DNA of 64,000 nucleotides from Eledone cirrhosa (Eukaryota), in contig OZ024743.1 of assembly GCA_964016885.1 (NCBI GenBank), positions 18,662,001-18,726,000 on the forward strand, in the 5' to 3' direction. The notes beneath the pieces were generated by a model that did not search any database, was not told where the DNA came from, and saw nothing but the letters and a program-made list of their open reading frames with translations. This document shows positions 1 to 64,000 of the stretch, piece after piece (positions within the stretch are counted from its first letter, which is position 1; each line of letters opens with the position of its first letter). The position numbers and the translations under genes were made by a program.

Positions 1-3000
1 TGCTAGCATTGATATGCATCTGTGTGTATATAAATGTTACTAGATATAAATTCCTTATAATTATCTCCAATTCATTTGTCGAGCAATATTTGGCCATGAC
101 TGCTACTATGGTAGTAAGCTGGCCGCTGTCTTAATAACCACTCGCTTTCCACTGATTGACCTCGATGTCACATGATTGATTCTTTTTGAATTTGCCGCGG
201 GCGTAGAGACAGTGATTTACACAATGGCTTGGAATCCAGTCCACGCATAGCTATTTCCATTCCACTGAATTATTTTTGTAATAAGTTTCCAGTGTCCTCG
301 CTATGCCTGGAGACCTATACGGAAAAATACTTTCCTGATGACGGAATGATTTTCTTTATGTTTCTTCGGAAAATATATTTACTCCATTCCAGAAACTAAT
401 TAGTTGGAAGTGATTTTTTAGGAAGTAAGTTAATTTTATAATTTTCTTATTTTACGACTCTCATATTATTGTTCTGCAACCCCATGCATTGAACCACATT
501 GTTAATAAGACAAACCCTATATATTTGCTAGCATTGATATGCATCTGTGTGTATATAAATGTTACTAGATATAAATTCCTTATAATTATCTCCAATTCAT
601 TTGTCGAGCAATATTTGGCCATGACTGCTTATATGGTAGTAAGCTGGCCGCTGTCTTAATAACCACTCGCTTTCCACTGATTCACCTCGATGTCACGTGA
701 TTGATTCTTTTTCTGAATTTGCCGCGGACGTAGAGGCACTGATTTTCTCAATGGCTTGGAATCCAGTTCAGGCATCGCTATTTCCATTCCACTGAATTAT
801 TTTTTTAATAAGTTTCCAGTGTCCTCGCTATGCCTTGAGACCTATACGGAAAAAGACTTTCCTGATGACGGAATGATTTTCGATATGTTTCTTCGGAAAA
901 TATATTTACTCCATTCCAGAAACTAATTAGTTGGAAGTGATTTTTTAGTAAGTAAGTTAATTTTATAATTTTCTTATTTTACGTCTCTCATATTATTGTT
1001 CTGCAACCCCATGCATTGAACCACGTTGTTAATAAGACAAAACCTATGTATTTGCTAGCATTGATATGCATCTGTGTGTATATAAATGTTACTAGATATA
1101 AATTCCTTATAATTATCTCCAATTCATTTGTCGAGCAATATTTGGCCATGACTGCTACTATGGTAGTAAGCTGGCCGCTGTCTTAATAACCACTCGCTTT
1201 CCACTGATTGAACTCGATATCACGTGATTGATTCTTTTTGAATTTGCCGCGGACGTAGAGGCAGTGATTTACACAATGGCTTGGAATCCAGTCCACGCAT
1301 AGCTATTTCCATTCCACTGAATTATTTTTGTAATAAGTTTCCAGTGTCCTCGCTATGCCTGGAGACCTATACGGAAAAATACTTTCCTGATGACGGAATG
1401 ATTTTCTTTATGTTTCTTCGGAAAATATATTTACTCCATTCCAGAAACTAATTAGTTGGAAGTGATTTTTTAGGAAGTAAGTTAATTTTATAATTTTCTT
1501 ATTTTACGACTCTCATATTATTGTTCTGCAACCCCATGCATTGAACCACATTGTTAATAAGACAAACCCTATATATTTGCTAGCATTGATATGCATCTGT
1601 GTGTATATAAATGTTACTAGATATAAATTCCTTATAATTATCTCCAATTCATTTGTCGAGCAATATTTGGCCATGACTGCTACTATGGTAGTAAGCTGGC
1701 CGCTGTCTTAATAACCACTCGCTTTCCACTGATTGACCTCGATGTCACGTGATTGATTGTTTTTGAATTTGCCGCGGATGTAGAGGCAGTGATTTTATCA
1801 ATGGCTTGGAATCCAGTCCACGCATCGCTATTTCCATTCCACTGAATTATTTTTTTAATAAGTTTCCAGTGTCCTCGCTATGCCTGGAGACCTATACGGG
1901 AAAAGACTTTCCTGATGACGGAAAGATTTTCTATATGTTTCTTCGGAAAATATATTTACTCCAATCCAGAAACTAATTAGTTGGAAGTGATTTTTCAGTA
2001 AGTAAGTTAATTTTATAATTTTCTTATTTTACGTCTCTCATATTATTGTTCTGCAACCCCATGCATTGAACCACATTGTTAATAAGTCAAAACCTATATA
2101 TTTGCTAGCATTGATATGCATGTGTGTGTATATAAATGTTACTAGATATAAATTCCTTATAATTATCTCCAATTCATTTGTCGAGCAATATTTGGCCATG
2201 ACTGCTACTATGGTAGTAAGCTGGCCGCTGTCTTAATAACCACTCGCTTTCCACTGATTCACCTCGATGTCACGTGATTGATTCTTTTTGAATTTGCTCC
2301 GGACGTAGAGGCAGTGATTTTCTCAATGGCTTGGAATCCAGTCCACGCATCGCTATTTCCATTCCACTGAATTATTTTTTTAATAAGTTTCCAGTGTCCT
2401 CGCTATGCCTGGAGACCTATACGGAAAAATACTTTCCTGATGACGGAATGATTTTCTTTGTTTCTTCGGAAAATATATTTACTCCATTCCAGAAACTAAT
2501 TAGTTGGAAGTGATTTTTTAGGAAGTAAGTTAATTTTATAATTTTCTTATTTTACGTCTGTCATATTATTGTTCTGCAACCCCATGCATTGAACCACATT
2601 GTTAATAAGACAAAACCTATATATTTGCTAGCATTGATATGCATCTGTGTGTAAATAAATGTTACTAGATATAAATTCCTTATAATTATCTCCAATTCAT
2701 TTCTCGAGCAATATTTGGCCATGACTGCTACTATGGTAGTAAGCTGGCCGCTGTCTTAATAACTACTCGCTTTCCACTTATTGACCTCGATGTCACGTGA
2801 TTGATTGTTTTTGAATTTGCCGCGGATGTAGAGGCAGTGATTTTCTCAATGGCTTGGAATCCAGTCCACGCATCGCTATTTCCATTCCACTGAATTATTT
2901 TTTTAATAAGTTTCCAGTGTCCTCGCTATGCCTGGATACCTATACGTAAAAAGTCTTTCCTGATGACGGAATTATTTTCGATATGTTTCTTCTGAAAATA

Positions 3001-6000
3001 TATTTACTCCATTCCAGAAACTAATTAGTTGGAACTGATTTTTTAGTAAGTAAGTTAATTTTATAATTTTCTTATCTTACGTCTCTCATATTATTGTTCT
3101 GCAACCCCATGCATTGAACCACATAGTTAATAAGACGAAACCTATGTATTTGCTAGCATTGATATGCATCTGTTTGTATATAAATGTTACTAGATAAAAA
3201 TTCCTTACAATTATCTCCAATTCATTTGTCGAGCAATATTTGGCCATGACTGCTACTATGGTAGTAAGCTGGCCGCTGTCTTAATAACCACTCGCTTTCC
3301 ACTGATTCACCTCGATGTCACGTGATTGATTCTTTTTGAATTTGCTCCGGACGTAGAGGCAGTGATTTTCTCAATGGCTTGGAATCCAGTCCACGCATCG
3401 CTATTTCCATTCAACTGAATTATTTTTTGAATAAGTTTCCAGTGTCCTCGCTATGCCTGGAGACCTATACGGGAAAAGACTTTCCTGATGATGGAAAGAT
3501 TTTCTATATGTTTCTTCGGAAAATATATTTACTCCATTCCAGAAACTAATTTGTTGGAAGTGATTTTTCAGTAAGTAAGTTAATTTTATAATTTTCTTAT
3601 TTTACGTCTCTCATATTATTGTTCTGCAACCCCATGCATTGAACCACATTGTTAATAAGACAAAACCTATATATTTGCTAGCATTGATATGCATCAGTGT
3701 GTAAATAAATGTTACTAGATATAAATTCCTTATAATTATCTCCAATTCATTTCTCGAGCAATATTTGGCCATGACTGCTACTATGGTAGTAAGCTGGCCG
3801 CTGTCTTAATAACCACTCGCTTTCCACTGATTGACCTCGATGTCACGTGATTGATTGTTTTTGAATTTGCCGCAGATGTAGAGGCAGTGATTTTCTCAAT
3901 GGCTTGGAATCCAGTCCACGCATCGCTATTTCCATTCCACTGAATTATATTTTTAATAAGTTTCCAGTGTCCTCGCTATGCCTGGATACCTATACGTAAA
4001 AAGTCTTTCCTGATGACGGAATTATTTTCGATATGTTTCTTCTGAAAATATATTTACTCCATTCCAGAAACTAATTAGTTGGAAGTGATTTTTTAGTAAG
4101 TAAGTTAATTTTATAATTTTCTTATCTTACGTCTCTCATATTATTGTTCTGCAACCCCATGCATTGAACCACATAGTTAAAAAGACGAAACCTATGTATT
4201 TGCTAGCATTGATATGCATCTGTGTGTATATAAATGTTACTAGATAAAAATTCCTTATAATTATCTCCAATTCATTTGTCGAGCAATATTTGGCCATGAC
4301 TGCTACTATGGTAGTAAGCTGGCCGCTGTCTTAATAACCACTCGCTTTCCACTGATTCACCTCGATGTCACGTGATTGATTCTTTTTGAATTTGCTCCGG
4401 ACGTAGAGGCAGTGATTTTCTCAATGGCTTGGAATCCAGTCCACGCATCGCTATTTCCATTCAACTGAATTATTTTATTAATAGGTTTCCAGTGTCCTTG
4501 CTGTGCCTGGAGACCTATACGGAACAATACTTTCCTGATGACGGAATGATTTTCTTCGTTTCTTCGGAAAATATATTTACTCCATTCCAGAAACTAATTA
4601 GTTGGAAGTGATTTTTTAGGAAGTAAGTTAATTTTATAATTTTCTTATTTTACGTCTCTCATATTATTGTTCTGCAACCCCATGCATTGAACCACATTGT
4701 TAATAAGACAAAACCTATATATTTGCTAGCATTGATATGCATCTGTGTGTATATAAATGTTACTAGATATAAATTCCTTATAATTATCTCCAATTCATTT
4801 GTCGAGCAATATTTGGCCATGACTGCTACTATGGTAGTAAACTGGCCGCTGTCTTAATAACCACTCGCTTTCCACTGATTGACCTCGATATCACGTGATT
4901 GATTCTTTTTGAATCTGCCGCGGATGTAGAGGCAGTGATTTTCTCAATGGCTTGGAATCCAGTCCACGCATCGCTATTTCCATTGCACTGAATTATTTTT
5001 TGAATAAGTTTCCAGTGTCCTCGCTATGCCTTGAGACCTATACGGAAAAAGACTTTCCTGATGACGGAATGATTTTCGATATGTTTCTTCGGAAAATATA
5101 TTTACTCCATTCCAGAAACTAATTAGTTGGAAGTGATTTTTTAGTAAGTAAGTTAATTTTATAATTTTCTTATTTTACGTCTCTCATATTATTGTTCTGC
5201 AACCCCATGCATTGAACCACATTGTTAATAAGACAAAAACTATATATTTGCTAGCATTGATATGCATGTGTGTGTATATAAATATTACTAGATATAAATT
5301 CCTTATAATTATCTCCAATTCATTTGTCGAGCAATATTTGGCCATGACTGCTACTATGGTAGTAAGCTGGCCGCTGTCTTAATAACCACTCGCTTTCCAC
5401 TGATTCACCTCGATGTCACGTGATTGATTCTTTTTGAATTTGCCGCGGACGTAGAGGCAGTGATTTTCTCAATGGCTTGGAATCCAGTCCACGCATCGCT
5501 ATTTCCATTCCACTGAATTATTTTTTGAATAAGTTTCCAGTGTCCTCGCTATGCCTGGAGACCTATACGGAAAAATACTTTCCTGATGACGGAATGATTT
5601 TCTTTGTTTCTTCGGAAAATATATTTACTCCATTCCAGAAACTAATTAGTTGGAAGTGATTTTTTAGGAAGTAAGTTAATTTTATAATTTTCTTATTTTA
5701 CGTCTCTCATATTATTTTTCTGCAACCCCATGCATTGAACCACATTGTTAATAAGACAAAACCTATATATTTACTAGCATTGATATGCAACTGCGTGTAT
5801 ATAAATGTTGCTACATATAAATTCCTTATAATTATCTCCAATTCATTTGTCGAGCAATATTTGGCCATGACTGCTACTATGGTAGTAAGCTGGCCGCCGT
5901 CTTAATAACCACTCGCTTTCCACTGATTGACCTCCATGTCAGATGATTGATTCTTTTTGAATTTGCCGCGGACGTAGAGGCAGTGATTTTCTCAATGGCT

Positions 6001-9000
6001 TGGAATCCAGTCCACGCATCGCTATTTCCATTCCACTGAATTATTTTTTTAATAAGTTTCCAGTGTCCTCGCTATGCCTTGAGACCTATACGGAAAAAGA
6101 CTTTCCTGATGACGGAATGATTTTCGATATCTTCGAAAAATATATTTACTCCATTCCAGAAACTAATTAGTTGGAAGTGATTTTTTAGTAAGTAAGTTAA
6201 TTTTATAATTTTCTTATTTTACGTCTCTCATATTATTGTTCTGCAACCCCATGCATTGAACCACATTGTTAATAAGACAAAAACTATATATTTGCTAGCA
6301 TTGATATGCATGTGTGTGTATATAAATATTACTAGATATAAATTCCTTATAATTATCTCCAATTCATTTGTCGAGCAATATTTGGCCATGACTGCTACTA
6401 TGGTAGTAAGCTGGCCGCTGTCTTAATAACCACTCGCTTTCCACTGATTCACCTCGATCTCACGTGATTGATTCTTTTTGAATTTGCCGCGGACGTAGAG
6501 GCAGTGATTTTCTCAATGGCTTGGAATCCAGTCCACGCATCGCTATTTCCATTCCACTGAATTATTTTTTTAATAAGTTTCCAGTGTCCTCGCTATGCCT
6601 GGAGACCTATACGGAAAAATACTTTCCTGATGACGGAATGATTTTCTTTGTTTCTTCGGAAAATATATTTACTCCATTCCAGAAACTAATTAGTTGGAAG
6701 TGATTTTTTAGGAAGTAAGTTAATTTTATAATTTTCTTATTTTACGTCTCTCATATTATTTTTCTGCAACCCCATGCATTGAACCACATTGTTAATAAGA
6801 CAAAACCTATATATTTGCTAGCATTGATATGCATCAGTGTGTAAATAAATGTTACTAGATATAAATTCCTTATAATTATCTCCAATTCATTTGTCGAGCA
6901 ATATTTGGCCATGACTGCTACTATGGTAGTAAACTGGCCGCTGTCTTAATAACCACTCGCTTTCCACTGATTGACCTCGATATCACGTGATTGATTCTTT
7001 TTGAATTTACCGCGGACGTAGAGGCAGTGATTTTCTCAATGGCTTGGAATCCAGTCCACGCATCGCTATTTCCATTCCACTGAATTATTTTTTGAATAAG
7101 TTTCCAGTGTCCTCGCTATGCCTTGAGACCTATACGGAAAAAGACTTTCCTGATGACGGAATGATTTTCGATATGTTTCTTCGGAAAATATATTTACTCC
7201 ATTCCAGAAACTAATTAGTTGGAAGTGATTTTTTAGTAAGTAAGTTAATTTTATAATTTTCTTATTTTACGTCTCTCATATTATTGTTCTGCAACCCCAT
7301 GCATTGAACCACATTGTTAATAAGACAAAAACTATATATTTGCTAGCATTGATATGCATGTGTGTGTATATAAATATTACTAGATATAAATTCCTTATAA
7401 TTATCTCCAATTCATTTGTCGAGCAATATTTGGCCATGACTGCTACTATGGTAGTAAGCTGGCCGCTGTCTTAATAACCACTCGCTTTCCACTGATTCAC
7501 CTCGATGTCACGTGATTGATTCTTTTTGAATTTGCCGCGGACGTAGAGGCAGTGATTTTCTCAATGGCTTGGAATCCAGTCCACGCATCGCTATTTCCAT
7601 TCCACTGAATTATTTTTTTAATAAGTTTCCAGTGTCCTCGCTATGCCTGGAGACCTATACGGAAAAATACTTTCCTGATGACGGAATGATTTTCTTTGTT
7701 TCTTCGGAAAATATATTTACTCCATTCCAGAAACTAATTAGTTGGAAGTGATTTTTTAGGAAGTAAGTTAATTTTATAATTTTTTTATTTTACGTCTCTC
7801 ATATTATTTTTCTGCAACCCCATGCATTGAACCACATTGTTAATAAGACAAAACCTATATATTTACTAGCATTGATATGCAACTGCGTGTATATAAATGT
7901 TGCTACATATAAATTCCTTATAATTATCTCCAATTCATTTGTCGAGCAATATTTGGCCATGACTGCTACTATGGTAGTAAGCTGGCCGCCGTCTTAATAA
8001 CCACTCGCTTTCCACTGATTGACCTCCATGTCAGATGATTGATTCTTTTTGAATTTGCCGCGGACGTAGAGGCAGTGATTTTCTCAATGGCTTGGAATCC
8101 AGTCCACGCATCGCTATTTCCATTCCACTGAATTATTTTTTTAATAAGTTTCCAGTGTCCTCGCTATGCCTTGAGACCTATACGGAAAAAGACTTTCCTG
8201 ATGACGGAATGATTTTCGATATCTTCGAAAAATATATTTACTCCATTCCAGAAACTAATTAGTTGGAAGTGATTTTTTAGTAAGTAAGTTAATTTTATAA
8301 TTTTCTTATTTTACGTCTCTCATATTATTGTTCTGCAACCCCATGCATTGAACCACATTGTTAATAAGACAAAAACTATATATTTGCTAGCATTGATATG
8401 CATGTGTGTGTATATAAATATTACTAGATATAAATTCCTTATAATTATCTCCAATTCATTTGTCGAGCAATATTTGGCCATGACTGCTACTATGGTAGTA
8501 AGCTGGCCGCTGTCTTAATAACCACTCGCTTTCCACTGATTCACCTCGATGTCACGTGATTGATTCTTTTTGAATTTGCCGCGGACGTAGAGGCAGTGAT
8601 TTTCTCAATGGCTTGGAATCCAGTCCACGCATCGCTATTTCCATTCCACTGAATTATTTTTTTAATAAGTTTCCAGTGTCCTCGCTATGCCTGGAGACCT
8701 ATACGGAAAAATACTTTCCTGATGACGGAATGATTTTCTTTGTTTCTTCGGAAAATATATTTACTCCATTCCAGAAACTAATTAGTTGGAAGTGATTTTT
8801 TAGGAAGTAAGTTAATTTTATAATTTTCTTATTTTACGTCTCTCATATTATTTTTCTGCAACCCCATGCATTGAACCACATTGTTAATAAGACAAAACCT
8901 ATATATTTGCTAGCATTGATATGCATCAGTGTGTAAATAAATGTTACTAGATATAAATTCCTTATAATTATCTCCAATTCATTTGTCGAGCAATATTTGG

Positions 9001-12000
9001 CCATGACTGCTACTATGGTAGTAAACTGGCCGCTGTCTTAATAACCACTCACTTTCCACTGATTGACCTCGATATCACGTGATTGATTCTTTTTGAATTT
9101 GCCGCGGACGTAGAGGCAGTGATTTTCTCAATGGCTTGGAATCCAGTCCACGCATCGCTATTTCCATTCCACTGAATTATTTTTTGAATAAGTTTCCAGT
9201 GTCCTCGCTATGCCTTGAGACCTATACGGAAAAAGACTTTCCTGATGACGGAATGATTTTCGATATGTTTCTTCGGAAAATATATTTACTCCATTCCAGA
9301 AACTAATTAGTTGGAAGTGATTTTTTAGTAAGTAAGTTAATTTTATAATTTTCTTATTTTACGTTTCTCATACTATTGTTCTGCAACCCCATGCATTGAA
9401 CCTCATTGTTAATAAGACAAAAACTATATATTTGCTAGCATTGATATGCAACTGTGTGTATATAAATGTTGCTAGATATAAATTCCTTATAATTATCTCC
9501 AATTCATTTGTCGAGCAATATTTGGCCATGACTGCTACTATGGTAGTAAGCTGGCCGCCGTCTTAATAACCACTCGCTTTCCACTGATTGACCTCCATGT
9601 CACATGATTGATTCTTTTTGAATTTGCCGCGGACGTAGAGGCAGTGATTTTCTCAATGGCTTGGAATCCAGTCCACGCATCGCTATTCCCATTCCACTGA
9701 ATTATTTTTTTAATAAGTTTCCAGTGTCCTCGCTATGCCTGGAGACCTATACGGGAAAAGACTTTCCTGATGACGGAAAGATTATATATATATTTCTTCG
9801 GAAAATATATTTACTCCATTCCAGAAACTAATTAGTTGGAAGTGATTTTTTAGTAAGTAAGTTAATTTTATAATTTTCTTATTTTACGTCTCTCATATTA
9901 TTGTTCTGCAACCCCATGCATTGAACCACATTGTTAATAAGACACAAACTATATATTTGCTAGCATTGATATGCATCTGTGTGTATATAAATGTTACTAG
10001 ATATAAATTCCTTATAATTATCTCCAATTCATTTGTCGAGCAATATTTAGCCATGACTGCTACTATGGTAGTAAGCTGGCCGCTGTCTTAATAACCACTC
10101 GCTTTCCACTGATTCACCTCGATGTCACGTGATTGATTCTTTTTGAATTTGCTCCGGACGTAGAGGCAGTGATTTTCTCAATGGCTTGGAATCCAGTCCA
10201 CGCATCGCTATTTCCATTCCACTGAATTATTTTTTTAATAAGTTTCCAGTGTCCTCGCTATGCCTGGAGACCTATACGGAAAAATACTTTCCTGATGACG
10301 GAATGATTTTCGTTGTTTCTTCGGAAAATATATTTACTCCATTCCAGAAACTAATTAGTTGGAAGTGATTTTTAAGGAAGTAAGTTAATTTTATAATTTT
10401 CTTATTTTACGTCTCTCATATTATTGTTCTGCAACCCCATGCATTGAACCACATTGTTAATAAGACAAAACCTATATATTTGCTAGCATTGATATGCATC
10501 TGTGTGTATATAAATGTTACTAGATATAAATTCCTTATAATTATCTCCAATTCATTTGTCGAGCAATATTTGGCCATGACTGCTAATATGGTAGTAAGCT
10601 GGCCGCTGTCTTAATAACCACTCGCTTTCCACTGATTGACCTCGATGTTACGTGATTGATTCTTTTTCTGAATTTGCCGCGGACGTAGCTGCAGTGATTT
10701 TCTCAATGGCTTGGAATCCAGTCCAGGCATCGCTATTTCCATTCCACTGAATTATTTTTTTAATAAGTTTCCAGTGTCCTCGCTATGCCTTGAGACCTAT
10801 ACGGAAAAAGACTTTCCTGATGACGGAATGATTTTCGATATGTTTCTTCGGAAAATATATTTACTCCATTCCAGAAACTAATTAGTTGGAAGTGATTTTT
10901 CAGTAAGTAAGTTAATTTTATAATTTTCTTATTTTACGTCTCTCATACTATTGTTCAGCAACCCCATGCATTGAACCACATTGTTAATAAGACAAAACCT
11001 ATATATTTGCTAGCATTGATATGCATCTGTGTGTATATACATGTTGCTACATATAAATTCCTTATAATTATCTCCAATTCATTTGTCGAGCAATATTTGG
11101 CCATGACTGCTACTATGGTAGTAAGCTGGCCGCTGTCTTAATAACCACTCGCTTTCCGCTGATTGACCTCGATGTCACATGATTGATTCTTTTTGAATTT
11201 GCCGCGGACGTAGAGACAGTGATTCTCTCAATGGCTTGGAATCCAGTCCAGGCATCGCTATTTCCATTCCACTGAATTATTTTTTTAATAAGTTTCCAGT
11301 GTCCTCGCTATGCCTGGAGACCTATACGGGCAAAGACTTTCCTGATGACGGAAAGATTTTCTATATGTTTCTTCGGAAAATATATTTACTCCAATCCAGA
11401 AACTAATTAGTTGGAAGTGATTTTTCAGTAAGTAAGTTAATTTTATAATTTTCTTATTTTACGTCTCTCATATTATTGTTCTGCAACCCCATGCATTGAA
11501 CCACATTGTTAATAAGACAAAACCTATATATTTGCTAGCATTGATATGCATGTGTGTGTATATAAATGTTACTAGATATAAATTCCTTATAATTATCTCC
11601 AATTCATTTGTCGAGCAATATTTGGCCATGACTGCTACTATGGTAGTAAGCTGGCCGCTGTCTTAATAACCACTCGCTTTCCACTGATTCACCTCGATGT
11701 CACGTGATTGACTCTTTTTGAATTTGCTCCGGACGTAGAAGCAGTGATTTTCTCAATGGCTTGGAATCCAGTCCACGCATCGCTATTTCCATTCGACTGA
11801 AGTATTTTTTTAATAAGTTTCCAGTGTCCTCGCTATGCCTGGAGACCTATACGGAAAAATACTTTCCTGATGACGGAATGATTTTCTTTGTTTCTTCGGA
11901 AAATATATTTACTCCATTCCAGAAACTAATTAGTTGGAAGTGATTTTTTAGGAAGTAAGTTAATTTTATAATTTTCTTATTTTACGTCTCTCATATTATT

Positions 12001-15000
12001 GTTCTGCAACCCCATGCATTGAACCACATTGTTAATGAGACAAAACCTATATATTTGCTAGCATTGATATGCATCTGTGTGTAAATAAATGTTACTAGAT
12101 ATAAATTCCTTATAATTATCTCCAATTCATTTGTCGAGCAATATTTGGCCATGACTGCTAATATGGTAGTAAGCTGGCCGCTGTCTTAATAACCACTCGC
12201 TTTCCACTGATTGACCTCGATGTCACGTGATTGATTGTTTTTGAATTTGCCGCGGATCTAGAGGCAGTGATTTTCTCAATGGCTTGGAATCCCGTCCACG
12301 CATCGCTATTTCCATTCCACTGAATTATTTTTTTAATAAGTTTCCAGTGTCCTCGCTATGCCTGGAGACCTATACGGAAAAATACTTTCCTGATGACGGA
12401 ATGATTTTCTTTGTTTCTTCGGAAAATATATTTACTCCATTCCAGAAACTAATTAGTTGGAAGTGATTTTTTAGGAAGTAAGTTAATTTTATAATTTTCT
12501 TATTTTACGTCTCTCATATTATTTTTCTGCAACCCCATGCACTGAACCACATTGTTAATAAGACAAAACCTATATATTTGCTAGCATTGATATGCATCAG
12601 TGTGTAAATAAATGTTACTAGATATAAATTCCTTATAATTATCTCCAATTCATTTGTCGAGCAATATTTGGCCATGACTGCTACTATGGTAGTAAACTGG
12701 CCGCTGTCTTAATAACCACTCGCTTTCCACTGATTGACCTTGATATCACGTGATTGATTCTTTTTGAATTTGCCGCGGACGTAGAGGCAGTGATTTTCTC
12801 AATGGCTTGGAATCCAGTCCACGCATCGCTATTTCCATTCCACTGAATTATTTTTTGAATAAGTTTCCAGTGTCCTCGCTATGCCTGGAGACCTATACGG
12901 GAAAAGACTTTCCTGATGACTGAAAGATTTTCTATATGTTTCTTCGGAAAATATATTTACTCCATTCCAGAAACTAATTAGTTGGAAGTGATTTTTTAGT
13001 AAGTAAGTTAATTTTATAATTTTCTTATTTTACGTCTCTCATATTATTGTTCTGCAACCCCATGCATTGAACCACATTGTTAATAAGACAAAAACTATAT
13101 ATTTGCTAGCATTGATATGCATCTGTGTGTATATAAGTGTTACTAGATATAAATTCCTTATAATTATCTCCAATTCATTTGTCGAGCAATATTTGGCCAT
13201 GACTGCTAATATGGTAGTAAGCTGGCCGCTGTCTTAATAACCACTCGCTTTCCACTGATTGACCTCGATGTCACGTGATTGATTCTTTTTCTGAATTTGC
13301 CGCGGACGTAGAGGCAATGATTTTCTCAATGGCTTGGAATCCAGTCCAGGCATCGCTATTTCCATTCCACTGAATTATTTTTTAAATAAGTTTCCAGTGT
13401 CCTCGCTATGCCTTGAGACCTATACGGAAAAAGACTTTCCTGATGACGGAATGATTTTCGATATCTTTCTTCGGAAAATATATTTACTCCATTCCAGAAA
13501 CTAATTAGTTGGACGTGATTTTTTAGTAAGTAAGTTAATTTTATAATTTTCTTATTTTACGTCTCTCATATTATTGTTCTGCAACCCCATGCATTGAACC
13601 ACATTGTTAATAAGACAAAAACTATATATTTGCTAGCATTGATATGCATGTGTGTGTATATAAATATTACTAGATATATATTCCTTATAATTATCTCCAA
13701 TTCATTTGTCGAGCAATATTTGGCCATGACTGCTACTATGGTAGTAAGCTGGCCGCTGTCTTAATAACCACTCGCTTTCCACTGATTCAACTCGATGTCA
13801 CGTGATTGATTCTTTTTGAATTTGCCGCGGACGTAGAGGCAGTGATTTTCTCAATGGCTTGGAATCCAGTCCACGCATCGCTATTTCCATTCCACTGAAT
13901 TATTTTTTTAATAAGTTTCCAGTGTCCTCGCTATGCCTGGAGACCTATACGGAAAAAGACTTTCCTGGTGACGGAATGATTTTCTTTATGTTTCTTCGGA
14001 AAATATATTTACTCCATTCCAGAAACTAATTAGTTGGAAGTGATTTTTCAGTAAGTAAGTTAATTTTATAATTTTCTTATTTTACGTCTCTCATATTATT
14101 GTTCTGCAACCCCATGCATTGAACCACATTGTTAATAAGACAAAACCTATATATTTGCTAGCATTGATATGCATGTGTGTGTATATAAGTGTTACTAGAT
14201 ATAAATTCCTTATAATTATCTCCAATTCATTTGTCGAGCAATATTTGGCCATGACTGCTACTATGGTAGTAAGCTGGCCGCTGTCTTAATAACCACTCGC
14301 TTTCCACTGATTCACCTCGATGTCACGTGATTGATTCTTTTTGAATTTGCTCCGGACGTAGAGGCAGTGATTTTCTCAATGGCTTGGAATCCAGTCCACG
14401 CATCGCTATTTCCATTCCACTGAATTATTTTTTTAATAAGTTTCCAGTGTCCTCGCTATGCCTGGAGACCTATACGGAAAAATACTTTCCTGATGACGGA
14501 ATGATTTTCTTTGTTTCTTCGGAAAATATATTTACTCCATTCCAGAAACTAATTAGTTGGAAGTGATTTTTTAGGAAGTAAGTTAATTTTATAATTTTCT
14601 TATTTTACGTCTCTCATATTATTTTTCTGCAACCCCATGCATTGAACCACATTGTTAATAAGACAAAACCTATATATTTGCTAGCATTGATATGCATCAG
14701 TGTGTAAATAAATGTTACTAGATATAAATTCCTTATAATTATCTCCAATTCATTTGTCGAGCAATATTTGGCCACGACTGCTACTATGGTAGTAAACTGG
14801 CCGCTGTCTTAATAACCACTCGCTTTCCACTGATTGACCTCGATATCACGTGATTGATTCTTTTTGAATTTGCCACGGACGTAGAGGCAGTGATTTTCTC
14901 AATGGCTTGGAATCGAGTCCACGCATCGCTATTTCCATTCCACTGAATTATTATTTGAATAAGTTTCCAGTGTCCTCGCTATGCCTTGAGACCTATACGG

Positions 15001-18000
15001 AAAAAGACTTTCCTGATGACGGAATGATTTTCGATATGTTTCTTCGGAAAATATATTTACTCCATTCCAGAAACTAATTAGTTGGAAGTGATTTTTTAGT
15101 AAGTAAGTTAATTTTATAATTTTCTTATTTTACGTCTCTCATACTATTGTTCTGCAACCCCATGCATTGAACCACGTTGTTAATAAGACAAAACCTATAT
15201 ATTTGCTAGCATTGATATGCAACTGTGTGTATATAAATGTTGCTACATATAAATTCCTTATAATTATCTCCAATTCATTTGTCGAGCAATATTTGGCAAT
15301 GACTGCTACTATGGTAGTAAGCTGGCCGCCGTCTTAATAACCACTCGCTTTCCACTGATTGACCTCCATGTCACATGATTGATTCTTTTTGAATTTGCCG
15401 CGGACGTAGAGGCAGTGATTTTCTCAATGGCTTGGAATCCAGTCCACGCATCGCTATTCCCATTCCACTGAATTATTTTTTTAATAAGTTTCCAGTGTCC
15501 TCGCTATGCCTGGAGACCTATACGGGAAAAGACTTTCCTTCGGACGGAAAGATTTTCTATATGTTTCTTCGGAAAATATATTTACTCCATTCCAGAAACT
15601 AATTAGTTGGAAGTGATTTTTTAGTAAGTAAGTTAATTTTATAATTTTCTTATTTTACGTCTCTCATATTATTGTTCTGCAACCCCATGCATTGAACTAC
15701 ATTGTTAATAAGACAAAAACTATATATTTGCTAGCATTGATATGCATGTGTGTGTATATAAATGTTACTAGATATAAATTCCTTATAATTATCTCCAATT
15801 CATTTGTCGAGCAATATTTAGCCATGACTGCTACTATGGTAGTAAGCTGGCCGCTGTCTTAATAACCACTCGCTTTCCACTGATTCACCTCGATGTCACG
15901 TGATTGATTCTTTTTGAATTTGCTCCGGACGTAGAGGCAGTGATTTTCTCAATGGCTTGGAATCCAGTCCACGCATCGCTATTTCCATTCCACTGAATTA
16001 TTTTTTTAATAAGTTTCCAGTGTCCTCGCTATGCCTGGAGACCTATACGGAAAAATACTTTCCTGATGACGGAATGATTTTCTTTGTTTCTTCGGAAAAT
16101 ATATTTACTCCGTTCCAGAAACTAATTAGTTGGAAGTGATTTTTAAGGAAGTAAGTTAATTTTATAATTTTCTTATTTTACGTCTCTCATATTATTGTTC
16201 TGCAACCCCATGCATTGAACCACGTTGTTAATAAGACAAAACCTATATATTTGCTAGCATTGATATGCATCTGTGTGTATATAAATGTTACTAGATATAA
16301 ATTCCTTATAATTATCTCCAATTCATTTGTCGAGCAATATTTGGCCATGACTGCTAATATGGTAGTAATTGGCCGCTGTCTTAATAACCACTCGCTTTCC
16401 ACTGATTGACCTCGATGTCACGTGATTGATTCTTTTTCTGAATTTGCCGCGGACGTAGAGGCAGTGATTTTCTCAATGGCTTGGAATCCAGTCCAGGCAT
16501 CGCTATTTCCATTCCACTGAATTATTTTTTTAATAAGTTTCCAGTGTCCTCGCTATGCCTTGAGACCTATACGGAAAAAGACTTTCCTGGTGACGGAATG
16601 ATTTTCTTTATGTTTCTTCGGAAAATATATTTACTCCATTCCAGAAACTAATTAGTTGGAAGTGATTTTTTAGGAAGTAAGTTAATTTTATAATTTTCTT
16701 ATTTTAAGTCTCTCATATTATCGTTCTGCAACCCCATGCATTGAACCACATTGTTAATAAGACAAAACCTATATATTTGCTAGCATTGATATGCATCTGT
16801 GTGTATATAAATGTTACTAGATATAAATTCCTTATAATTATCTCCAATTCATTTGTCGAGCAATATTTGGCCACGACTGCTACTATGGTAGTAAACTGGC
16901 CGCTGTCTTAATAACCACTCGCTTTCCACTGATTGACCTCGATATCACGTGATTGATTCTTTTTGAATTTGCCACGGACGTAGAGGCAGTGATTTTCTCA
17001 ATGGCTTGGAATCGAGTCCACGCATCGCTATTTCCATTCCACTGAATTATTATTTGAATAAGTTTCCAGTGTCCTCGCTATGCCTTGAGACCTATACGGA
17101 AAAAGACTTTCCTGATGACGGAATGATTTTCGATATGTTTCTTCGGAAAATATATTTACTCCATTCCAGAAACTAATTAGTTGGAAGTGATTTTTTAGTA
17201 AGTAAGTTAATTTTATAATTTTCTTATTTTACGTCTCTCATACTATTGTTCTGCAACCCCATGCATTGAACCACGTTGTTAATAAGACAAAACCTATATA
17301 TTTGCTAGCATTGATATGCAACTGTGTGTATATAAATGTTGCTACATATAAATTCCTTATAATTATCTCCAATTCATTTGTCGAGCAATATTTGGCAATG
17401 ACTGCTACTATGGTAGTAAGCTGGCCGCCGTCTTAATAACCACTCGCTTTCCACTGATTGACCTCCATGTCACATGATTGATTCTTTTTGAATTTGCCGC
17501 GGACGTAGAGGCAGTGATTTTCTCAATGGCTTGGAATCCAGTCCACGCATCGCTATTCCCATTCCACTGAATTATTTTTTTAATAAGTTTCCAGTGTCCT
17601 CGCTATGCCTGGAGACCTATACGGGAAAAGACTTTCCTGATGACGGAAAGATTTTCTATATGTTTCTTCGGAAAATATATTTACTCCATTCCAGAAACTA
17701 ATTAGTTGGAAGTGATTTTTTAGTAAGTAAGTTAATTTTATAATTTTCTTATTTTACGTCTCTCATATTATTGTTCTGCAACCCCATGCATTGAACTACA
17801 TTGTTAATAAGACAAAAACTATATATTTGCTAGCATTGATATGCATGTGTGTGTATATAAATGTTACTAGATATAAATTCCTTATAATTATCTCCAATTC
17901 ATTTGTCGAGCAATATTTAGCCATGACTGCTACTATGGTAGTAAGCTGGCCGCTGTCTTAATAACCACTCGCTTTCCACTGATTCACCTCGATGTCACGT

Positions 18001-21000
18001 GATTGATTCTTTTTGAATTTGCTCCGGACGTAGAGGCAGTGATTTTCTCAATGGCTTGGAATCCAGTCCACGCATCGCTATTTCCATTCCACTGAATTAT
18101 TTTTTTAATAAGTTTCCAGTGTCCTCGCTATGCCTGGAGACCTATACGGAAAAATACTTTCCTGATGACGGAATGATTTTCTTTGTTTCTTCGGAAAATA
18201 TATTTACTCCGTTCCAGAAACTAATTAGTTGGAAGTGATTTTTAAGGAAGTAAGTTAATTTTATAATTTTCTTATTTTACGTCTCTCATATTATTGTTCT
18301 GCAACCCCATGCATTGAACCACGTTGTTAATAAGACAAAACCTATATATTTGCTAGCATTGATATGCATCTGTGTGTATATAAATGTTACTAGATATAAA
18401 TTCCTTATAATTATCTCCAATTCATTTGTCGAGCAATATTTGGCCATGACTGCTAATATGGTAGTAATTGGCCGCTGTCTTAATAACCACTCGCTTTCCA
18501 CTGATTGACCTCGATGTCACGTGATTGATTCTTTTTCTGAATTTGCCGCGGACGTAGAGGCAGTGATTTTCTCAATGGCTTGGAATCCAGTCCAGGCATC
18601 GCTATTTCCATTCCACTGAATTATTTTTTTAATAAGTTTCCAGTGTCCTCGCTATGCCTTGAGACCTATACGGAAAAAGACTTTCCTGGTGACGGAATGA
18701 TTTTCTTTATGTTTCTTCGGAAAATATATTTACTCCATTCCGGAAACTAATTAGTTGGAAGTGATTTTTTAGGAAGTAAGTTAATTTTATAATTTTCTTA
18801 TTTTAAGTCTCTCATATTATCGTTCTGCAACCCCATGCATTGAACCACATTGTTAATAAGACAAAACCTATATATTTGCTAGCATTGATATGCATCTGTG
18901 TGTATATAAATGTTACTAGATATAAATTCCTTATAATTATCTGCAATTCATTTGTCGAGCAATATTTGGCCATGACTGCTACTATGGCAGTAAGCTGGCC
19001 GCTGTCTTAATAACCACTCCCTTTCCACTGATTGACCTCGATGTCACATGATTGATTCTTTTTGAATTTGCCGCGGACGTAGAGGCAGTGATTTTCTCAA
19101 TGGCTTGGAATCCAGTCCACGCATCGCTATTTCCATTCCACTGAATTATTTTTTTAATAAGTTTCCAGTGTCCTCGCTATGCCTGGATACCTATACGTAA
19201 AAAGTCTTTCCTGATGACGGAATGATTTTCGATATGTTTCTTCGGAAAATATATTTACTCCATTCCAGAAACTAATTAGTTGGAAGTGATTTTTTAGTAA
19301 GTAAGTTAATTTTATAATTTTCTTATCTTACGTCTCTCATATGATTGTTCTGCAACCCCATGCATTGAACCACATTGTTAATAAGACAAAACCAATGTAT
19401 TTGCTAGCATTGATATGCATCTGTGTGTCTATAAATGTTACTAGATATAAATTCCTTATAATTATCTCCAATTCATTTGTCGAGCAATATTTGGCCATGA
19501 CTGCTACTATGGTAGTAAGCTGGCCGCTGTCTTAATAACCACTCGCTTTACACTGATTGACCTCGATATCACGTGATTGATTCTTTTTGAATTTGCCGCG
19601 GACGTAGAGGCAGTGATTTTCTCAATGGCTTGGAATCCAGTCCACGCATCGCTATTTCCATTCCACTGAATTATTTTTTTAATAGGTTTCCAGTGTCCTC
19701 GCTATGCCTGGAGACCTATACGGAAAAAGAATTTCCTTCGGACGGAAAGATTTTCTATATGTTTCTTCGGAAAATCTATTTACTCCATTCCAGAAACTAA
19801 TTAGTTGGAAGTGATTTTTTAGTAAGTTAATTTTATAATTTTTTTTATTTTACGTCTCTCATATTATTGTTCTGCAACCCCATGCATTGAACCACATTGT
19901 TAATAAGACAAAACCTATATATTTGCTAGCATTGATATGCATCTGTGTGTATATAAATGTTACTAGATATAAATTCCTTATAATTATCTCCAATTCATTT
20001 GTCGAGCAATATTTGGCCATGACTGCTAATATGGTAGTAATTGGCCGCTGTCTTAATAACCACTCGCTTTCCACTGATTGACCTCGATGTCACGTGATTG
20101 ATTCTTTTTCTGAATTTGCCGCGGACGTAGAGGCAGTGATTTTCTCAATGGCTTGGAATCCAGTCCAGGCATCGCTATTTCCATTCCACTGAATTATTTT
20201 TTTAATAAGTTTCCAGTGTCCTCGCTATGCCTTGAGACCTATACGGAAAAAGACTTTCCTGGTGACGGAATGATTTTCTTTATGTTTCTTCGGAAAATAT
20301 ATTTACTCCATTCCAGAAACTAATTAGTTGGAAGTGATTTTTTAGGAAGTAAGTTAATTTTATAATTTTCTTATTTTAAGTCTCTCATATTATCGTTCTG
20401 CAACCCCATGCATTGAACCACATTGTTAATAAGACAAAACCTATATATTTGCTAGCATTGATATGCATCTGTGTGTATATAAATGTTACTAGATATAAAT
20501 TCCTTATAATTATCTGCAATTCATTTGTCGAGCAATATTTGGCCATGACTGCTACTATGGCAGTAAGCTGGCCGCTGTCTTAATAACCACTCCCTTTCCA
20601 CTGATTGACCTCGATGTCACATGATTGATTCTTTTTGAATTTGCCGCGGACGTAGAGGCAGTGATTTTCTCAATGGCTTGGAATCCAGTCCACGCATCGC
20701 TATTTCCATTCCACTGAATTATTTTTTTAATAAGTTTCCAGTGTCCTCGCTATGCCTGGATACCTATACGTAAAAAGTCTTTCCTGATGACGGAATGATT
20801 TTCGATATGTTTCTTCGGAAAATATATTTACTCCATTCCAGAAACTAATTAGTTGGAAGTGATTTTTTAGTAAGTAAGTTAATTTTATAATTTTCTTATC
20901 TTACGTCTCTCATATGATTGTTCTGCAACCCCATGCATTGAACCACATTGTTAATAAGACAAAACCAATGTATTTGCTAGCATTGATATGCATCTGTGTG

Positions 21001-24000
21001 TCTATAAATGTTACTAGATATAAATTCCTTATAATTATCTCCAATTCATTTGTCGAGCAATATTTGGCCATGACTGCTACTATGGTAGTAAGCTGGCCGC
21101 TGTCTTAATAACCACTCGCTTTACACTGATTGACCTCGATATCACGTGATTGATTCTTTTTGAATTTGCCGCGGACGTAGAGGCAGTGATTTTCTCAATG
21201 GCTTGGAATCCAGTCCACGCATCGCTATTTCCATTCCACTGAATTATTTTTTTAATAGGTTTCCAGTGTCCTCGCTATGCCTGGAGACCTATACGGAAAA
21301 AGAATTTCCTTCGGACGGAAAGATTTTCTATATGTTTCTTCGGAAAATCTATTTACTCCATTCCAGAAACTAATTAGTTGGAAGTGATTTTTTAGTAAGT
21401 TAATTTTATAATTTTTTTTATTTTACGTCTCTCATATTATTGTTCTGCAACCCCATGCATTGAACCACATTGTTAATAAGACAAAACCTATATATTTGCT
21501 AGCATTGATATGCATCTGTGTGTATATAAATGTTACTAGATATAAATTCCTTATAATTATCTCCAATTCATTTGTCTAGCAATATTTGGCCATGACTGCT
21601 ACTATGGTAGTAAGCTGGCCGCTGTCTTAATAACCACTCGCATTCCACTGATTGACCTCGATGTAACGTGATTGATTGTTTTTAAATTTGCCGCGGACGT
21701 AGAGGCAGTGATTTTCTCAATATCTTGGAATCCAGTCCACGCATCGCTATTTCCATTCCACTGAATAATTTTTTTAATAATTTTCCAGTGTCCTCGCTAT
21801 GCCTGGAGACCTATACGGAAAAAGACTTTCCTGATGACGGAATGATTTTCGATATGTTTCTTCGGAAAATATATATACTCCATTCCAGAAACTAATTAGT
21901 TGGACGTGATTTTTTAGTAAGTAAGTTAATTTTATAATTTTCTTATTTTACGTCTTCATATTATTGTTCTGCAACCCCATGCATTGAACCACATTGTTAA
22001 TATGACAAAACCTATATATTTGCTAGCATTGATATTCATCTGTGTGTATATAAATTTTACTAGATATAAATTCCTTATAATTATCTCCAATTCATTTGTC
22101 GAGCAATATATGGCCATGACTGCTACTATGGTAGTAAGCTGGCCGCTGTCTTAATAACCACTCGCTTTCCACTGATTTACCTCGATGTAACGTGATTGAT
22201 TGTTTTTAAATTTGCCTCGGACGTAGAGGCAGTGATTTTCTCAATGGCTTGGAATCCAGTCCACGCATCGCTATTTCCATTCCACTGAATTATTTGTTTA
22301 ATAAGTTTCCAGTGTCCTCGCTATGCCTGGAGACCTATACGGAAAAATACTTTCCTGATGACGGAATGATTTTCTTTGTTTCTTCGGAAAATATATTTAC
22401 TCCATTCCAGAAACTAATTAGTTGGAAGTGATTTTTAAGGAAGTAAGTTAATTTTATAATTTTCTTATTTTACGTCTCTCAAATTATTGTTCTGCAACCC
22501 CATGCATTGAACCACGTTGTTAATAAGACAAAACCTATATATTTGCTAGCATTGATATGCATCTGTGTGTATATAAATGTTACTAGATATAAATTCCTTA
22601 TAATTATCTCCAATTCATTTGTCGAGCAATATTTGGCCATGACTGCTACTATGGCTGTAAGCTGGCCGCTGTCTTAATAACCACTCCCTTTCCACTGATT
22701 GACCTCGATGCACATGATTGATTCTTTTTGAATTTGCCGCGGACGTAGAGGCAGTGATTTTCTCAATGGCTTGGAATCCAGTCCACGCATCGCTATTTCC
22801 ATTCCACTGAATTATTTTTTTAATAAGTTTCCAGTGTCCTCGCTATGCCTGGATACCTATACGTAAAAAGTCTTTCCTGATGACGGAATGATTTTCGATA
22901 TGTTTCTTCGGAAAATATATTTACTCCATTCCAGAAACTAATTAGTTGGAAGTGATTTTTTAGTAAGTAAGTTAATTTTATAATTTTCTTATCTTACGTC
23001 TCTCAAATTATTGTTCTGCAACCCCATGCATTGAACCACGTTGTTAATAAGACAAAACCTATATATTTGCTAGCATTGATATGCATCTGTGTGTATATAA
23101 ATGTTACTAGATATAAATTCCTTATAATTATCTCCAATTCATTTGTCGAGCAATATTTGGCCATGACTGCTACTATGGTAGTAAGCTGGCCGCTGTCTTA
23201 ATAACCACTCGCTTTACACTGATTGACCTCGATATCACGTGATTGATTCTTTTTGAATTTGCCGCGGACGTAGAGGCAGTGATTTTCTCAATGGCTTGGA
23301 ATCCAGTCCACGCATCGCTATTTTCCATTCCACTGAATTATTTTTTTAATAGGGTTCCAGTGTCCTCGCTATGCCTGGAGACCTATACGGAAAAAGAATT
23401 TCATTCGGACGGAGAGATTTTCTATATGTTTCTTCGGAAAATCTATTTACTCCATTCCAGAAACTAATTAGTTGGAAGTGATTTTTTAGTAAGTTAATTT
23501 TATAATTTTTTTTATTTTACGTCTCTCATATTATTGTTCTGCAACCCCATGCATTGAACCACATTGTTAATAAGACAAAACCTATATATTTGCTAGCATT
23601 GATATGCATCTGTGTGTATATAAATGTTACTAGATATAAATTCCTTATAATTATCTCCAATTCATTTGTCGAGCAATATTTGGCCATGACTGCTACTATG
23701 GTAGTAAGCTGGCCGCTGTCTTAATAACCACTCGCATTCCACTGATTGACCTCGATGTAACGTGATTGATTGTTTTTAAATTTGCCGCGGACGTAGAGGC
23801 AGTGATTTTCTCAATGTCTTGGAATCCAGTCCACGCATCGCTATTTCCATTCCACTGAATAATTTTTTTAATAAGTTTCCAGTGTCCTCGCTATGCCTGG
23901 AGACCTATACGGAAAAAGACTTTCCTGATGACGGAAAGATTTTCCATATGTTTCTTAGGAAAATATATATACTCCATTCCAGAAACTAATTAGTTGGACG

Positions 24001-27000
24001 TGATTTTTTAGTAAGTAAGTTAATTTTATAATTTTCTTATTTTACGTCTCTCATATTATTGTTCTGCAACCCCATGCATTGAACCACATTGTTAATAAGA
24101 CAAAACCTATATATTTGCTAGCATTGATATGCATGTGTGTGTATATAAATGTTACTAGATATACATTCCTTATAATTATCTCCAATTCATTTGTCGAGCA
24201 ATATTTGGCCATGACTGCTACTCTGGTAGTAAGCTGGCTGCTGTCTTAATAACCACTCGCTTTCCACTGATTGACCACGATGTCACGTGATTGATTCTTT
24301 TTGAATTTGCTCCGGACGTAGAGGCAGTGATTTTCTCAATGGCTTGGAATCGAGTCCACGCATCGCTATTTCCATTCCACTGAATTATTTTTTTAATAGG
24401 TTTCCAGTGTCCTCGCTATGCCTTGAGACCTATACGGAAAAAGACTTTCCTGATGACGGAATGATTTTCGATATGTTTCTTCGGAAAATATATTTGCTCC
24501 ATTCCAGAAACTAATTAGTTGGAAGTGATTTTTTAGTAAGTTAGTTAATTTTATAATTTTCTTATTTTACGTCTCTCATACTATTGTTCTGCAACCCCAT
24601 GCATTGAACCACATTGTTAATAAGACAAAACCTATATATTTGCTAGCATTGATATGCATCTGTGTGTATATAAATGTTACTAGATATAAATTCCTTATAA
24701 TTATCTCCAATTCATTTGTCGAGCAATATTTGGCCCTGACTGCTAATATGGTAGTAAGTTGGCCGCTGTCTTAATAACCACTCGCTTTCCACTGATTGAC
24801 CTCGATGTCACGTGATTGATTCTTTTTCTGAATTTGCCGCGGACGTAGAGGCAGTGATTTTCTCAATGGCTTGGAATCCAGTCCAGGCATCGCTATTTCC
24901 ATTCCACTAAATTATTTTTTTAATAAGTTTCCAGTGTCCTCGCTATGCCTTGAGACCTATACGGAAAAAGACTTTCCTGAAGACGGAATGATTTTCGATA
25001 TGTTTCTTCGGAAAATATATTTACTCCATTCAAGAAACTAATTAGTTGGAAGTGATTTTTTAGGAAGTAAGTTAATTTTATAATTTTCTTATTTTACGAC
25101 TCTCATATTATTGTTCTGCAACCCCATGCATTGAACCACATTGTTAATAAGACAAAACCTATATATTTGCTAGCATTGATATGCATCTGTGTGTATATAA
25201 ATGTTACTAGATATAAATTCCTTATAATTATCTCCAATTCATTTGTCGAGCAATATTTGGCCATGACTGCTACTGTGGTAGTAAGCTGGCCGCTGTCTTA
25301 ATAACCACTCGCTTTCCACTGATTGACCTCGTTGTCACGTGATTGATTGTTTTTGAATTTGCCGCGGATGTAGAGGCAGTGATTTTCTCAATGGCTTGGA
25401 ATCCAGTCCACGCATCGCTATTTCCATTCCACTGAATAATTTTTTTAATAAGTTTCCAGTGTCCTCGCTATGCCTGGATACCTATACGTAAAAAGTCTTT
25501 CCTGATGACGGAATTATTTTCGATATGTTTCTTCGGAAAATATATTTACTCCATTCCAGAAACTAATTAGTTGGAAGTGATTTTTTAGTAAGTAAGTTAA
25601 TTTTATAATTTTCTTATCTTACGTCTCTCATATTATTGTTCTGCAACCCCATGCATTGAACCACATTGTTAATAAGACAAAACCTATATATTTGCTAGCA
25701 TTGATATGCATGTGTGTGTATATAAATGTTACTAGATATAAATTCCTTATAATTATCTCCAATTCATTTGTCGAGCAATATTTGGCCATGACTGCTACTA
25801 TGGTAGTAAGTTGGCCGCTGTCTTAATAACCACTCGCTTTCCATTGATTGACCTCGATGTCACGTGATTGATTCTTTTTCTGAATTTGCCGCGGACGTAG
25901 AGGCAGTGATTTTCTCAATGGCTTGGAATCCAGTCCAGGCATCGCTATTTCCATTCCACTGAATTATTTTTTTAATAAGTTTCCAGTGTACTCGCTATGC
26001 CTTGAGACCTATACGGAAAAAGACTTTCCTGATGACGGAATGATTTTCGATATGTTTCTTCGGAAAATATATTTACTCCATTCCAGAAACTAATTAGTTG
26101 GAAGTGATTTTTTAGTAAGTAAGTTAATTTTATAATTTTCTTATTTTACGTCTCTCATACTATTGTTCTGCAACCCCATGCATTGAACCACATTGTTAAT
26201 AAGACAAAACCTATATATTTGCTAGCATTGATATGCATCTGTGTGTATATAAATGTTGCTACATATAAATTCCTTATAATTATCTCCAATTCATTTGTCG
26301 AGCAATATTTGGCCATGACTGCTACTATGGTAGTAAGCTGGCCGCTGTCTTAATAACCACTCGCTTTCCACTGATTCACCTCGATGTCACGTGATTGATT
26401 CTTTTTGAATTTGCTCCGGACGTAGAGGCAGTGATTTTCTCAATGGCTTGGAATCCAGTCCACGCATCGCTATTTCCATTCCACTGAATTATTTTTTTAA
26501 TAAGTTTCCAGTGTCCTCGCTATGCCTGGAGACCTATACGGAAAAATACTTTCCTGATGACGGAATGATTTTCTTTGTTTCTTCGGAAAATATATTTACT
26601 CCATTCCAGAAACTAATTAGTTGGAAGTGATTTTTTAGGAAGTAAGTTAATTTTATAATTTTCTTATTTTACGTCTCTCATATTATTGTTCTGCAACCCC
26701 ATGCATTGAACCACATTGTTAATAAGACAAAACCTATATATTTGCTAGCATTGATATGCATCTGTGTGTATATAAATGTTACTAGATATAAATTCCTTAT
26801 AATTATCTCCAATTCATTTGTCGAGCAAAATTTGGCCATGACTGCTAATATGGTAGTAAGTTGGCCGCTGTCTTAATAACCACTCGCTTTCCACTGATTG
26901 ACCTCGATGTCACGTGATTGATTCTTTTTCTGAATTTGCCGCGGACGTAGAGGCAGTGATTATCTCAATGGCTTGGAATCCAGTCCAGGCATCGCTATTT

Positions 27001-30000
27001 CCATTCCACTGAATTATTTTTTTAATAAGTTTCCAGTGTCCTCGCTATGCCTTGAGACCTATACGGAAAAAGACTTTCCTGATGACGGAATGATTTTCGA
27101 TATGTTTCTTCGGAAAATATATTTGCTCCATTCCAGAAACTAATTAGTTGGAAGTGATTTTTTAGTAAGTAAGTTAATTTTATAATTTTCTTATTTTACG
27201 TCTCTCATACTATTGTTCTGCAACCCCATGCATTGAACCACATTGTTAATAAGACAAAACCTATATATTTGCTAGCATTGATATGCATCTGTGTGTATAT
27301 AAATGTTGCTACATATAAATTCCTTATAATTATCTCCAATTCATTTGTCGAGCAATATTTGGCCATGACTGCTACTATGGTAGTAAGCTGGCCGCTGTCT
27401 TAATAACCACTCGCTTTCCACTGATTCACCTCGATGTCACGTGATTGATTCTTTTTGAATTTGCTCCGGACGTAGAGGCAGTGATTTTCTCAATGGCTTG
27501 GAATCCAGTCCACGCATCGCTATTTCCATTCCACTGAATTATTTTTTTAATAAGTTTCCAGTGTCCTCGCTATGCCTGGAGACCTATACGGAAAAATACT
27601 TTCCTGATGACGGAATGATTTTCTTTGTTTCTTCGGAAAATATATTTACTCCATTCCAGAAACTAATTAGTTGGAAGTGATTTTTTAGGAAGTAAGTTAA
27701 TTTTATAATTTTCTTATTTTACGTCTCTCATATTATTGTTCTGCAACCCCATGCATTGAACCACATTGTTAATAAGACAAAACCTATATATTTGCTAGCA
27801 TTGATATGCATCTGTGTGTATATAAATGTTACTAGATATAAATTCCTTATAATTATCTCCAATTCATTTGTCGAGCAAAATTTGGCCATGACTGCTAATA
27901 TGGTAGTAAGTTGGCCGCTGTCTTAATAACCACTCGCTTTCCACTGATTGACCTCGATGTCACGTGATTGATTCTTTTTCTGAATTTGCCGCGGACGTAG
28001 AGGCAGTGATTATCTCAATGGCTTGGAATCCAGTCCAGGCATCGCTATTTCCATTCCACTGAATTATTTTTTTAATAAGTTTCCAGTGTCCTCGCTATGC
28101 CTTGAGACCTATACGGAAAAAGACTTTCCTGATGACGGAATGATTTTCGATATGTTTCTTCGGAAAATATATTTACTCCATTCCAGAAACTAATTAGTTG
28201 GAAGTGATTTTTTAGTAAGTAAGTTAATTTTATAATTTTCTTATTTTACGTCTCTCATATTATTGTTCTGCAACCCCATGCATTGAACCACGTTGTTAAT
28301 AAGACAAAACCTATGTATTTGCTAGCATTGATATGCATCTGTGTGTATATAAATGTTACTAGATATAAATTCCTTATAATTATCTCCAATTCATTTGTCG
28401 AGCAATATATGGCCATGACTGCTACTATGGTAGTAAGCTGGCCGCTGTCTTAATAACCACTCGCTTTCCACTGATTGAACTCGATATCACGTGATTGATT
28501 CTTTTTGAATTTGCCGCGGACGTAGAGACAGTGATTTTCTCAATGGCTTGGAATCCAGTCCACGCATCGCTATTTCCATTCCACTGAATTATTTTTTTAA
28601 TAAGTTTCCAGTGTCCTCGCTATGCCTGGAGACCTATACGGAAAAAGACTTTCCTGAAGACGGAATGATTTTCGATATGTTTCTTCGGAAAATATATTTA
28701 CTCCATTCCAGAAACTAATTAGTTGGAAGTGATTTTTTAGGAAGTAAGTTAATTTTATAATTTTCTTATTTTACGACTCTCATATTATTGTTCTGCAACC
28801 CCATGCATTGAACCACATTGTTAATAAGACAAAACCTATATATTTGCTAGCATTGATATGCATCTGTGTGTATATAAATGATACTAGATATACATTCCTT
28901 ATAATTATCTCCAATTCATTTGTCGAGCAATATTTGGCCATGACTCCTACTGTGGTAGTAAGCTGGCCGCTGTCTTAATAACCACTTGCTTTCCACTGAT
29001 TGACCTCGTTGTCACGTGATTGATTGTTTTTGAATTTGCCGCGGATGTAGAGGCAGTGATTTTCTCAATGGCTTGGAATCCAGTCCACGCATCGCTATTT
29101 CCATTCCACTGAATAATTTTTTTAATAAGTTTCCAGTGTCCTCGCTATGCCTGGATACCTATACGTAAAAAGTCTTTCCTGATGACGGAATTATTTTCGA
29201 TATGTTTCTTCGGAAAATATATTTACTCCATTCCAGAAACTAATTAGTTGGAAGTGATATTTTAGTAAGTAAGTTAATTTTATAATTTTCTTATCTTACG
29301 TCTCTCATATTATTGTTCTGCAAATCCATGCATTGAACCACATAGTTAATAAGACGAAACCTATGTATTTGCTAGCATTGATATGCATCTGTGTGTATAT
29401 AAATGTTACTAGATATAAATTCCTTATAATTATCTCCAATTCATTTGTCGAGCAATATTTGGCCATGACTGCTACTATGGTAGTAAGCTGGCCGCTGTCT
29501 TAATAACCACTCGCTTTCCACTGATTCACCTCGATGTCATGTGATTGATTCTTTTTGAATTTGCTCCGGACGTAGAAGCAGTGATTTTCTCAATGGCTTG
29601 GAATCCAGTCCACGCATCGCTATTTCCATTCAACTGAATTATTTTTTAATAAGTTTCCAGTGTCCTCGCTATGCCTGGAGACCTATACGGAAAAATACTT
29701 TCCTGATGACGGAATGATTTTCTTTGTTTCTTCGGAAAATATATTTACTCCATTCCAGAAACTAATTAGTTGGAAGTGATTTTTTAGGAAATAAGTTAAT
29801 TTTATAATTTTCTTATTTTACGTCTCTCATATTATTGTTCTGCAACCCCATGCATTGAACCACATTGTTAATAAGACAAAACCTATATATTTGCTAGCAT
29901 TGATATGCATCTGTGTGTATATAAATGTTACTAGATATAAATTCCTTATAATTATCTCCAATTCATTTGTCGAGCAATATTTGGCCATGACTGCTACTAT

Positions 30001-33000
30001 GGTAGTAAGCTGGCCGCTGTCTTAATAACCACTCGCTTTCCACTGATTGACCTCGATGTCACATGATTGATTCTTTTTGAATTTGCCGCGGACGTAGAGA
30101 CAGTGATTTTCTCAATGGCTTGGAATCCAGTCCACGCATCGCTATTTCCATTCCACTGAATTATTTTTTTAATAAGTTTCCAGTGTCCTCGCTATGCCTG
30201 GAGACCTATACGGGAAAAATACGTTCCTGATGACGGAATGATTTTCTTTGTTTCTTCGGAAAATATATTTACTCCATTCCAGAAACTAATTAGTTGGAAG
30301 TGATTTTTTAGGAAGTAAGTTAATTTTATAATTTTCTTATTTTACGTCTCTCATATTATTGTTCTGCAACCCCATGCATTGAACCACATTGTTAATAAGA
30401 CAAAACCTATATATTTGCAAGCATTGATATGCATCTGTGTGTAAATAAATGTTACTAGATATAAATTCCTTATAATTATCTCCAATTCATTTGTCGAGCA
30501 ATATTTGGCCATGACTGCTTATATGGTAGTAAGCTGGCCGCTGTCTTAATAACCACTCGCTTTCCACTGATTCACCTCGATGTCACGTGATTGATTCTTT
30601 TTCTGAATTTGCCGCGGACGTAGAGGCACTGATTTTCTCAATGGCTTGGAATCCAGTCCAGGCATCGCTATTTCCATTCCACTGAATTATTTTTTTAATA
30701 AGTTTCCAGTGTCCTCGCTATGCCTGGAGACCTATACGGGAAAAGACTTTCCTGATGACGGAAAGATTTTCTATATGTTTCTTCGGAAAATATATTTACT
30801 CCAATCCAGAAACTAATTAGTTGGAAGTGATTTTTCAGTAAGTAAGTTAATTTTATAATTTTCTTATTTTACGTCTCTCATATTATTGTTCTGCAACCCC
30901 ATGCATTGAACCACATTGTTAATAAGTCAAAACCTATATATTTGCTAGCATTGATATGCATGTGTGTGTATATAAATGTTACTAGATATAAATTCCTTAT
31001 AATTATCTCCAATTCATTTGTCGAGCAATATTTGGCCATGACTGCTACTATGGTAGTAAGCTGGCCGCTGTCTTAATAACCACTCGCTTTCCACTGATTC
31101 ACCTCGATGTCACGTGATTGATTCTTTTTGAATTTGCTCCGGACGTAGAGGCAGTGATTTTCTCAATGGCTTGGAATCCAGTCCAGGCATCGCTATTTCC
31201 ATTCCACTGAATTATTTTTTTAATAAGTTTCCAGTGTCCTCGCTATGCCTTGAGACCTATACGGAAAAAGACTTTCCTGATGACGGAATGATTTTCGATA
31301 TGTTTCTTCGGAAAATATATTTACTCCATTCCAGAAACTAATTAGTTGGAAGTGATTTTTTAGTAAGTAAGTTAATTTTATAATTTTCTTATTTTACGTC
31401 TCTCATATTATTGTTCTGCAACCCCATGCATTGAACCACGTTGTTAATAAGACAAAACCTATGTATTTGCTAGCATTGATATGCATCTGTGTGTATATAA
31501 ATGTTACTAGATATAAATTCCTTATAATTATCTCCAATTCATTTGTCGAGCAATATATGGCCATGACTGCTACTATGGTAGTAAGCTGGCCGCTGTCTTA
31601 ATAACCACTCGCTTTCCACTGATTGAACTCGATATCACGTGATTGATTCTTTTTGAATTTGCCGCGGACGTAGAGACAGTGATTTTCTCAATGGCTTGGA
31701 ATCCAGTCCACGCATCGCTATTTCCATTCCACTGAATTATTTTTTTAATAAGTTTCCAGTGTCCTCGCTATGCCTGGAGACCTATACGGAAAAAGACTTT
31801 CCTGAAGACGGAATGATTTTCGATATGTTTCTTCGGAAAATATATTTACTCCATTCCAGAAACTAATTAGTTGGAAGTGATTTTTTAGGAAGTAAGTTAA
31901 TTTTATAATTTTCTTATTTTACGACTCTCATATTATTGTTCTGCAACCCCATGCATTGAACCACATTGTTAATAAGACAAAACCTATATATTTGCTAGCA
32001 TTGATATGCATCTGTGTGTATATAAATGATACTAGATATACATTCCTTATAATTATCTCCAATTCATTTGTCGAGCAATATTTGGCCATGACTCCTACTG
32101 TGGTAGTAAGCTGGCCGCTGTCTTAATAACCACTTGCTTTCCACTGATTGACCTCGTTGTCACGTGATTGATTGTTTTTGAATTTGCCGCGGATGTAGAG
32201 GCAGTGATTTTCTCAATGGCTTGGAATCCAGTCCACGCATCGCTATTTCCATTCCACTGAATAATTTTTTTAATAAGTTTCCAGTGTCCTCGCTATGCCT
32301 GGATACCTATACGTAAAAAGTCTTTCCTGATGACGGAATTATTTTCGATATGTTTCTTCGGAAAATATATTTACTCCATTCCAGAAACTAATTAGTTGGA
32401 AGTGATATTTTAGTAAGTAAGTTAATTTTATAATTTTCTTATCTTACGTCTCTCATATTATTGTTCTGCAAATCCATGCATTGAACCACATAGTTAATAA
32501 GACGAAACCTATGTATTTGCTAGCATTGATATGCATCTGTGTGTATATAAATGTTACTAGATATAAATTCCTTATAATTATCTCCAATTCATTTGTCGAG
32601 CAATATTTGGCCATGACTGCTACTATGGTAGTAAGCTGGCCGCTGTCTTAATAACCACTCGCTTTCCACTGATTCACCTCGATGTCATGTGATTGATTCT
32701 TTTTGAATTTGCTCCGGACGTAGAGGCAGTGATTTTCTCAATGGCTTGGAATCCAGTCCACGCATCGCTATTTCCATTCAACTGAATTATTTTTTAATAA
32801 GTTTCCAGTGTCCTCGCTATGCCTGGAGACCTATACGGAAAAATACTTTCCTGATGACGGAATGATTTTCTTTGTTTCTTCGGAAAATATATTTACTCCA
32901 TTCCAGAAACTAATTAGTTGGAAGTGATTTTTTAGGAAATAAGTTAATTTTATAATTTTCTTATTTTACGTCTCTCATATTATTGTTCTGCAACCCCATG

Positions 33001-36000
33001 CATTGAACCACATTGTTAATAAGACAAAACCTATATATTTGCTAGCATTGATATGCATCTGTGTGTATATAAATGTTACTAGATATAAATTCCTTATAAT
33101 TATCTCCAATTCATTTGTCGAGCAATATTTGGCCATGACTGCTACTATGGTAGTAAGCTGGCCGCTGTCTTAATAACCACTCGCTTTCCACTGATTGACC
33201 TCGATGTCACATGATTGATTCTTTTTGAATTTGCCGCGGACGTAGAGACAGTGATTTTCTCAATGGCTTGGAATCCAGTCCACGCATCGCTATTTCCATT
33301 CCACTGAATTATTTTTTTAATAAGTTTCCAGTGTCCTCGCTATGCCTGGAGACCTATACGGGAAAAGACTTTCCTGATGACGGAAAGATTTTCTATATGT
33401 TTCTTCGTAAAATATATTTACTCCAATCCAGAAACTAATTAGTTGGAAGTGATTTTTCAGTAAGTAAGTTAATTTTATAATTTTCTTATTTTACGTCTCT
33501 CATATTATTGTTCTGCAACCCCATGCATTGAACCACATTGTTAATAAGACAAAACCTATATATTTGCTAGCATTGATATGCATGTGTGTGTATATAAATG
33601 TTACTAGATATAAATTCCTTATAATTATCTCCAATTCATTTGTCGAGCAATATTTGGCCATGACTGCTACTATGGTAGTAAGCTGGCCGCTGTCTTAATA
33701 ACCACTCGCTTTCCACTGATTCACCTCGATGTCACGTGATTGATTCTTTTTGAATTTGCTCCGGACGTAGAGGCAGTGATTTTCTCAATGGCTTGGAATC
33801 CAGTCCACGCATCGCTATTTCCATTCCACTGAATTATTTTTTTAATAAGTTTCCAGTGTCCTCGCTATGCCTGGAGACCTATACGGGAAAAATACGTTCC
33901 TGATGACGGAATGATTTTCTTTGTTTCTTCGGAAAATATATTTACTCCATTCCAGAAACTAATTAGTTGGAAGTGATTTTTTAGGAAGTAAGTTAATTTT
34001 ATAATTTTCTTATTTTACGTCTCTCATATTATTGTTCTGCAACCCCATGCATTGAACCACATTGTTAATAAGACAAAACCTATATATTTGCAAGCATTGA
34101 TATGCATCTGTGTGTAAATAAATGTTACTAGATATAAATTCCTTATAATTATCTCCAATTCATTTGTCGAGCAATATTTGGCCATGACTGCTTATATGGT
34201 AGTAAGCTGGCCGCTGTCTTAATAACCACTCGCTTTCCACTGATTCACCTCGATGTCACGTGATTGATTCTTTTTCTGAATTTGCCGCGGACGTAGAGGC
34301 ACTGATTTTCTCAATGGCTTGGAATCCAGTCCAGGCATCGCTATTTCCATTCCACTGAATTATTTTTTTAATAAGTTTCCAGTGTCCTCGCTATGCCTGG
34401 AGACCTATACGGGAAAAGACTTTCCTGATGACGGAAAGATTTTCTATATGTTTCTTCGGAAAATATATTTACTCCAATCCAGAAACTAATTAGTTGGAAG
34501 TGATTTTTCAGTAAGTAAGTTAATTTTATAATTTTCTTATTTTACGTCTCTCATATTATTGTTCTGCAACCCCATGCATTGAACCACATTGTTAATAAGT
34601 CAAAACCTATATATTTGCTAGCATTGATATGCATGTGTGTGTATATAAATGTTACTAGATATAAATTCCTTATAATTATCTCCAATTCATTTGTCGAGCA
34701 ATATTTGGCCATGACTGCTACTATGGTAGTAAGCTGGCCGCTGTCTTAATAACCACTCGCTTTCCACTGATTCACCTCGATGTCACGTGATTGATTCTTT
34801 TTGAATTTGCTCCGGACGTAGAGGCAGTGATTTTCTCAATGGCTTGGAATCCAGTCCACGCATCGCTATTTCCATTCCACTGAATTATTTTTTTAATAAG
34901 TTTCCAGTGTCCTCGCTATGCCTGGAGACCTATACGGAAAAATACTTTCCTGATGACGGAATGATTTTCTTTGTTTCTTCGGAAAATATATTTACTCCAT
35001 TCCAGAAACTAATTAGTTGGAAGTGATTTTTTAGGAAGTAAGTTAATTTTATAATTTTCTTATTTTACGTCTCTCATATTATTGTTCTGCAACCCCATGC
35101 ATTGAACCACATTGTTAATAAGACAAAACCTATATATTTGCTAGCATTGATATGCATCTGTGTGTAAATAAATGTTACTAGATATAAATTCCTTATAATT
35201 ATCTCCAATTCATTTGTCGAGCAATATTTGGCCATGACTGCTAATATGGTAGTAAGCTGGCCGCTGTCTTAATAACCACTCGCTTTCCACTGATTCACCT
35301 CGATGTCACGTGATTGATTCTTTTTCTGAATTTGCCGCGGACGTAGAGGCACTGATTTTCTCAATGGCTTGGAATCCAGTCCAGGCATCGCTATTTCCAT
35401 TCCACTGAATTATTTTTTTAATAAGTTTCCAGTGTCCTCGCTATGCCTTGAGACCTATACGGAAAAAGACTTTCCTGATGACGGAATGATTTTCGATATG
35501 TTTCTTCGGAAAATATATTTACTCCATTCCAGAAACTAATTAGTTGGAAGTGATTTTTTAGTAAGTAAGTTAATTTTATAATTTTCTTATTTTACGTCTC
35601 TCATATTATTGTTCTGCAACCCCATGCATTGAACCACGTTGTTAATAAGACAAAACCTATGTATTTGCTAGCATTGATATGCATCTGTGTGTATATAAAT
35701 GTTACTAGATATAAATTCCTTATAATTATCTCCAATTCATTTGTCGAGCTATATTTGGCCATGACTGCTACTATGGTAGTAAGCTGGCCGCTGTCTTAAT
35801 AACCACTTGCTTTCCACTGATTGAACTCGATATCACGTGATTGATTCTTTTTGAATTTGCCGCGGACGTAGAGGCAGTGATTTACACAATGGCTTGGAAT
35901 CCAGTCCACGCATAGCTATTTCCATTCCACTGAATTATTTTTGTAATATGTTTCCAGTGTCCTCGCTATGCCTGGAGACCTATACGGAAAAAGACTTTCC

Positions 36001-39000
36001 TGATGACGGAATGATTTTCTTTATCTTTCTTCGGAAAATATATTTACTCCATTCCAGAAACTAATTAGTTGGAAGTGATTTTTTAGGAAGTAATTTAATT
36101 TCATAATTTTCTTATTTTACGACTCTCATATTATTGTTCTGCAACCCCATGCATTGAACCACATTGTTAATAAGACAAAACATATATATTTGCTAGCATT
36201 GATATGCATCTGTGTGTATATAAATGTTACTAGATATAAATTCCTTATAATTATCTCCAATTCATTTGTCGAGCAATATTTGGCCATGACTGCTACTATG
36301 GTAGTAAGCTGGCCGCTGTCTTAATAACTACTCGCTTTCCACTTATTGACCTCGATGTCACGTGATTGATTGTTTTTGAATTTGCCGCGGATGTAGAGGC
36401 AGTGATTTTCTCAATGGCTTGGAATCCAGTCCACGCATCGCTATTTCCATTCCACTGAATTATTTTTTTAATAAGTTTCCAGTGTCCTCGCTATGCCTGG
36501 ATACCTATACGTAAAAAGTCTTTCCTGATGACGGAATTATTTTCGATATGTTTCTTCTGAAAATATATTTACTCCATTCCAGAAACTAATTAGTTGGAAC
36601 TGATTTTTTAGTAAGTAAGTTAATTTTATAATTTTCTTATCTTACGTCTCTCATATTATTGTTCTGCAACCCCATGCATTGAACCACATAGTTAATAAGA
36701 CGAAACCTATGTATTTGTTAGCATTGATATGCATCTGTTTGTATATAAATGTTACTAGATAAAAATTCCTTACAATTATCTCCAATTCATTTGTCGAGCA
36801 ATATTTGGCCATGACTGCTACTATGGTAGTAAGCTGGCCGCTGTCTTAATAACCACTCGCTTTCCACTGATTCACCTCGATGTCACGTGATTGATTCTTT
36901 TTGAATTTGCTCCGGACGTAGAGGCAGTGATTTTCTCAATGGCTTGGAATCCAGTCCACGCATCGCTATTTCCATTCAACTGAATTATTTTTTGAATAAG
37001 TTTCCAGTGTCCTCGCTATGCCTGGAGACCTATACGGGAAAAGACTTTCCTGATGATGGAAAGATTTTCTATATGTTTCTTCGGAAAATATATTTACTCC
37101 ATTCCAGAAACTAATTAGTTGGAAGTGATTTTTCAGTAAGTAAGTTAATTTTATAATTTTCTTATTTTACGTCTCTCATATTATTGTTCTGCAACCCCAT
37201 GCATTGAACCACATTGTTAATAAGACAAAACCTATATATTTGCTAGCATTGATATGCATCAGTGTGTAAATAAATGTTACTAGATATAAATTCCTTATAA
37301 TTATCTCCAATTCATTTCTCGAGCAATATTTGGCCATGACTGCTACTATGGTAGTAAGCTGGCCGCTGTCTTAATAACCACTCGCTTTCCACTGATTGAC
37401 CTCGATGTCACGTGATTGATTGTTTTTGAATTTGCCGCAGATGTAGAGGCAGTGATTTTCTCAATGGCTTGGAATCCAGTCCACGCATCGCTATTTCCAT
37501 TCCACTGAATTATATTTTTAATAAGTTTCCAGTGTCCTCGCTATGCCTGGATACCTATACGTAAAAAGTCTTTCCTGATGACGGAATTATTTTCGATATG
37601 TTTCTTCTGAAAATATATTTACTCCATTCCAGAAACTAATTAGTTGGAAGTGATTTTTTAGTAAGTAAGTTAATTTTATAATTTTCTTATCTTACGTCTC
37701 TCATATTATTGTTCTGCAACCCCATGCATTGAACCACATAGTTAATAAGACGAAACCTATGTATTTGCTAGCATTGATATGCATCTGTGTGTATATAAAT
37801 GTTACTAGATAAAAATTCCTTATAATTATCTCCAATTCATTTGTCGAGCAATATTTGGCCATGACTGCTACTATGGTAGTAAGCTGGCCGCTGTCTTAAT
37901 AACCACTCGCTTTCCACTGATTCACCTCGATGTCACGTGATTGATTCTTTTTGAATTTGCTCCGGACGTAGAGGCAGTGATTTTCTCAATGGCTTGGAAT
38001 CCAGTCCACGCATCGCTATTTCCATTCAACTGAATTATTTTATTAATAGGTTTCCAGTGTCCTTGCTGTGCCTGGAGACCTATACGGAACAATACTTTCC
38101 TGATGACGGAATGATTTTCTTCGTTTCTTCGGAAAATATATTTACTCCATTCCAGAAACTAATTAGTTGGAAGTGATTTTTTAGGAAGTAAGTTAATTTT
38201 ATAATTTTCTTATTTTACGTCTCTCATATTATTGTTCTGCAACCCCATGCATTGAACCACATTGTTAATAAGACAAAACCTATATATTTGCTAGCATTGA
38301 TATGCATCTGTGTGTATATAAATGTTACTAGATATAAATTCCTTATAATTATCTCCAATTCATTTGTCGAGCAATATTTGGCCATGACTGCTACTATGGT
38401 AGTAAACTGGCCGCTGTCTTAATAACCACTCGCTTTCCACTGATTGACCTCGATATCACGTGATTGATTCTTTTTGAATCTGCCGCGGATGTAGAGGCAG
38501 TGATTTTCTCAATGGCTTGGAATCCAGTCCACGCATCGCTATTTCCATTCCACTGAATTATTTTTTGAATAAGTTTCCAGTGTCCTCGCTATGCCTTGAG
38601 ACCTATACGGAAAAAGACTTTCCTGATGACGGAATGATTTTCGATATGTTTCTTCGGAAAATATATTTACTCCATTCCAGAAACTAATTAGTTGGAAGTG
38701 ATTTTTTAGTAAGTAAGTTAATTTTATAATTTTCTTATTTTACGTCTCTCATATTATTGTTCTGCAACCCCATGCATTGAACCACATTGTTAATAAGACA
38801 AAAACTATATATTTGCTAGCATTGATATGCATGTGTGTGTATATAAATATTACTAGATATAAATTCCTTATAATTATCTCCAATTCATTTGTCGAGCAAT
38901 ATTTGGCCATGACTGCTACTATGGTAGTAAGCTGGCCGCTGTCTTAATAACCACTCGCTTTCCACTGATTCACCTCGATGTCACGTGATTGATTCTTTTT

Positions 39001-42000
39001 GAATTTGCCGCGGACGTAGAGGCAGTGATTTTCTCAATGGCTTGGAATCCAGTCCACGCATCGCTATTTCCATTCCACTGAATTATTTTTTTAATAAGTT
39101 TCCAGTGTCCTCGCTATGCCTGGAGACCTATACGGAAAAATACTTTCCTGATGACGGAATGATTTTCTTTGTTTCTTCGGAAAATATATTTACTCCATTC
39201 CAGAAACTAATTAGTTGGAAGTGATTTTTTAGGAAGTAAGTTAATTTTATAATTTTTTTATTTTACGTCTCTCATATTATTTTTCTGCAACCCCATGCAT
39301 TGAACCACATTGTTAATAAGACAAAACCTATATATTTACTAGCATTGATATGCAACTGCGTGTATATAAATGTTGCTACATATAAATTCCTTATAATTAT
39401 CTCCAATTCATTTGTCGAGCAATATTTGGCCATGACTGCTACTATGGTAGTAAGCTGGCCGCCGTCTTAATAACCACTCGCTTTCCACTGATTGACCTCC
39501 ATGTCAGATGATTGATTCTTTTTGAATTTGCCGCGGACGTAGAGGCAGTGATTTTCTCAATGGCTTGGAATCCAGTCCACGCATCGCTATTTCCATTCCA
39601 CTGAATTATTTTTTTAATAAGTTTCCAGTGTCCTCGCTATGCCTTGAGACCTATACGGAAAAAGACTTTCCTGATGACGGAATGATTTTCGATATCTTCG
39701 AAAAATATATTTACTCCATTCCAGAAACTAATTAGTTGGAAGTGATTTTTTAGTAAGTAAGTTAATTTTATAATTTTCTTATTTTACGTCTCTCATATTA
39801 TTGTTCTGCAACCCCATGCATTGAACCACATTGTTAATAAGACAAAAACTATATATTTGCTAGCATTGATATGCATGTGTGTGTATATAAATATTACTAG
39901 ATATAAATTCCTTATAATTATCTCCAATTCATTTGTCGAGCAATATTTGGCCATGACTGCTACTATGGTAGTAAGCTGGCCGCTGTCTTAATAACCACTC
40001 GCTTTCCACTGATTCACCTCGATGTCACGTGATTGATTCTTTTTGAATTTGCCGCGGACGTAGAGGCAGTGATTTTCTCAATGGCTTGGAATCCAGTCCA
40101 CGCATCGCTATTTCCATTCCACTGAATTATTTTTTTAATAAGTTTCCAGTGTCCTCGCTATGCCTGGAGACCTATACGGAAAAATACTTTCCTGATGACG
40201 GAATGATTTTCTTTGTTTCTTCGGAAAATATATTTACTCCATTCCAGAAACTAATTAGTTGGAAGTGATTTTTTAGGAAGTAAGTTAATTTTATAATTTT
40301 CTTATTTTACGTCTCTCATATTATTTTTCTGCAACCCCATGCATTGAACCACATTGTTAATAAGACAAAACCTATATATTTGCTAGCATTGATATGCATC
40401 AGTGTGTAAATAAATGTTACTAGATATAAATTCCTTATAATTATCTCCAATTCATTTGTCGAGCAATATTTGGCCATGACTGCTACTATGGTAGTAAACT
40501 GGCCGCTGTCTTAATAACCACTCGCTTTCCACTGATTGACCTCGATATCACGTGATTGATTCTTTTTGAATTTGCCGCGGACGTAGAGGCAGTGATTTTC
40601 TCAATGGCTTGGAATCCAGTCCACGCATCGCTATTTCCATTCCACTGAATTATTTTTTGAATAAGTTTCCAGTGTCCTCGCTATGCCTTGAGACCTATAC
40701 GGAAAAAGACTTTCCTGATGACGGAATGATTTTCGATATGTTTCTTCGGAAAATATATTTACTCCATTCCAGAAACTAATTAGTTGGAAGTGATTTTTTA
40801 GTAAATAAGTTAATTTTATAATTTTCTTATTTTACGTTTCTCATACTATTGTTCTGCAACCCCATGCATTGAACCTCATTGTTAATAAGACAAAAACTAT
40901 ATATTTGCTAGCATTGATATGCAACTGTGTGTATATAAATGTTGCTAGATATAAATTCCTTATAATTATCTCCAATTCATTTGTCGAGCAATATTTGGCC
41001 ATGACTGCTACTATGGTAGTAAGCTGGCCGCCGTCTTAATAACCACTCGCTTTCCACTGATTGACCTCCATGTCACATGATTGATTCTTTTTGAATTTGC
41101 CGCGGACGTAGAGGCAGTGATTTTCTCAATGGCTTGGAATCCAGTCCACGCATCGCTATTCCCATTCCACTGAATTATTTTTTTAATAAGTTTCCAGTGT
41201 CCTCGCTATGCCTGGAGACCTATACGGGAAAAGACTTTCCTGATGACGGAAAGATTATATATATATTTCTTCGGAAAATATATTTACTCCATTCCAGAAA
41301 CTAATTAGTTGGAAGTGATTTTTTAGTAAGTAAGTTAATTTTATAATTTTCTTATTTTACGTCTCTCATATTATTGTTCTGCAACCCCATGCATTGAACC
41401 ACATTGTTAATAAGACACAAACTATATATTTGCTAGCATTGATATGCATCTGTGTGTATATAAATGTTACTAGATATAAATTCCTTATAATTATCTCCAA
41501 TTCATTTGTCGAGCAATATTTAGCCATGACTGCTACTATGGTAGTAAGCTGGCCGCTGTCTTAATAACCACTCGCTTTCCACTGATTCACCTCGATGTCA
41601 CGTGATTGATTCTTTTTGAATTTGCTCCGGACGTAGAGGCAGTGATTTTCTCAATGGCTTGGAATCCAGTCCACGCATCGCTATTTCCATTCCACTGAAT
41701 TATTTTTTTAATAAGTTTCCAGTGTCCTCGCTATGCCTGGAGACCTATACGGAAAAATACTTTCCTGATGACGGAATGATTTTCTTTGTTTCTTCGGAAA
41801 ATATATTTACTCCATTCCAGAAACTAATTAGTTGGAAGTGATTTTTAAGGAAGTAAGTTAATTTTATAATTTTCTTATTTTACGTCTCTCATATTATTGT
41901 TCTGCAACCCCATGCATTGAACCACATTGTTAATAAGACAAAACCTATATATTTGCTAGCATTGATATGCATCTGTGTGTATATAAATGTTACTAGATAT

Positions 42001-45000
42001 AAATTCCTTATAATTATCTCCAATTCATTTGTCGAGCAATATTTGGCCATGACTGCTAATATGGTAGTAAGCTGGCCGCTGTCTTAATAACCACTAGCTT
42101 TCCACTGATTGACCTCGATGTTACGTGATTGATTCTTTTTCTGAATTTGCCGCGGACGTAGCTGCAGTGATTTTCTCAATGGCTTGGAATCCAGTCCAGG
42201 CATCGCTATTTCCATTCCACTGAATTATTTTTTTAATAAGTTTCCAGTGTCCTCGCTATGCCTTGAGACCTATACGGAAAAAGACTTTCCTGATGACGGA
42301 ATGATTTTCGATATGTTTCTTCGGAAAATATATTTACTCCATTCCAGAAACTAATTAGTTGGAAGTGATTTTTCAGTAAGTAAGTTAATTTTATAATTTT
42401 CTTATTTTACGTCTCTCATACTATTGTTCTGCAACCCCATGCATTGAACCACATTGTTAATAAGACAAAACCTATATATTTGCTAGCATTGATATGCATC
42501 TGTGTGTATATACATGTTGCTACATATAAATTCCTTATAATTATCTCCAATTCATTTGTCGAGCAATATTTGGCCATGACTGCTACTATGGTAGTAAGCT
42601 GGCCGCTGTCTTAATAACCACTCGCTTTCCGCTGATTGACCTCGATGTCACATGATTGATTCTTTTTGAATTTGCCGCGGACGTAGAGACAGTGATTCTC
42701 TCAATGGCTTGGAATCCAGTCCAGGCATCGCTATTTCCATTCCACTGAATTATTTTTTTAATAAGTTTCCAGTGTCCTCGCTATGCCTGGAGACCTATAC
42801 GGGAAAAGACTTTCCTGATGACGGAAAGATTTTCTATATGTTTCTTCGGAAAATATATTTACTCCAATCCAGAAACTAATTAGTTGGAAGTGATTTTTCA
42901 GTAAGTAAGTTAATTTTATAATTTTCTTATTTTACGTCTCTCATATTATTGTTCTGCAACCCCATGCATTGAACCACATTGTTAATAAGACAAAACCTAT
43001 ATATTTGCTAGCATTGATATGCATGTGTGTGTATATAAATGTTACTAGATATAAATTCCTTATAATTATCTCCAATTCATTTGTCGAGCAATATTTGGCC
43101 ATGACTGCTACTATGGTAGTAAGCTGGCCGCTGTCTTAATAACCACTCGCTTTCCACTGATTCACCTCGATGTCACGTGATTGACTCTTTTTGAATTTGC
43201 TCCGGACGTAGAAGCAGTGATTTTCTCAATGGCTTGGAATCCAGTCCACGCATCGCTATTTCCATTCGACTGAAGTATTTTTTTAATAAGTTTCCAGTGT
43301 CCTCGCTATGCCTGGAGACCTATACGGAAAAATACTTTCCTGATGACGGAATGATTTTCTTTGTTTCTTCGGAAAATATATTTACTCCATTCCAGAAACT
43401 AATTAGTTGGAAGTGATTTTTTAGGAAGTAAGTTAATTTTATAATTTTCTTATTTTACGTCTCTCATATTATTGTTCTGCAACCCCATGCATTGAACCAC
43501 ATTGTTAATAAGACAAAACCTATATATTTGCTAGCATTGATATGCATCTGTGTGTAAATAAATGTTACTAGATATAAATTCCTTATAATTATCTCCAATT
43601 CATTTGTCGAGCAATATTTGGCCATGACTGCTAATATGGTAGTAAGCTGGCCGCTGTCTTAATAACCACTCGCTTTCCACTGATTGACCTCGATGTCACG
43701 TGATTGATTGTTTTTGAATTTGCCGCGGATCTAGAGGCAGTGATTTTCTCAATGGCTTGGAATCCCGTCCACGCATCGCTATTTCCATTCCACTGAATTA
43801 TTTTTTTAATAAGTTTCCAGTGTCCTCGCTATGCCTGGATTCCTATACGTAAAAAGTCTTTCCTGATGACGGAATTATTTTCGATATGTTTCTTCGGAAA
43901 ATATATTTACTCCATTCCAGAAACTAATTAGTTGGAAGTTATTTTTTAGTAAGTAAGTTAATTTTATAATTTTCTTATCTTACGTCTCTCATATTATTGT
44001 TCTGCAACCCCATGCATTGAACCACATAGTTAATAAGACGAAACCTATGTATTTGCTAGCATTGATATGCATCTGTGTGTATATAAATGTTACTAGATAA
44101 AAATTCCTTATAATTATCTCCAATTCATTTGTCGAGCAATATTTGGCCATGACTGCTACTATGGTAGTAAGCTGGCCGCTGTCTTAATAACCACTCGCTT
44201 TCCACTGATTCACCTCGATGTCACGTGATTGATTCTTTTTGAATTTGCTCAGGACGTAGAGGCAGTGATTCTCTCAATGGCTTGGAATCCAGTCCACGCA
44301 TCGCTATTTCCATTCAACTGAATTATTTTTTTAATAAGTTTCCAGTGTCCTTGCTATGCCTGGAGACCTATACGGAACAATACTTTCCTGATGACGGAAT
44401 GATTTTCTTCGTTTCTTCGGAAAATATATTTACTCCATTCCAGAAACTAATTAGTTGGAAGTGATTTTTCAGTAAGTAAGTTAATTTTATAATTTTCTTA
44501 TTTTACGTCTCTCATATTATTGTTCTGCAACCCCATGCATTGAACCACATTGTTAATAAGACAAAACCTATATATTTGCTAGCATTGATATGCATGTGTG
44601 TGTATATAAGTGTTACTAGATATAAATTCCTTATAATTATCTCCAATTCATTTGTCGAGCAATATTTGGCCATGACTGCTACTATGGTAGTAAGCTGGCC
44701 GCTGTCTTAATAACCACTCGCTTTCCACTGATTCACCTCGATGTCACGTGATTGATTCTTTTTGAATTTGCTCCGGACGTAGAGGCAGTGATTTTCTCAA
44801 TGGCTTGGAATCCAGTCCACGCATCGCTATTTCCATTCCACTGAATTATTTTTTTAATAAGTTTCCAGTGTCCTCGCTATGCCTGGAGACCTATACGGAA
44901 AAATACTTTCCTGATGACGGAATGATTTTCTTTGTTTCTTCGGAAAATATATTTACTCCATTCCAGAAACTAATTAGTTGGAAGTGATTTTTTAGGAAGT

Positions 45001-48000
45001 AAGTTAATTTTATAATTTTCTTATTTTACGTCTCTCATATTATTTTTCTGCAACCCCATGCATTGAACCACATTGTTAATAAGACAAAACCTATATATTT
45101 GCTAGCATTGATATGCATCAGTGTGTAAATAAATGTTACTAGATATAAATTCCTTATAATTATCTCCAATTCATTTGTCGAGCAATATTTGGCCACGACT
45201 GCTACTATGGTAGTAAACTGGCCGCTGTCTTAATAACCACTCGCTTTCCACTGATTGACCTCGATATCACGTGATTGATTCTTTTTGAATTTGCCACGGA
45301 CGTAGAGGCAGTGATTTTCTCAATGGCTTGGAATCGAGTCCACGCATCGCTATTTCCATTCCACTGAATTATTATTTGAATAAGTTTCCAGTGTCCTCGC
45401 TATGCCTTGAGACCTATACGGAAAAAGACTTTCCTGATGACGGAATGATTTTCGATATGTTTCTTCGGAAAATATATTTACTCCATTCCAGAAACTAATT
45501 AGTTGGAAGTGATTTTTTAGTAAGTAAGTTAATTTTATAATTTTCTTATTTTACGTCTCTCATACTATTGTTCTGCAACCCCATGCATTGAACCACGTTG
45601 TTAATAAGACAAAACCTATATATTTGCTAGCATTGATATGCAACTGTGTGTATATAAATGTTGCTACATATAAATTCCTTATAATTATCTCCAATTCATT
45701 TGTCGAGCAATATTTGGCAATGACTGCTACTATGGTAGTAAGCTGGCCGCCGTCTTAATAACCACTCGCTTTCCACTGATTGACCTCCATGTCACATGAT
45801 TGATTCTTTTTGAATTTGCCGCGGACGTAGAGGCAGTGATTTTCTCAATGGCTTGGAATCCAGTCCACGCATCGCTATTCCCATTCCACTGAATTATTTT
45901 TTTAATAAGTTTCCAGTGTCCTCGCTATGCCTGGAGACCTATACGGGAAAAGACTTTCCTGATGACGGAAAGATTTTCTATATGTTTCTTCGGAAAATAT
46001 ATTTACTCCATTCCAGAAACTAATTAGTTGGAAGTGATTTTTTAGTAAGTAAGTTAATTTTATAATTTTCTTATTTTACGTCTCTCATATTATTGTTCTG
46101 CAACCCCATGCATTGAACTACATTGTTAATAAGACAAAAACTATATATTTGCTAGCATTGATATGCATGTGTGTGTATATAAATGTTACTAGATATAAAT
46201 TCCTTATAATTATCTCCAATTCATTTGTCGAGCAATATTTAGCCATGACTGCTACTATGGTAGTAAGCTGGCCGCTGTCTTAATAACCACTCGCTTTCCA
46301 CTGATTCACCTCGATGTCACGTGATTGATTCTTTTTGAATTTGCTCCGGACGTAGAGGCAGTGATTTTCTCAATGGCTTGGAATCCAGTCCACGCATCGC
46401 TATTTCCATTCCACTGAATTATTTTTTTAATAAGTTTCCAGTGTCCTCGCTATGCCTGGAGACCTATACGGAAAAATACTTTCCTGATGACGGAATGATT
46501 TTCTTTGTTTCTTCGGAAAATATATTTACTCCGTTCCAGAAACTAATTAGTTGGAAGTGATTTTTAAGGAAGTAAGTTAATTTTATAATTTTCTTATTTT
46601 ACGTCTCTCATATTATTGTTCTGCAACCCCATGCATTGAACCACGTTGTTAATAAGACAAAACCTATATATTTGCTAGCATTGATATGCATCTGTGTGTA
46701 TATAAATGTTACTAGATATAAATTCCTTATAATTATCTCCAATTCATTTGTCGAGCAATATTTGGCCATGACTGCTAATATGGTAGTAATTGGCCGCTGT
46801 CTTAATAACCACTCGCTTTCCACTGATTGACCTCGATGTCACGTGATTGATTCTTTTTCTGAATTTGCCGCGGACGTAGAGGCAGTGATTTTCTCAATGG
46901 CTTGGAATCCAGTCCAGGCATCGCTATTTCCATTCCACTGAATTATTTTTTTAATAAGTTTCCAGTGTCCTCGCTATGCCTTGAGACCTATACGGAAAAA
47001 GACTTTCCTGGTGACGGAATGATTTTCTTTATGTTTCTTCGGAAAATATATTTACTCCATTCCAGAAACTAATTAGTTGGAAGTGATTTTTTAGGAAGTA
47101 AGTTAATTTTATAATTTTCTTATTTTAAGTCTCTCATATTATCGTTCTGCAACCCCATGCATTGAACCACATTGTTAATAAGACAAAACCTATATATTTG
47201 CTAGCATTGATATGCATCTGTGTGTATATAAATATTACTAGATATAAATTCCTTATAATTATCTCCAATTCATTTGTCGAGCAATATTTGGCCACGACTG
47301 CTACTATGGTAGTAAACTGGCCGCTGTCTTAATAACCACTCGCTTTCCACTGATTGACCTCGATATCACGTGATTGATTCTTTTTGAATTTGCCACGGAC
47401 GTAGAGGCAGTGATTTTCTCAATGGCTTGGAATCGAGTCCACGCATCGCTATTTCCATTCCACTGAATTATTATTTGAATAAGTTTCCAGTGTCCTCGCT
47501 ATGCCTTGAGACCTATACGGAAAAAGACTTTCCTGATGACGGAATGATTTTCGATATGTTTCTTCGGAAAATATATTTACTCCATTCCAGAAACTAATTA
47601 GTTGGAAGTGATTTTTTAGTAAGTAAGTTAATTTTATAATTTTCTTATTTTACGTCTCTCATACTATTGTTCTGCAACCCCATGCATTGAACCACGTTGT
47701 TAATAAGACAAAACCTATATATTTGCTAGCATTGATATGCAACTGTGTGTATATAAATGTTGCTACATATAAATTCCTTATAATTATCTCCAATTCATTT
47801 GTCGAGCAATATTTGGGAATGACTGCTACTATGGTAGTAAGCTGGCCGCCGTCTTAATAACCACTCGCTTTCCACTGATTGACCTCCATGTCACATGATT
47901 GATTCTTTTTGAATTTGCCGCGGACGTAGAGGCAGTGATTTTCTCAATGGCTTGGAATCCAGTCCACGCATCGCTATTCCCATTCCACTGAATTATTTTT

Positions 48001-51000
48001 TTAATAAGTTTCCAGTGTCCTCGCTATGCCTGGAGACCTATACGGGAAAAGACTTTCCTGATGACGGAAAGATTTTCTATATGTTTCTTCGGAAAATATA
48101 TTTACTCCATTCCAGAAACTAATTAGTTGGAAGTGATTTTTTAGTAAGTAAGTTAATTTTATAATTTTCTTATTTTACGTCTCTCATATTATTGTTCTGC
48201 AACCCCATGCATTGAACTACATTGTTAATAAGACAAAAACTATATATTTGCTAGCATTGATATGCATGTGTGTGTATATAAATGTTACTAGATATAAATT
48301 CCTTATAATTATCTCCAATTCATTTGTCGAGCAATATTTAGCCATGACTGCTACTATGGTAGTAAGCTGGCCGCTGTCTTAATAACCACTCGCTTTCCAC
48401 TGATTCACCTCGATGTCACGTGATTGATTCTTTTTGAATTTGCTCCGGACGTAGAGGCAGTGATTTTCTCAATGGCTTGGAATCCAGTCCACGCATCGCT
48501 ATTTCCATTCCACTGAATTATTTTTTTAATAAGTTTCCAGTGTCCTCGCTATGCCTGGAGACCTATACGGAAAAATACTTTCCTGATGACGGAATGATTT
48601 TCTTTGTTTCTTCGGAAAATATATTTACTCCGTTCCAGAAACTAATTAGTTGGAAGTGATTTTTAAGGAAGTAAGTTAATTTTATAATTTTCTTATTTTA
48701 CGTCTCTCATATTATTGTTCTGCAACCCCATGCATTGAACCACGTTGTTAATAAGACAAAACCTATATATTTGCTAGCATTGATATGCATCTGTGTGTAT
48801 ATAAATGTTACTAGATATAAATTCCTTATAATTATCTCCAATTCATTTGTCGAGCAATATTTGGCCATGACTGCTAATATGGTAGTAATTGGCCGCTGTC
48901 TTAATAACCACCCGCTTTCCACTGATTGACCTCGATGTCACGTGATTGATTCTTTTTCTGAATTTGCCGCGGACGTAGAGGCAGTGATTTTCTCAATGGC
49001 TTGGAATCCAGTCCAGGCATCGCTATTTCCATTCCACTGAATTATTTTTTTAATAAGTTTCCAGTGTCCTCGCTATGCCTTGAGACCTATACGGAAAAAG
49101 ACTTTCCTGGTGACGGAATGATTTTCTTTATGTTTCTTCGGAAAATATATTTACTCCATTCCAGAAACTAATTAGTTGGAAGTGATTTTTTAGGAAGTAA
49201 GTTAATTTTATAATTTTCTTATTTTAAGTCTCTCATATTATCGTTCTGCAACCCCATGCATTGAACCACATTGTTAATAAGACAAAACCTATATATTTGC
49301 TAGCATTGATATGCATCTGTGTGTATATAAATGTTACTAGATATAAATTCCTTATAATTATCTGCAATTCATTTGTCGAGCAATATTTGGCCATGACTGC
49401 TACTATGGCAGTAAGCTGGCCGCTGTCTTAATAACCACTCCCTTTCCACTGATTGACCTCGATGTCACATGATTGATTCTTTTTGAATTTGCCGCGGACG
49501 TAGAGGCAGTGATTTTCTCAATGGCTTGGAATCCAGTCCACGCATCGCTATTTCCATTCCACTGAATTATTTTTTTAATAAGTTTCCAGTGTCCTCGCTA
49601 TGCCTGGATACCTATACGTAAAAAGTCTTTCCTGATGACGGAATGATTTTCGATATGTTTCTTCGGAAAATATATTTACTCCATTCCAGAAACTAATTAG
49701 TTGGAAGTGATTTTTTAGTAAGTAAGTTAATTTTATAATTTTCTTATCTTACGTCTCTCATATGATTGTTCTGCAACCCCATGCATTGAACCACATTGTT
49801 AATAAGACAAAACCAATGTATTTGCTAGCATTGATATGCATCTGTGTGTCTATAAATGTTACTAGATATAAATTCCTTATAATTATCTCCAATTCATTTG
49901 TCGAGCAATATTTGGCCATGACTGCTACTATGGTAGTAAGCTGGCCGCTGTCTTAATAACCACTCGCTTTACACTGATTGACCTCGATATCACGTGATTG
50001 ATTCTTTTTGAATTTGCCGCGGACGTAGAGGCAGTGATTTTCTCAATGGCTTGGAATCCAGTCCACGCATCGCTATTTCCATTCCACTGAATTATTTTTT
50101 TAATAGGTTTCCAGTGTCCTCGCTATGCCTGGAGACCTATACGGAAAAAGAATTTCCTTCGGACGGAAAGATTTTCTATATGTTTCTTCGGAAAATCTAT
50201 TTACTCCATTCCAGAAACTAATTAGTTGGAAGTGATTTTTTAGTAAGTTAATTTTATAATTTTTTTTATTTTACGTCTCTCATATTATTGTTCTGCAACC
50301 CCATGCATTGAACCACATTGTTAATAAGACAAAACCTATATATTTGCTAGCATTGATATGCATCTGTGTGTATATAAATGTTACTAGATATAAATTCCTT
50401 ATAATTATCTCCAATTCATTTGTCTAGCAATATTTGGCCATGACTGCTACTATGGTAGTAAGCTGGCCGCTGTCTTAATAACCACTCGCATTCCACTGAT
50501 TGACCTCGATGTAACGTGATTGATTGTTTTTAAATTTGCCGCGGACGTAGAGGCAGTGATTTTCTCAATATCTTGGAATCCAGTCCACGCATCGCTATTT
50601 CCATTCCACTGAATAATTTTTTTAATAATTTTCCAGTGTCCTCGCTATGCCTGGAGACCTATACGGAAAAAGACTTTCCTGATGACGGAATGATTTTCGA
50701 TATGTTTCTTCGGAAAATATATATACTCCATTCCAGAAACTAATTAGTTGGACGTGATTTTTTAGTAAGTAAGTTAATTTTATAATTTTCTTATTTTACG
50801 TCTTCATATTATTGTTCTGCAACCCCATGCATTGAACCACATTGTTAATATGACAAAACCTATATATTTGCTAGCATTGATATTCATCTGTGTGTATATA
50901 AATTTTACTAGATATAAATTCCTTATAATTATCTCCAATTCATTTGTCGAGCAATATATGGCCATGACTGCTACTATGGTAGTAAGCTGGCCGCTGTCTT

Positions 51001-54000
51001 AATAACCACTCGCTTTCCACTGATTTACCTCGATGTAACGTGATTGATTGTTTTTAAATTTGCCTCGGACGTAGAGGCAGTGATTTTCTCAATGGCTTGG
51101 AATCCAGTCCACGCATCGCTATTTCCATTCCACTGAATTATTTGTTTAATAAGTTTCCAGTGTCCTCGCTATGCCTGGAGACCTATACGGAAAAATACTT
51201 TCCTGATGACGGAATGATTTTCTTTGTTTCTTCGGAAAATATATTTACTCCATTCCAGAAACTAATTAGTTGGAAGTGATTTTTAAGGAAGTAAGTTAAT
51301 TTTATAATTTTCTTATTTTACGTCTCTCAAATTATTGTTCTGCAACCCCATGCATTGAACCACGTTGTTAATAAGACAAAATCTATATATTTGCTAGCAT
51401 TGATATGCATATGTGTGTATATAAATGTTACTAGATATAAATTCCTTATAATTATCTCCAATTCATTTGTCGAGCAATATTTGGCCATGACTGCTAATAT
51501 GGTAGTAAGCTGGCCGCTGTCTTAATAACCACTCGCTTTCCACTGATTGACCTCGATGTCACGTGATTGATTCTTTTTCTGAATTTGCCGCGGACGTAGA
51601 GGCAGTGATTTTCTCAATGGCATGGAATCCAGTCCACGCATCGCTATTTCCATTCCACTGAATTATTTTTTTAATAAGTTTCCAGTGTCCTCGCTATGCC
51701 TTGAGACCTATACGGAAAAAGACTTTCCTGATGACGGAATGATTTTCGATATCTTTCTTCGGAAAATATATTTACTCCATTCCAGAAACTAATTAGTTGG
51801 AAGTGATTTTTTAGTAAGTAAGTTCATTTTATAATTTTCTTATTTTACGTCTTTCATATTATTGTTCTGCAACCCCATGCATTGAACCACATTGTTAATA
51901 TGACAAAACCCATATATTTGCTAGCATTGATATTCAGCTGTGTGTATATAAATGTTACTACATATAAATTCCTTATAATTATCTCCAATTCATTTGTCGA
52001 GCAATATTTGGCCATGACTGCTACTATGGTAGTAAGCTGGCCGCTGTCTTAATAACCACTCGCTTTCCACTGATTCACCTCGATGTCACGTGATTGATTC
52101 TTTTTGAATTTGCTCCGGACGTAGAGGCAGTGATTTTCTCGATGGCTTGGAATCCAGTCCACGCATCGCTATTTCCATTCCACTGAATTATTTTTTTAAA
52201 AGGTTTCCAGTGTCCTCGCCATGCCTGGAGACCTATACGGAAAAAGAATTTCCTTCGGACGGAAAGATTTTCTATATGTTTCTTCGGAAAATCTATTTAC
52301 TCCATTCCAGAAACTAATTAGTTGGAATGATTTTTTAGTAAGTTAATTTTATAAATTTTTTTATTTTACGTCTCTCATATTATTGTTCTGCAACCCCATG
52401 CATTGAACCACATTGTTAATAAGACAAAACCTATATATTTGCTAGCATTGATATGCATCTGTGTGTATATAAATGTTACTAGATATAAATTCCTTATAAT
52501 TATCTCCAATTCATTTGTCGAGCAATATTTGGCCATGACTGCTACTATGGTAGTAAGCTGGCCGCTGTCTTAATAACCACTCGCATTCCACTGATTGACC
52601 TCGATGTAACGTGATTGATTGTTTTTAAATTTGCCGCGGACGTAGAGGCAGTGATTTTCTCAATGGCTTGGAATCCAGTCCACGCATCGCTATTTCCATT
52701 CCACTGAATTATTTTTTTAATAAGTTTCCAGTGTCCTCGCTATGCCTGGAGACCTATACGGAAAAAGACTTTCCTGATGACGGAATGATTTTCGATATGT
52801 TTCTTCGGAAAATATATATACTCCATTCCAGAAACTAATTAGTTGGACGTGATTTTTTAGTAAGTAAGTTAATTTTATAATTTTCTTATTTTAAGTCTTT
52901 CATATTATTGTTCTGCAACACCCATGCATTGAACCACGTTGTTAATATGACAAAACCTATATATTTGCTAGCATTGATATTCATCTGTGTGTATATAAAT
53001 GTTACTAGATATAAATTCCTTATAATTATCTCCAATTCATTTGTCGAGCAATATATGGCCATGACTGCTACTATGGTAGTAAGCTGGCCGCTGTCTTAAT
53101 AACCACTCGCTTTCCACTGATTGACCTCGATGTAACGTGATTGATTGTTTTTAAATTTGCCTCGGACGTAGAGGCAGTGATTTTCTCAATGGCTTGGAAT
53201 CCAGTCCACGCATCGCTATTTCCATTCCACTGAATTATTTGTTTAATAAGTTTCCAGTGTCCTCGCTATGCCTGGAGACCTATACGGAAAAATACTTTCC
53301 TGATGACGGAATGATTTTCTTTGTTTCTTCGGAAAATATATTTACTCCATTCCAGAAACTAATTAGTTGGAAGTGATTTTTAAGGAAGTAAGTTAATTTT
53401 ATAATTTTCTTATTTTACGTCTCTCAAATTATTGTTCTGCAACCCCATGCATTGAACCACGTTGTTAATAAGACAAAACCTATATATTTGCTAGCATTGA
53501 TATGCATCTGTGTGTATATAAATGTTACTAGATATAAATTCCTTATAATTATCTCCAATTCATTTGTCGAGCAATATTTGGCCATGACTGCTACTATGGC
53601 AGTAAGCTGGCCGCTGTCTTAATAACCACTCCCTTTCCACTGATTGACCTCGATGCACATGATTGATTCTTTTTGAATTTGCCGCGGACGTAGAGGCAGT
53701 GATTTTCTCAATGGCTTGGAATCCAGTCCACGCATCGCTATTTCCATTCCACTGAATTATTTTTTTAATAAGTTTCCAGTGTCCTCGCTATGCCTGGATA
53801 CCTATACGTAAAAAGTCTTTCCTGATGACGGAATGATTTTCGATATGTTTCTTCGGAAAATATATTTACTCCATTCCAGAAACTAATTAGTTGGAAGTGA
53901 TTTTTTAGTAAGTAAGTTAATTTTATAATTTTCTTATCTTACGTCTCTCAAATTATTGTTCTGCAACCCCATGCATTGAACCACGTTGTTAATAAGACAA

Positions 54001-57000
54001 AACCTATATATTTGCTAGCATTGATATGCATCTGTGTGTATATAAATGTTACTAGATATAAATTCCTTATAATTATCTCCAATTCATTTGTCGAGCAATA
54101 TTTGGCCATGACTGCTACTATGGTAGTAAGCTGGCCGCTGTCTTAATAACCACTCGCTTTACACTGATTGACCTCGATATCACGTGATTGATTCTTTTTG
54201 AATTTGCCGCGGACGTAGAGGCAGTGATTTTCTCAATGGCTTGGAATCCAGTCCACGCATCGCTATTTTCCATTCCACTGAATTATTTTTTTAATAGGGT
54301 TCCAGTGTCCTCGCTATGCCTGGAGACCTATACGGAAAAAGAATTTCATTCGGACGGAAAGATTTTCTATATGTTTCTTCGGAAAATCTATTTACTCCAT
54401 TCCAGAAACTAATTAGTTGGAAGTGATTTTTTAGTAAGTTAATTTTATAATTTTTTTTATTTTACGTCTCTCATATTATTGTTCTGCAACCCCATGCATT
54501 GAACCACATTGTTAATAAGACAAAACCTATATATTTGCTAGCATTGATATGCATCTGTGTGTATATAAATGTTACTAGATATAAATTCCTTATAATTATC
54601 TCCAATTCATTTGTCGAGCAATATTTGGCCATGACTGCTACTATGGTAGTAAGCTGGCCGCTGTCTTAATAACCACTCGCATTCCACTGATTGACCTCGA
54701 TGTAACGTGATTGATTGTTTTTAAATTTGCCGCGGACGTAGAGGCAGTGATTTTCTCAATGTCTTGGAATCCAGTCCACGCATCGCTATTTCCATTCCAC
54801 TGAATAATTTTTTTAATAAGTTTCCAGTGTCCTCGCTATGCCTGGAGACCTATACGGAAAAAGACTTTCCTGATGACGGAAAGATTTTCCATATGTTTCT
54901 TAGGAAAATATATATACTCCATTCCAGAAACTAATTAGTTGGACGTGATTTTTTAGTAAGTAAGTTAATTTTATAATTTTCTTATTTTACGTCTCTCATA
55001 TTATTGTTCTGCAACCCCATGCATTGAACCACATTGTTAATAAGACAAAACCTATATATTTGCTAGCATTGATATGCATGTGTGTGTATATAAATGTTAC
55101 TAGATATACATTCCTTATAATTATCTCCAATTCATTTGTCGAGCAATATTTGGCCATGACTGCTACTCTGGTAGTAAGCTGGCTGCTGTCTTAATAACCA
55201 CTCGCTTTCCACTGATTGACCTCGATGTCACGTGATTGATTCTTTTTGAATTTGCTCCGGACGTAGAGGCAGTGATTTTCTCAATGGCTTGGAATCGAGT
55301 CCACGCATCGCTATTTCCATTCCACTGAATTATTTTTTTAATAGGTTTCCAGTGTCCTCGCTATGCCTGGAGACCTATACGGAAAAAGAATTTCCTTCGG
55401 ACGGAAAGATTTTCTATATGTTTCTTCGGAAAATCTATTTACTCCATTCCAGAAACTAATTAGTTGGAATGATTTTTTAGTAAGTTAATATTATAATTTT
55501 TTTTATTTTACGTCTCTCATATTATTGTTCTGCAACCCCATGCATTGAACCACATTGTTAATAAGACAAAACCTATATATTTGCTAGCATTGATATGCAT
55601 CTGTGTGTATATAAATGTTACTAGATATAAATTCCTTATAATTATCTCCAATTCATTTGTCGAGCAATATTTGGCCATGACTGCTACTATGGTAGTAAGC
55701 TGGCCGCTGTCTTAATAACCACTCGCATTCCACTGATTGACCTCGATGTAACGTGTTTGATTGTTTTTAAATTTGCCGCGGACGTAGAGGCAGTGATTTT
55801 CTCAATGGCTTGGAATCCAGTCCACGCATCGCTATTTCCATTCCACTGAATTATTTTTTTAATAAGTTTCCAGTGTCCTCGCTATGCCTGGAGACCTATA
55901 CGTAAAAAGACTTTCCTGATGACGGAATGATTTTCGATATGTTTCTTCGGAAAATATATATACTCCATTCCAGAAACTAATTAGTTGGACGTGATTTTTT
56001 AGTAAGTAAGTTAATTTTATAATTTTCTTATTTTACGTCTTTCATATTATTGTTCTGCAACCCCATGCATTGAACCACATTGTTAATATGACAAAACCTA
56101 TATATTTGCTAGCATTGATATTCATCTGTGTGTATATAAATGTTACTAGATATAAATTCCTTATAATTATCTCCAATTCATTTGTCGAGCAATATATGGC
56201 CATGACTGCTACTATGGTAGTAAGCTGGCCGCTGTCTTAATAACCACTCGCTTTCCACTGATTTACCTCGATGTAACGTGATTGATTGTTTTTAAATTTG
56301 CCTCGGACGTAGAGGCAGTGATTTTCTCAATGTCTTGGAATCCAGTCCACGCATCGCTATTTCCATTCCATTGAATTATTTGTTTAATAAGTTTCCAGTG
56401 TCCTCGCTATGCCTGGAGACCTATACGGAAAAATACTTTCCTGATGACGGAATGATTTTCTTTGTTTCTTCGGAAAATATATTTACTCCATTCCAGAAAC
56501 TAATTAGTTGGAAGTGATTTTTAAGGAAGTAAGTTAATTTTATAATTTTCTTATTTTACGTCTCTCAAATTATTGTTCTGCAACCCCATGCATTGAACCA
56601 CGTTGTTAATAAGACAAAACCTATATATTTGCTAGCATTGATATGCATCTGTGTGTATATAAATGTTACTAGATATAAATTCCTTATAATTATCTCCAAT
56701 TCATTTGTCGAGCAATATTTGGCCATGACTGCTAATATGGTAGTAAGCTGGCCGCTGTCTTAATAACCACTCGCTTTCCACTGATTGACCTCGATGTCAC
56801 GTGATTGATTCTTTTTCTGAATTTGCCGCGGACGTAGAGGCAGTGATTTTCTCAATGGCTTGGAATCCAGTCCAGGCATCGCTATTTCCATTCCACTGAA
56901 TTATTTTTTTAATAAGTTTCCAGTGTCCTCGCTATGCCTTGAGACCTATACGGAAAAAGACTTTCCTGATGACGGAATGATTTTCGATATCTTTCTTCGT

Positions 57001-60000
57001 AAAATATATTTACTCCATTCCAGAAACTGATTAGTTGGAAGTGATTTTTTAGTAAGTAAGTTAATTTTATAATTTTCTTATTTTACGTCTTTCATATTAT
57101 TGTTGTGCAACCCCATGCATTGAACCACATTGTTAATATGACAAAACCCATATATTTGCTAGCATTGATATTCAGCTGTGTGTATATAAATGTTACTAGA
57201 TATAAATTCCTTATAATTATCTCCAATTCATTTGTCGAGCAATATTTGGCCATAACTGCTACTATGGTAGTAAGCTGGCCGCTGTCTTAATAACCACTCG
57301 CTTTCCACTGATTGACCTCGATGTCACGTGATTGATTCTTTTTGAATTTGCTCCGGACGTAGAGGCAGTGATTTTCTCAATGGCTTGGAATCCAGTCCAC
57401 GCATCGCTATTTCCATTCCACTGAATTATTTTTTTAATAGGTTTCCAGTGTCCTCGCCATGCCTGGAGACATATACGGAAAAAGAATTTCCTTCGGACGG
57501 AAAGATTTTCTATATGTTTCTTCGGAAAATATATTTAATCCATTCCAGAAACTAATTAGTTGGAAATGATTTTTTAGTAAGTAAGTTAATTTTATAATTT
57601 TCTTATTTTACGTCTTTCATATTATTGTTCTGCAACCCCATGCATTGAACCACATTGTTAATAAAACAAAACTTATATATTTGCTAGCATTGATATGCAT
57701 CTGTGTGTATATAAATGTTACTAGATATAAATTCCTTATAATTATCTCCAATTCATTTGTCGAGCAATATTTGGCCATGACTGCTACTATGGTAGTAAGC
57801 TGGCCGCTGTCTTAATAACCACTCGCTTTCCACTGATTGACCTCGATGTAACGTGATTGATTGTTTTTAAATTTGCCGCGGACGTAGAGGCAGTGATTTT
57901 CTCAATGGCTTGGAATCCAGTCCACGCATCGCTATTTCCATTCCACTGAATTATTTTTTTAATAAGTTCCCAGTGTCCTCGCTATGCCTGGCGACCTATA
58001 CGTAAAAAGACTTTCCTGATGACGGAATGATTTTCGATATGTTTCTTCGGAAAATATATTTACTCCATTCCAGAAACTAATTAGTTGGAAGTGATTTTTT
58101 AGTAAGTAAGTTAATTTTATAATTTTCTTATCTTACGTCTCTCATATTATTGTTCTGCAACCCCATGCATTGAACCACATTGTTAATAAGACAAAACCTA
58201 TATATTTGCTAGCATTGATATGCATGTGTGTGTATATAAATGTTACTAGATATAAATTCCTTATAATTATCTCCAATTCATTTGTCGAGCAATATTTGGC
58301 TATGACTGCTACTATGGTAGTAAGCTGGCCGCTGTCTTAATAACCACTCGCTTTCCACTGATTGACCTCGATGTCACGTGATTGATTCTTTTTGAATTTG
58401 CTCCGGACGTAGAGGCAGTGATTTTCTCAATGGCTTGGAATCCAGTCCACGCATCGCTATTTCCATTCCACTGAATTATTTTTTAATATGTTTCCAGTGT
58501 CCTTGCTATGCCTGGAGACCTATACGGGAAAAGAGTTTACTGATGACGGAAAGATTTTCTATATGTTTCTTCGGAAAATATATTTACTCCATTCCAGAAA
58601 CTAATTAGTTGGAAATGATTTTTAGTAAGTAAGTTAATTTTATAATTTTCTTATTTTACGTCTTTCATATTATTGTTCTGCAACCCCATGCATTGAACCA
58701 CATTGTTAATAAGAGAAAACTTATATATTTGCTAGCATTGATATGCATGTGTGTATATAAATGTCACTAGATATAAATTCCTTATAATTATCTCCAATTC
58801 ATTTGTCGAGCAATATTTGGCCATGACTGCTAGTATGGTAGTAAGCTGGCCGCTGTCTTAATAACCACTCGCTTTCCACTGATTGACCTCGATGTCACGT
58901 GATTGATTCTTTTTGAATTTGCCGCGGACGTAGAAGCAGTGATTTTCTCAATGGCTTGGAATCCAGTCCACGCATCGCTATTTCCATTCCACTGTATTAT
59001 TTTTTTTAGTAAGTTTCCAGTGTCCTCGCTATGCCTGGAGACCTATACGGAAAAATACTTTCCTGATAACGGAATGATTTTCGATATGTTTCTTCGGAAA
59101 ATATATTTACTCCATTCCAGAAACTAATTAGTTGGAAGTGATTTTTTAGTAAGTAAGTTAATTTTATAATTTTCTTATCTTACTTCTCTCATATTATTGT
59201 TCTGCAACCCCATGCATTGAGCCACATTGTTAATAAGACAAAACCTATATATTTGCTAGCATTGATATGCATCTGTGTGTATATAAATGTTACCAGATAT
59301 AAATTCCTTATAATTATCTCCAATTCATTTGTCGAGCAATATTTGGCCATGACTGCTACTATGGTAGTAAGCTGGCCGCTGTCTTAATAACCACTCGCTT
59401 TCCACCGATTGACCTCGATGTCATGTGATTGATTCTTTTTGAATTTGCTCCGGACGTAGAGGCAGTGATTTTCTCAATGGCTTGGAATCCAGTCCACGCA
59501 TCGCTATTTCCATTCCGCTGAATTATTTTTTGAATAAGTTTCCAGTGTCCTCGCTATACCTGGAGACCTATACGGGAAAATACTTTCCTGATGACGGAAA
59601 GATTTTCCGTATGTTTCTTCGGAAATTATATTTACTCCATTCCAGAATCTAATTAGTTGGAAGTGATTTCTTAGTAAGTAAGTTAATTTTATAATTTTCT
59701 TATTTTACGTCTTTCATATTATTGGTCTGCAACCCCATGCATTGAACCACATTGTTAATAAGACAAAACTTATATATTTGCTAGCATTGATATGCATCTG
59801 TGTGTATATAAATGTCACTAGATATAAATTCCTTATAATTATCTCCAATTCATTTGTCGAGCAATATTTGGCCATGACTGCTACTATGGTAGTAAGCTGG
59901 CCGCTGTCTTAATAACCACTCGCTTTCCACTGATTGACCTCGATGTCACGTGATTGATTCTTTTTGAATTTGCCGCGGACGTAGAGGCAGTGATTTTCTC

Positions 60001-60235
60001 AATGGCTTGGAATCCTGTCCACGCATCGCTATTTCCATTCCACTGAATTATTTTTTGTAATATGTTTCCAGTGTTCTCGCTATGCCTGGAGACCTATACG
60101 GAAAAAGACTTTCCTGATGACGGAATGATTTTCGATATGTTTCTTCGGAAAATATATTTACTCCATTCCAGAACCTAATTAGTTGGAAGTGATTTTTTCG
60201 TAAGTAAGTTAATTTTATAATATCCTTATTTTACG

Positions 60236-60241
<6 letters not shown>
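1..60241 (+). repeat. Tandem satellite array, ~524.5 bp monomer (521-527 bp length variants), ~115 copies, truncated by the left window edge
   Basis: The landmark tgctagcattgatatgca occurs at 1, 526 and 1053 and recurs head-to-tail to about 59.8 kb. Spacings in the ORF track are multiples of ~524 (523, 1048, 1573, 2099). Length classes come from small indels: ttctttgtttc (-2), tttttctgaa (+2), and gatatcttcgaaaaa or tttagtaagttaa (-4). Confidence 0.99.
323..418 (+). ncRNA. Putative type I hammerhead ribozyme (first copy; the motif recurs once per monomer and is degenerate in some)
   Basis: Stem I ACUUUC 329-334 / GGAAGU 406-411, extended by AAAAAU 323-328 / AUUUUU 413-418. Core CUGAUGA 335-341. 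Stem II GGAAUG 343-348 / CAUUCC 385-390. GAAA 392-395. Stem III ACU-AAUU-AGU 395-404. Cleavage triplet GUU 403-405. Atypical C342/A391 opposition at the base of stem II. Folded by eye only. Confidence 0.68.

Positions 60242-60319
<78 letters not shown>
60242..60319. repeat. (AT)39 microsatellite terminating the array
   Basis: Perfect AT run directly after the monomer sequence ...gtctctc. Confidence 0.98.
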
Positions 60320-60325
<6 letters not shown>

Positions 60326-60431
60326 CCTAAAATAAGAAAATTATAAAATTAACTTACTTACTAAAAAGTCACTCCCAACTAATTAGTTTCTGGAATGGAG
60401 TAAATATATTTCCCGAAGAAGATATAGAGAA
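60320..60431 (-). repeat. Inverted partial monomer (3' half of the hammerhead motif plus downstream AT-rich segment)
   Basis: The reverse complement reads ttctctatatcttcttcgggaaatatatttactccattccagaaactaattagttgggagtgactttttagtaagtaagttaattttataattttcttattttaggtctctc, which matches monomer positions ~350-462. Confidence 0.96.
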
Positions 60432-60435
60432 TATA

Positions 60436-61100
60436 TATAATTTTCTTAATTTACGTATCTCATATTATTGTTCTGCAACCCCATGCATTAAACCACAATG
60501 TTACTAAGACAAAACCTATATATTTGCTAGCATCGATATGCATCTGTATGTATATATATGTTACTAGATATTAATTCTTTCTAATTATCTCTAAATTATT
60601 TGTCGAGCAATATTGGCCATGACTGCTGCTATGGTAGTAGGCAGGCCGCTGTCTTATTAGCAAACCACTTTCCACTGATTGACCTCGATGTCACGTGATT
60701 GATTCTTTTTGAATTTTCCACAGACGCAGAGGCAGTGATTTTCTCAATGGCTAGGAATTCAGTCCACTCTTTGCTATTTCCTATCCACTCAATTATTTTT
60801 TAATAAGTTTCCAGAGTCCTCGCTTTGCCTGGAAACTTAGATGAGAATAGACTTCCCTGATGACGGAATGTTTCTCCATATCTTCTTCGGAAAATATATT
60901 TACTCCATTCCAGAAACTAATTAGTTGGAAGTGATATTTTAGTAAGTAAGTTAATTTTATAATTTTCTTATTTTACGCCTCTCATATTATTGTTCTGCAA
61001 CCCCATGCATTAAACCAGAATGTTACTAAGACAAAATCTATATATTTGCTAGCATCGATATGCATCTGTATGTATATATATGTTACTATATATTAATTCT

Positions 61101-61103
<3 letters not shown>
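60436..61103 (+). repeat. Diverged ~1.27-monomer copy of the satellite unit with ~145 bp terminal redundancy
   Basis: Collinear with the monomer, with about 50 differences per unit by manual count (~10%). Segments ~60436-60581 and ~60958-61103 share private variants (cattaaacc, ttactaag, catcgat, ctgtatg). Confidence 0.95.
60844..60940 (+). ncRNA. Putative type I hammerhead ribozyme in the diverged flanking copy
   Basis: Stem I ACUUCC 60851-60856 / GGAAGU 60927-60932 is fully Watson-Crick. CUGAUGA 60857-60863. Stem II GGAAUG 60865-60870 / CAUUCC 60906-60911. GAAA 60913-60916. GUU 60924-60926. Confidence 0.7.

Positions 61104-61157
<54 letters not shown>
61104..61157. repeat. (TA)27 microsatellite
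   Basis: Perfect TA run at the point where the diverged monomer stops. Confidence 0.97.
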
Positions 61158-61162
<5 letters not shown>

Positions 61163-61434
61163 TAGGTTATGCATGAAATGCTTAGGATTATCCTGAATGC
61201 AGTAATGGTTAATTACTACACTATATAGAGTCGACGGACGTTGAGGTGTTACTCAATGAGTTATAAAAGAACAGTTAAAGAAACTCGATTTCCGATTCCT
61301 CTGTATTCCGGAGTGTAGTAACTACTAAAGGGACATTTTAAAGCACTCGGAATAAACTACCTTTTTATGATGTCTACCTCTTTTATTAAACATTCTTTAT
61401 AAATATATATATCTATATATCAATATATATTTAT

Positions 61435-61436
<2 letters not shown>

Positions 61437-61496
<60 letters not shown>
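61437..61496. repeat. (AT)30 microsatellite with a degenerate TA-rich left flank
   Basis: Direct reading of the sequence. Confidence 0.97.
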
Positions 61497-61499
<3 letters not shown>

Positions 61500-62152
61500 A
61501 TACATTAACAGAGAAAGCGTCAAGCAATACTAGTACCGACTTCCGTCTCACCCAATAAACATTATGATATGCTAATATAATAGTATAATCCCAATTATAA
61601 ACGTATAATGGCAATTATACTTTTGGGGTGCTAACTATACGTATTTTGCGGTTAGCCAGTTGTATTATTTCATATGCGACAAAATTAAAGACATCCCTCT
61701 TTCCAAACGATCGTTTCATCATAAGTTTTCTACAAGTTGGGAAAATAATGTGTAGGTTATGTAGAAGCTTACACATAGTCCATAGGAATATATGCAGGTG
61801 GGCAATTATAAATCATCAGTAGATGCCCAACAATATCGATATAAAAAAAAACCTACCGATATTAACATTCAGCGATGGTTCCCGTCAATGTTCGAGTTAC
61901 CGCCAAATTTGAAATTCCAGCAGCCTCACAAAGAGAAATCTCACACCGTCACAAAACAGGAAGCGGAAGTCATCGAAAAACATAAAAAGTTAAAATAATA
62001 TGCACGCAGGTCAATTAATTATGTCAAGAATTGTAACCATGCGCTAAGAACTCAATTTTATATTATACAAATTAAATACATCCCTCTTTCCTAACGAGGT
62101 CTTTTTCTCCACTATTGGCCCTGTAGTTGATGAAAATGGCATATATCTATAC

Positions 62153-62265
<113 letters not shown>

Positions 62266-62730
62266 AGAAAATTGAGGTTGGTAATGGCACATGGAATATA
62301 TAAGAGACAGAATACTTTTTTGTGAAAAAACATATAATTTTATAAGGTAAGGAAATAATAAAGGGTATAAAAAATGACCGGTTTCGATGGGTCTGCAAGA
62401 GCCATCTTTTCAAATGCTGATTAATATTAAGAAAAATTAATAATACGAAGAGTTAAAATTTGAGATTTGAAAATTCAAGTATAACATTCATTGTCGGATT
62501 TCATAGTAGTTTTCATCTAGGTAGCAACAACAGGTTGACTGCTGTGTCCCTTTCTGGTAGTGAATGAGAAGTTATTTGGGGTGTGGGTTATTTTATAAAG
62601 GTCAGATTTAGCAATGGGCAACTGGCCAGCTGCTGGTCAGTGAGGGGGTGGAAGCAATATACATACACATATCTTCCTGTGGTGGGTAGGAGAGTGGAGC
62701 GTCATAGAAAGGGATTTAGTGCACTTACAC

Positions 62731-62802
62731 CTATATATATATACACATACCTTCATCCACACATACATACATATACATATACATACACATATACATATAT
62801 AG
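62731..62802. repeat. Degenerate TA/TACA/TATACA microsatellite
   Basis: tatatatatatacacatac...acatacatacatatacatatacatacacatatacatatatag. Confidence 0.8.
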
Positions 62803-63025
62803 AGATTACAATAATCAAAGTTCAGTTTAAGTCATTTATTTGCTTACAATTGTTTCCTCCAAACCGAGGGTTTGGATTCTTCGGTGCAACTTATTACTGA
62901 TCTATAACATACTTGACCTCCTTTTCAACCCAAGAGACACATAAAACATATGCGCACATTGATCAACAGTGGGGTGACATTCATCAAATGATATAGCATG
63001 GCAATCTACATATAAAGGTTACAGG

Positions 63026-63066
63026 ATAAAAATAAAATAAAAACAAGAATAAAAATAAAGATAAAC
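63026..63066. repeat. Degenerate (AAAAT)n A-rich low-complexity tract
   Basis: ataaaaataaaataaaaacaagaataaaaataaagataaa. Confidence 0.6.
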
Positions 63067-64000
63067 ATGAAGCGTTGGCAGTCTATGAAGATAAAGCAAG
63101 AGGAAAGTTTAGAGTAGTCAGTGTATGAAACAGTCTCACGTGTAGCATGCACACGTGTCTTATTTATACATGATTAGAGTGCGTCAGAATGATATTTGCA
63201 GGGTCAGGCAGTTGAAGCAGGCAATCGATCTTATTATATGGGCTGGATTATTAAGTCATTTATTCTCATACATCTGTATGATATACAGTCTCGGATGCAG
63301 GGAAACACCAAAATATCAAAAACTTTCCACATACTAAAGAACCTTATTGTATCGTAGGCAAAGCCGTACCACTGTCTTCGCTCACTCCACCACTCACATA
63401 ATCCATGAGACGCAATATATATAGAGAACACTTGTCTATCGTATAATTCGCGGTGGTTCAGCATATAATCAAGCTATAAACCGTATCCAGTCGGTTCTTA
63501 ATTAATAGATCGTGCTGTCCAGATTCCGGAAGTGTCTGAATGACTAAGGGGAATTAATGCGTAAGGGGAGGTAACTAGCTGGTTATCTTAGTTAAATTAC
63601 TATCCTAAACAGCATTAATGGTGATTCAAATACGTGCCTATCATATGAAGTTATAACTAATTTCTAGAGTATGTTACCCATTTTTAGGTTAGAGAGTTGT
63701 CCATTAAGAAGTACAAGGGTGTATATATTAGGACGACTACCATCCATTAAGGTGTGTCATACCTGAACGTTCTATAAGAGGAGTCAGACTCTCAAGTCAC
63801 TGTTCCATGCAAATGTAATATAACAGTAGGACCTGGTATGGTCCCACTATTATATATGCCACCCGGTAGGCTCCGGGTCATTGCATGTCTGAATCTCCAA
63901 TAAATCTTCGGTATGGTCCGGAGATCCAATTTCTCATATAAAGGCACTAGTCTGGCCATCAAGCAATAGACAACGCCCGTCTCATATAAATCAGTTAAGG

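Follow-up and report, generated by a model that had tools for sequence, protein, structure and literature searches.

We analysed a stretch of 64,000 nucleotides of the Eledone cirrhosa genome (hereafter the window) and conclude that the 525-bp unit repeated in it is probably a non-coding mobile element with a predicted self-cleaving hammerhead ribozyme, likely copied into (TA)n by a Penelope-type enzyme, and that the array found in the window grew later. A sequence-only reading of the same stretch had proposed a ribozyme-bearing repeat of about 525 bp, possibly from an undescribed family. This proposal is supported by the evidence for the fold and by a family-wide comparison, with the amendment that the family is a dispersed mobile element and not primarily a satellite.

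The right-hand part of a head-to-tail array, comprising 115 units of about 525 bp, occupies positions 1-60245 (plus strand) of the window. The full array (G000:C4:18609402-18722245) measures 112,844 bp, or about 215 units, and begins about 52.6 kb upstream of the window. Array units of the window are 97.5% alike to their majority sequence; Tandem Repeats Finder (period limit 500) misses the array. One unit spans 60-584 (plus strand), counted from just after a fixed 3' end at 59, and is non-coding, the longest stop-free stretch in six frames of two units being 76 aa. A tail of 118 nt (467-584, plus strand) lies between two fixed 3' ends at unit positions 466 and 59, which we infer to be reverse-transcriptase start sites, and contains two conserved hairpins (about 473-492 and 537-552), one of them with compensatory changes. 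Directly after the end of the array at unit 466 follows an (AT)39 target microsatellite (60242-60319) and then a separate, complete and two-armed insertion of a sister subfamily. Its inverted arm (60316-60434, minus strand) runs from unit 466 to 349, and its direct arm (60436-61105, plus strand), 88% alike, covers unit 437 to 525, 1-525 and 1-59, has its own hammerhead at about 60835-60946 and ends in (TA)n. Three unlabelled contig sets from one sample, which do not constitute independent support, contain over 59300-61600 nothing beyond loose ends that run into TA repeats at each fixed end. The left end of the array (L096:7320-7406) is an inverted arm (365 to 281) without the expected 59 end or TA flank and was probably trimmed after insertion. 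Unit lengths of 521-527 recur in blocks along 1-60245, pointing to higher-order duplication.

Re-reading the ribozyme letter by letter, we found the parts of a type I hammerhead at 323-418 in the order and places that had been claimed: CUGANGA, GAAA and UH follow one another and the open end is helix I. The 5' strand of helix I (329-334, plus strand) pairs with 406-411 and is 5 bp long on both strands in subfamilies B-D. The core box CUGAUGA (335-341, plus strand) follows, its N7 being C in some subfamilies. Within 342-391 (plus strand), a C342·A391 opposition adjoins helix II (343-348/385-390), whose strands are separated, again as claimed, by a 36-nt loop (349-384); the region also contains a pyrimidine-rich internal loop and a distal hairpin (about 357-378) with a UUCG loop in the window's subfamily. 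The GAAA box (392-395) and the palindromic helix III region (394-405, a 12-nt palindrome) together span 392-405 (plus strand), with helix III itself having 3 bp (395-397/402-404, plus strand) and the cut predicted after U405. By hammerhead numbering, the 3' strand of helix I (406-411, plus strand) would form the 5' end of the cleaved monomer. The usual G10.1-C11.1 pair had been described as displaced by a C/A opposition. The opposition is indeed present at the core, but the pair is not lost: G343-C390 is kept in 31/31 family members, one step out and separated from the core by the 1x1 C342·A391 opposition. A canonical consensus with a Watson-Crick G10.1-C11.1 pair directly on the core does not describe the unit's hammerhead. 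Natural exceptions to this pair exist, including a U10.1·U11.1 mismatch, and U·U is the best-tolerated mismatch reported at this place in the passages of PMC3088659 that were compared. The C·A mismatch adjoining the core may slow cleavage.

The unit's hammerhead is not filed in any Rfam hammerhead family. At the gathering threshold, Rfam gave 0 matches across the window, and the suggested check against Rfam hammerhead models came out negative, with a search of 1-1600 at E<=10 returning three matches, all chance snoRNA. The folding energy of the ribozyme region is unremarkable (z -0.52). Given a silent Rfam and an ordinary folding energy, the motif was tested by other means. A descriptor with helices of 6/6/3 bp is passed by 78/115 units of the window and matched by 0 of 20,000 dinucleotide-shuffled versions of the unit (both strands), while a loose 4/4/2 descriptor yielded 2 matches in 20,000 such shuffles (both strands). 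Searching the 3.0-Gb genome with a pattern that covers the ribozyme gave 9,875 matches, and the reversed control gave 0; the C and A of the mismatch are fixed in this pattern, so their constancy among its matches is not independent. The ribozyme's shape escapes Rfam although its pattern matches nearly 10,000 times in this genome.

An exact 20-mer has 642 matches in the genome, and the units extracted from fetched loci sort into nine subfamilies that are 70-90% alike. For structure comparison, 31 family members were hand-picked to cover all nine. Over these members 97.8% of cells pair, and 37 cells changed on both sides against a shuffled mean of 12.5, a value reached by 0/500 shuffles with a control that is inflated by the relatedness of the sequences. 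The three helices that had been proposed are supported to different degrees by this comparison. Helix II covaries, with compensatory changes at 3/6 pairs (pairs 2, 4 and 5) and with pair 2 taking all four Watson-Crick forms (G-C 11, U-A 9, A-U 7 and C-G 4; n=31). Helix I shows one-sided changes and a matched indel, being either 6 bp or 5 bp long with both strands shortened together, whereas helix III never varies and is therefore uninformative by itself. Over nine subfamily units, 13/13 core and mismatch columns are invariant compared with 225/518 other columns, a comparison that is partly circular because the search anchors contained some core columns. N7, the sole free core position, is the core position that varies. 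We are almost certain that the ribozyme fold is real and under selection, and consider it likely that the predicted hammerhead self-cleaves.

A predicted 5-bp pseudoknot between 322-326 and 350-354 (both plus strand) would take the place of the usual loop contact. Its cells pair in 96.8% of cases, and one pair changes from G-C to A-U in 4/31 members, representing one event on the tree; 322-326 can alternatively pair with a U-run after helix I. Among 19 long-loop type I hammerhead representatives of the genome, 9 have a pseudoknot-like Watson-Crick match of at least 5 bp that links the strand before helix I to the one after helix II, with differing letters and the same geometry. The cross-family rate of such matches is 0.108 and 0/5,000 permutations reach 9/19; recurrence is 7/17 after subtraction of the unit's family and one self-complementary case. 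This survey covered 283 sequences (1.3 Mb of fetched loci), and because its windows were fixed after the first cases had been seen and nine near-duplicate rows were dropped, the recurrence is support and not proof. A 1x1 mismatch on the core is present in 20/35 hammerhead representatives of the scanned loci, 15 of them being U·U.

Modeling of alternative folds assigned little weight to the competing hairpin UUCC387-390/GGAA406-409 which the sequence-only reading had named as a potential refutation, with a probability of 0.03 in this copy and of at least 0.3 in only 4/31 members. The main predicted competitor instead pairs core positions 335-339 with 399-403 (probability 0.63). This off-state of core and palindrome has a probability of at least 0.5 in only 20/31 members, and members with C at N7 are without it. 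When folding is calculated without pseudoknots, the active monomer is 1.3-7.7 kcal/mol less stable than the optimum, and for 30/31 members the double hammerhead has a lower score than two optimal monomers. These models suggest a ribozyme that is off as a monomer and on as a tandem.

To characterize insertions, we used a sample of 66 loci with 108 arms, taken from the first 100 of the 642 exact matches in genome order together with six earlier loci; loci were selected for the 40-59 motif, which creates a bias toward seeing the 59 end. The 3' end is visible in 98 arms and lies at unit 59 in 57 and at 462-467 in 32 of them (89/98 together), with TA repeats following 87 of these 89 arms. Inversion was observed in 39/66 loci. 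Both ends are visible in 35 inverted loci, of which 31 pair 59 with 466 and only 1 pairs 59 with 59. Dispersed copies are 5'-truncated with scattered 5' ends and set in (TA)n, and the two ends used by subfamily B, which is 71% alike, are the equivalent ones and likewise 118 nt apart. Two fixed ends, (TA)n and inverted 5'-truncated copies are the Penelope footprint. The parts of the Penelope literature compared here describe a tail delimited by two internal start sites, together with AT-rich cutting (PMC11167929), and truncated, inverted and tandem insertions in (TA)n (PMC8557442). What would be expected of a non-autonomous Penelope-like element, namely 5' truncation, partial tandems, an inverted copy, two 3' ends with a tail and a microsatellite target, was found throughout, and mobilisation of the unit by a Penelope-type enzyme is very likely. 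One insertion (L073) starts with three short repeats of unit 392-418 with TA runs between them, as if the enzyme had restarted several times.

Long frames combining reverse transcriptase (RT) and GIY-YIG, as expected of an autonomous element, are present in the same genome, which contains 10,596 GIY-YIG candidates, 150 of which were scored. In one locus (L217), the 59 end of the unit is joined, without a TA repeat, to the middle of the RT frame in a 5'-truncated RT/GIY-YIG body, where a CX4CX2C linker follows the RT frame and precedes GIY-YIG. A Neptune-like label for this body would rest on the linker motif as described in the passages of PMC8557442 compared. The locus (L217:1775-4420; G000:C1, about 47.02 Mb) is a three-part chimera of a Penelope body with its own hammerhead, 1.2 units and an inverted piece of a third hammerhead family, a single case that is best read as a template switch within one insertion event. 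No further fusions to Penelope bodies directly after the end motifs were found in the 46 loci read (16/46 and 30/175 pattern matches). Likewise, no autonomous partner with a matching pLTR was found by profile in 41 loci, drawn from the 150 scored of 10,596 GIY-YIG candidates. The L156 Penelope family was considered as a parent based on likeness of the 3' region and was rejected, with z 1.0-3.0 over nine units and no nhmmer match beating reversed controls. A young RT and GIY-YIG family (L153, L154, L158, L161, L162 and L164) has frames of up to 938 aa and terminates in TA repeats roughly 200 bp beyond the stop; the descriptor finds no hammerhead there.

With regard to the template, a linear cleaved monomer would limit arms to 61 or 179 nt, and 81/108 arms cross the cut site instead. 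Complete arms longer than one unit number 35, and four are longer than two units. No pile-up of 5' ends was seen at 400-412 (3 compared with 3.4 expected; 108 arms), and 5' ends are mildly enriched at 392-425 (19 compared with 8.9), a value reached by 27/300 scan nulls. Within insertions (80 loci), units differ by 1.2% on the same arm (56 pairs) and 1.5% on opposite arms (44 pairs) compared with 2.8% between loci, and 59% of derived variants are in common within an insertion against 11% between insertions. A circle explains this likeness simply, while uncut multimers from homogeneous sources can explain it too. Of about 515 sites, 15 differ between the units in L011 and 23 between those in L053, so that more than one template is needed there and one circle is insufficient. 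Overall, we lean towards a circular template with moderate confidence. An unlikely alternative is a linear multimeric transcript of the same element copied by the same enzyme, in which the ribozyme cuts occasionally, perhaps to release the RNA when it lies within a host read-through transcript, and a circle is unneeded. The heterogeneous units of L011 and L053 and the mild excess of 5' ends around the cut site fit such a template, but there is no wall of 5' ends at 406 (2/108 at 404-407 compared with 1.0 expected). Young source dimers would likewise give units sharing variants, and Anolis Poseidon in vitro mainly uses RNA that has not been processed, as stated in the parts of PMC11167929 compared; arms beyond one unit are nevertheless common, and the hazard of stopping varies little around the unit, as it would on a circle.

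Insertions of several units allow mutations passed on through transposition to be told apart from later ones, and the ribozyme is spared only in the first. Variants found in every unit of an insertion had been present in the template (inherited), and those in one unit are mostly later (private). For subfamily A, inherited variants were found at 1 of 2,083 site-by-locus chances in the ribozyme and pseudoknot compared with 135 of 13,413 elsewhere, whereas private variants amount to about 1.4% in ribozyme and other positions alike. Distal loop II, which lies between protected strands, is unspared (2.2% inherited, subfamily A). For subfamily B (31 loci), the numbers were 0 of 1,446 ribozyme chances and 152 of 9,611 elsewhere; six of these loci had been found by the ribozyme pattern and were excluded from the joint test. 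In both subfamilies together, 1 inherited variant was seen on ribozyme positions and 36.4 were expected, the site-by-locus counts being non-independent owing to lineage sharing. When distinct variants are counted, the inherited/private numbers are 1/38 in the ribozyme and 82/208 elsewhere (Fisher p 1.3e-4). Restricted to the 11 core positions, 1 was seen against 7.3 expected by site and locus (distinct 1/5, p 1), and for the pseudoknot alone 0 against 6.4 (distinct 0/10, p 0.067); neither of these small counts reaches significance. The same separation of inherited and later variants can be applied to any genome with such families.

In the array, by comparison, divergence is 2.6% in the core, 2.2% in the helices and 2.2% in the rest (208 units aligned over more than 480 columns), and intact cores are present in 173/208 array units compared with 103/114 dispersed pieces. 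The ribozyme is thus selected in transposing copies and not in the window's array, which suggests that it is needed for jumping; a unit expanded as a satellite loses its ribozyme. One variant is present in 165/208 array units and in 0/95 dispersed pieces. We considered the array as a master copy and rejected this, since its common variants are absent from dispersed copies. It is very probable that the array represents a neutral expansion at the DNA level. In 17/208 array units, three core letters are replaced by one variant block. A second array of at least 50 kb (G000:C9:18.41-18.46 Mb; L238-L252) belongs to a sister subfamily, 85% alike, and contains many damaged ribozymes. The existence of this array next to the 113 kb array described here could be taken to mean that the family is host-kept satellite DNA first, with a function at the array level and dispersed copies as spill-over. 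We judge this highly improbable and already largely refuted: common array variants are missing from dispersed copies, array ribozymes decay at the background rate with the C9 array decayed too, and dispersed copies carry retrotransposition ends. Confinement to long arrays and DNA recombination, the mark of a classical satellite, is true of the window's array only, the family being mostly dispersed.

Selection is significant for the whole fold and not for the core alone, and therefore may act on the fold as a protein-binding site. This would agree with a hammerhead that is retained because it serves the Penelope protein in binding or folding and that is catalytically dead, or nearly so, through the C·A mismatch. 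Most arms reading through an intact site would also fit, as would the many Penelope-type hammerheads with low or no activity in the passages of PMC4209133 and bioRxiv 10.64898/2026.07.22.740005 compared. The latter includes 8/9 Xenopus retrozyme dimers without cleavage in vitro. Speaking against our preferred reading, insertion by Anolis Poseidon proceeds in vitro without cleavage of the ribozyme (PMC11167929), and in the parts of PMC11167929 and PMC8557442 compared, a Penelope review allows ribozymes as passengers and the purified Penelope enzyme needs no cleavage in vitro. We nevertheless consider a dead ribozyme improbable, given that the 13 core and mismatch columns are invariant over the nine units (with the partial circularity mentioned above), that it is the one free core position, N7, which varies, that the palindrome needed for the double hammerhead is retained, and that the enzyme would start at sites 61 and 179 nt downstream of the fold.

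Our preferred reading of a self-cleaving element mobilised by a Penelope-type enzyme would involve the following steps. A tandem copy would be transcribed, and neighbouring ribozymes would form a double hammerhead by pairing through the palindrome 394-405, with the pseudoknot as a brace. This is predicted to excise 525-nt monomers, with the core of a lone monomer tending to pair with the palindrome and thus being off, and the monomers would be ligated into circles. The enzyme would then nick (TA)n and start cDNA at 59 on one strand and at 466 on the other, a mechanism proposed from the footprint that the insertions show. Circling the template past the cut site, it would stop at random, and the two arms would be joined back to back, along the lines of the twin-priming idea. 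One insertion on C4 expanded to about 215 units, as shown by common variants missing from dispersed copies and by ribozyme decay at the background rate. More tentatively, and with some doubt, we suggest that a hammerhead class of animal retroelements with a 1x1 mismatch at the core, a long helix II and a Watson-Crick pseudoknot, which silences itself in the monomer and works when dimeric, drives a circular RNA copied by a Penelope enzyme from both fixed starts simultaneously, and that the mutation pattern gives direct genomic proof of a need for cleavage in Penelope-type mobilisation in vivo. The defined pair of start sites is offered for in vitro work.

Judging by features testable in DNA, the unit appears to work like, and would belong to, the animal non-LTR retrozymes. 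In the passages compared on metazoan non-LTR retrozymes (PMC7229834; bioRxiv 10.64898/2026.07.22.740005; newt satellite 2 class), the shared features are a non-coding AT-rich tandem unit, one type I hammerhead per unit in consecutive units, dimers to long arrays, dispersed copies and coexisting Penelope-like elements, the latter having been proposed as carriers of these retrozymes (PMC7229834; bioRxiv 10.64898/2026.07.22.740005). The unit length of 525 bp and the array of about 215 units are within the ranges of Li et al. (51-972 bp, up to 300 units) as given there. The ribozymes described in these passages are canonical, with a helix I of 6 bp, a helix II of 4 bp and a loop 1-loop 2 contact, whereas the unit's ribozyme has C·A on the core, a helix II that is long and in two parts, and a predicted pseudoknot. 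Fixed paired 3' ends and (TA)n targets are found for the unit and go undescribed in the retrozyme passages compared. Expression and circles, shown there for metazoan retrozymes, are proposed for the present family.

The minimal hammerheads in the pLTRs of Penelope elements (PMC4209133; Cervera and de la Pena 2014), as far as the passages compared describe them, share with the unit an extra nucleotide after A9, a long helix II, a short helix I and a dimer-type palindromic helix III. The unit differs in having a second extra nucleotide before G12 (the 1x1 mismatch), in a predicted tertiary brace where minimal Penelope hammerheads are said to lack tertiary contacts (PMC6155905), and in having neither an ORF nor, among the loci searched, a parent element. 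In the accounts compared of EN+ Penelope-like elements, comprising Poseidon of Anolis (PMC11167929), Neptune/Naiad and the non-autonomous Chlamys, e.g. MRC1 (PMC8557442), the features in common are 5' truncation, partial tandems, an inverted copy, a tail between two 3' ends, insertion into (TA)n and head-to-tail non-autonomous copies. Their tail is 30-40 nt long compared with 118 nt in the unit, and the near-strict pairing of a long and a short end per insertion is particular to the unit. Further, the unit's ribozyme was selected during spread, whereas Poseidon needed no cleavage in vitro and Naiads are without canonical hammerheads. The Watson-Crick pseudoknot between helix I and II arms is shared with the pseudoknotted hammerheads of Perreault et al. 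2011 (PMC3088659); in the passages compared, these make up about 40% of the paper's set and include all three types. The unit differs from them in being an animal retroelement, in its palindromic helix III and in its C·A mismatch, and the length analyses of that paper omitted highly repetitive type I motifs. In the passages of open-licence literature compared, with supplements outside the comparison, we found neither the shape of the unit's ribozyme in an animal retroelement nor paired fixed ends for retrozymes nor a test for ribozyme selection by inherited and private variants.

Three minor observations concern the window and its units. A second, unrelated hammerhead element lies between TA repeats at 61497-62141 (minus strand; core near 61819) and has a 387-nt partial repeat, U·U on the core and a loop II of 81 nt; a pseudoknot of 6 bp is predicted for it at the position known from the 525-bp family. 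At 160-180 of each unit, a CACGTG box with flanking CCAAT-like words is present, and 7/9 subfamily units keep the box; this stretch is a possible internal promoter. Lastly, repeated GTAAGT words at 419-431 of each unit, just after the cut site, are conserved and, as GUAAGU repeats, might be splice-donor-like.

Follow-up and report, generated by a model that had tools for sequence, protein, structure and literature searches.

A tandem array of 525-bp units with Penelope-type hammerhead motifs: a probable passage from retrozyme to satellite DNA

The window analyzed here, a stretch of 64,000 nucleotides with a GC content of 35%, carries a tandem array in which a hammerhead ribozyme motif recurs unit by unit. 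The sequence pattern makes it likely that a non-autonomous retrozyme related to Penelope-like elements (PLEs) landed in a (TA)n tract and was then amplified to the array. A history leading from retroelement to satellite DNA had been proposed in an earlier sequence-only reading, and it is supported by the insertion marks, the block duplications and the substitution pattern described below. The coordinates of the features are collected in Table 1.

A BLAST comparison of unit 1 with the window revealed 115 head-to-tail, co-oriented units from position 1 to approximately 60,241, and the hammerhead region is present in 115/115, which bears out the earlier count of about 115 units with one ribozyme motif each. 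In the array, 114 units are full (519-527 bp), and the final one is cut at monomer position 466. The consensus is 525 bp long, the units are 93.5-99.0% identical to unit 1, and the mean pairwise divergence between units is 4.2%. The left end lies beyond the window, and 115 units is thus a lower bound. With a longest period of 500, TRF missed the array. The array does end at 60,241, as had been proposed for the whole repeat stretch, but related copies run on to 61,105. The size of the array, earlier described as giant, falls inside the published range: Dwi_HHR2 of Drosophila willistoni has as many as 85 repeats, each of 450 bp, or 38 kb (PMC4209133), and animal non-LTR retrozymes have units of 51-972 bp in arrays of up to 300 units (PMC7229834; bioRxiv 10.64898/2026.07.22.740005).

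Table 1. Positions of the array, the unit 1 motif and the neighboring features in the window.
Feature	Position	Strand	Remarks
Tandem array, 115 units of ~525 bp	1..60241	+	BLAST, consensus, pairwise comparison
Unit 1 internal strand, a possible splint for ligation or block on the ribozyme	142..158	+	Predicted; modest significance
Unit 1 type I hammerhead motif (shared by the other units)	329..411	+	Motif and fold analysis
Unit 1 stem I	329-334/406-411	+	
Unit 1 core CUGAUGA	335-341	+	Followed by extra C342
Unit 1 stem II	343-348/385-390	+	36-nt insert holding a hairpin
Unit 1 extra A391, then GAAA	391, 392-395	+	
Unit 1 palindromic stem III	395-404	+	Predicted cut after U405
(AT)39 microsatellite	60242..60319	.	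Abutted by array end and inverted copy, both at position 466
Inverted, 5'-truncated copy, monomer 349-466	60316..60434	-	92-93% identical; hammerhead 3' half only
Diverged-subfamily partial tandem, monomer 437-525, 1-525, 1-59	60436..61105	+	90% identical to consensus
(TA)29 microsatellite	61104..61162	.	Closes diverged copy at monomer position 59
Second PLE-type hammerhead remnant, unrelated	62376..62413	-	U3-A8 core, 5-bp stem II, GAAA, short palindrome

Judged by its sequence, the motif is a PLE-type hammerhead apart from one extra A. The published PLE consensus has CUGANGAH, a long helix II starting with G, and a palindromic helix III (PMC4209133). Correspondingly, an extra C342 follows A9, the 6-bp helix II starts with G343-C390, and helix III is a 10-nt palindrome. 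The consensus lacks the extra A that is found here between C11.1 and GAAA; AGAAA is also present in 1 of the 56 core entries of Fig. S3 of that paper, in a row that is not assignable. A391 is kept in 114/115 units and in the diverged copy, and it is unchanged among the rows listed from other sequencing runs. Such wide retention indicates that the extra A is of old standing rather than a recent lesion. C342 faces A391, which places a C.A opposition at the base of stem II. Under the Perreault 2011 criteria, a mispair adjoining the core in stem II disqualifies hammerhead hits, and the motif is therefore not filed as a canonical hammerhead.

CUGANGA, GAAA and UH are all intact in 97/115 units, with an uninterrupted run from unit 1 to unit 26. 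An intact core is combined with at least 5/6 pairs in stems I and II and 3/3 in stem III in 86/115 units, and with every pair of stems I, II and III in 59/115. G406 is the first base 3' of the predicted cut (405|406), in agreement with the site previously placed at monomer position 406. Were all intact cores to cut, the 96 computed intervals would correspond to 82 monomers, 13 dimers and one trimer. A triple change in the core has spread and is now found in 9 units. With a relaxed type I descriptor, the unit is matched once, on the + strand only. The motif could also belong to an ordinary satellite and resemble a hammerhead by chance: Rfam returned no hammerhead at the gathering score or at E up to 10 (7 chance hits), and the descriptor was loosened after the motif had been seen, matching only when an additional base before GAAA is permitted. 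This reading is very improbable, as 0/5000 dinucleotide shuffles match at three settings (1/5000 at the loosest) and features outside the descriptor fit as well, namely the 10-nt palindrome, a fixed (TA)n end, the inverted copy and a strand-specific fold.

The surroundings of the array end resemble those of EN+ PLEs, for which truncated partial tandems, an adjacent inverted truncated copy and a microsatellite insertion bias are reported (bioRxiv 10.1101/2021.04.23.441226). Here, the targets are microsatellites, and an inverted truncated copy lies beside a partial tandem. The PLE clade reported with a (TA)n bias is Naiad, which is described there as being without hammerheads. The diverged copy has an intact hammerhead, in which the core lies at 60,857 and every pair of stem I is Watson-Crick; the right end of this copy is at position 59, unlike the 466 of the array. 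The visible ends lie in (TA)n, where a target-site duplication is unreadable. In contrast to EN+ PLEs, neither a reverse transcriptase (RT) nor a GIY-YIG domain was found in the six frames of 61,160-64,000 and of two units, consistent with the earlier remark that the window holds no RT, and no Pfam family reached the cut-off in the six frames of the two units.

Four (X1, X4, X5 and X8) of 12 listed sequencing runs were compared with the monomer. Dispersed copies, on which the earlier retrozyme reading had been made to depend, were found as relatives in contigs of these runs. Loose ends at position 466 running into (AT)n occur in at least 17 contigs of X1 and at least 2 of X5; both runs come from organism A and one study, and X1 is possibly the source sample. 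The family is also present in organism B (53 contigs, 29/30 bins). One X5 contig (587 nt) and one X4 contig wrap from the monomer end to its start, which indicates that diverged subfamilies are tandem too. As side observations, X5 is small and of unrecorded kind, with 1 of its 49 aligned contigs at least 99% alike, X8 contributes 2 contigs only, and a depth peak over monomer ~445-480 represents summed contig depth.

The copy pattern inside the array points to growth by duplication of DNA blocks. Near-identical blocks of units recur at lags of 2, 3, 4, 6 and 54-64 units, and 79/114 units have a partner at two or fewer differences; the last five full units show 9-20 differences from every other unit. 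Of the satellite-style higher-order structure previously suggested, nested block duplication is present, but a higher-order repeat of fixed period is not. The largest blocks, units 6-46 and units 70-105, are only 0.4-1.1 bases per unit apart, so that the array could be real but inflated in length by the assembly, with two alleles placed one after the other. The lag is not constant along the block (64, 60, 58, 55, 59), and both halves contain nested small duplications like those of an ordinary satellite, although alleles could differ in both ways too, and the array would exceed 30 kb even if halved. Such inflation is considered quite unlikely. CpG transitions (12/32 vs 35/155, p = 0.11) do not warrant a claim of methylation.

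The predicted fold is specific to the strand. Circles of the + strand (n=5) fold with z of -3.0 to -5.1 against shuffles, minus-strand circles (n=4) with -0.8 to +0.9, and the predicted monomer circle is 59-63% paired. The diverged copy and unit 54 have 86 predicted pairs in common, compared with 33 +/- 15 in random mutants (0/150 reach 86). Between the two subfamilies, no two-sided compensatory change was found, only four G.U -> A-U changes. Taken alone, the ribozyme region (83-95 nt) is no more stably folded than its shuffles, and its active fold is not the one of minimum energy. In a 900-nt context, the active fold of a single hammerhead lies 12.6 kcal/mol above the minimum-energy fold; the active double hammerhead is 16.3 kcal/mol above the minimum.

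In another proposed origin, the unit is a PLE terminal repeat whose hammerhead is dead or barely active on account of A391; it would have travelled in truncated PLE insertions, been tandemized at the DNA level and never been an RNA circle. The C.A opposition suits it, the seeding of local tandem repeats by PLE terminal repeats (pLTRs) is a published model, PLE hammerheads are reported to cleave poorly in vitro (PMC4209133), and 8/9 comparable predicted Xenopus dimers remained uncut in vitro, with 1/9 cleaved. It is nevertheless unlikely, given the age of A391, the conservation of a strand-specific fold across the whole circle beyond the ribozyme, and the tandem arrangement of the diverged subfamilies.

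If the PLE-related retrozyme history is followed, the constraint on the RNA can be placed in time. Within the array, 20/44 sites are variable in the ribozyme and 196/481 elsewhere (p = 0.63), a comparison of 44 ribozyme sites only, which is blind to weak selection. The 5' half of the ribozyme is more variable than the rest (14/20 vs 202/505 sites, p = 0.010, one of six regions tested). The diverged copy differs from the array at 1/44 ribozyme positions and 53/481 elsewhere (p = 0.07), the sole ribozyme difference being G.U -> G-C, and among the rows listed from the four runs only one core change occurs, at the free position N7. As the ribozyme in the array mutates like the rest and the array grows by DNA block duplication, the constraint on the RNA is probably a legacy of the mobile phase. 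With a ribozyme that drifts neutrally, the array is to be regarded as satellite DNA, and its 97 intact cores as inherited, not maintained. The earlier retrozyme reading is partly supported, in the retrozyme-like anatomy, the PLE-type ribozyme, the PLE-type insertion marks, the dispersed relatives and the retroelement-to-satellite history; the release of unit-length RNAs is a prediction.

A candidate for protecting the circle was noticed in the predicted folds. The prediction places positions 142-158 opposite 396-413, so that the pairing spans the cut site with 8 bp, a bulged U405 and 8 bp. This 16-bp helix reaches -14 kcal/mol or better in 88/115 units. It was spotted post hoc; its energy is matched by 10, 12, 31 and 64 of 1000 shuffles in four copies, and 4/75 other windows of unit 50 outscore it. 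Animal retrozyme circles need protection from re-cutting, the means of which is unexplained (Cervera and de la Pena, PMC7229834), and in this family the predicted helix is a concrete candidate for that protection. A fuller model, in which a variant but active PLE-type hammerhead is accompanied by its own splint locking the circle, the splint co-varies with the ribozyme between subfamilies, the locus preserves the step to satellite DNA, and circles are perhaps still released, is tentative and rather doubtful as a whole.

In line with the earlier reading, the array may instead be giving rise to ~525-nt RNA, both linear and circular, by ribozymes that matter now, as in cricket pDo500 and newt satellite 2. 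The number of intact cores, the retention of the splint helix and the + strand fold signal still seen in array units would fit, and tandem retrozymes of coral, mussel and axolotl are expressed as circles (PMC7229834). Against this stand the ribozyme itself, which is unconserved in the array and, unlike that of pDo500, more variable than the rest in its 5' half, the triple core change in 9 units, the energetic cost of the active folds, the stem II opposition that fails standard criteria, and the single cleaved dimer among the nine from Xenopus. Present activity is possible but somewhat improbable; since expression needs no selection, it would be compatible with the retrozyme-to-satellite history.

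Under that history, the unit would be of the non-autonomous, non-coding animal non-LTR retrozyme type. In a mobile phase, a multimeric + strand transcript would be cut at 405|406 by its hammerhead, either as a single hammerhead during transcription or as a double hammerhead via the 10-nt palindrome. In the folded 525-nt monomer, 142-158 would be paired with the two new ends, holding them for a host RtcB-type ligase, and after ligation the same pairing would silence the ribozyme of the circle. A reverse transcriptase/endonuclease of a PLE, acting in trans, may then copy the circle into (TA)n tracts, ending at 466 and sometimes accompanied by an inverted truncated piece. In the array phase, to which the copy pattern points, one insertion would have been amplified by unequal exchange to at least 115 units, with its right end apparently still intact at 60,241 and its ribozyme presumably drifting neutrally.

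Repeats of this kind have been described from several animals, and the 525-bp family is an additional member. Like Dwi_HHR2, it has a PLE-type hammerhead in a long tandem array; unlike it, there are at least 115 units of 525 bp, an extra A before GAAA and a 36-nt stem II insert. It shares with animal non-LTR retrozymes the non-coding head-to-tail units with one type I hammerhead each, a GC content below 50% and a self-paired circle, here predicted. Its length is above an earlier size range of 150-450 bp (PMC7229834) and within 51-972 bp; it is longer than the tested 170-400-nt elements, and its hammerhead is PLE-type and non-canonical. The predicted circle would block its own ribozyme; such a block is reported for LTR retrozymes of plants and for some circles of mussels, but not for most animal ones. 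Cleavage and in vivo monomers are reported for Dolichopoda pDo500 (PMC2837043), which is similar in its ~500-bp satellite unit, one hammerhead each, and single and double hammerhead routes, here proposed; across species, the pDo500 ribozyme is the better conserved part of the unit (PMC2837043), whereas no such conservation is seen inside this array.

Several matches were set aside. A 76-aa frame after the cut site resembles an exostosin-domain protein (P0001), but the score came from nine repeats and the match was rejected; the frame has a stop in the diverged copy. The only locus matched in a metagenome pattern scan (L001) is a 22-base chance match, and viral contigs gave 0 matches to the pattern. 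No tRNA gene was found in 58,000-64,000, and a bacterial promoter scan, a type not apt here, stayed at chance level.

No description of this 525-bp family was found in the literature covered. The locus combines 115 copies, in which core, stems and splint vary naturally, with a diverged sister copy and an insertion end that is intact, and so offers a single place where the published idea of PLE termini seeding retrozymes, and then satellites, is testable. The second hammerhead remnant, with a U3-A8 core variant already described (PMC4209133), has no comparable splint (-8.4 kcal/mol); its stem I is decayed, and it sits in a ~455-bp stretch between microsatellites.

BLAST with the first unit revealed 115 co-oriented units, 93.5-99.0% identical to unit 1, from the window start to ~60,241, in agreement with the sequence-only reading, which had claimed about 115. 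The window start lies within the array, and the final unit breaks off at monomer position 466. The unit consensus is 525 bp long, and the 114 full units diverge pairwise by 4.2% on average. GC content is 35% over the window, (AT)n and (AG)n tracts abound in its final 4 kb, and the sequence is probably of animal origin. Runs of near-identical units are spaced 2, 3, 4 or 6 units apart, and large blocks return after 54-64 units, with units 6-23 matching 70-83 and units 28-46 matching 86-105. It is quite improbable that two alleles falsely joined in tandem have inflated the array length. A partner within 2 differences exists for 79 of the 114 units, and for each of the final five full units the nearest other unit is 9-20 differences away. 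The pattern is one of nested block duplication in which the edges are poorly homogenised; unequal exchange is expected to produce this in satellites. The satellite-style higher-order structure proposed earlier is thus present as nested block duplications at several lags, but not as a fixed-period higher-order repeat.

Features of the array unit and of the flank (monomer positions are numbered on unit 1)
Feature	Position	Strand
Array of ~525-bp units	window 1-60,241	+
Stem I	unit 1, 329-334 with 406-411	+
Core CUGAUGA, followed by an extra C	unit 1, 335-341	+
Stem II, enclosing a 36-nt insert and followed by an extra A	unit 1, 343-348 with 385-390	+
GAAA	unit 1, 392-395	+
10-nt palindrome	unit 1, 395-404	+
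Predicted cut	unit 1, after U405	+
Inverted piece	window 60,316-60,434	-
Diverged copy	window 60,436-61,105	+
Flank direct repeat	window 61,662-61,710 and 62,055-62,097
Second, unrelated hammerhead remnant (U3-A8 core, stem I decayed)	window 62,376-62,413, within 62,270-62,725	-

A hammerhead descriptor, which was relaxed post hoc and gives no match unless the extra A is allowed, matched once per unit and only on the plus strand, compared with none of 5000 shuffles. The claim of one ribozyme motif per unit holds; the core is retained in 97 of the 115 units, nearly all stem pairs as well in 86, and all pairs in 59. The hammerhead was not recognised in an Rfam search of the sequence. The motif resembles the consensus given for hammerheads of Penelope-like elements (PLEs) by Cervera and de la Pena 2014 (PMC4209133) in three respects: an additional base follows A9, helix II is long and starts with G, and helix III is palindromic. 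It differs from that consensus in the extra A before GAAA. AGAAA is read in one of the 56 core entries in Fig. S3 of that article, in a row that is not assignable. In the account of Perreault et al. 2011 (PMC3088659), a mispair beside the core disqualifies a match, yet one U-U case was active. Judged by its sequence, the unit motif is not a canonical hammerhead. The palindrome is predicted to form a 10-bp duplex with a second copy at -9.0 kcal/mol and no hairpin by itself, in keeping with the route via dimers that has been described for hammerheads of PLEs (PMC6765202). In a 900-nt context with tertiary contacts ignored, the active fold lies above the minimum by 12.6 kcal/mol (single) or 16.3 kcal/mol (double hammerhead), and thus cleavage, if it occurs, would have to take place during transcription or with assistance. 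An identical three-base core change is observed in units 30, 38, 41, 45, 96, 100, 104, 106 and 110. With this change the core becomes identical to a short motif that lies ~30 nt further downstream within the insert of stem II, a hint that the change arose through templating and not through three point mutations.

Within-array variation was analyzed from the 114 full units, excluding the truncated final unit and the copy in the flank. Ribozyme positions in the array vary as often as the rest of the unit: variable sites are 5/12 in the core versus 211/513 elsewhere, and 20/44 in the core plus stems versus 196/481 elsewhere (p = 0.63), in a small test that weak selection could escape. The observed number of alleles is 23 versus 21.5 expected after matching bases, and the triple core change, having spread, is now carried by 9 units. 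The diverged copy departs from the array consensus at 1/44 ribozyme positions versus 53/481 elsewhere (p = 0.07), and the single ribozyme difference improves stem I. Folded as plus-strand circles, four array monomers and the diverged copy are predicted to be more stable than shuffles (z -3.0 to -5.1; 100 shuffles for one circle and 30 for each of the others), whereas the four minus-strand circles tested are not. The diverged copy and unit 54 have 86 predicted pairs in common, versus 33 +/- 15 in random mutants with the same substitution spectrum (0/150 reach this number); none of the shared pairs is changed on both sides, and four are changed from G.U to A-U. Together, these results are read here as RNA-level constraint in a mobile phase, followed by drift in the array.

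A candidate splint, spotted post hoc, is predicted at monomer positions 142-158, which pair with 396-413 through 8 bp, a bulged U (the scissile base) and another 8 bp. Both ends of the linear monomer are predicted to pair with this strand with a probability of 0.4-0.8, and 0.6-0.99 in the circle. The helix reaches -14 kcal/mol or better in 88 of the 115 units. Its energy is equalled by 10-64 of 1000 shuffles, and 4 of 75 windows of unit 50 score better, so that support for the splint is modest. Among loose ends in sequencing-run contigs, a subfamily with an altered 5' part of the splint strand was found (17 contigs of run X1 and 2 of run X4), and an altered 3' arm occurs in the inverted piece and in some contigs. 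According to PMC7229834, retrozyme monomers were circularised in vitro by RtcB, and in most animal retrozymes the circle is predicted to leave its own ribozyme unblocked. That the unit would carry a variant ribozyme that is active and has its splint built in is rather unlikely.

The array stops at monomer position 466 against (AT)39. The inverted piece across this microsatellite (monomer 349-466), which has its end at 466 as well, adjoins the diverged copy (monomer 437-525, 1-525 and 1-59), which is 90% identical to the consensus and terminates in (TA)29. PLE insertions have been described as forming partial tandems that are truncated, as having an inverted copy next to them and as favouring microsatellites (bioRxiv 10.1101/2021.04.23.441226). 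The inverted piece is 118 nt, and the diverged copy extends 118 nt beyond position 466 (60,991-61,105). One X1 contig links monomer 464 to 56 on opposite strands, and another preferred end may lie at monomer position 56-59. The second hammerhead remnant belongs to a different PLE-like terminus, with (AG)n/(AT)n bordering it at one end and (TA)/(CATA)n at the other, which suggests that other PLE families have used the same microsatellite-rich spot. The flank also contains a direct repeat of 44 bp at 84% identity. Neither the flank nor the two units examined yielded a reverse transcriptase or endonuclease domain, consistent with the earlier statement that the window contains no reverse transcriptase.

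The array would work like an animal non-LTR retrozyme, and its sequence shows features of that family. Long hammerhead arrays are already known in animals: 85 x 450 bp with a PLE-type motif in Drosophila willistoni (PMC4209133), 62-mers in corals (PMC7229834), and 180 units in axolotl and 300 in Ophonus (PMC7229834; bioRxiv 10.64898/2026.07.22.740005), as described in these sources, while pDo500 is given as about 5% of a cricket genome (PMC2837043). The route from PLE terminus through retrozyme to satellite has already been proposed in print, where only one of nine predicted dimers cleaved. The literature search found no published description of the unit family, and the extra-A variant may be covered beyond its reach. 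The observation underlying the sequence-only reading is confirmed, and its interpretation as a retrozyme-like array turned satellite is partly supported.

Contigs of 4 of the 12 listed sequencing runs were compared with one monomer. In 17 X1 contigs and 2 X5 contigs, loose ends at monomer position 466 continue into (AT)n; these two runs belong to one study on the same organism, and X1 may be the source sample. Two X1 contigs have loose ends at position 59. In a second organism (run X4), 53 contigs of the unit family cover 29 of 30 bins. Among the matches listed, the only core change is at N7, a free position, and the extra A, A391, is unchanged. The sole locus from a metagenome pattern scan, a 22-base match (L001:1600-3400), was rejected as a chance match to the pattern; judged by eye, its contig appears to carry exons of a eukaryotic seven-transmembrane receptor gene. 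Three X1 contigs and one X5 contig depart from the monomer at 497 (window 28,291) into the same other sequence, and two X5 contigs enter it at 416 (window 28,210) from other sequence. These joined sequences could lead into a related element or a helper PLE.

Follow-up and report, generated by a model that had tools for sequence, protein, structure and literature searches.

A predicted hammerhead ribozyme in an Eledone cirrhosa satellite, with modest support for past selection on its fold

A long satellite array in Eledone cirrhosa ends beside a diverged copy of its own repeat unit, and both carry a motif that resembles a hammerhead ribozyme. This raises the question of whether the differences between them record selection on RNA structure and, if so, when such selection acted. 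The locus lies in the 64,000 nucleotides analysed here, referred to as the window (contig OZ024743.1 of assembly GCA_964016885.1, positions 18,662,001 to 18,726,000, forward strand; coordinates below count from its first letter). A preliminary description of this sequence had read the flank copy as a trace of selection on RNA structure in the ancestral element.

Layout of the locus and anatomy of the motif

The array and the sequences at its right-hand end are arranged as follows.

1..60244, plus strand: tandem array of a 525-bp unit, 35% GC, continuing beyond the left edge of the window
60242..60319, no strand: (AT)39 microsatellite, at which array and inverted fragment both have their 3' ends
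60317..60432, minus strand: inverted 5'-truncated piece, unit positions 76-192, with the distal hairpin, GAAAC, palindrome and stem I 3' strand
60436..61105, plus strand: diverged forward copy spanning about 1.3 units (164-525 followed by 1-311) and differing by 10% from the consensus of the array
60668..60716, plus strand: second unchanged block of 49 nt outside the ribozyme, with CACGTG at 60692-60697
61104..61162, no strand: (TA)29 microsatellite, adjoining the forward copy's 3' end

The motif is covered by 115 array units, with one hammerhead in each. The array ends at about unit position 192, where it abuts (AT)39. The inverted fragment, in which CUGAUGA and the 5' halves of stems I and II are missing, belongs to the subfamily of the forward copy, with which it has three differences in common. 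These two pieces lie back to back, with their 5' truncations at a shared junction and their 3' ends facing outward into (TA)n. Two 3' ends recur at microsatellites, one at 60987 (unit position about 192) and one at 61093-61105 (about 300-311). The flank element holds two copies of unit positions 164-309 (60436-60583 and 60958-61103), which differ from each other at 6 of 146 positions and have nine differences from the array in common; the divergence between these duplicated segments offers a rough clock of the insertion. A short related stretch, found by eye, occurs twice past the flank element (61684-61715 and 62073-62100), amid (TA)n and (AG)n tracts.

In the forward copy the motif divides into five parts.

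60840..60856, plus strand: helix I 5' strand, comprising an extension (60840-60849), unpaired G60850 and the core-proximal 6 nt (60851-60856)
60857..60864, plus strand: core CUGAUGA (C3 to A9, with N7 at 60861), and unpaired C60864 between positions 9 and 10.1
60865..60911, plus strand: long helix II arm, with a 6-bp stem (60865-60870/60906-60911) and a 7x8 internal loop
60912..60926, plus strand: extra A60912, GAAAC (60913-60917) and a 12-nt palindrome (60915-60926; helix III, dimer contact)
60927..60944, plus strand: helix I 3' strand (60927-60932), two unpaired nt and an extension (60935-60944) in which A60936 pairs with U60848

The hammerhead position numbers used here (C3-A9, N7, 10.1, H17) are those that we take to apply to this motif. 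On that numbering it has the form of a type I hammerhead with a palindromic helix III: the CUGANGA box at 60857-60863 follows the helix I 5' strand, in which C60855 is paired with G60928, and the palindrome ends in a GUU triplet (60924-60926), which places the predicted cut at 60926/60927. The distal hairpin of the helix II arm (60878-60897) is capped by C(UUCG)G, and loops of this kind are stable.

We evaluated the specificity of the motif with a relaxed type I descriptor of our own, which gave one match each in the consensus and the flank copy and none in 20,000 dinucleotide-shuffled monomers searched on both strands. The pairing register is likewise specific, with 21 of 21 pairs valid unslid against 8-12 when one strand is slid. 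The Rfam hammerhead families gave no match above the gathering threshold in the whole window, and the 20 Rfam matches at E up to 10 within 59900-61200 included no hammerhead. The folding energy of the flank motif was no better than that of shuffles (z=-0.19). Two other readings were dropped: an alternative core using GAAA at 60890-60893, which leaves no helix III, and a C/D-box snoRNA, for which no terminal CUGA box was seen by eye and no Rfam match was obtained.

The closest published description is that of the hammerheads of Penelope-like elements (PLEs), whose consensus is given as CUGANGAH, G...C, GAAAN, a palindrome and NUH, with GUU common (PMC4209133). The available part of that report describes a type I form, an unpaired nucleotide between 9 and 10.1, G10.1-C11.1, a palindromic helix III and GUU, as here. 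In our motif, unpaired C60864 is followed by G10.1-C11.1 (G60865-C60911), and A15.1-U16.1 (A60916-U60925) and the NUH triplet GUU precede the helix I 3' strand. Helix III is a short palindrome, for which folding predicts a 12-nt duplex of -10.8 kcal/mol and no monomer hairpin. Two features differ from the consensus. GAAA does not directly follow C11.1, owing to the extra A60912 (or, read otherwise, a C.A mismatch at the base of helix II); the corresponding AGAAA stands in 1 of about 56 PLE rows in the portion of PMC4209133 consulted, and a U.U mismatch at the corresponding place has been reported for an active axolotl motif. Helix II consists of 6 bp with a 35-nt insert that forms a second hairpin, so that the arm covers 50 nt and includes both an internal loop and a UUCG hairpin, whereas the PLE helices listed there have 4-8 bp and short loops. 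Helix I is also longer here than in PLE hammerheads, and no linked RT-EN gene was found. Given these two departures, and as self-cleavage is a prediction, the motif is not filed as a plain member of the PLE consensus class.

A dimer fold was predicted to be 8-9 kcal/mol better than two monomers for three of four adjacent unit pairs, two of which gave identical values (the fourth was skipped on account of an indel). The same fold sits 11-12 kcal/mol above the unconstrained minimum of the two-unit RNA.

Where the flank copy and the array differ

The differences themselves are largely as first described. Between the forward copy (60436-61105) and the array consensus, 68 of 678 columns differ (10.0%), matching the 10% given in the preliminary description. 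CUGAUGA (60857-60863) and both stem II strands (60865-60870 and 60906-60911) are unchanged, the unchanged stretch put at about 50 nt measures 53 nt (60883-60935), and the seven or so substitutions just upstream number seven within 60834-60848. In stem I a U.G pair becomes C-G through T>C at 60855, and in its extension an A-U pair becomes U-A through T60848 and A60936; the A without its partner does occur at 29259 and 32407, in 2 of the 115 array units. To these we add pair-keeping changes at 60842, 60844 and 60845 and pair-breaking changes at 60840 and 60882, all missed earlier.

The inverted fragment had also been cited, for two A>G changes said to keep pairing as wobbles. Both changes are present (60412 and 60374). 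Because neither the core nor the 5' strand of stem I or stem II is contained in the fragment, only the change at 60412 has its partner. At 60368 a further, previously unmentioned change would break a pair in the stem I extension, and at the equivalent of 60936 the fragment shows the array letter rather than the "compensatory" A. Lacking CUGAUGA and the helix I 5' strand, and carrying the pair-breaking change at 60368, the fragment provides no evidence for selection.

Flank and array monomers differ at 55 of 523 columns. The comparison of change density in core and stems with the rest of the unit, put forward earlier as a check, did not favour the motif, which is not depleted: its 106 nt contain 12 changes, where the rate outside it predicts 10.4. 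These numbers suit a neutral account, in which the hammerhead is real and inherited, the flank-versus-array pattern reflects chance clustering together with transitions opposite U- and G-runs, and any selection predates both copies. Several further tests point the same way. Neither the longest unchanged run (at least 53 nt, P=0.11) nor the occurrence of at least one double, compensatory change (P=0.12) is significant, and both are among the items on which the preliminary description had relied. Nor are the absence of core changes (P=0.26) and the clustering of 8 changes in the 22 nt upstream (P=0.10). Covariation within the window is not above that of shuffles (260 and 58 of 500; 52 distinct motif variants), and four of the five kept pairs in the flank are one-sided transitions.

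The placement of the changes argues against this account. Of seven changed pairs in the flank five still pair, in contrast to 5 of 34 distinct states among array variants (Fisher P=0.0055); leaving out the gap-rich distal hairpin gives 5 of 6 against 4 of 26 (P=0.0033). Simulations that use the observed transition share (20/41) still yield P=0.012 for no more than two broken among seven changed pairs under the observed substitution spectrum, and P=0.008 for 11 randomly placed substitutions sparing the core, helices I and II and the palindrome. Taking the related sequencing runs below into account as well, we consider the neutral account unlikely. Since the significant tests were chosen after inspection of the data and draw on a single pairwise comparison, they are read as moderate support only. 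Structural selection gains modest support from the positions of the changes, not from their number, and selection on RNA structure before the copies became fixed appears to be the best reading. The earlier conclusion is thus plausible and moderately supported, on grounds other than those first given (the kept and broken pairs, the placement of changes and the related sequencing runs); the evidence then cited, taken singly, is not significant.

The array itself presents a different picture. Across 108 full units aligned, the mean distance from unit to consensus is 12.7 columns. The core is intact in 97 of the 115 units and mutated in 18, and nine of those 18 have an identical dead core in which G5 and A6 are changed. 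The nine units start at 15477, 19675, 21248, 23342, 50096, 52192, 54287, 55334 and 57430, the shared core having spread via array duplication. Derived alleles per site are more frequent in the motif than outside it (0.66 against 0.47), and 29 of the 34 distinct variant pair states break pairing. The present array units are under no such selection, and the array is decaying.

This bears on a further possibility, namely that selection acts on the array now, with the host keeping the ribozyme for processing of satellite transcripts, as has been argued for the cricket satellite pDo500. In its favour, 59 of the 115 units have a fully intact motif, 87 have an intact core and no stem with more than one broken pair, and palindrome variants are few (three alleles across 12 sites). 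The mutated and shared dead cores, the preponderance of broken pair states and the excess of derived alleles in the motif all run against it, and we regard it as very unlikely.

Blocks of several kb recur within the array 30,421 bases apart at 99.8-99.9% identity (for example about 14001-20000 and 44422-50421), which fits amplification of the array at the DNA level. Other offsets common within the array are 31,473, 33,565, 28,848 and 2,099.

Related sequencing runs and a second conserved block

Eight of 11 listed sequencing runs, from four studies, contain part of the stretch, and none reaches half of its words; no RNA run is among the listed holders, which is evidence neither way. Four of them (X1, X4, X7 and X9) were aligned to one 520-nt monomer (60584-61103) at 80% likeness; X9 loose ends of low agreement were left out. 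The variant figures below come from the 40 of 165 variants listed, are unphased, and express read depth, which does not equal copy number.

Among these 40 variants, the only core position that varies is N7 (60861), where C accounts for 54%, 37% and 50% of the depth in X1, X4 and X9. N7 is a known variable position of the uridine turn; in pDo500 most uridine-turn changes fall there, according to the report on 198 of its sequences (PMC2837043). In two X4 contigs the loose end, assumed to abut 60895, gives by eye a distal hairpin of eight pairs, in which double changes turn one U-A into G-C and another U-A into A-U. These double changes speak against the neutral account, which draws some support from unpartnered helix II variants in the same 40, at 60866 (34-64%) and 60869 (24-46%). 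Frequent changes with no partner among the 40 also occur in helix I at 60851 (12-43%) and, in its extension, at 60841 (47-63%), and all four positions count against the reading favoured below.

At the substitutions that separate flank from array, the same listed variants show the array letter at 1 of 13 within 60834-60944 and at 16 of 39 in other parts (P=0.04). A tentative reading is that the flank holds the family-typical helix I and that it was the array lineage that changed. In fifteen X1 contigs (AT)n begins at 60987, a 3' end shared with the array and the inverted piece. Between 60961 and 61017 the sequence is common to another abundant repeat, which diverges after 61017 (the same loose end in X1, X7 and X9). 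A hole in X9 depth at 60923-60960 was considered as divergence at the cut site and set aside as a digest artefact, all six listed ends lying at AATT sites on inspection by eye. Pattern scans of metagenome contigs (28 stretches) and a viral contig (one) returned none of 29 with complementary helices I and II or wider homology; we therefore attribute those matches to chance.

Outside the ribozyme, the 49-nt run at 60668-60716 is also unchanged between flank and array and is followed by an unchanged run of 41 nt. Read depth peaks there in three runs, and in the related runs the block forms an island of conservation. In one X7 contig the match is confined to 60689-60708 and 60905-60929, spaced 198 letters apart against 196 here (depth 3; short matching sides can mislead). 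Given this two-island match, the block looks like a second functional element and not like evidence for chance, and we regard it as a candidate promoter element of the terminal repeat. Its CACGTG, which we take to be an E-box, has a TGATTGA word on either side; the block, present in every unit, lies 140-190 nt upstream of the hammerhead. Two overlapping GTAAGT words at 60942-60951, directly past helix I, are presumably splice-donor-like; introns are possible beside the hammerhead in PLE terminal repeats.

These observations touch on the idea that the unchanged stretch was kept as DNA or primary sequence, as a protein site, a start of reverse transcription or a product of conversion from the array, and not as a fold. 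Divergence stays low beyond the ribozyme to the 3' end of the element (two changes in positions 142-192), and the second block is equally conserved without being part of the ribozyme. Such conservation leaves the pair keeping in helix I, the variation at N7 and the double changes in the distal hairpin unexplained, and we judge it highly improbable as the main cause.

A possible history and its relation to known elements

From the observed anatomy, placement statistics and array decay we infer a Penelope origin, cleavage as a dimer and a time at which selection acted. In the reading that we favour, at a probability of roughly 70%, this is a PLE-derived hammerhead repeat whose fold was selected during transposition and which was then amplified as a satellite and decayed. 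The unit would be a non-coding derivative of a PLE terminal repeat, of the non-LTR retrozyme type. A terminal repeat with a probable promoter block and a dimer-type hammerhead would have spread using PLE protein in trans, inserting into (TA)n, as the observed layout shows. With a helix III probably too short to act alone, the palindromes of neighbouring units may pair within one transcript, allowing cleavage at GUU. The array founder and the flank insertion would then represent different transposing lineages of one family, and the hammerhead fold would have been selected while these lineages passed through RNA; selection during such passages would account for flank-versus-array differences that lie in loops or keep pairs. 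One monomer would subsequently have been amplified at the DNA level into the satellite, where selection ended and variants came to break pairs and cores. The flank piece would be a separate insertion into a (TA)n tract at the end of the array.

Consistent with this, the flank has a PLE-type layout, a partial tandem with an adjoining inverted 5'-truncated copy at a microsatellite target, and the same layout is reported for PLE insertions in the sections of Craig et al. available to us (PMC8557442). PLE families full of covariation, and opposite-strand copies 100-700 bp apart, are described in PMC4209133, along with a D. willistoni array in which 450-bp repeats number up to 85. The two 3' ends here are 110-120 nt apart, in contrast to the narrower 30-40 bp of the PLE tail. 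Among 13 scanned frames (59443-63473) we found no remnant of a reverse transcriptase or endonuclease and no Pfam family at E<0.01, and the best match in the PLE-protein scan (E=0.044) fell below the cut-off. The 13 were chosen from 34 listed frames by setting aside microsatellite frames, short frames and those that repeated the same unit frame.

Animal non-LTR retrozymes are head-to-tail, low-GC repeats with one type I hammerhead each and no ORF, in the part of PMC7229834 consulted. Here, 97 of the 115 cores are intact, GC is 35% and the 13 frames are free of Pfam families. Retrozyme arrays reach 62, 180 or 300 units, with units of 51-972 bp (PMC7229834; bioRxiv 10.64898/2026.07.22.740005), and an origin from pLTRs has been proposed for them (bioRxiv 10.64898/2026.07.22.740005). 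Our unit is longer than the usual 150-450 bp. The same preprint reports cleavage in vitro for one of nine Xenopus retrozyme dimers, so activity of the motif described here cannot be assumed.

The Dolichopoda satellite pDo500 (Martinsen et al. 2010, PMC2837043) is also similar, being a satellite of about 500 bp that contains a hammerhead with compensatory stem changes. Its motif is compact (49 nt), in contrast to the long helix II arm here, and its ribozyme is reported as more conserved than the rest of the repeat, whereas here changes are no scarcer in the motif than outside it and the array decays. Selection seen through compensatory changes in a satellite hammerhead is already published, as the accessible portions of PMC2837043 and PMC4209133 document.

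A further likeness is to the "HHR_half_core" of Naiad PLEs (Craig et al. 2021, PMC8557442), which also have (TA)n targets and inverted 5'-truncated copies. In eight Naiad families the halves of the core lie 35-50 nt apart and are missed by descriptors, as the available text of that paper has it. Assignment to this clade requires a protein, of which we found none here. Of four sequence words of the element sought in the part of the PMC8557442 supplement at hand, three were absent; the fourth gave four matches, the two listed of which stand in an ORF-like context. In the literature searched we found no two-part helix II architecture, which Lunse et al. and the PMC4209133 supplement possibly cover, and no occurrence of the phrase "extended stem II" in that on hammerheads (PMC11167929, PMC6765202, PMC3088659 and PMC13725137 were among the literature consulted). 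We suggest, tentatively and with considerable doubt, that the motif may represent an active architecture missed by Rfam and the usual descriptors, combining a two-part helix II arm of about 50 nt, a covarying hairpin, a C.A mismatch at the base and a palindrome-bridged dimer.

If this is true, the widely spaced half-core motifs of (TA)n-targeting PLEs would be real ribozymes, and the long helix II arm would mean that hammerheads are undercounted in animal repeats by standard searches. The contrast between flank and array would also allow selection on a satellite ribozyme to be timed by comparing polymorphism with divergence. Selection on the fold between subfamilies but not within the array, if it took place, would support the view of satellite hammerheads as leftovers of transposition and not structures kept by the host.
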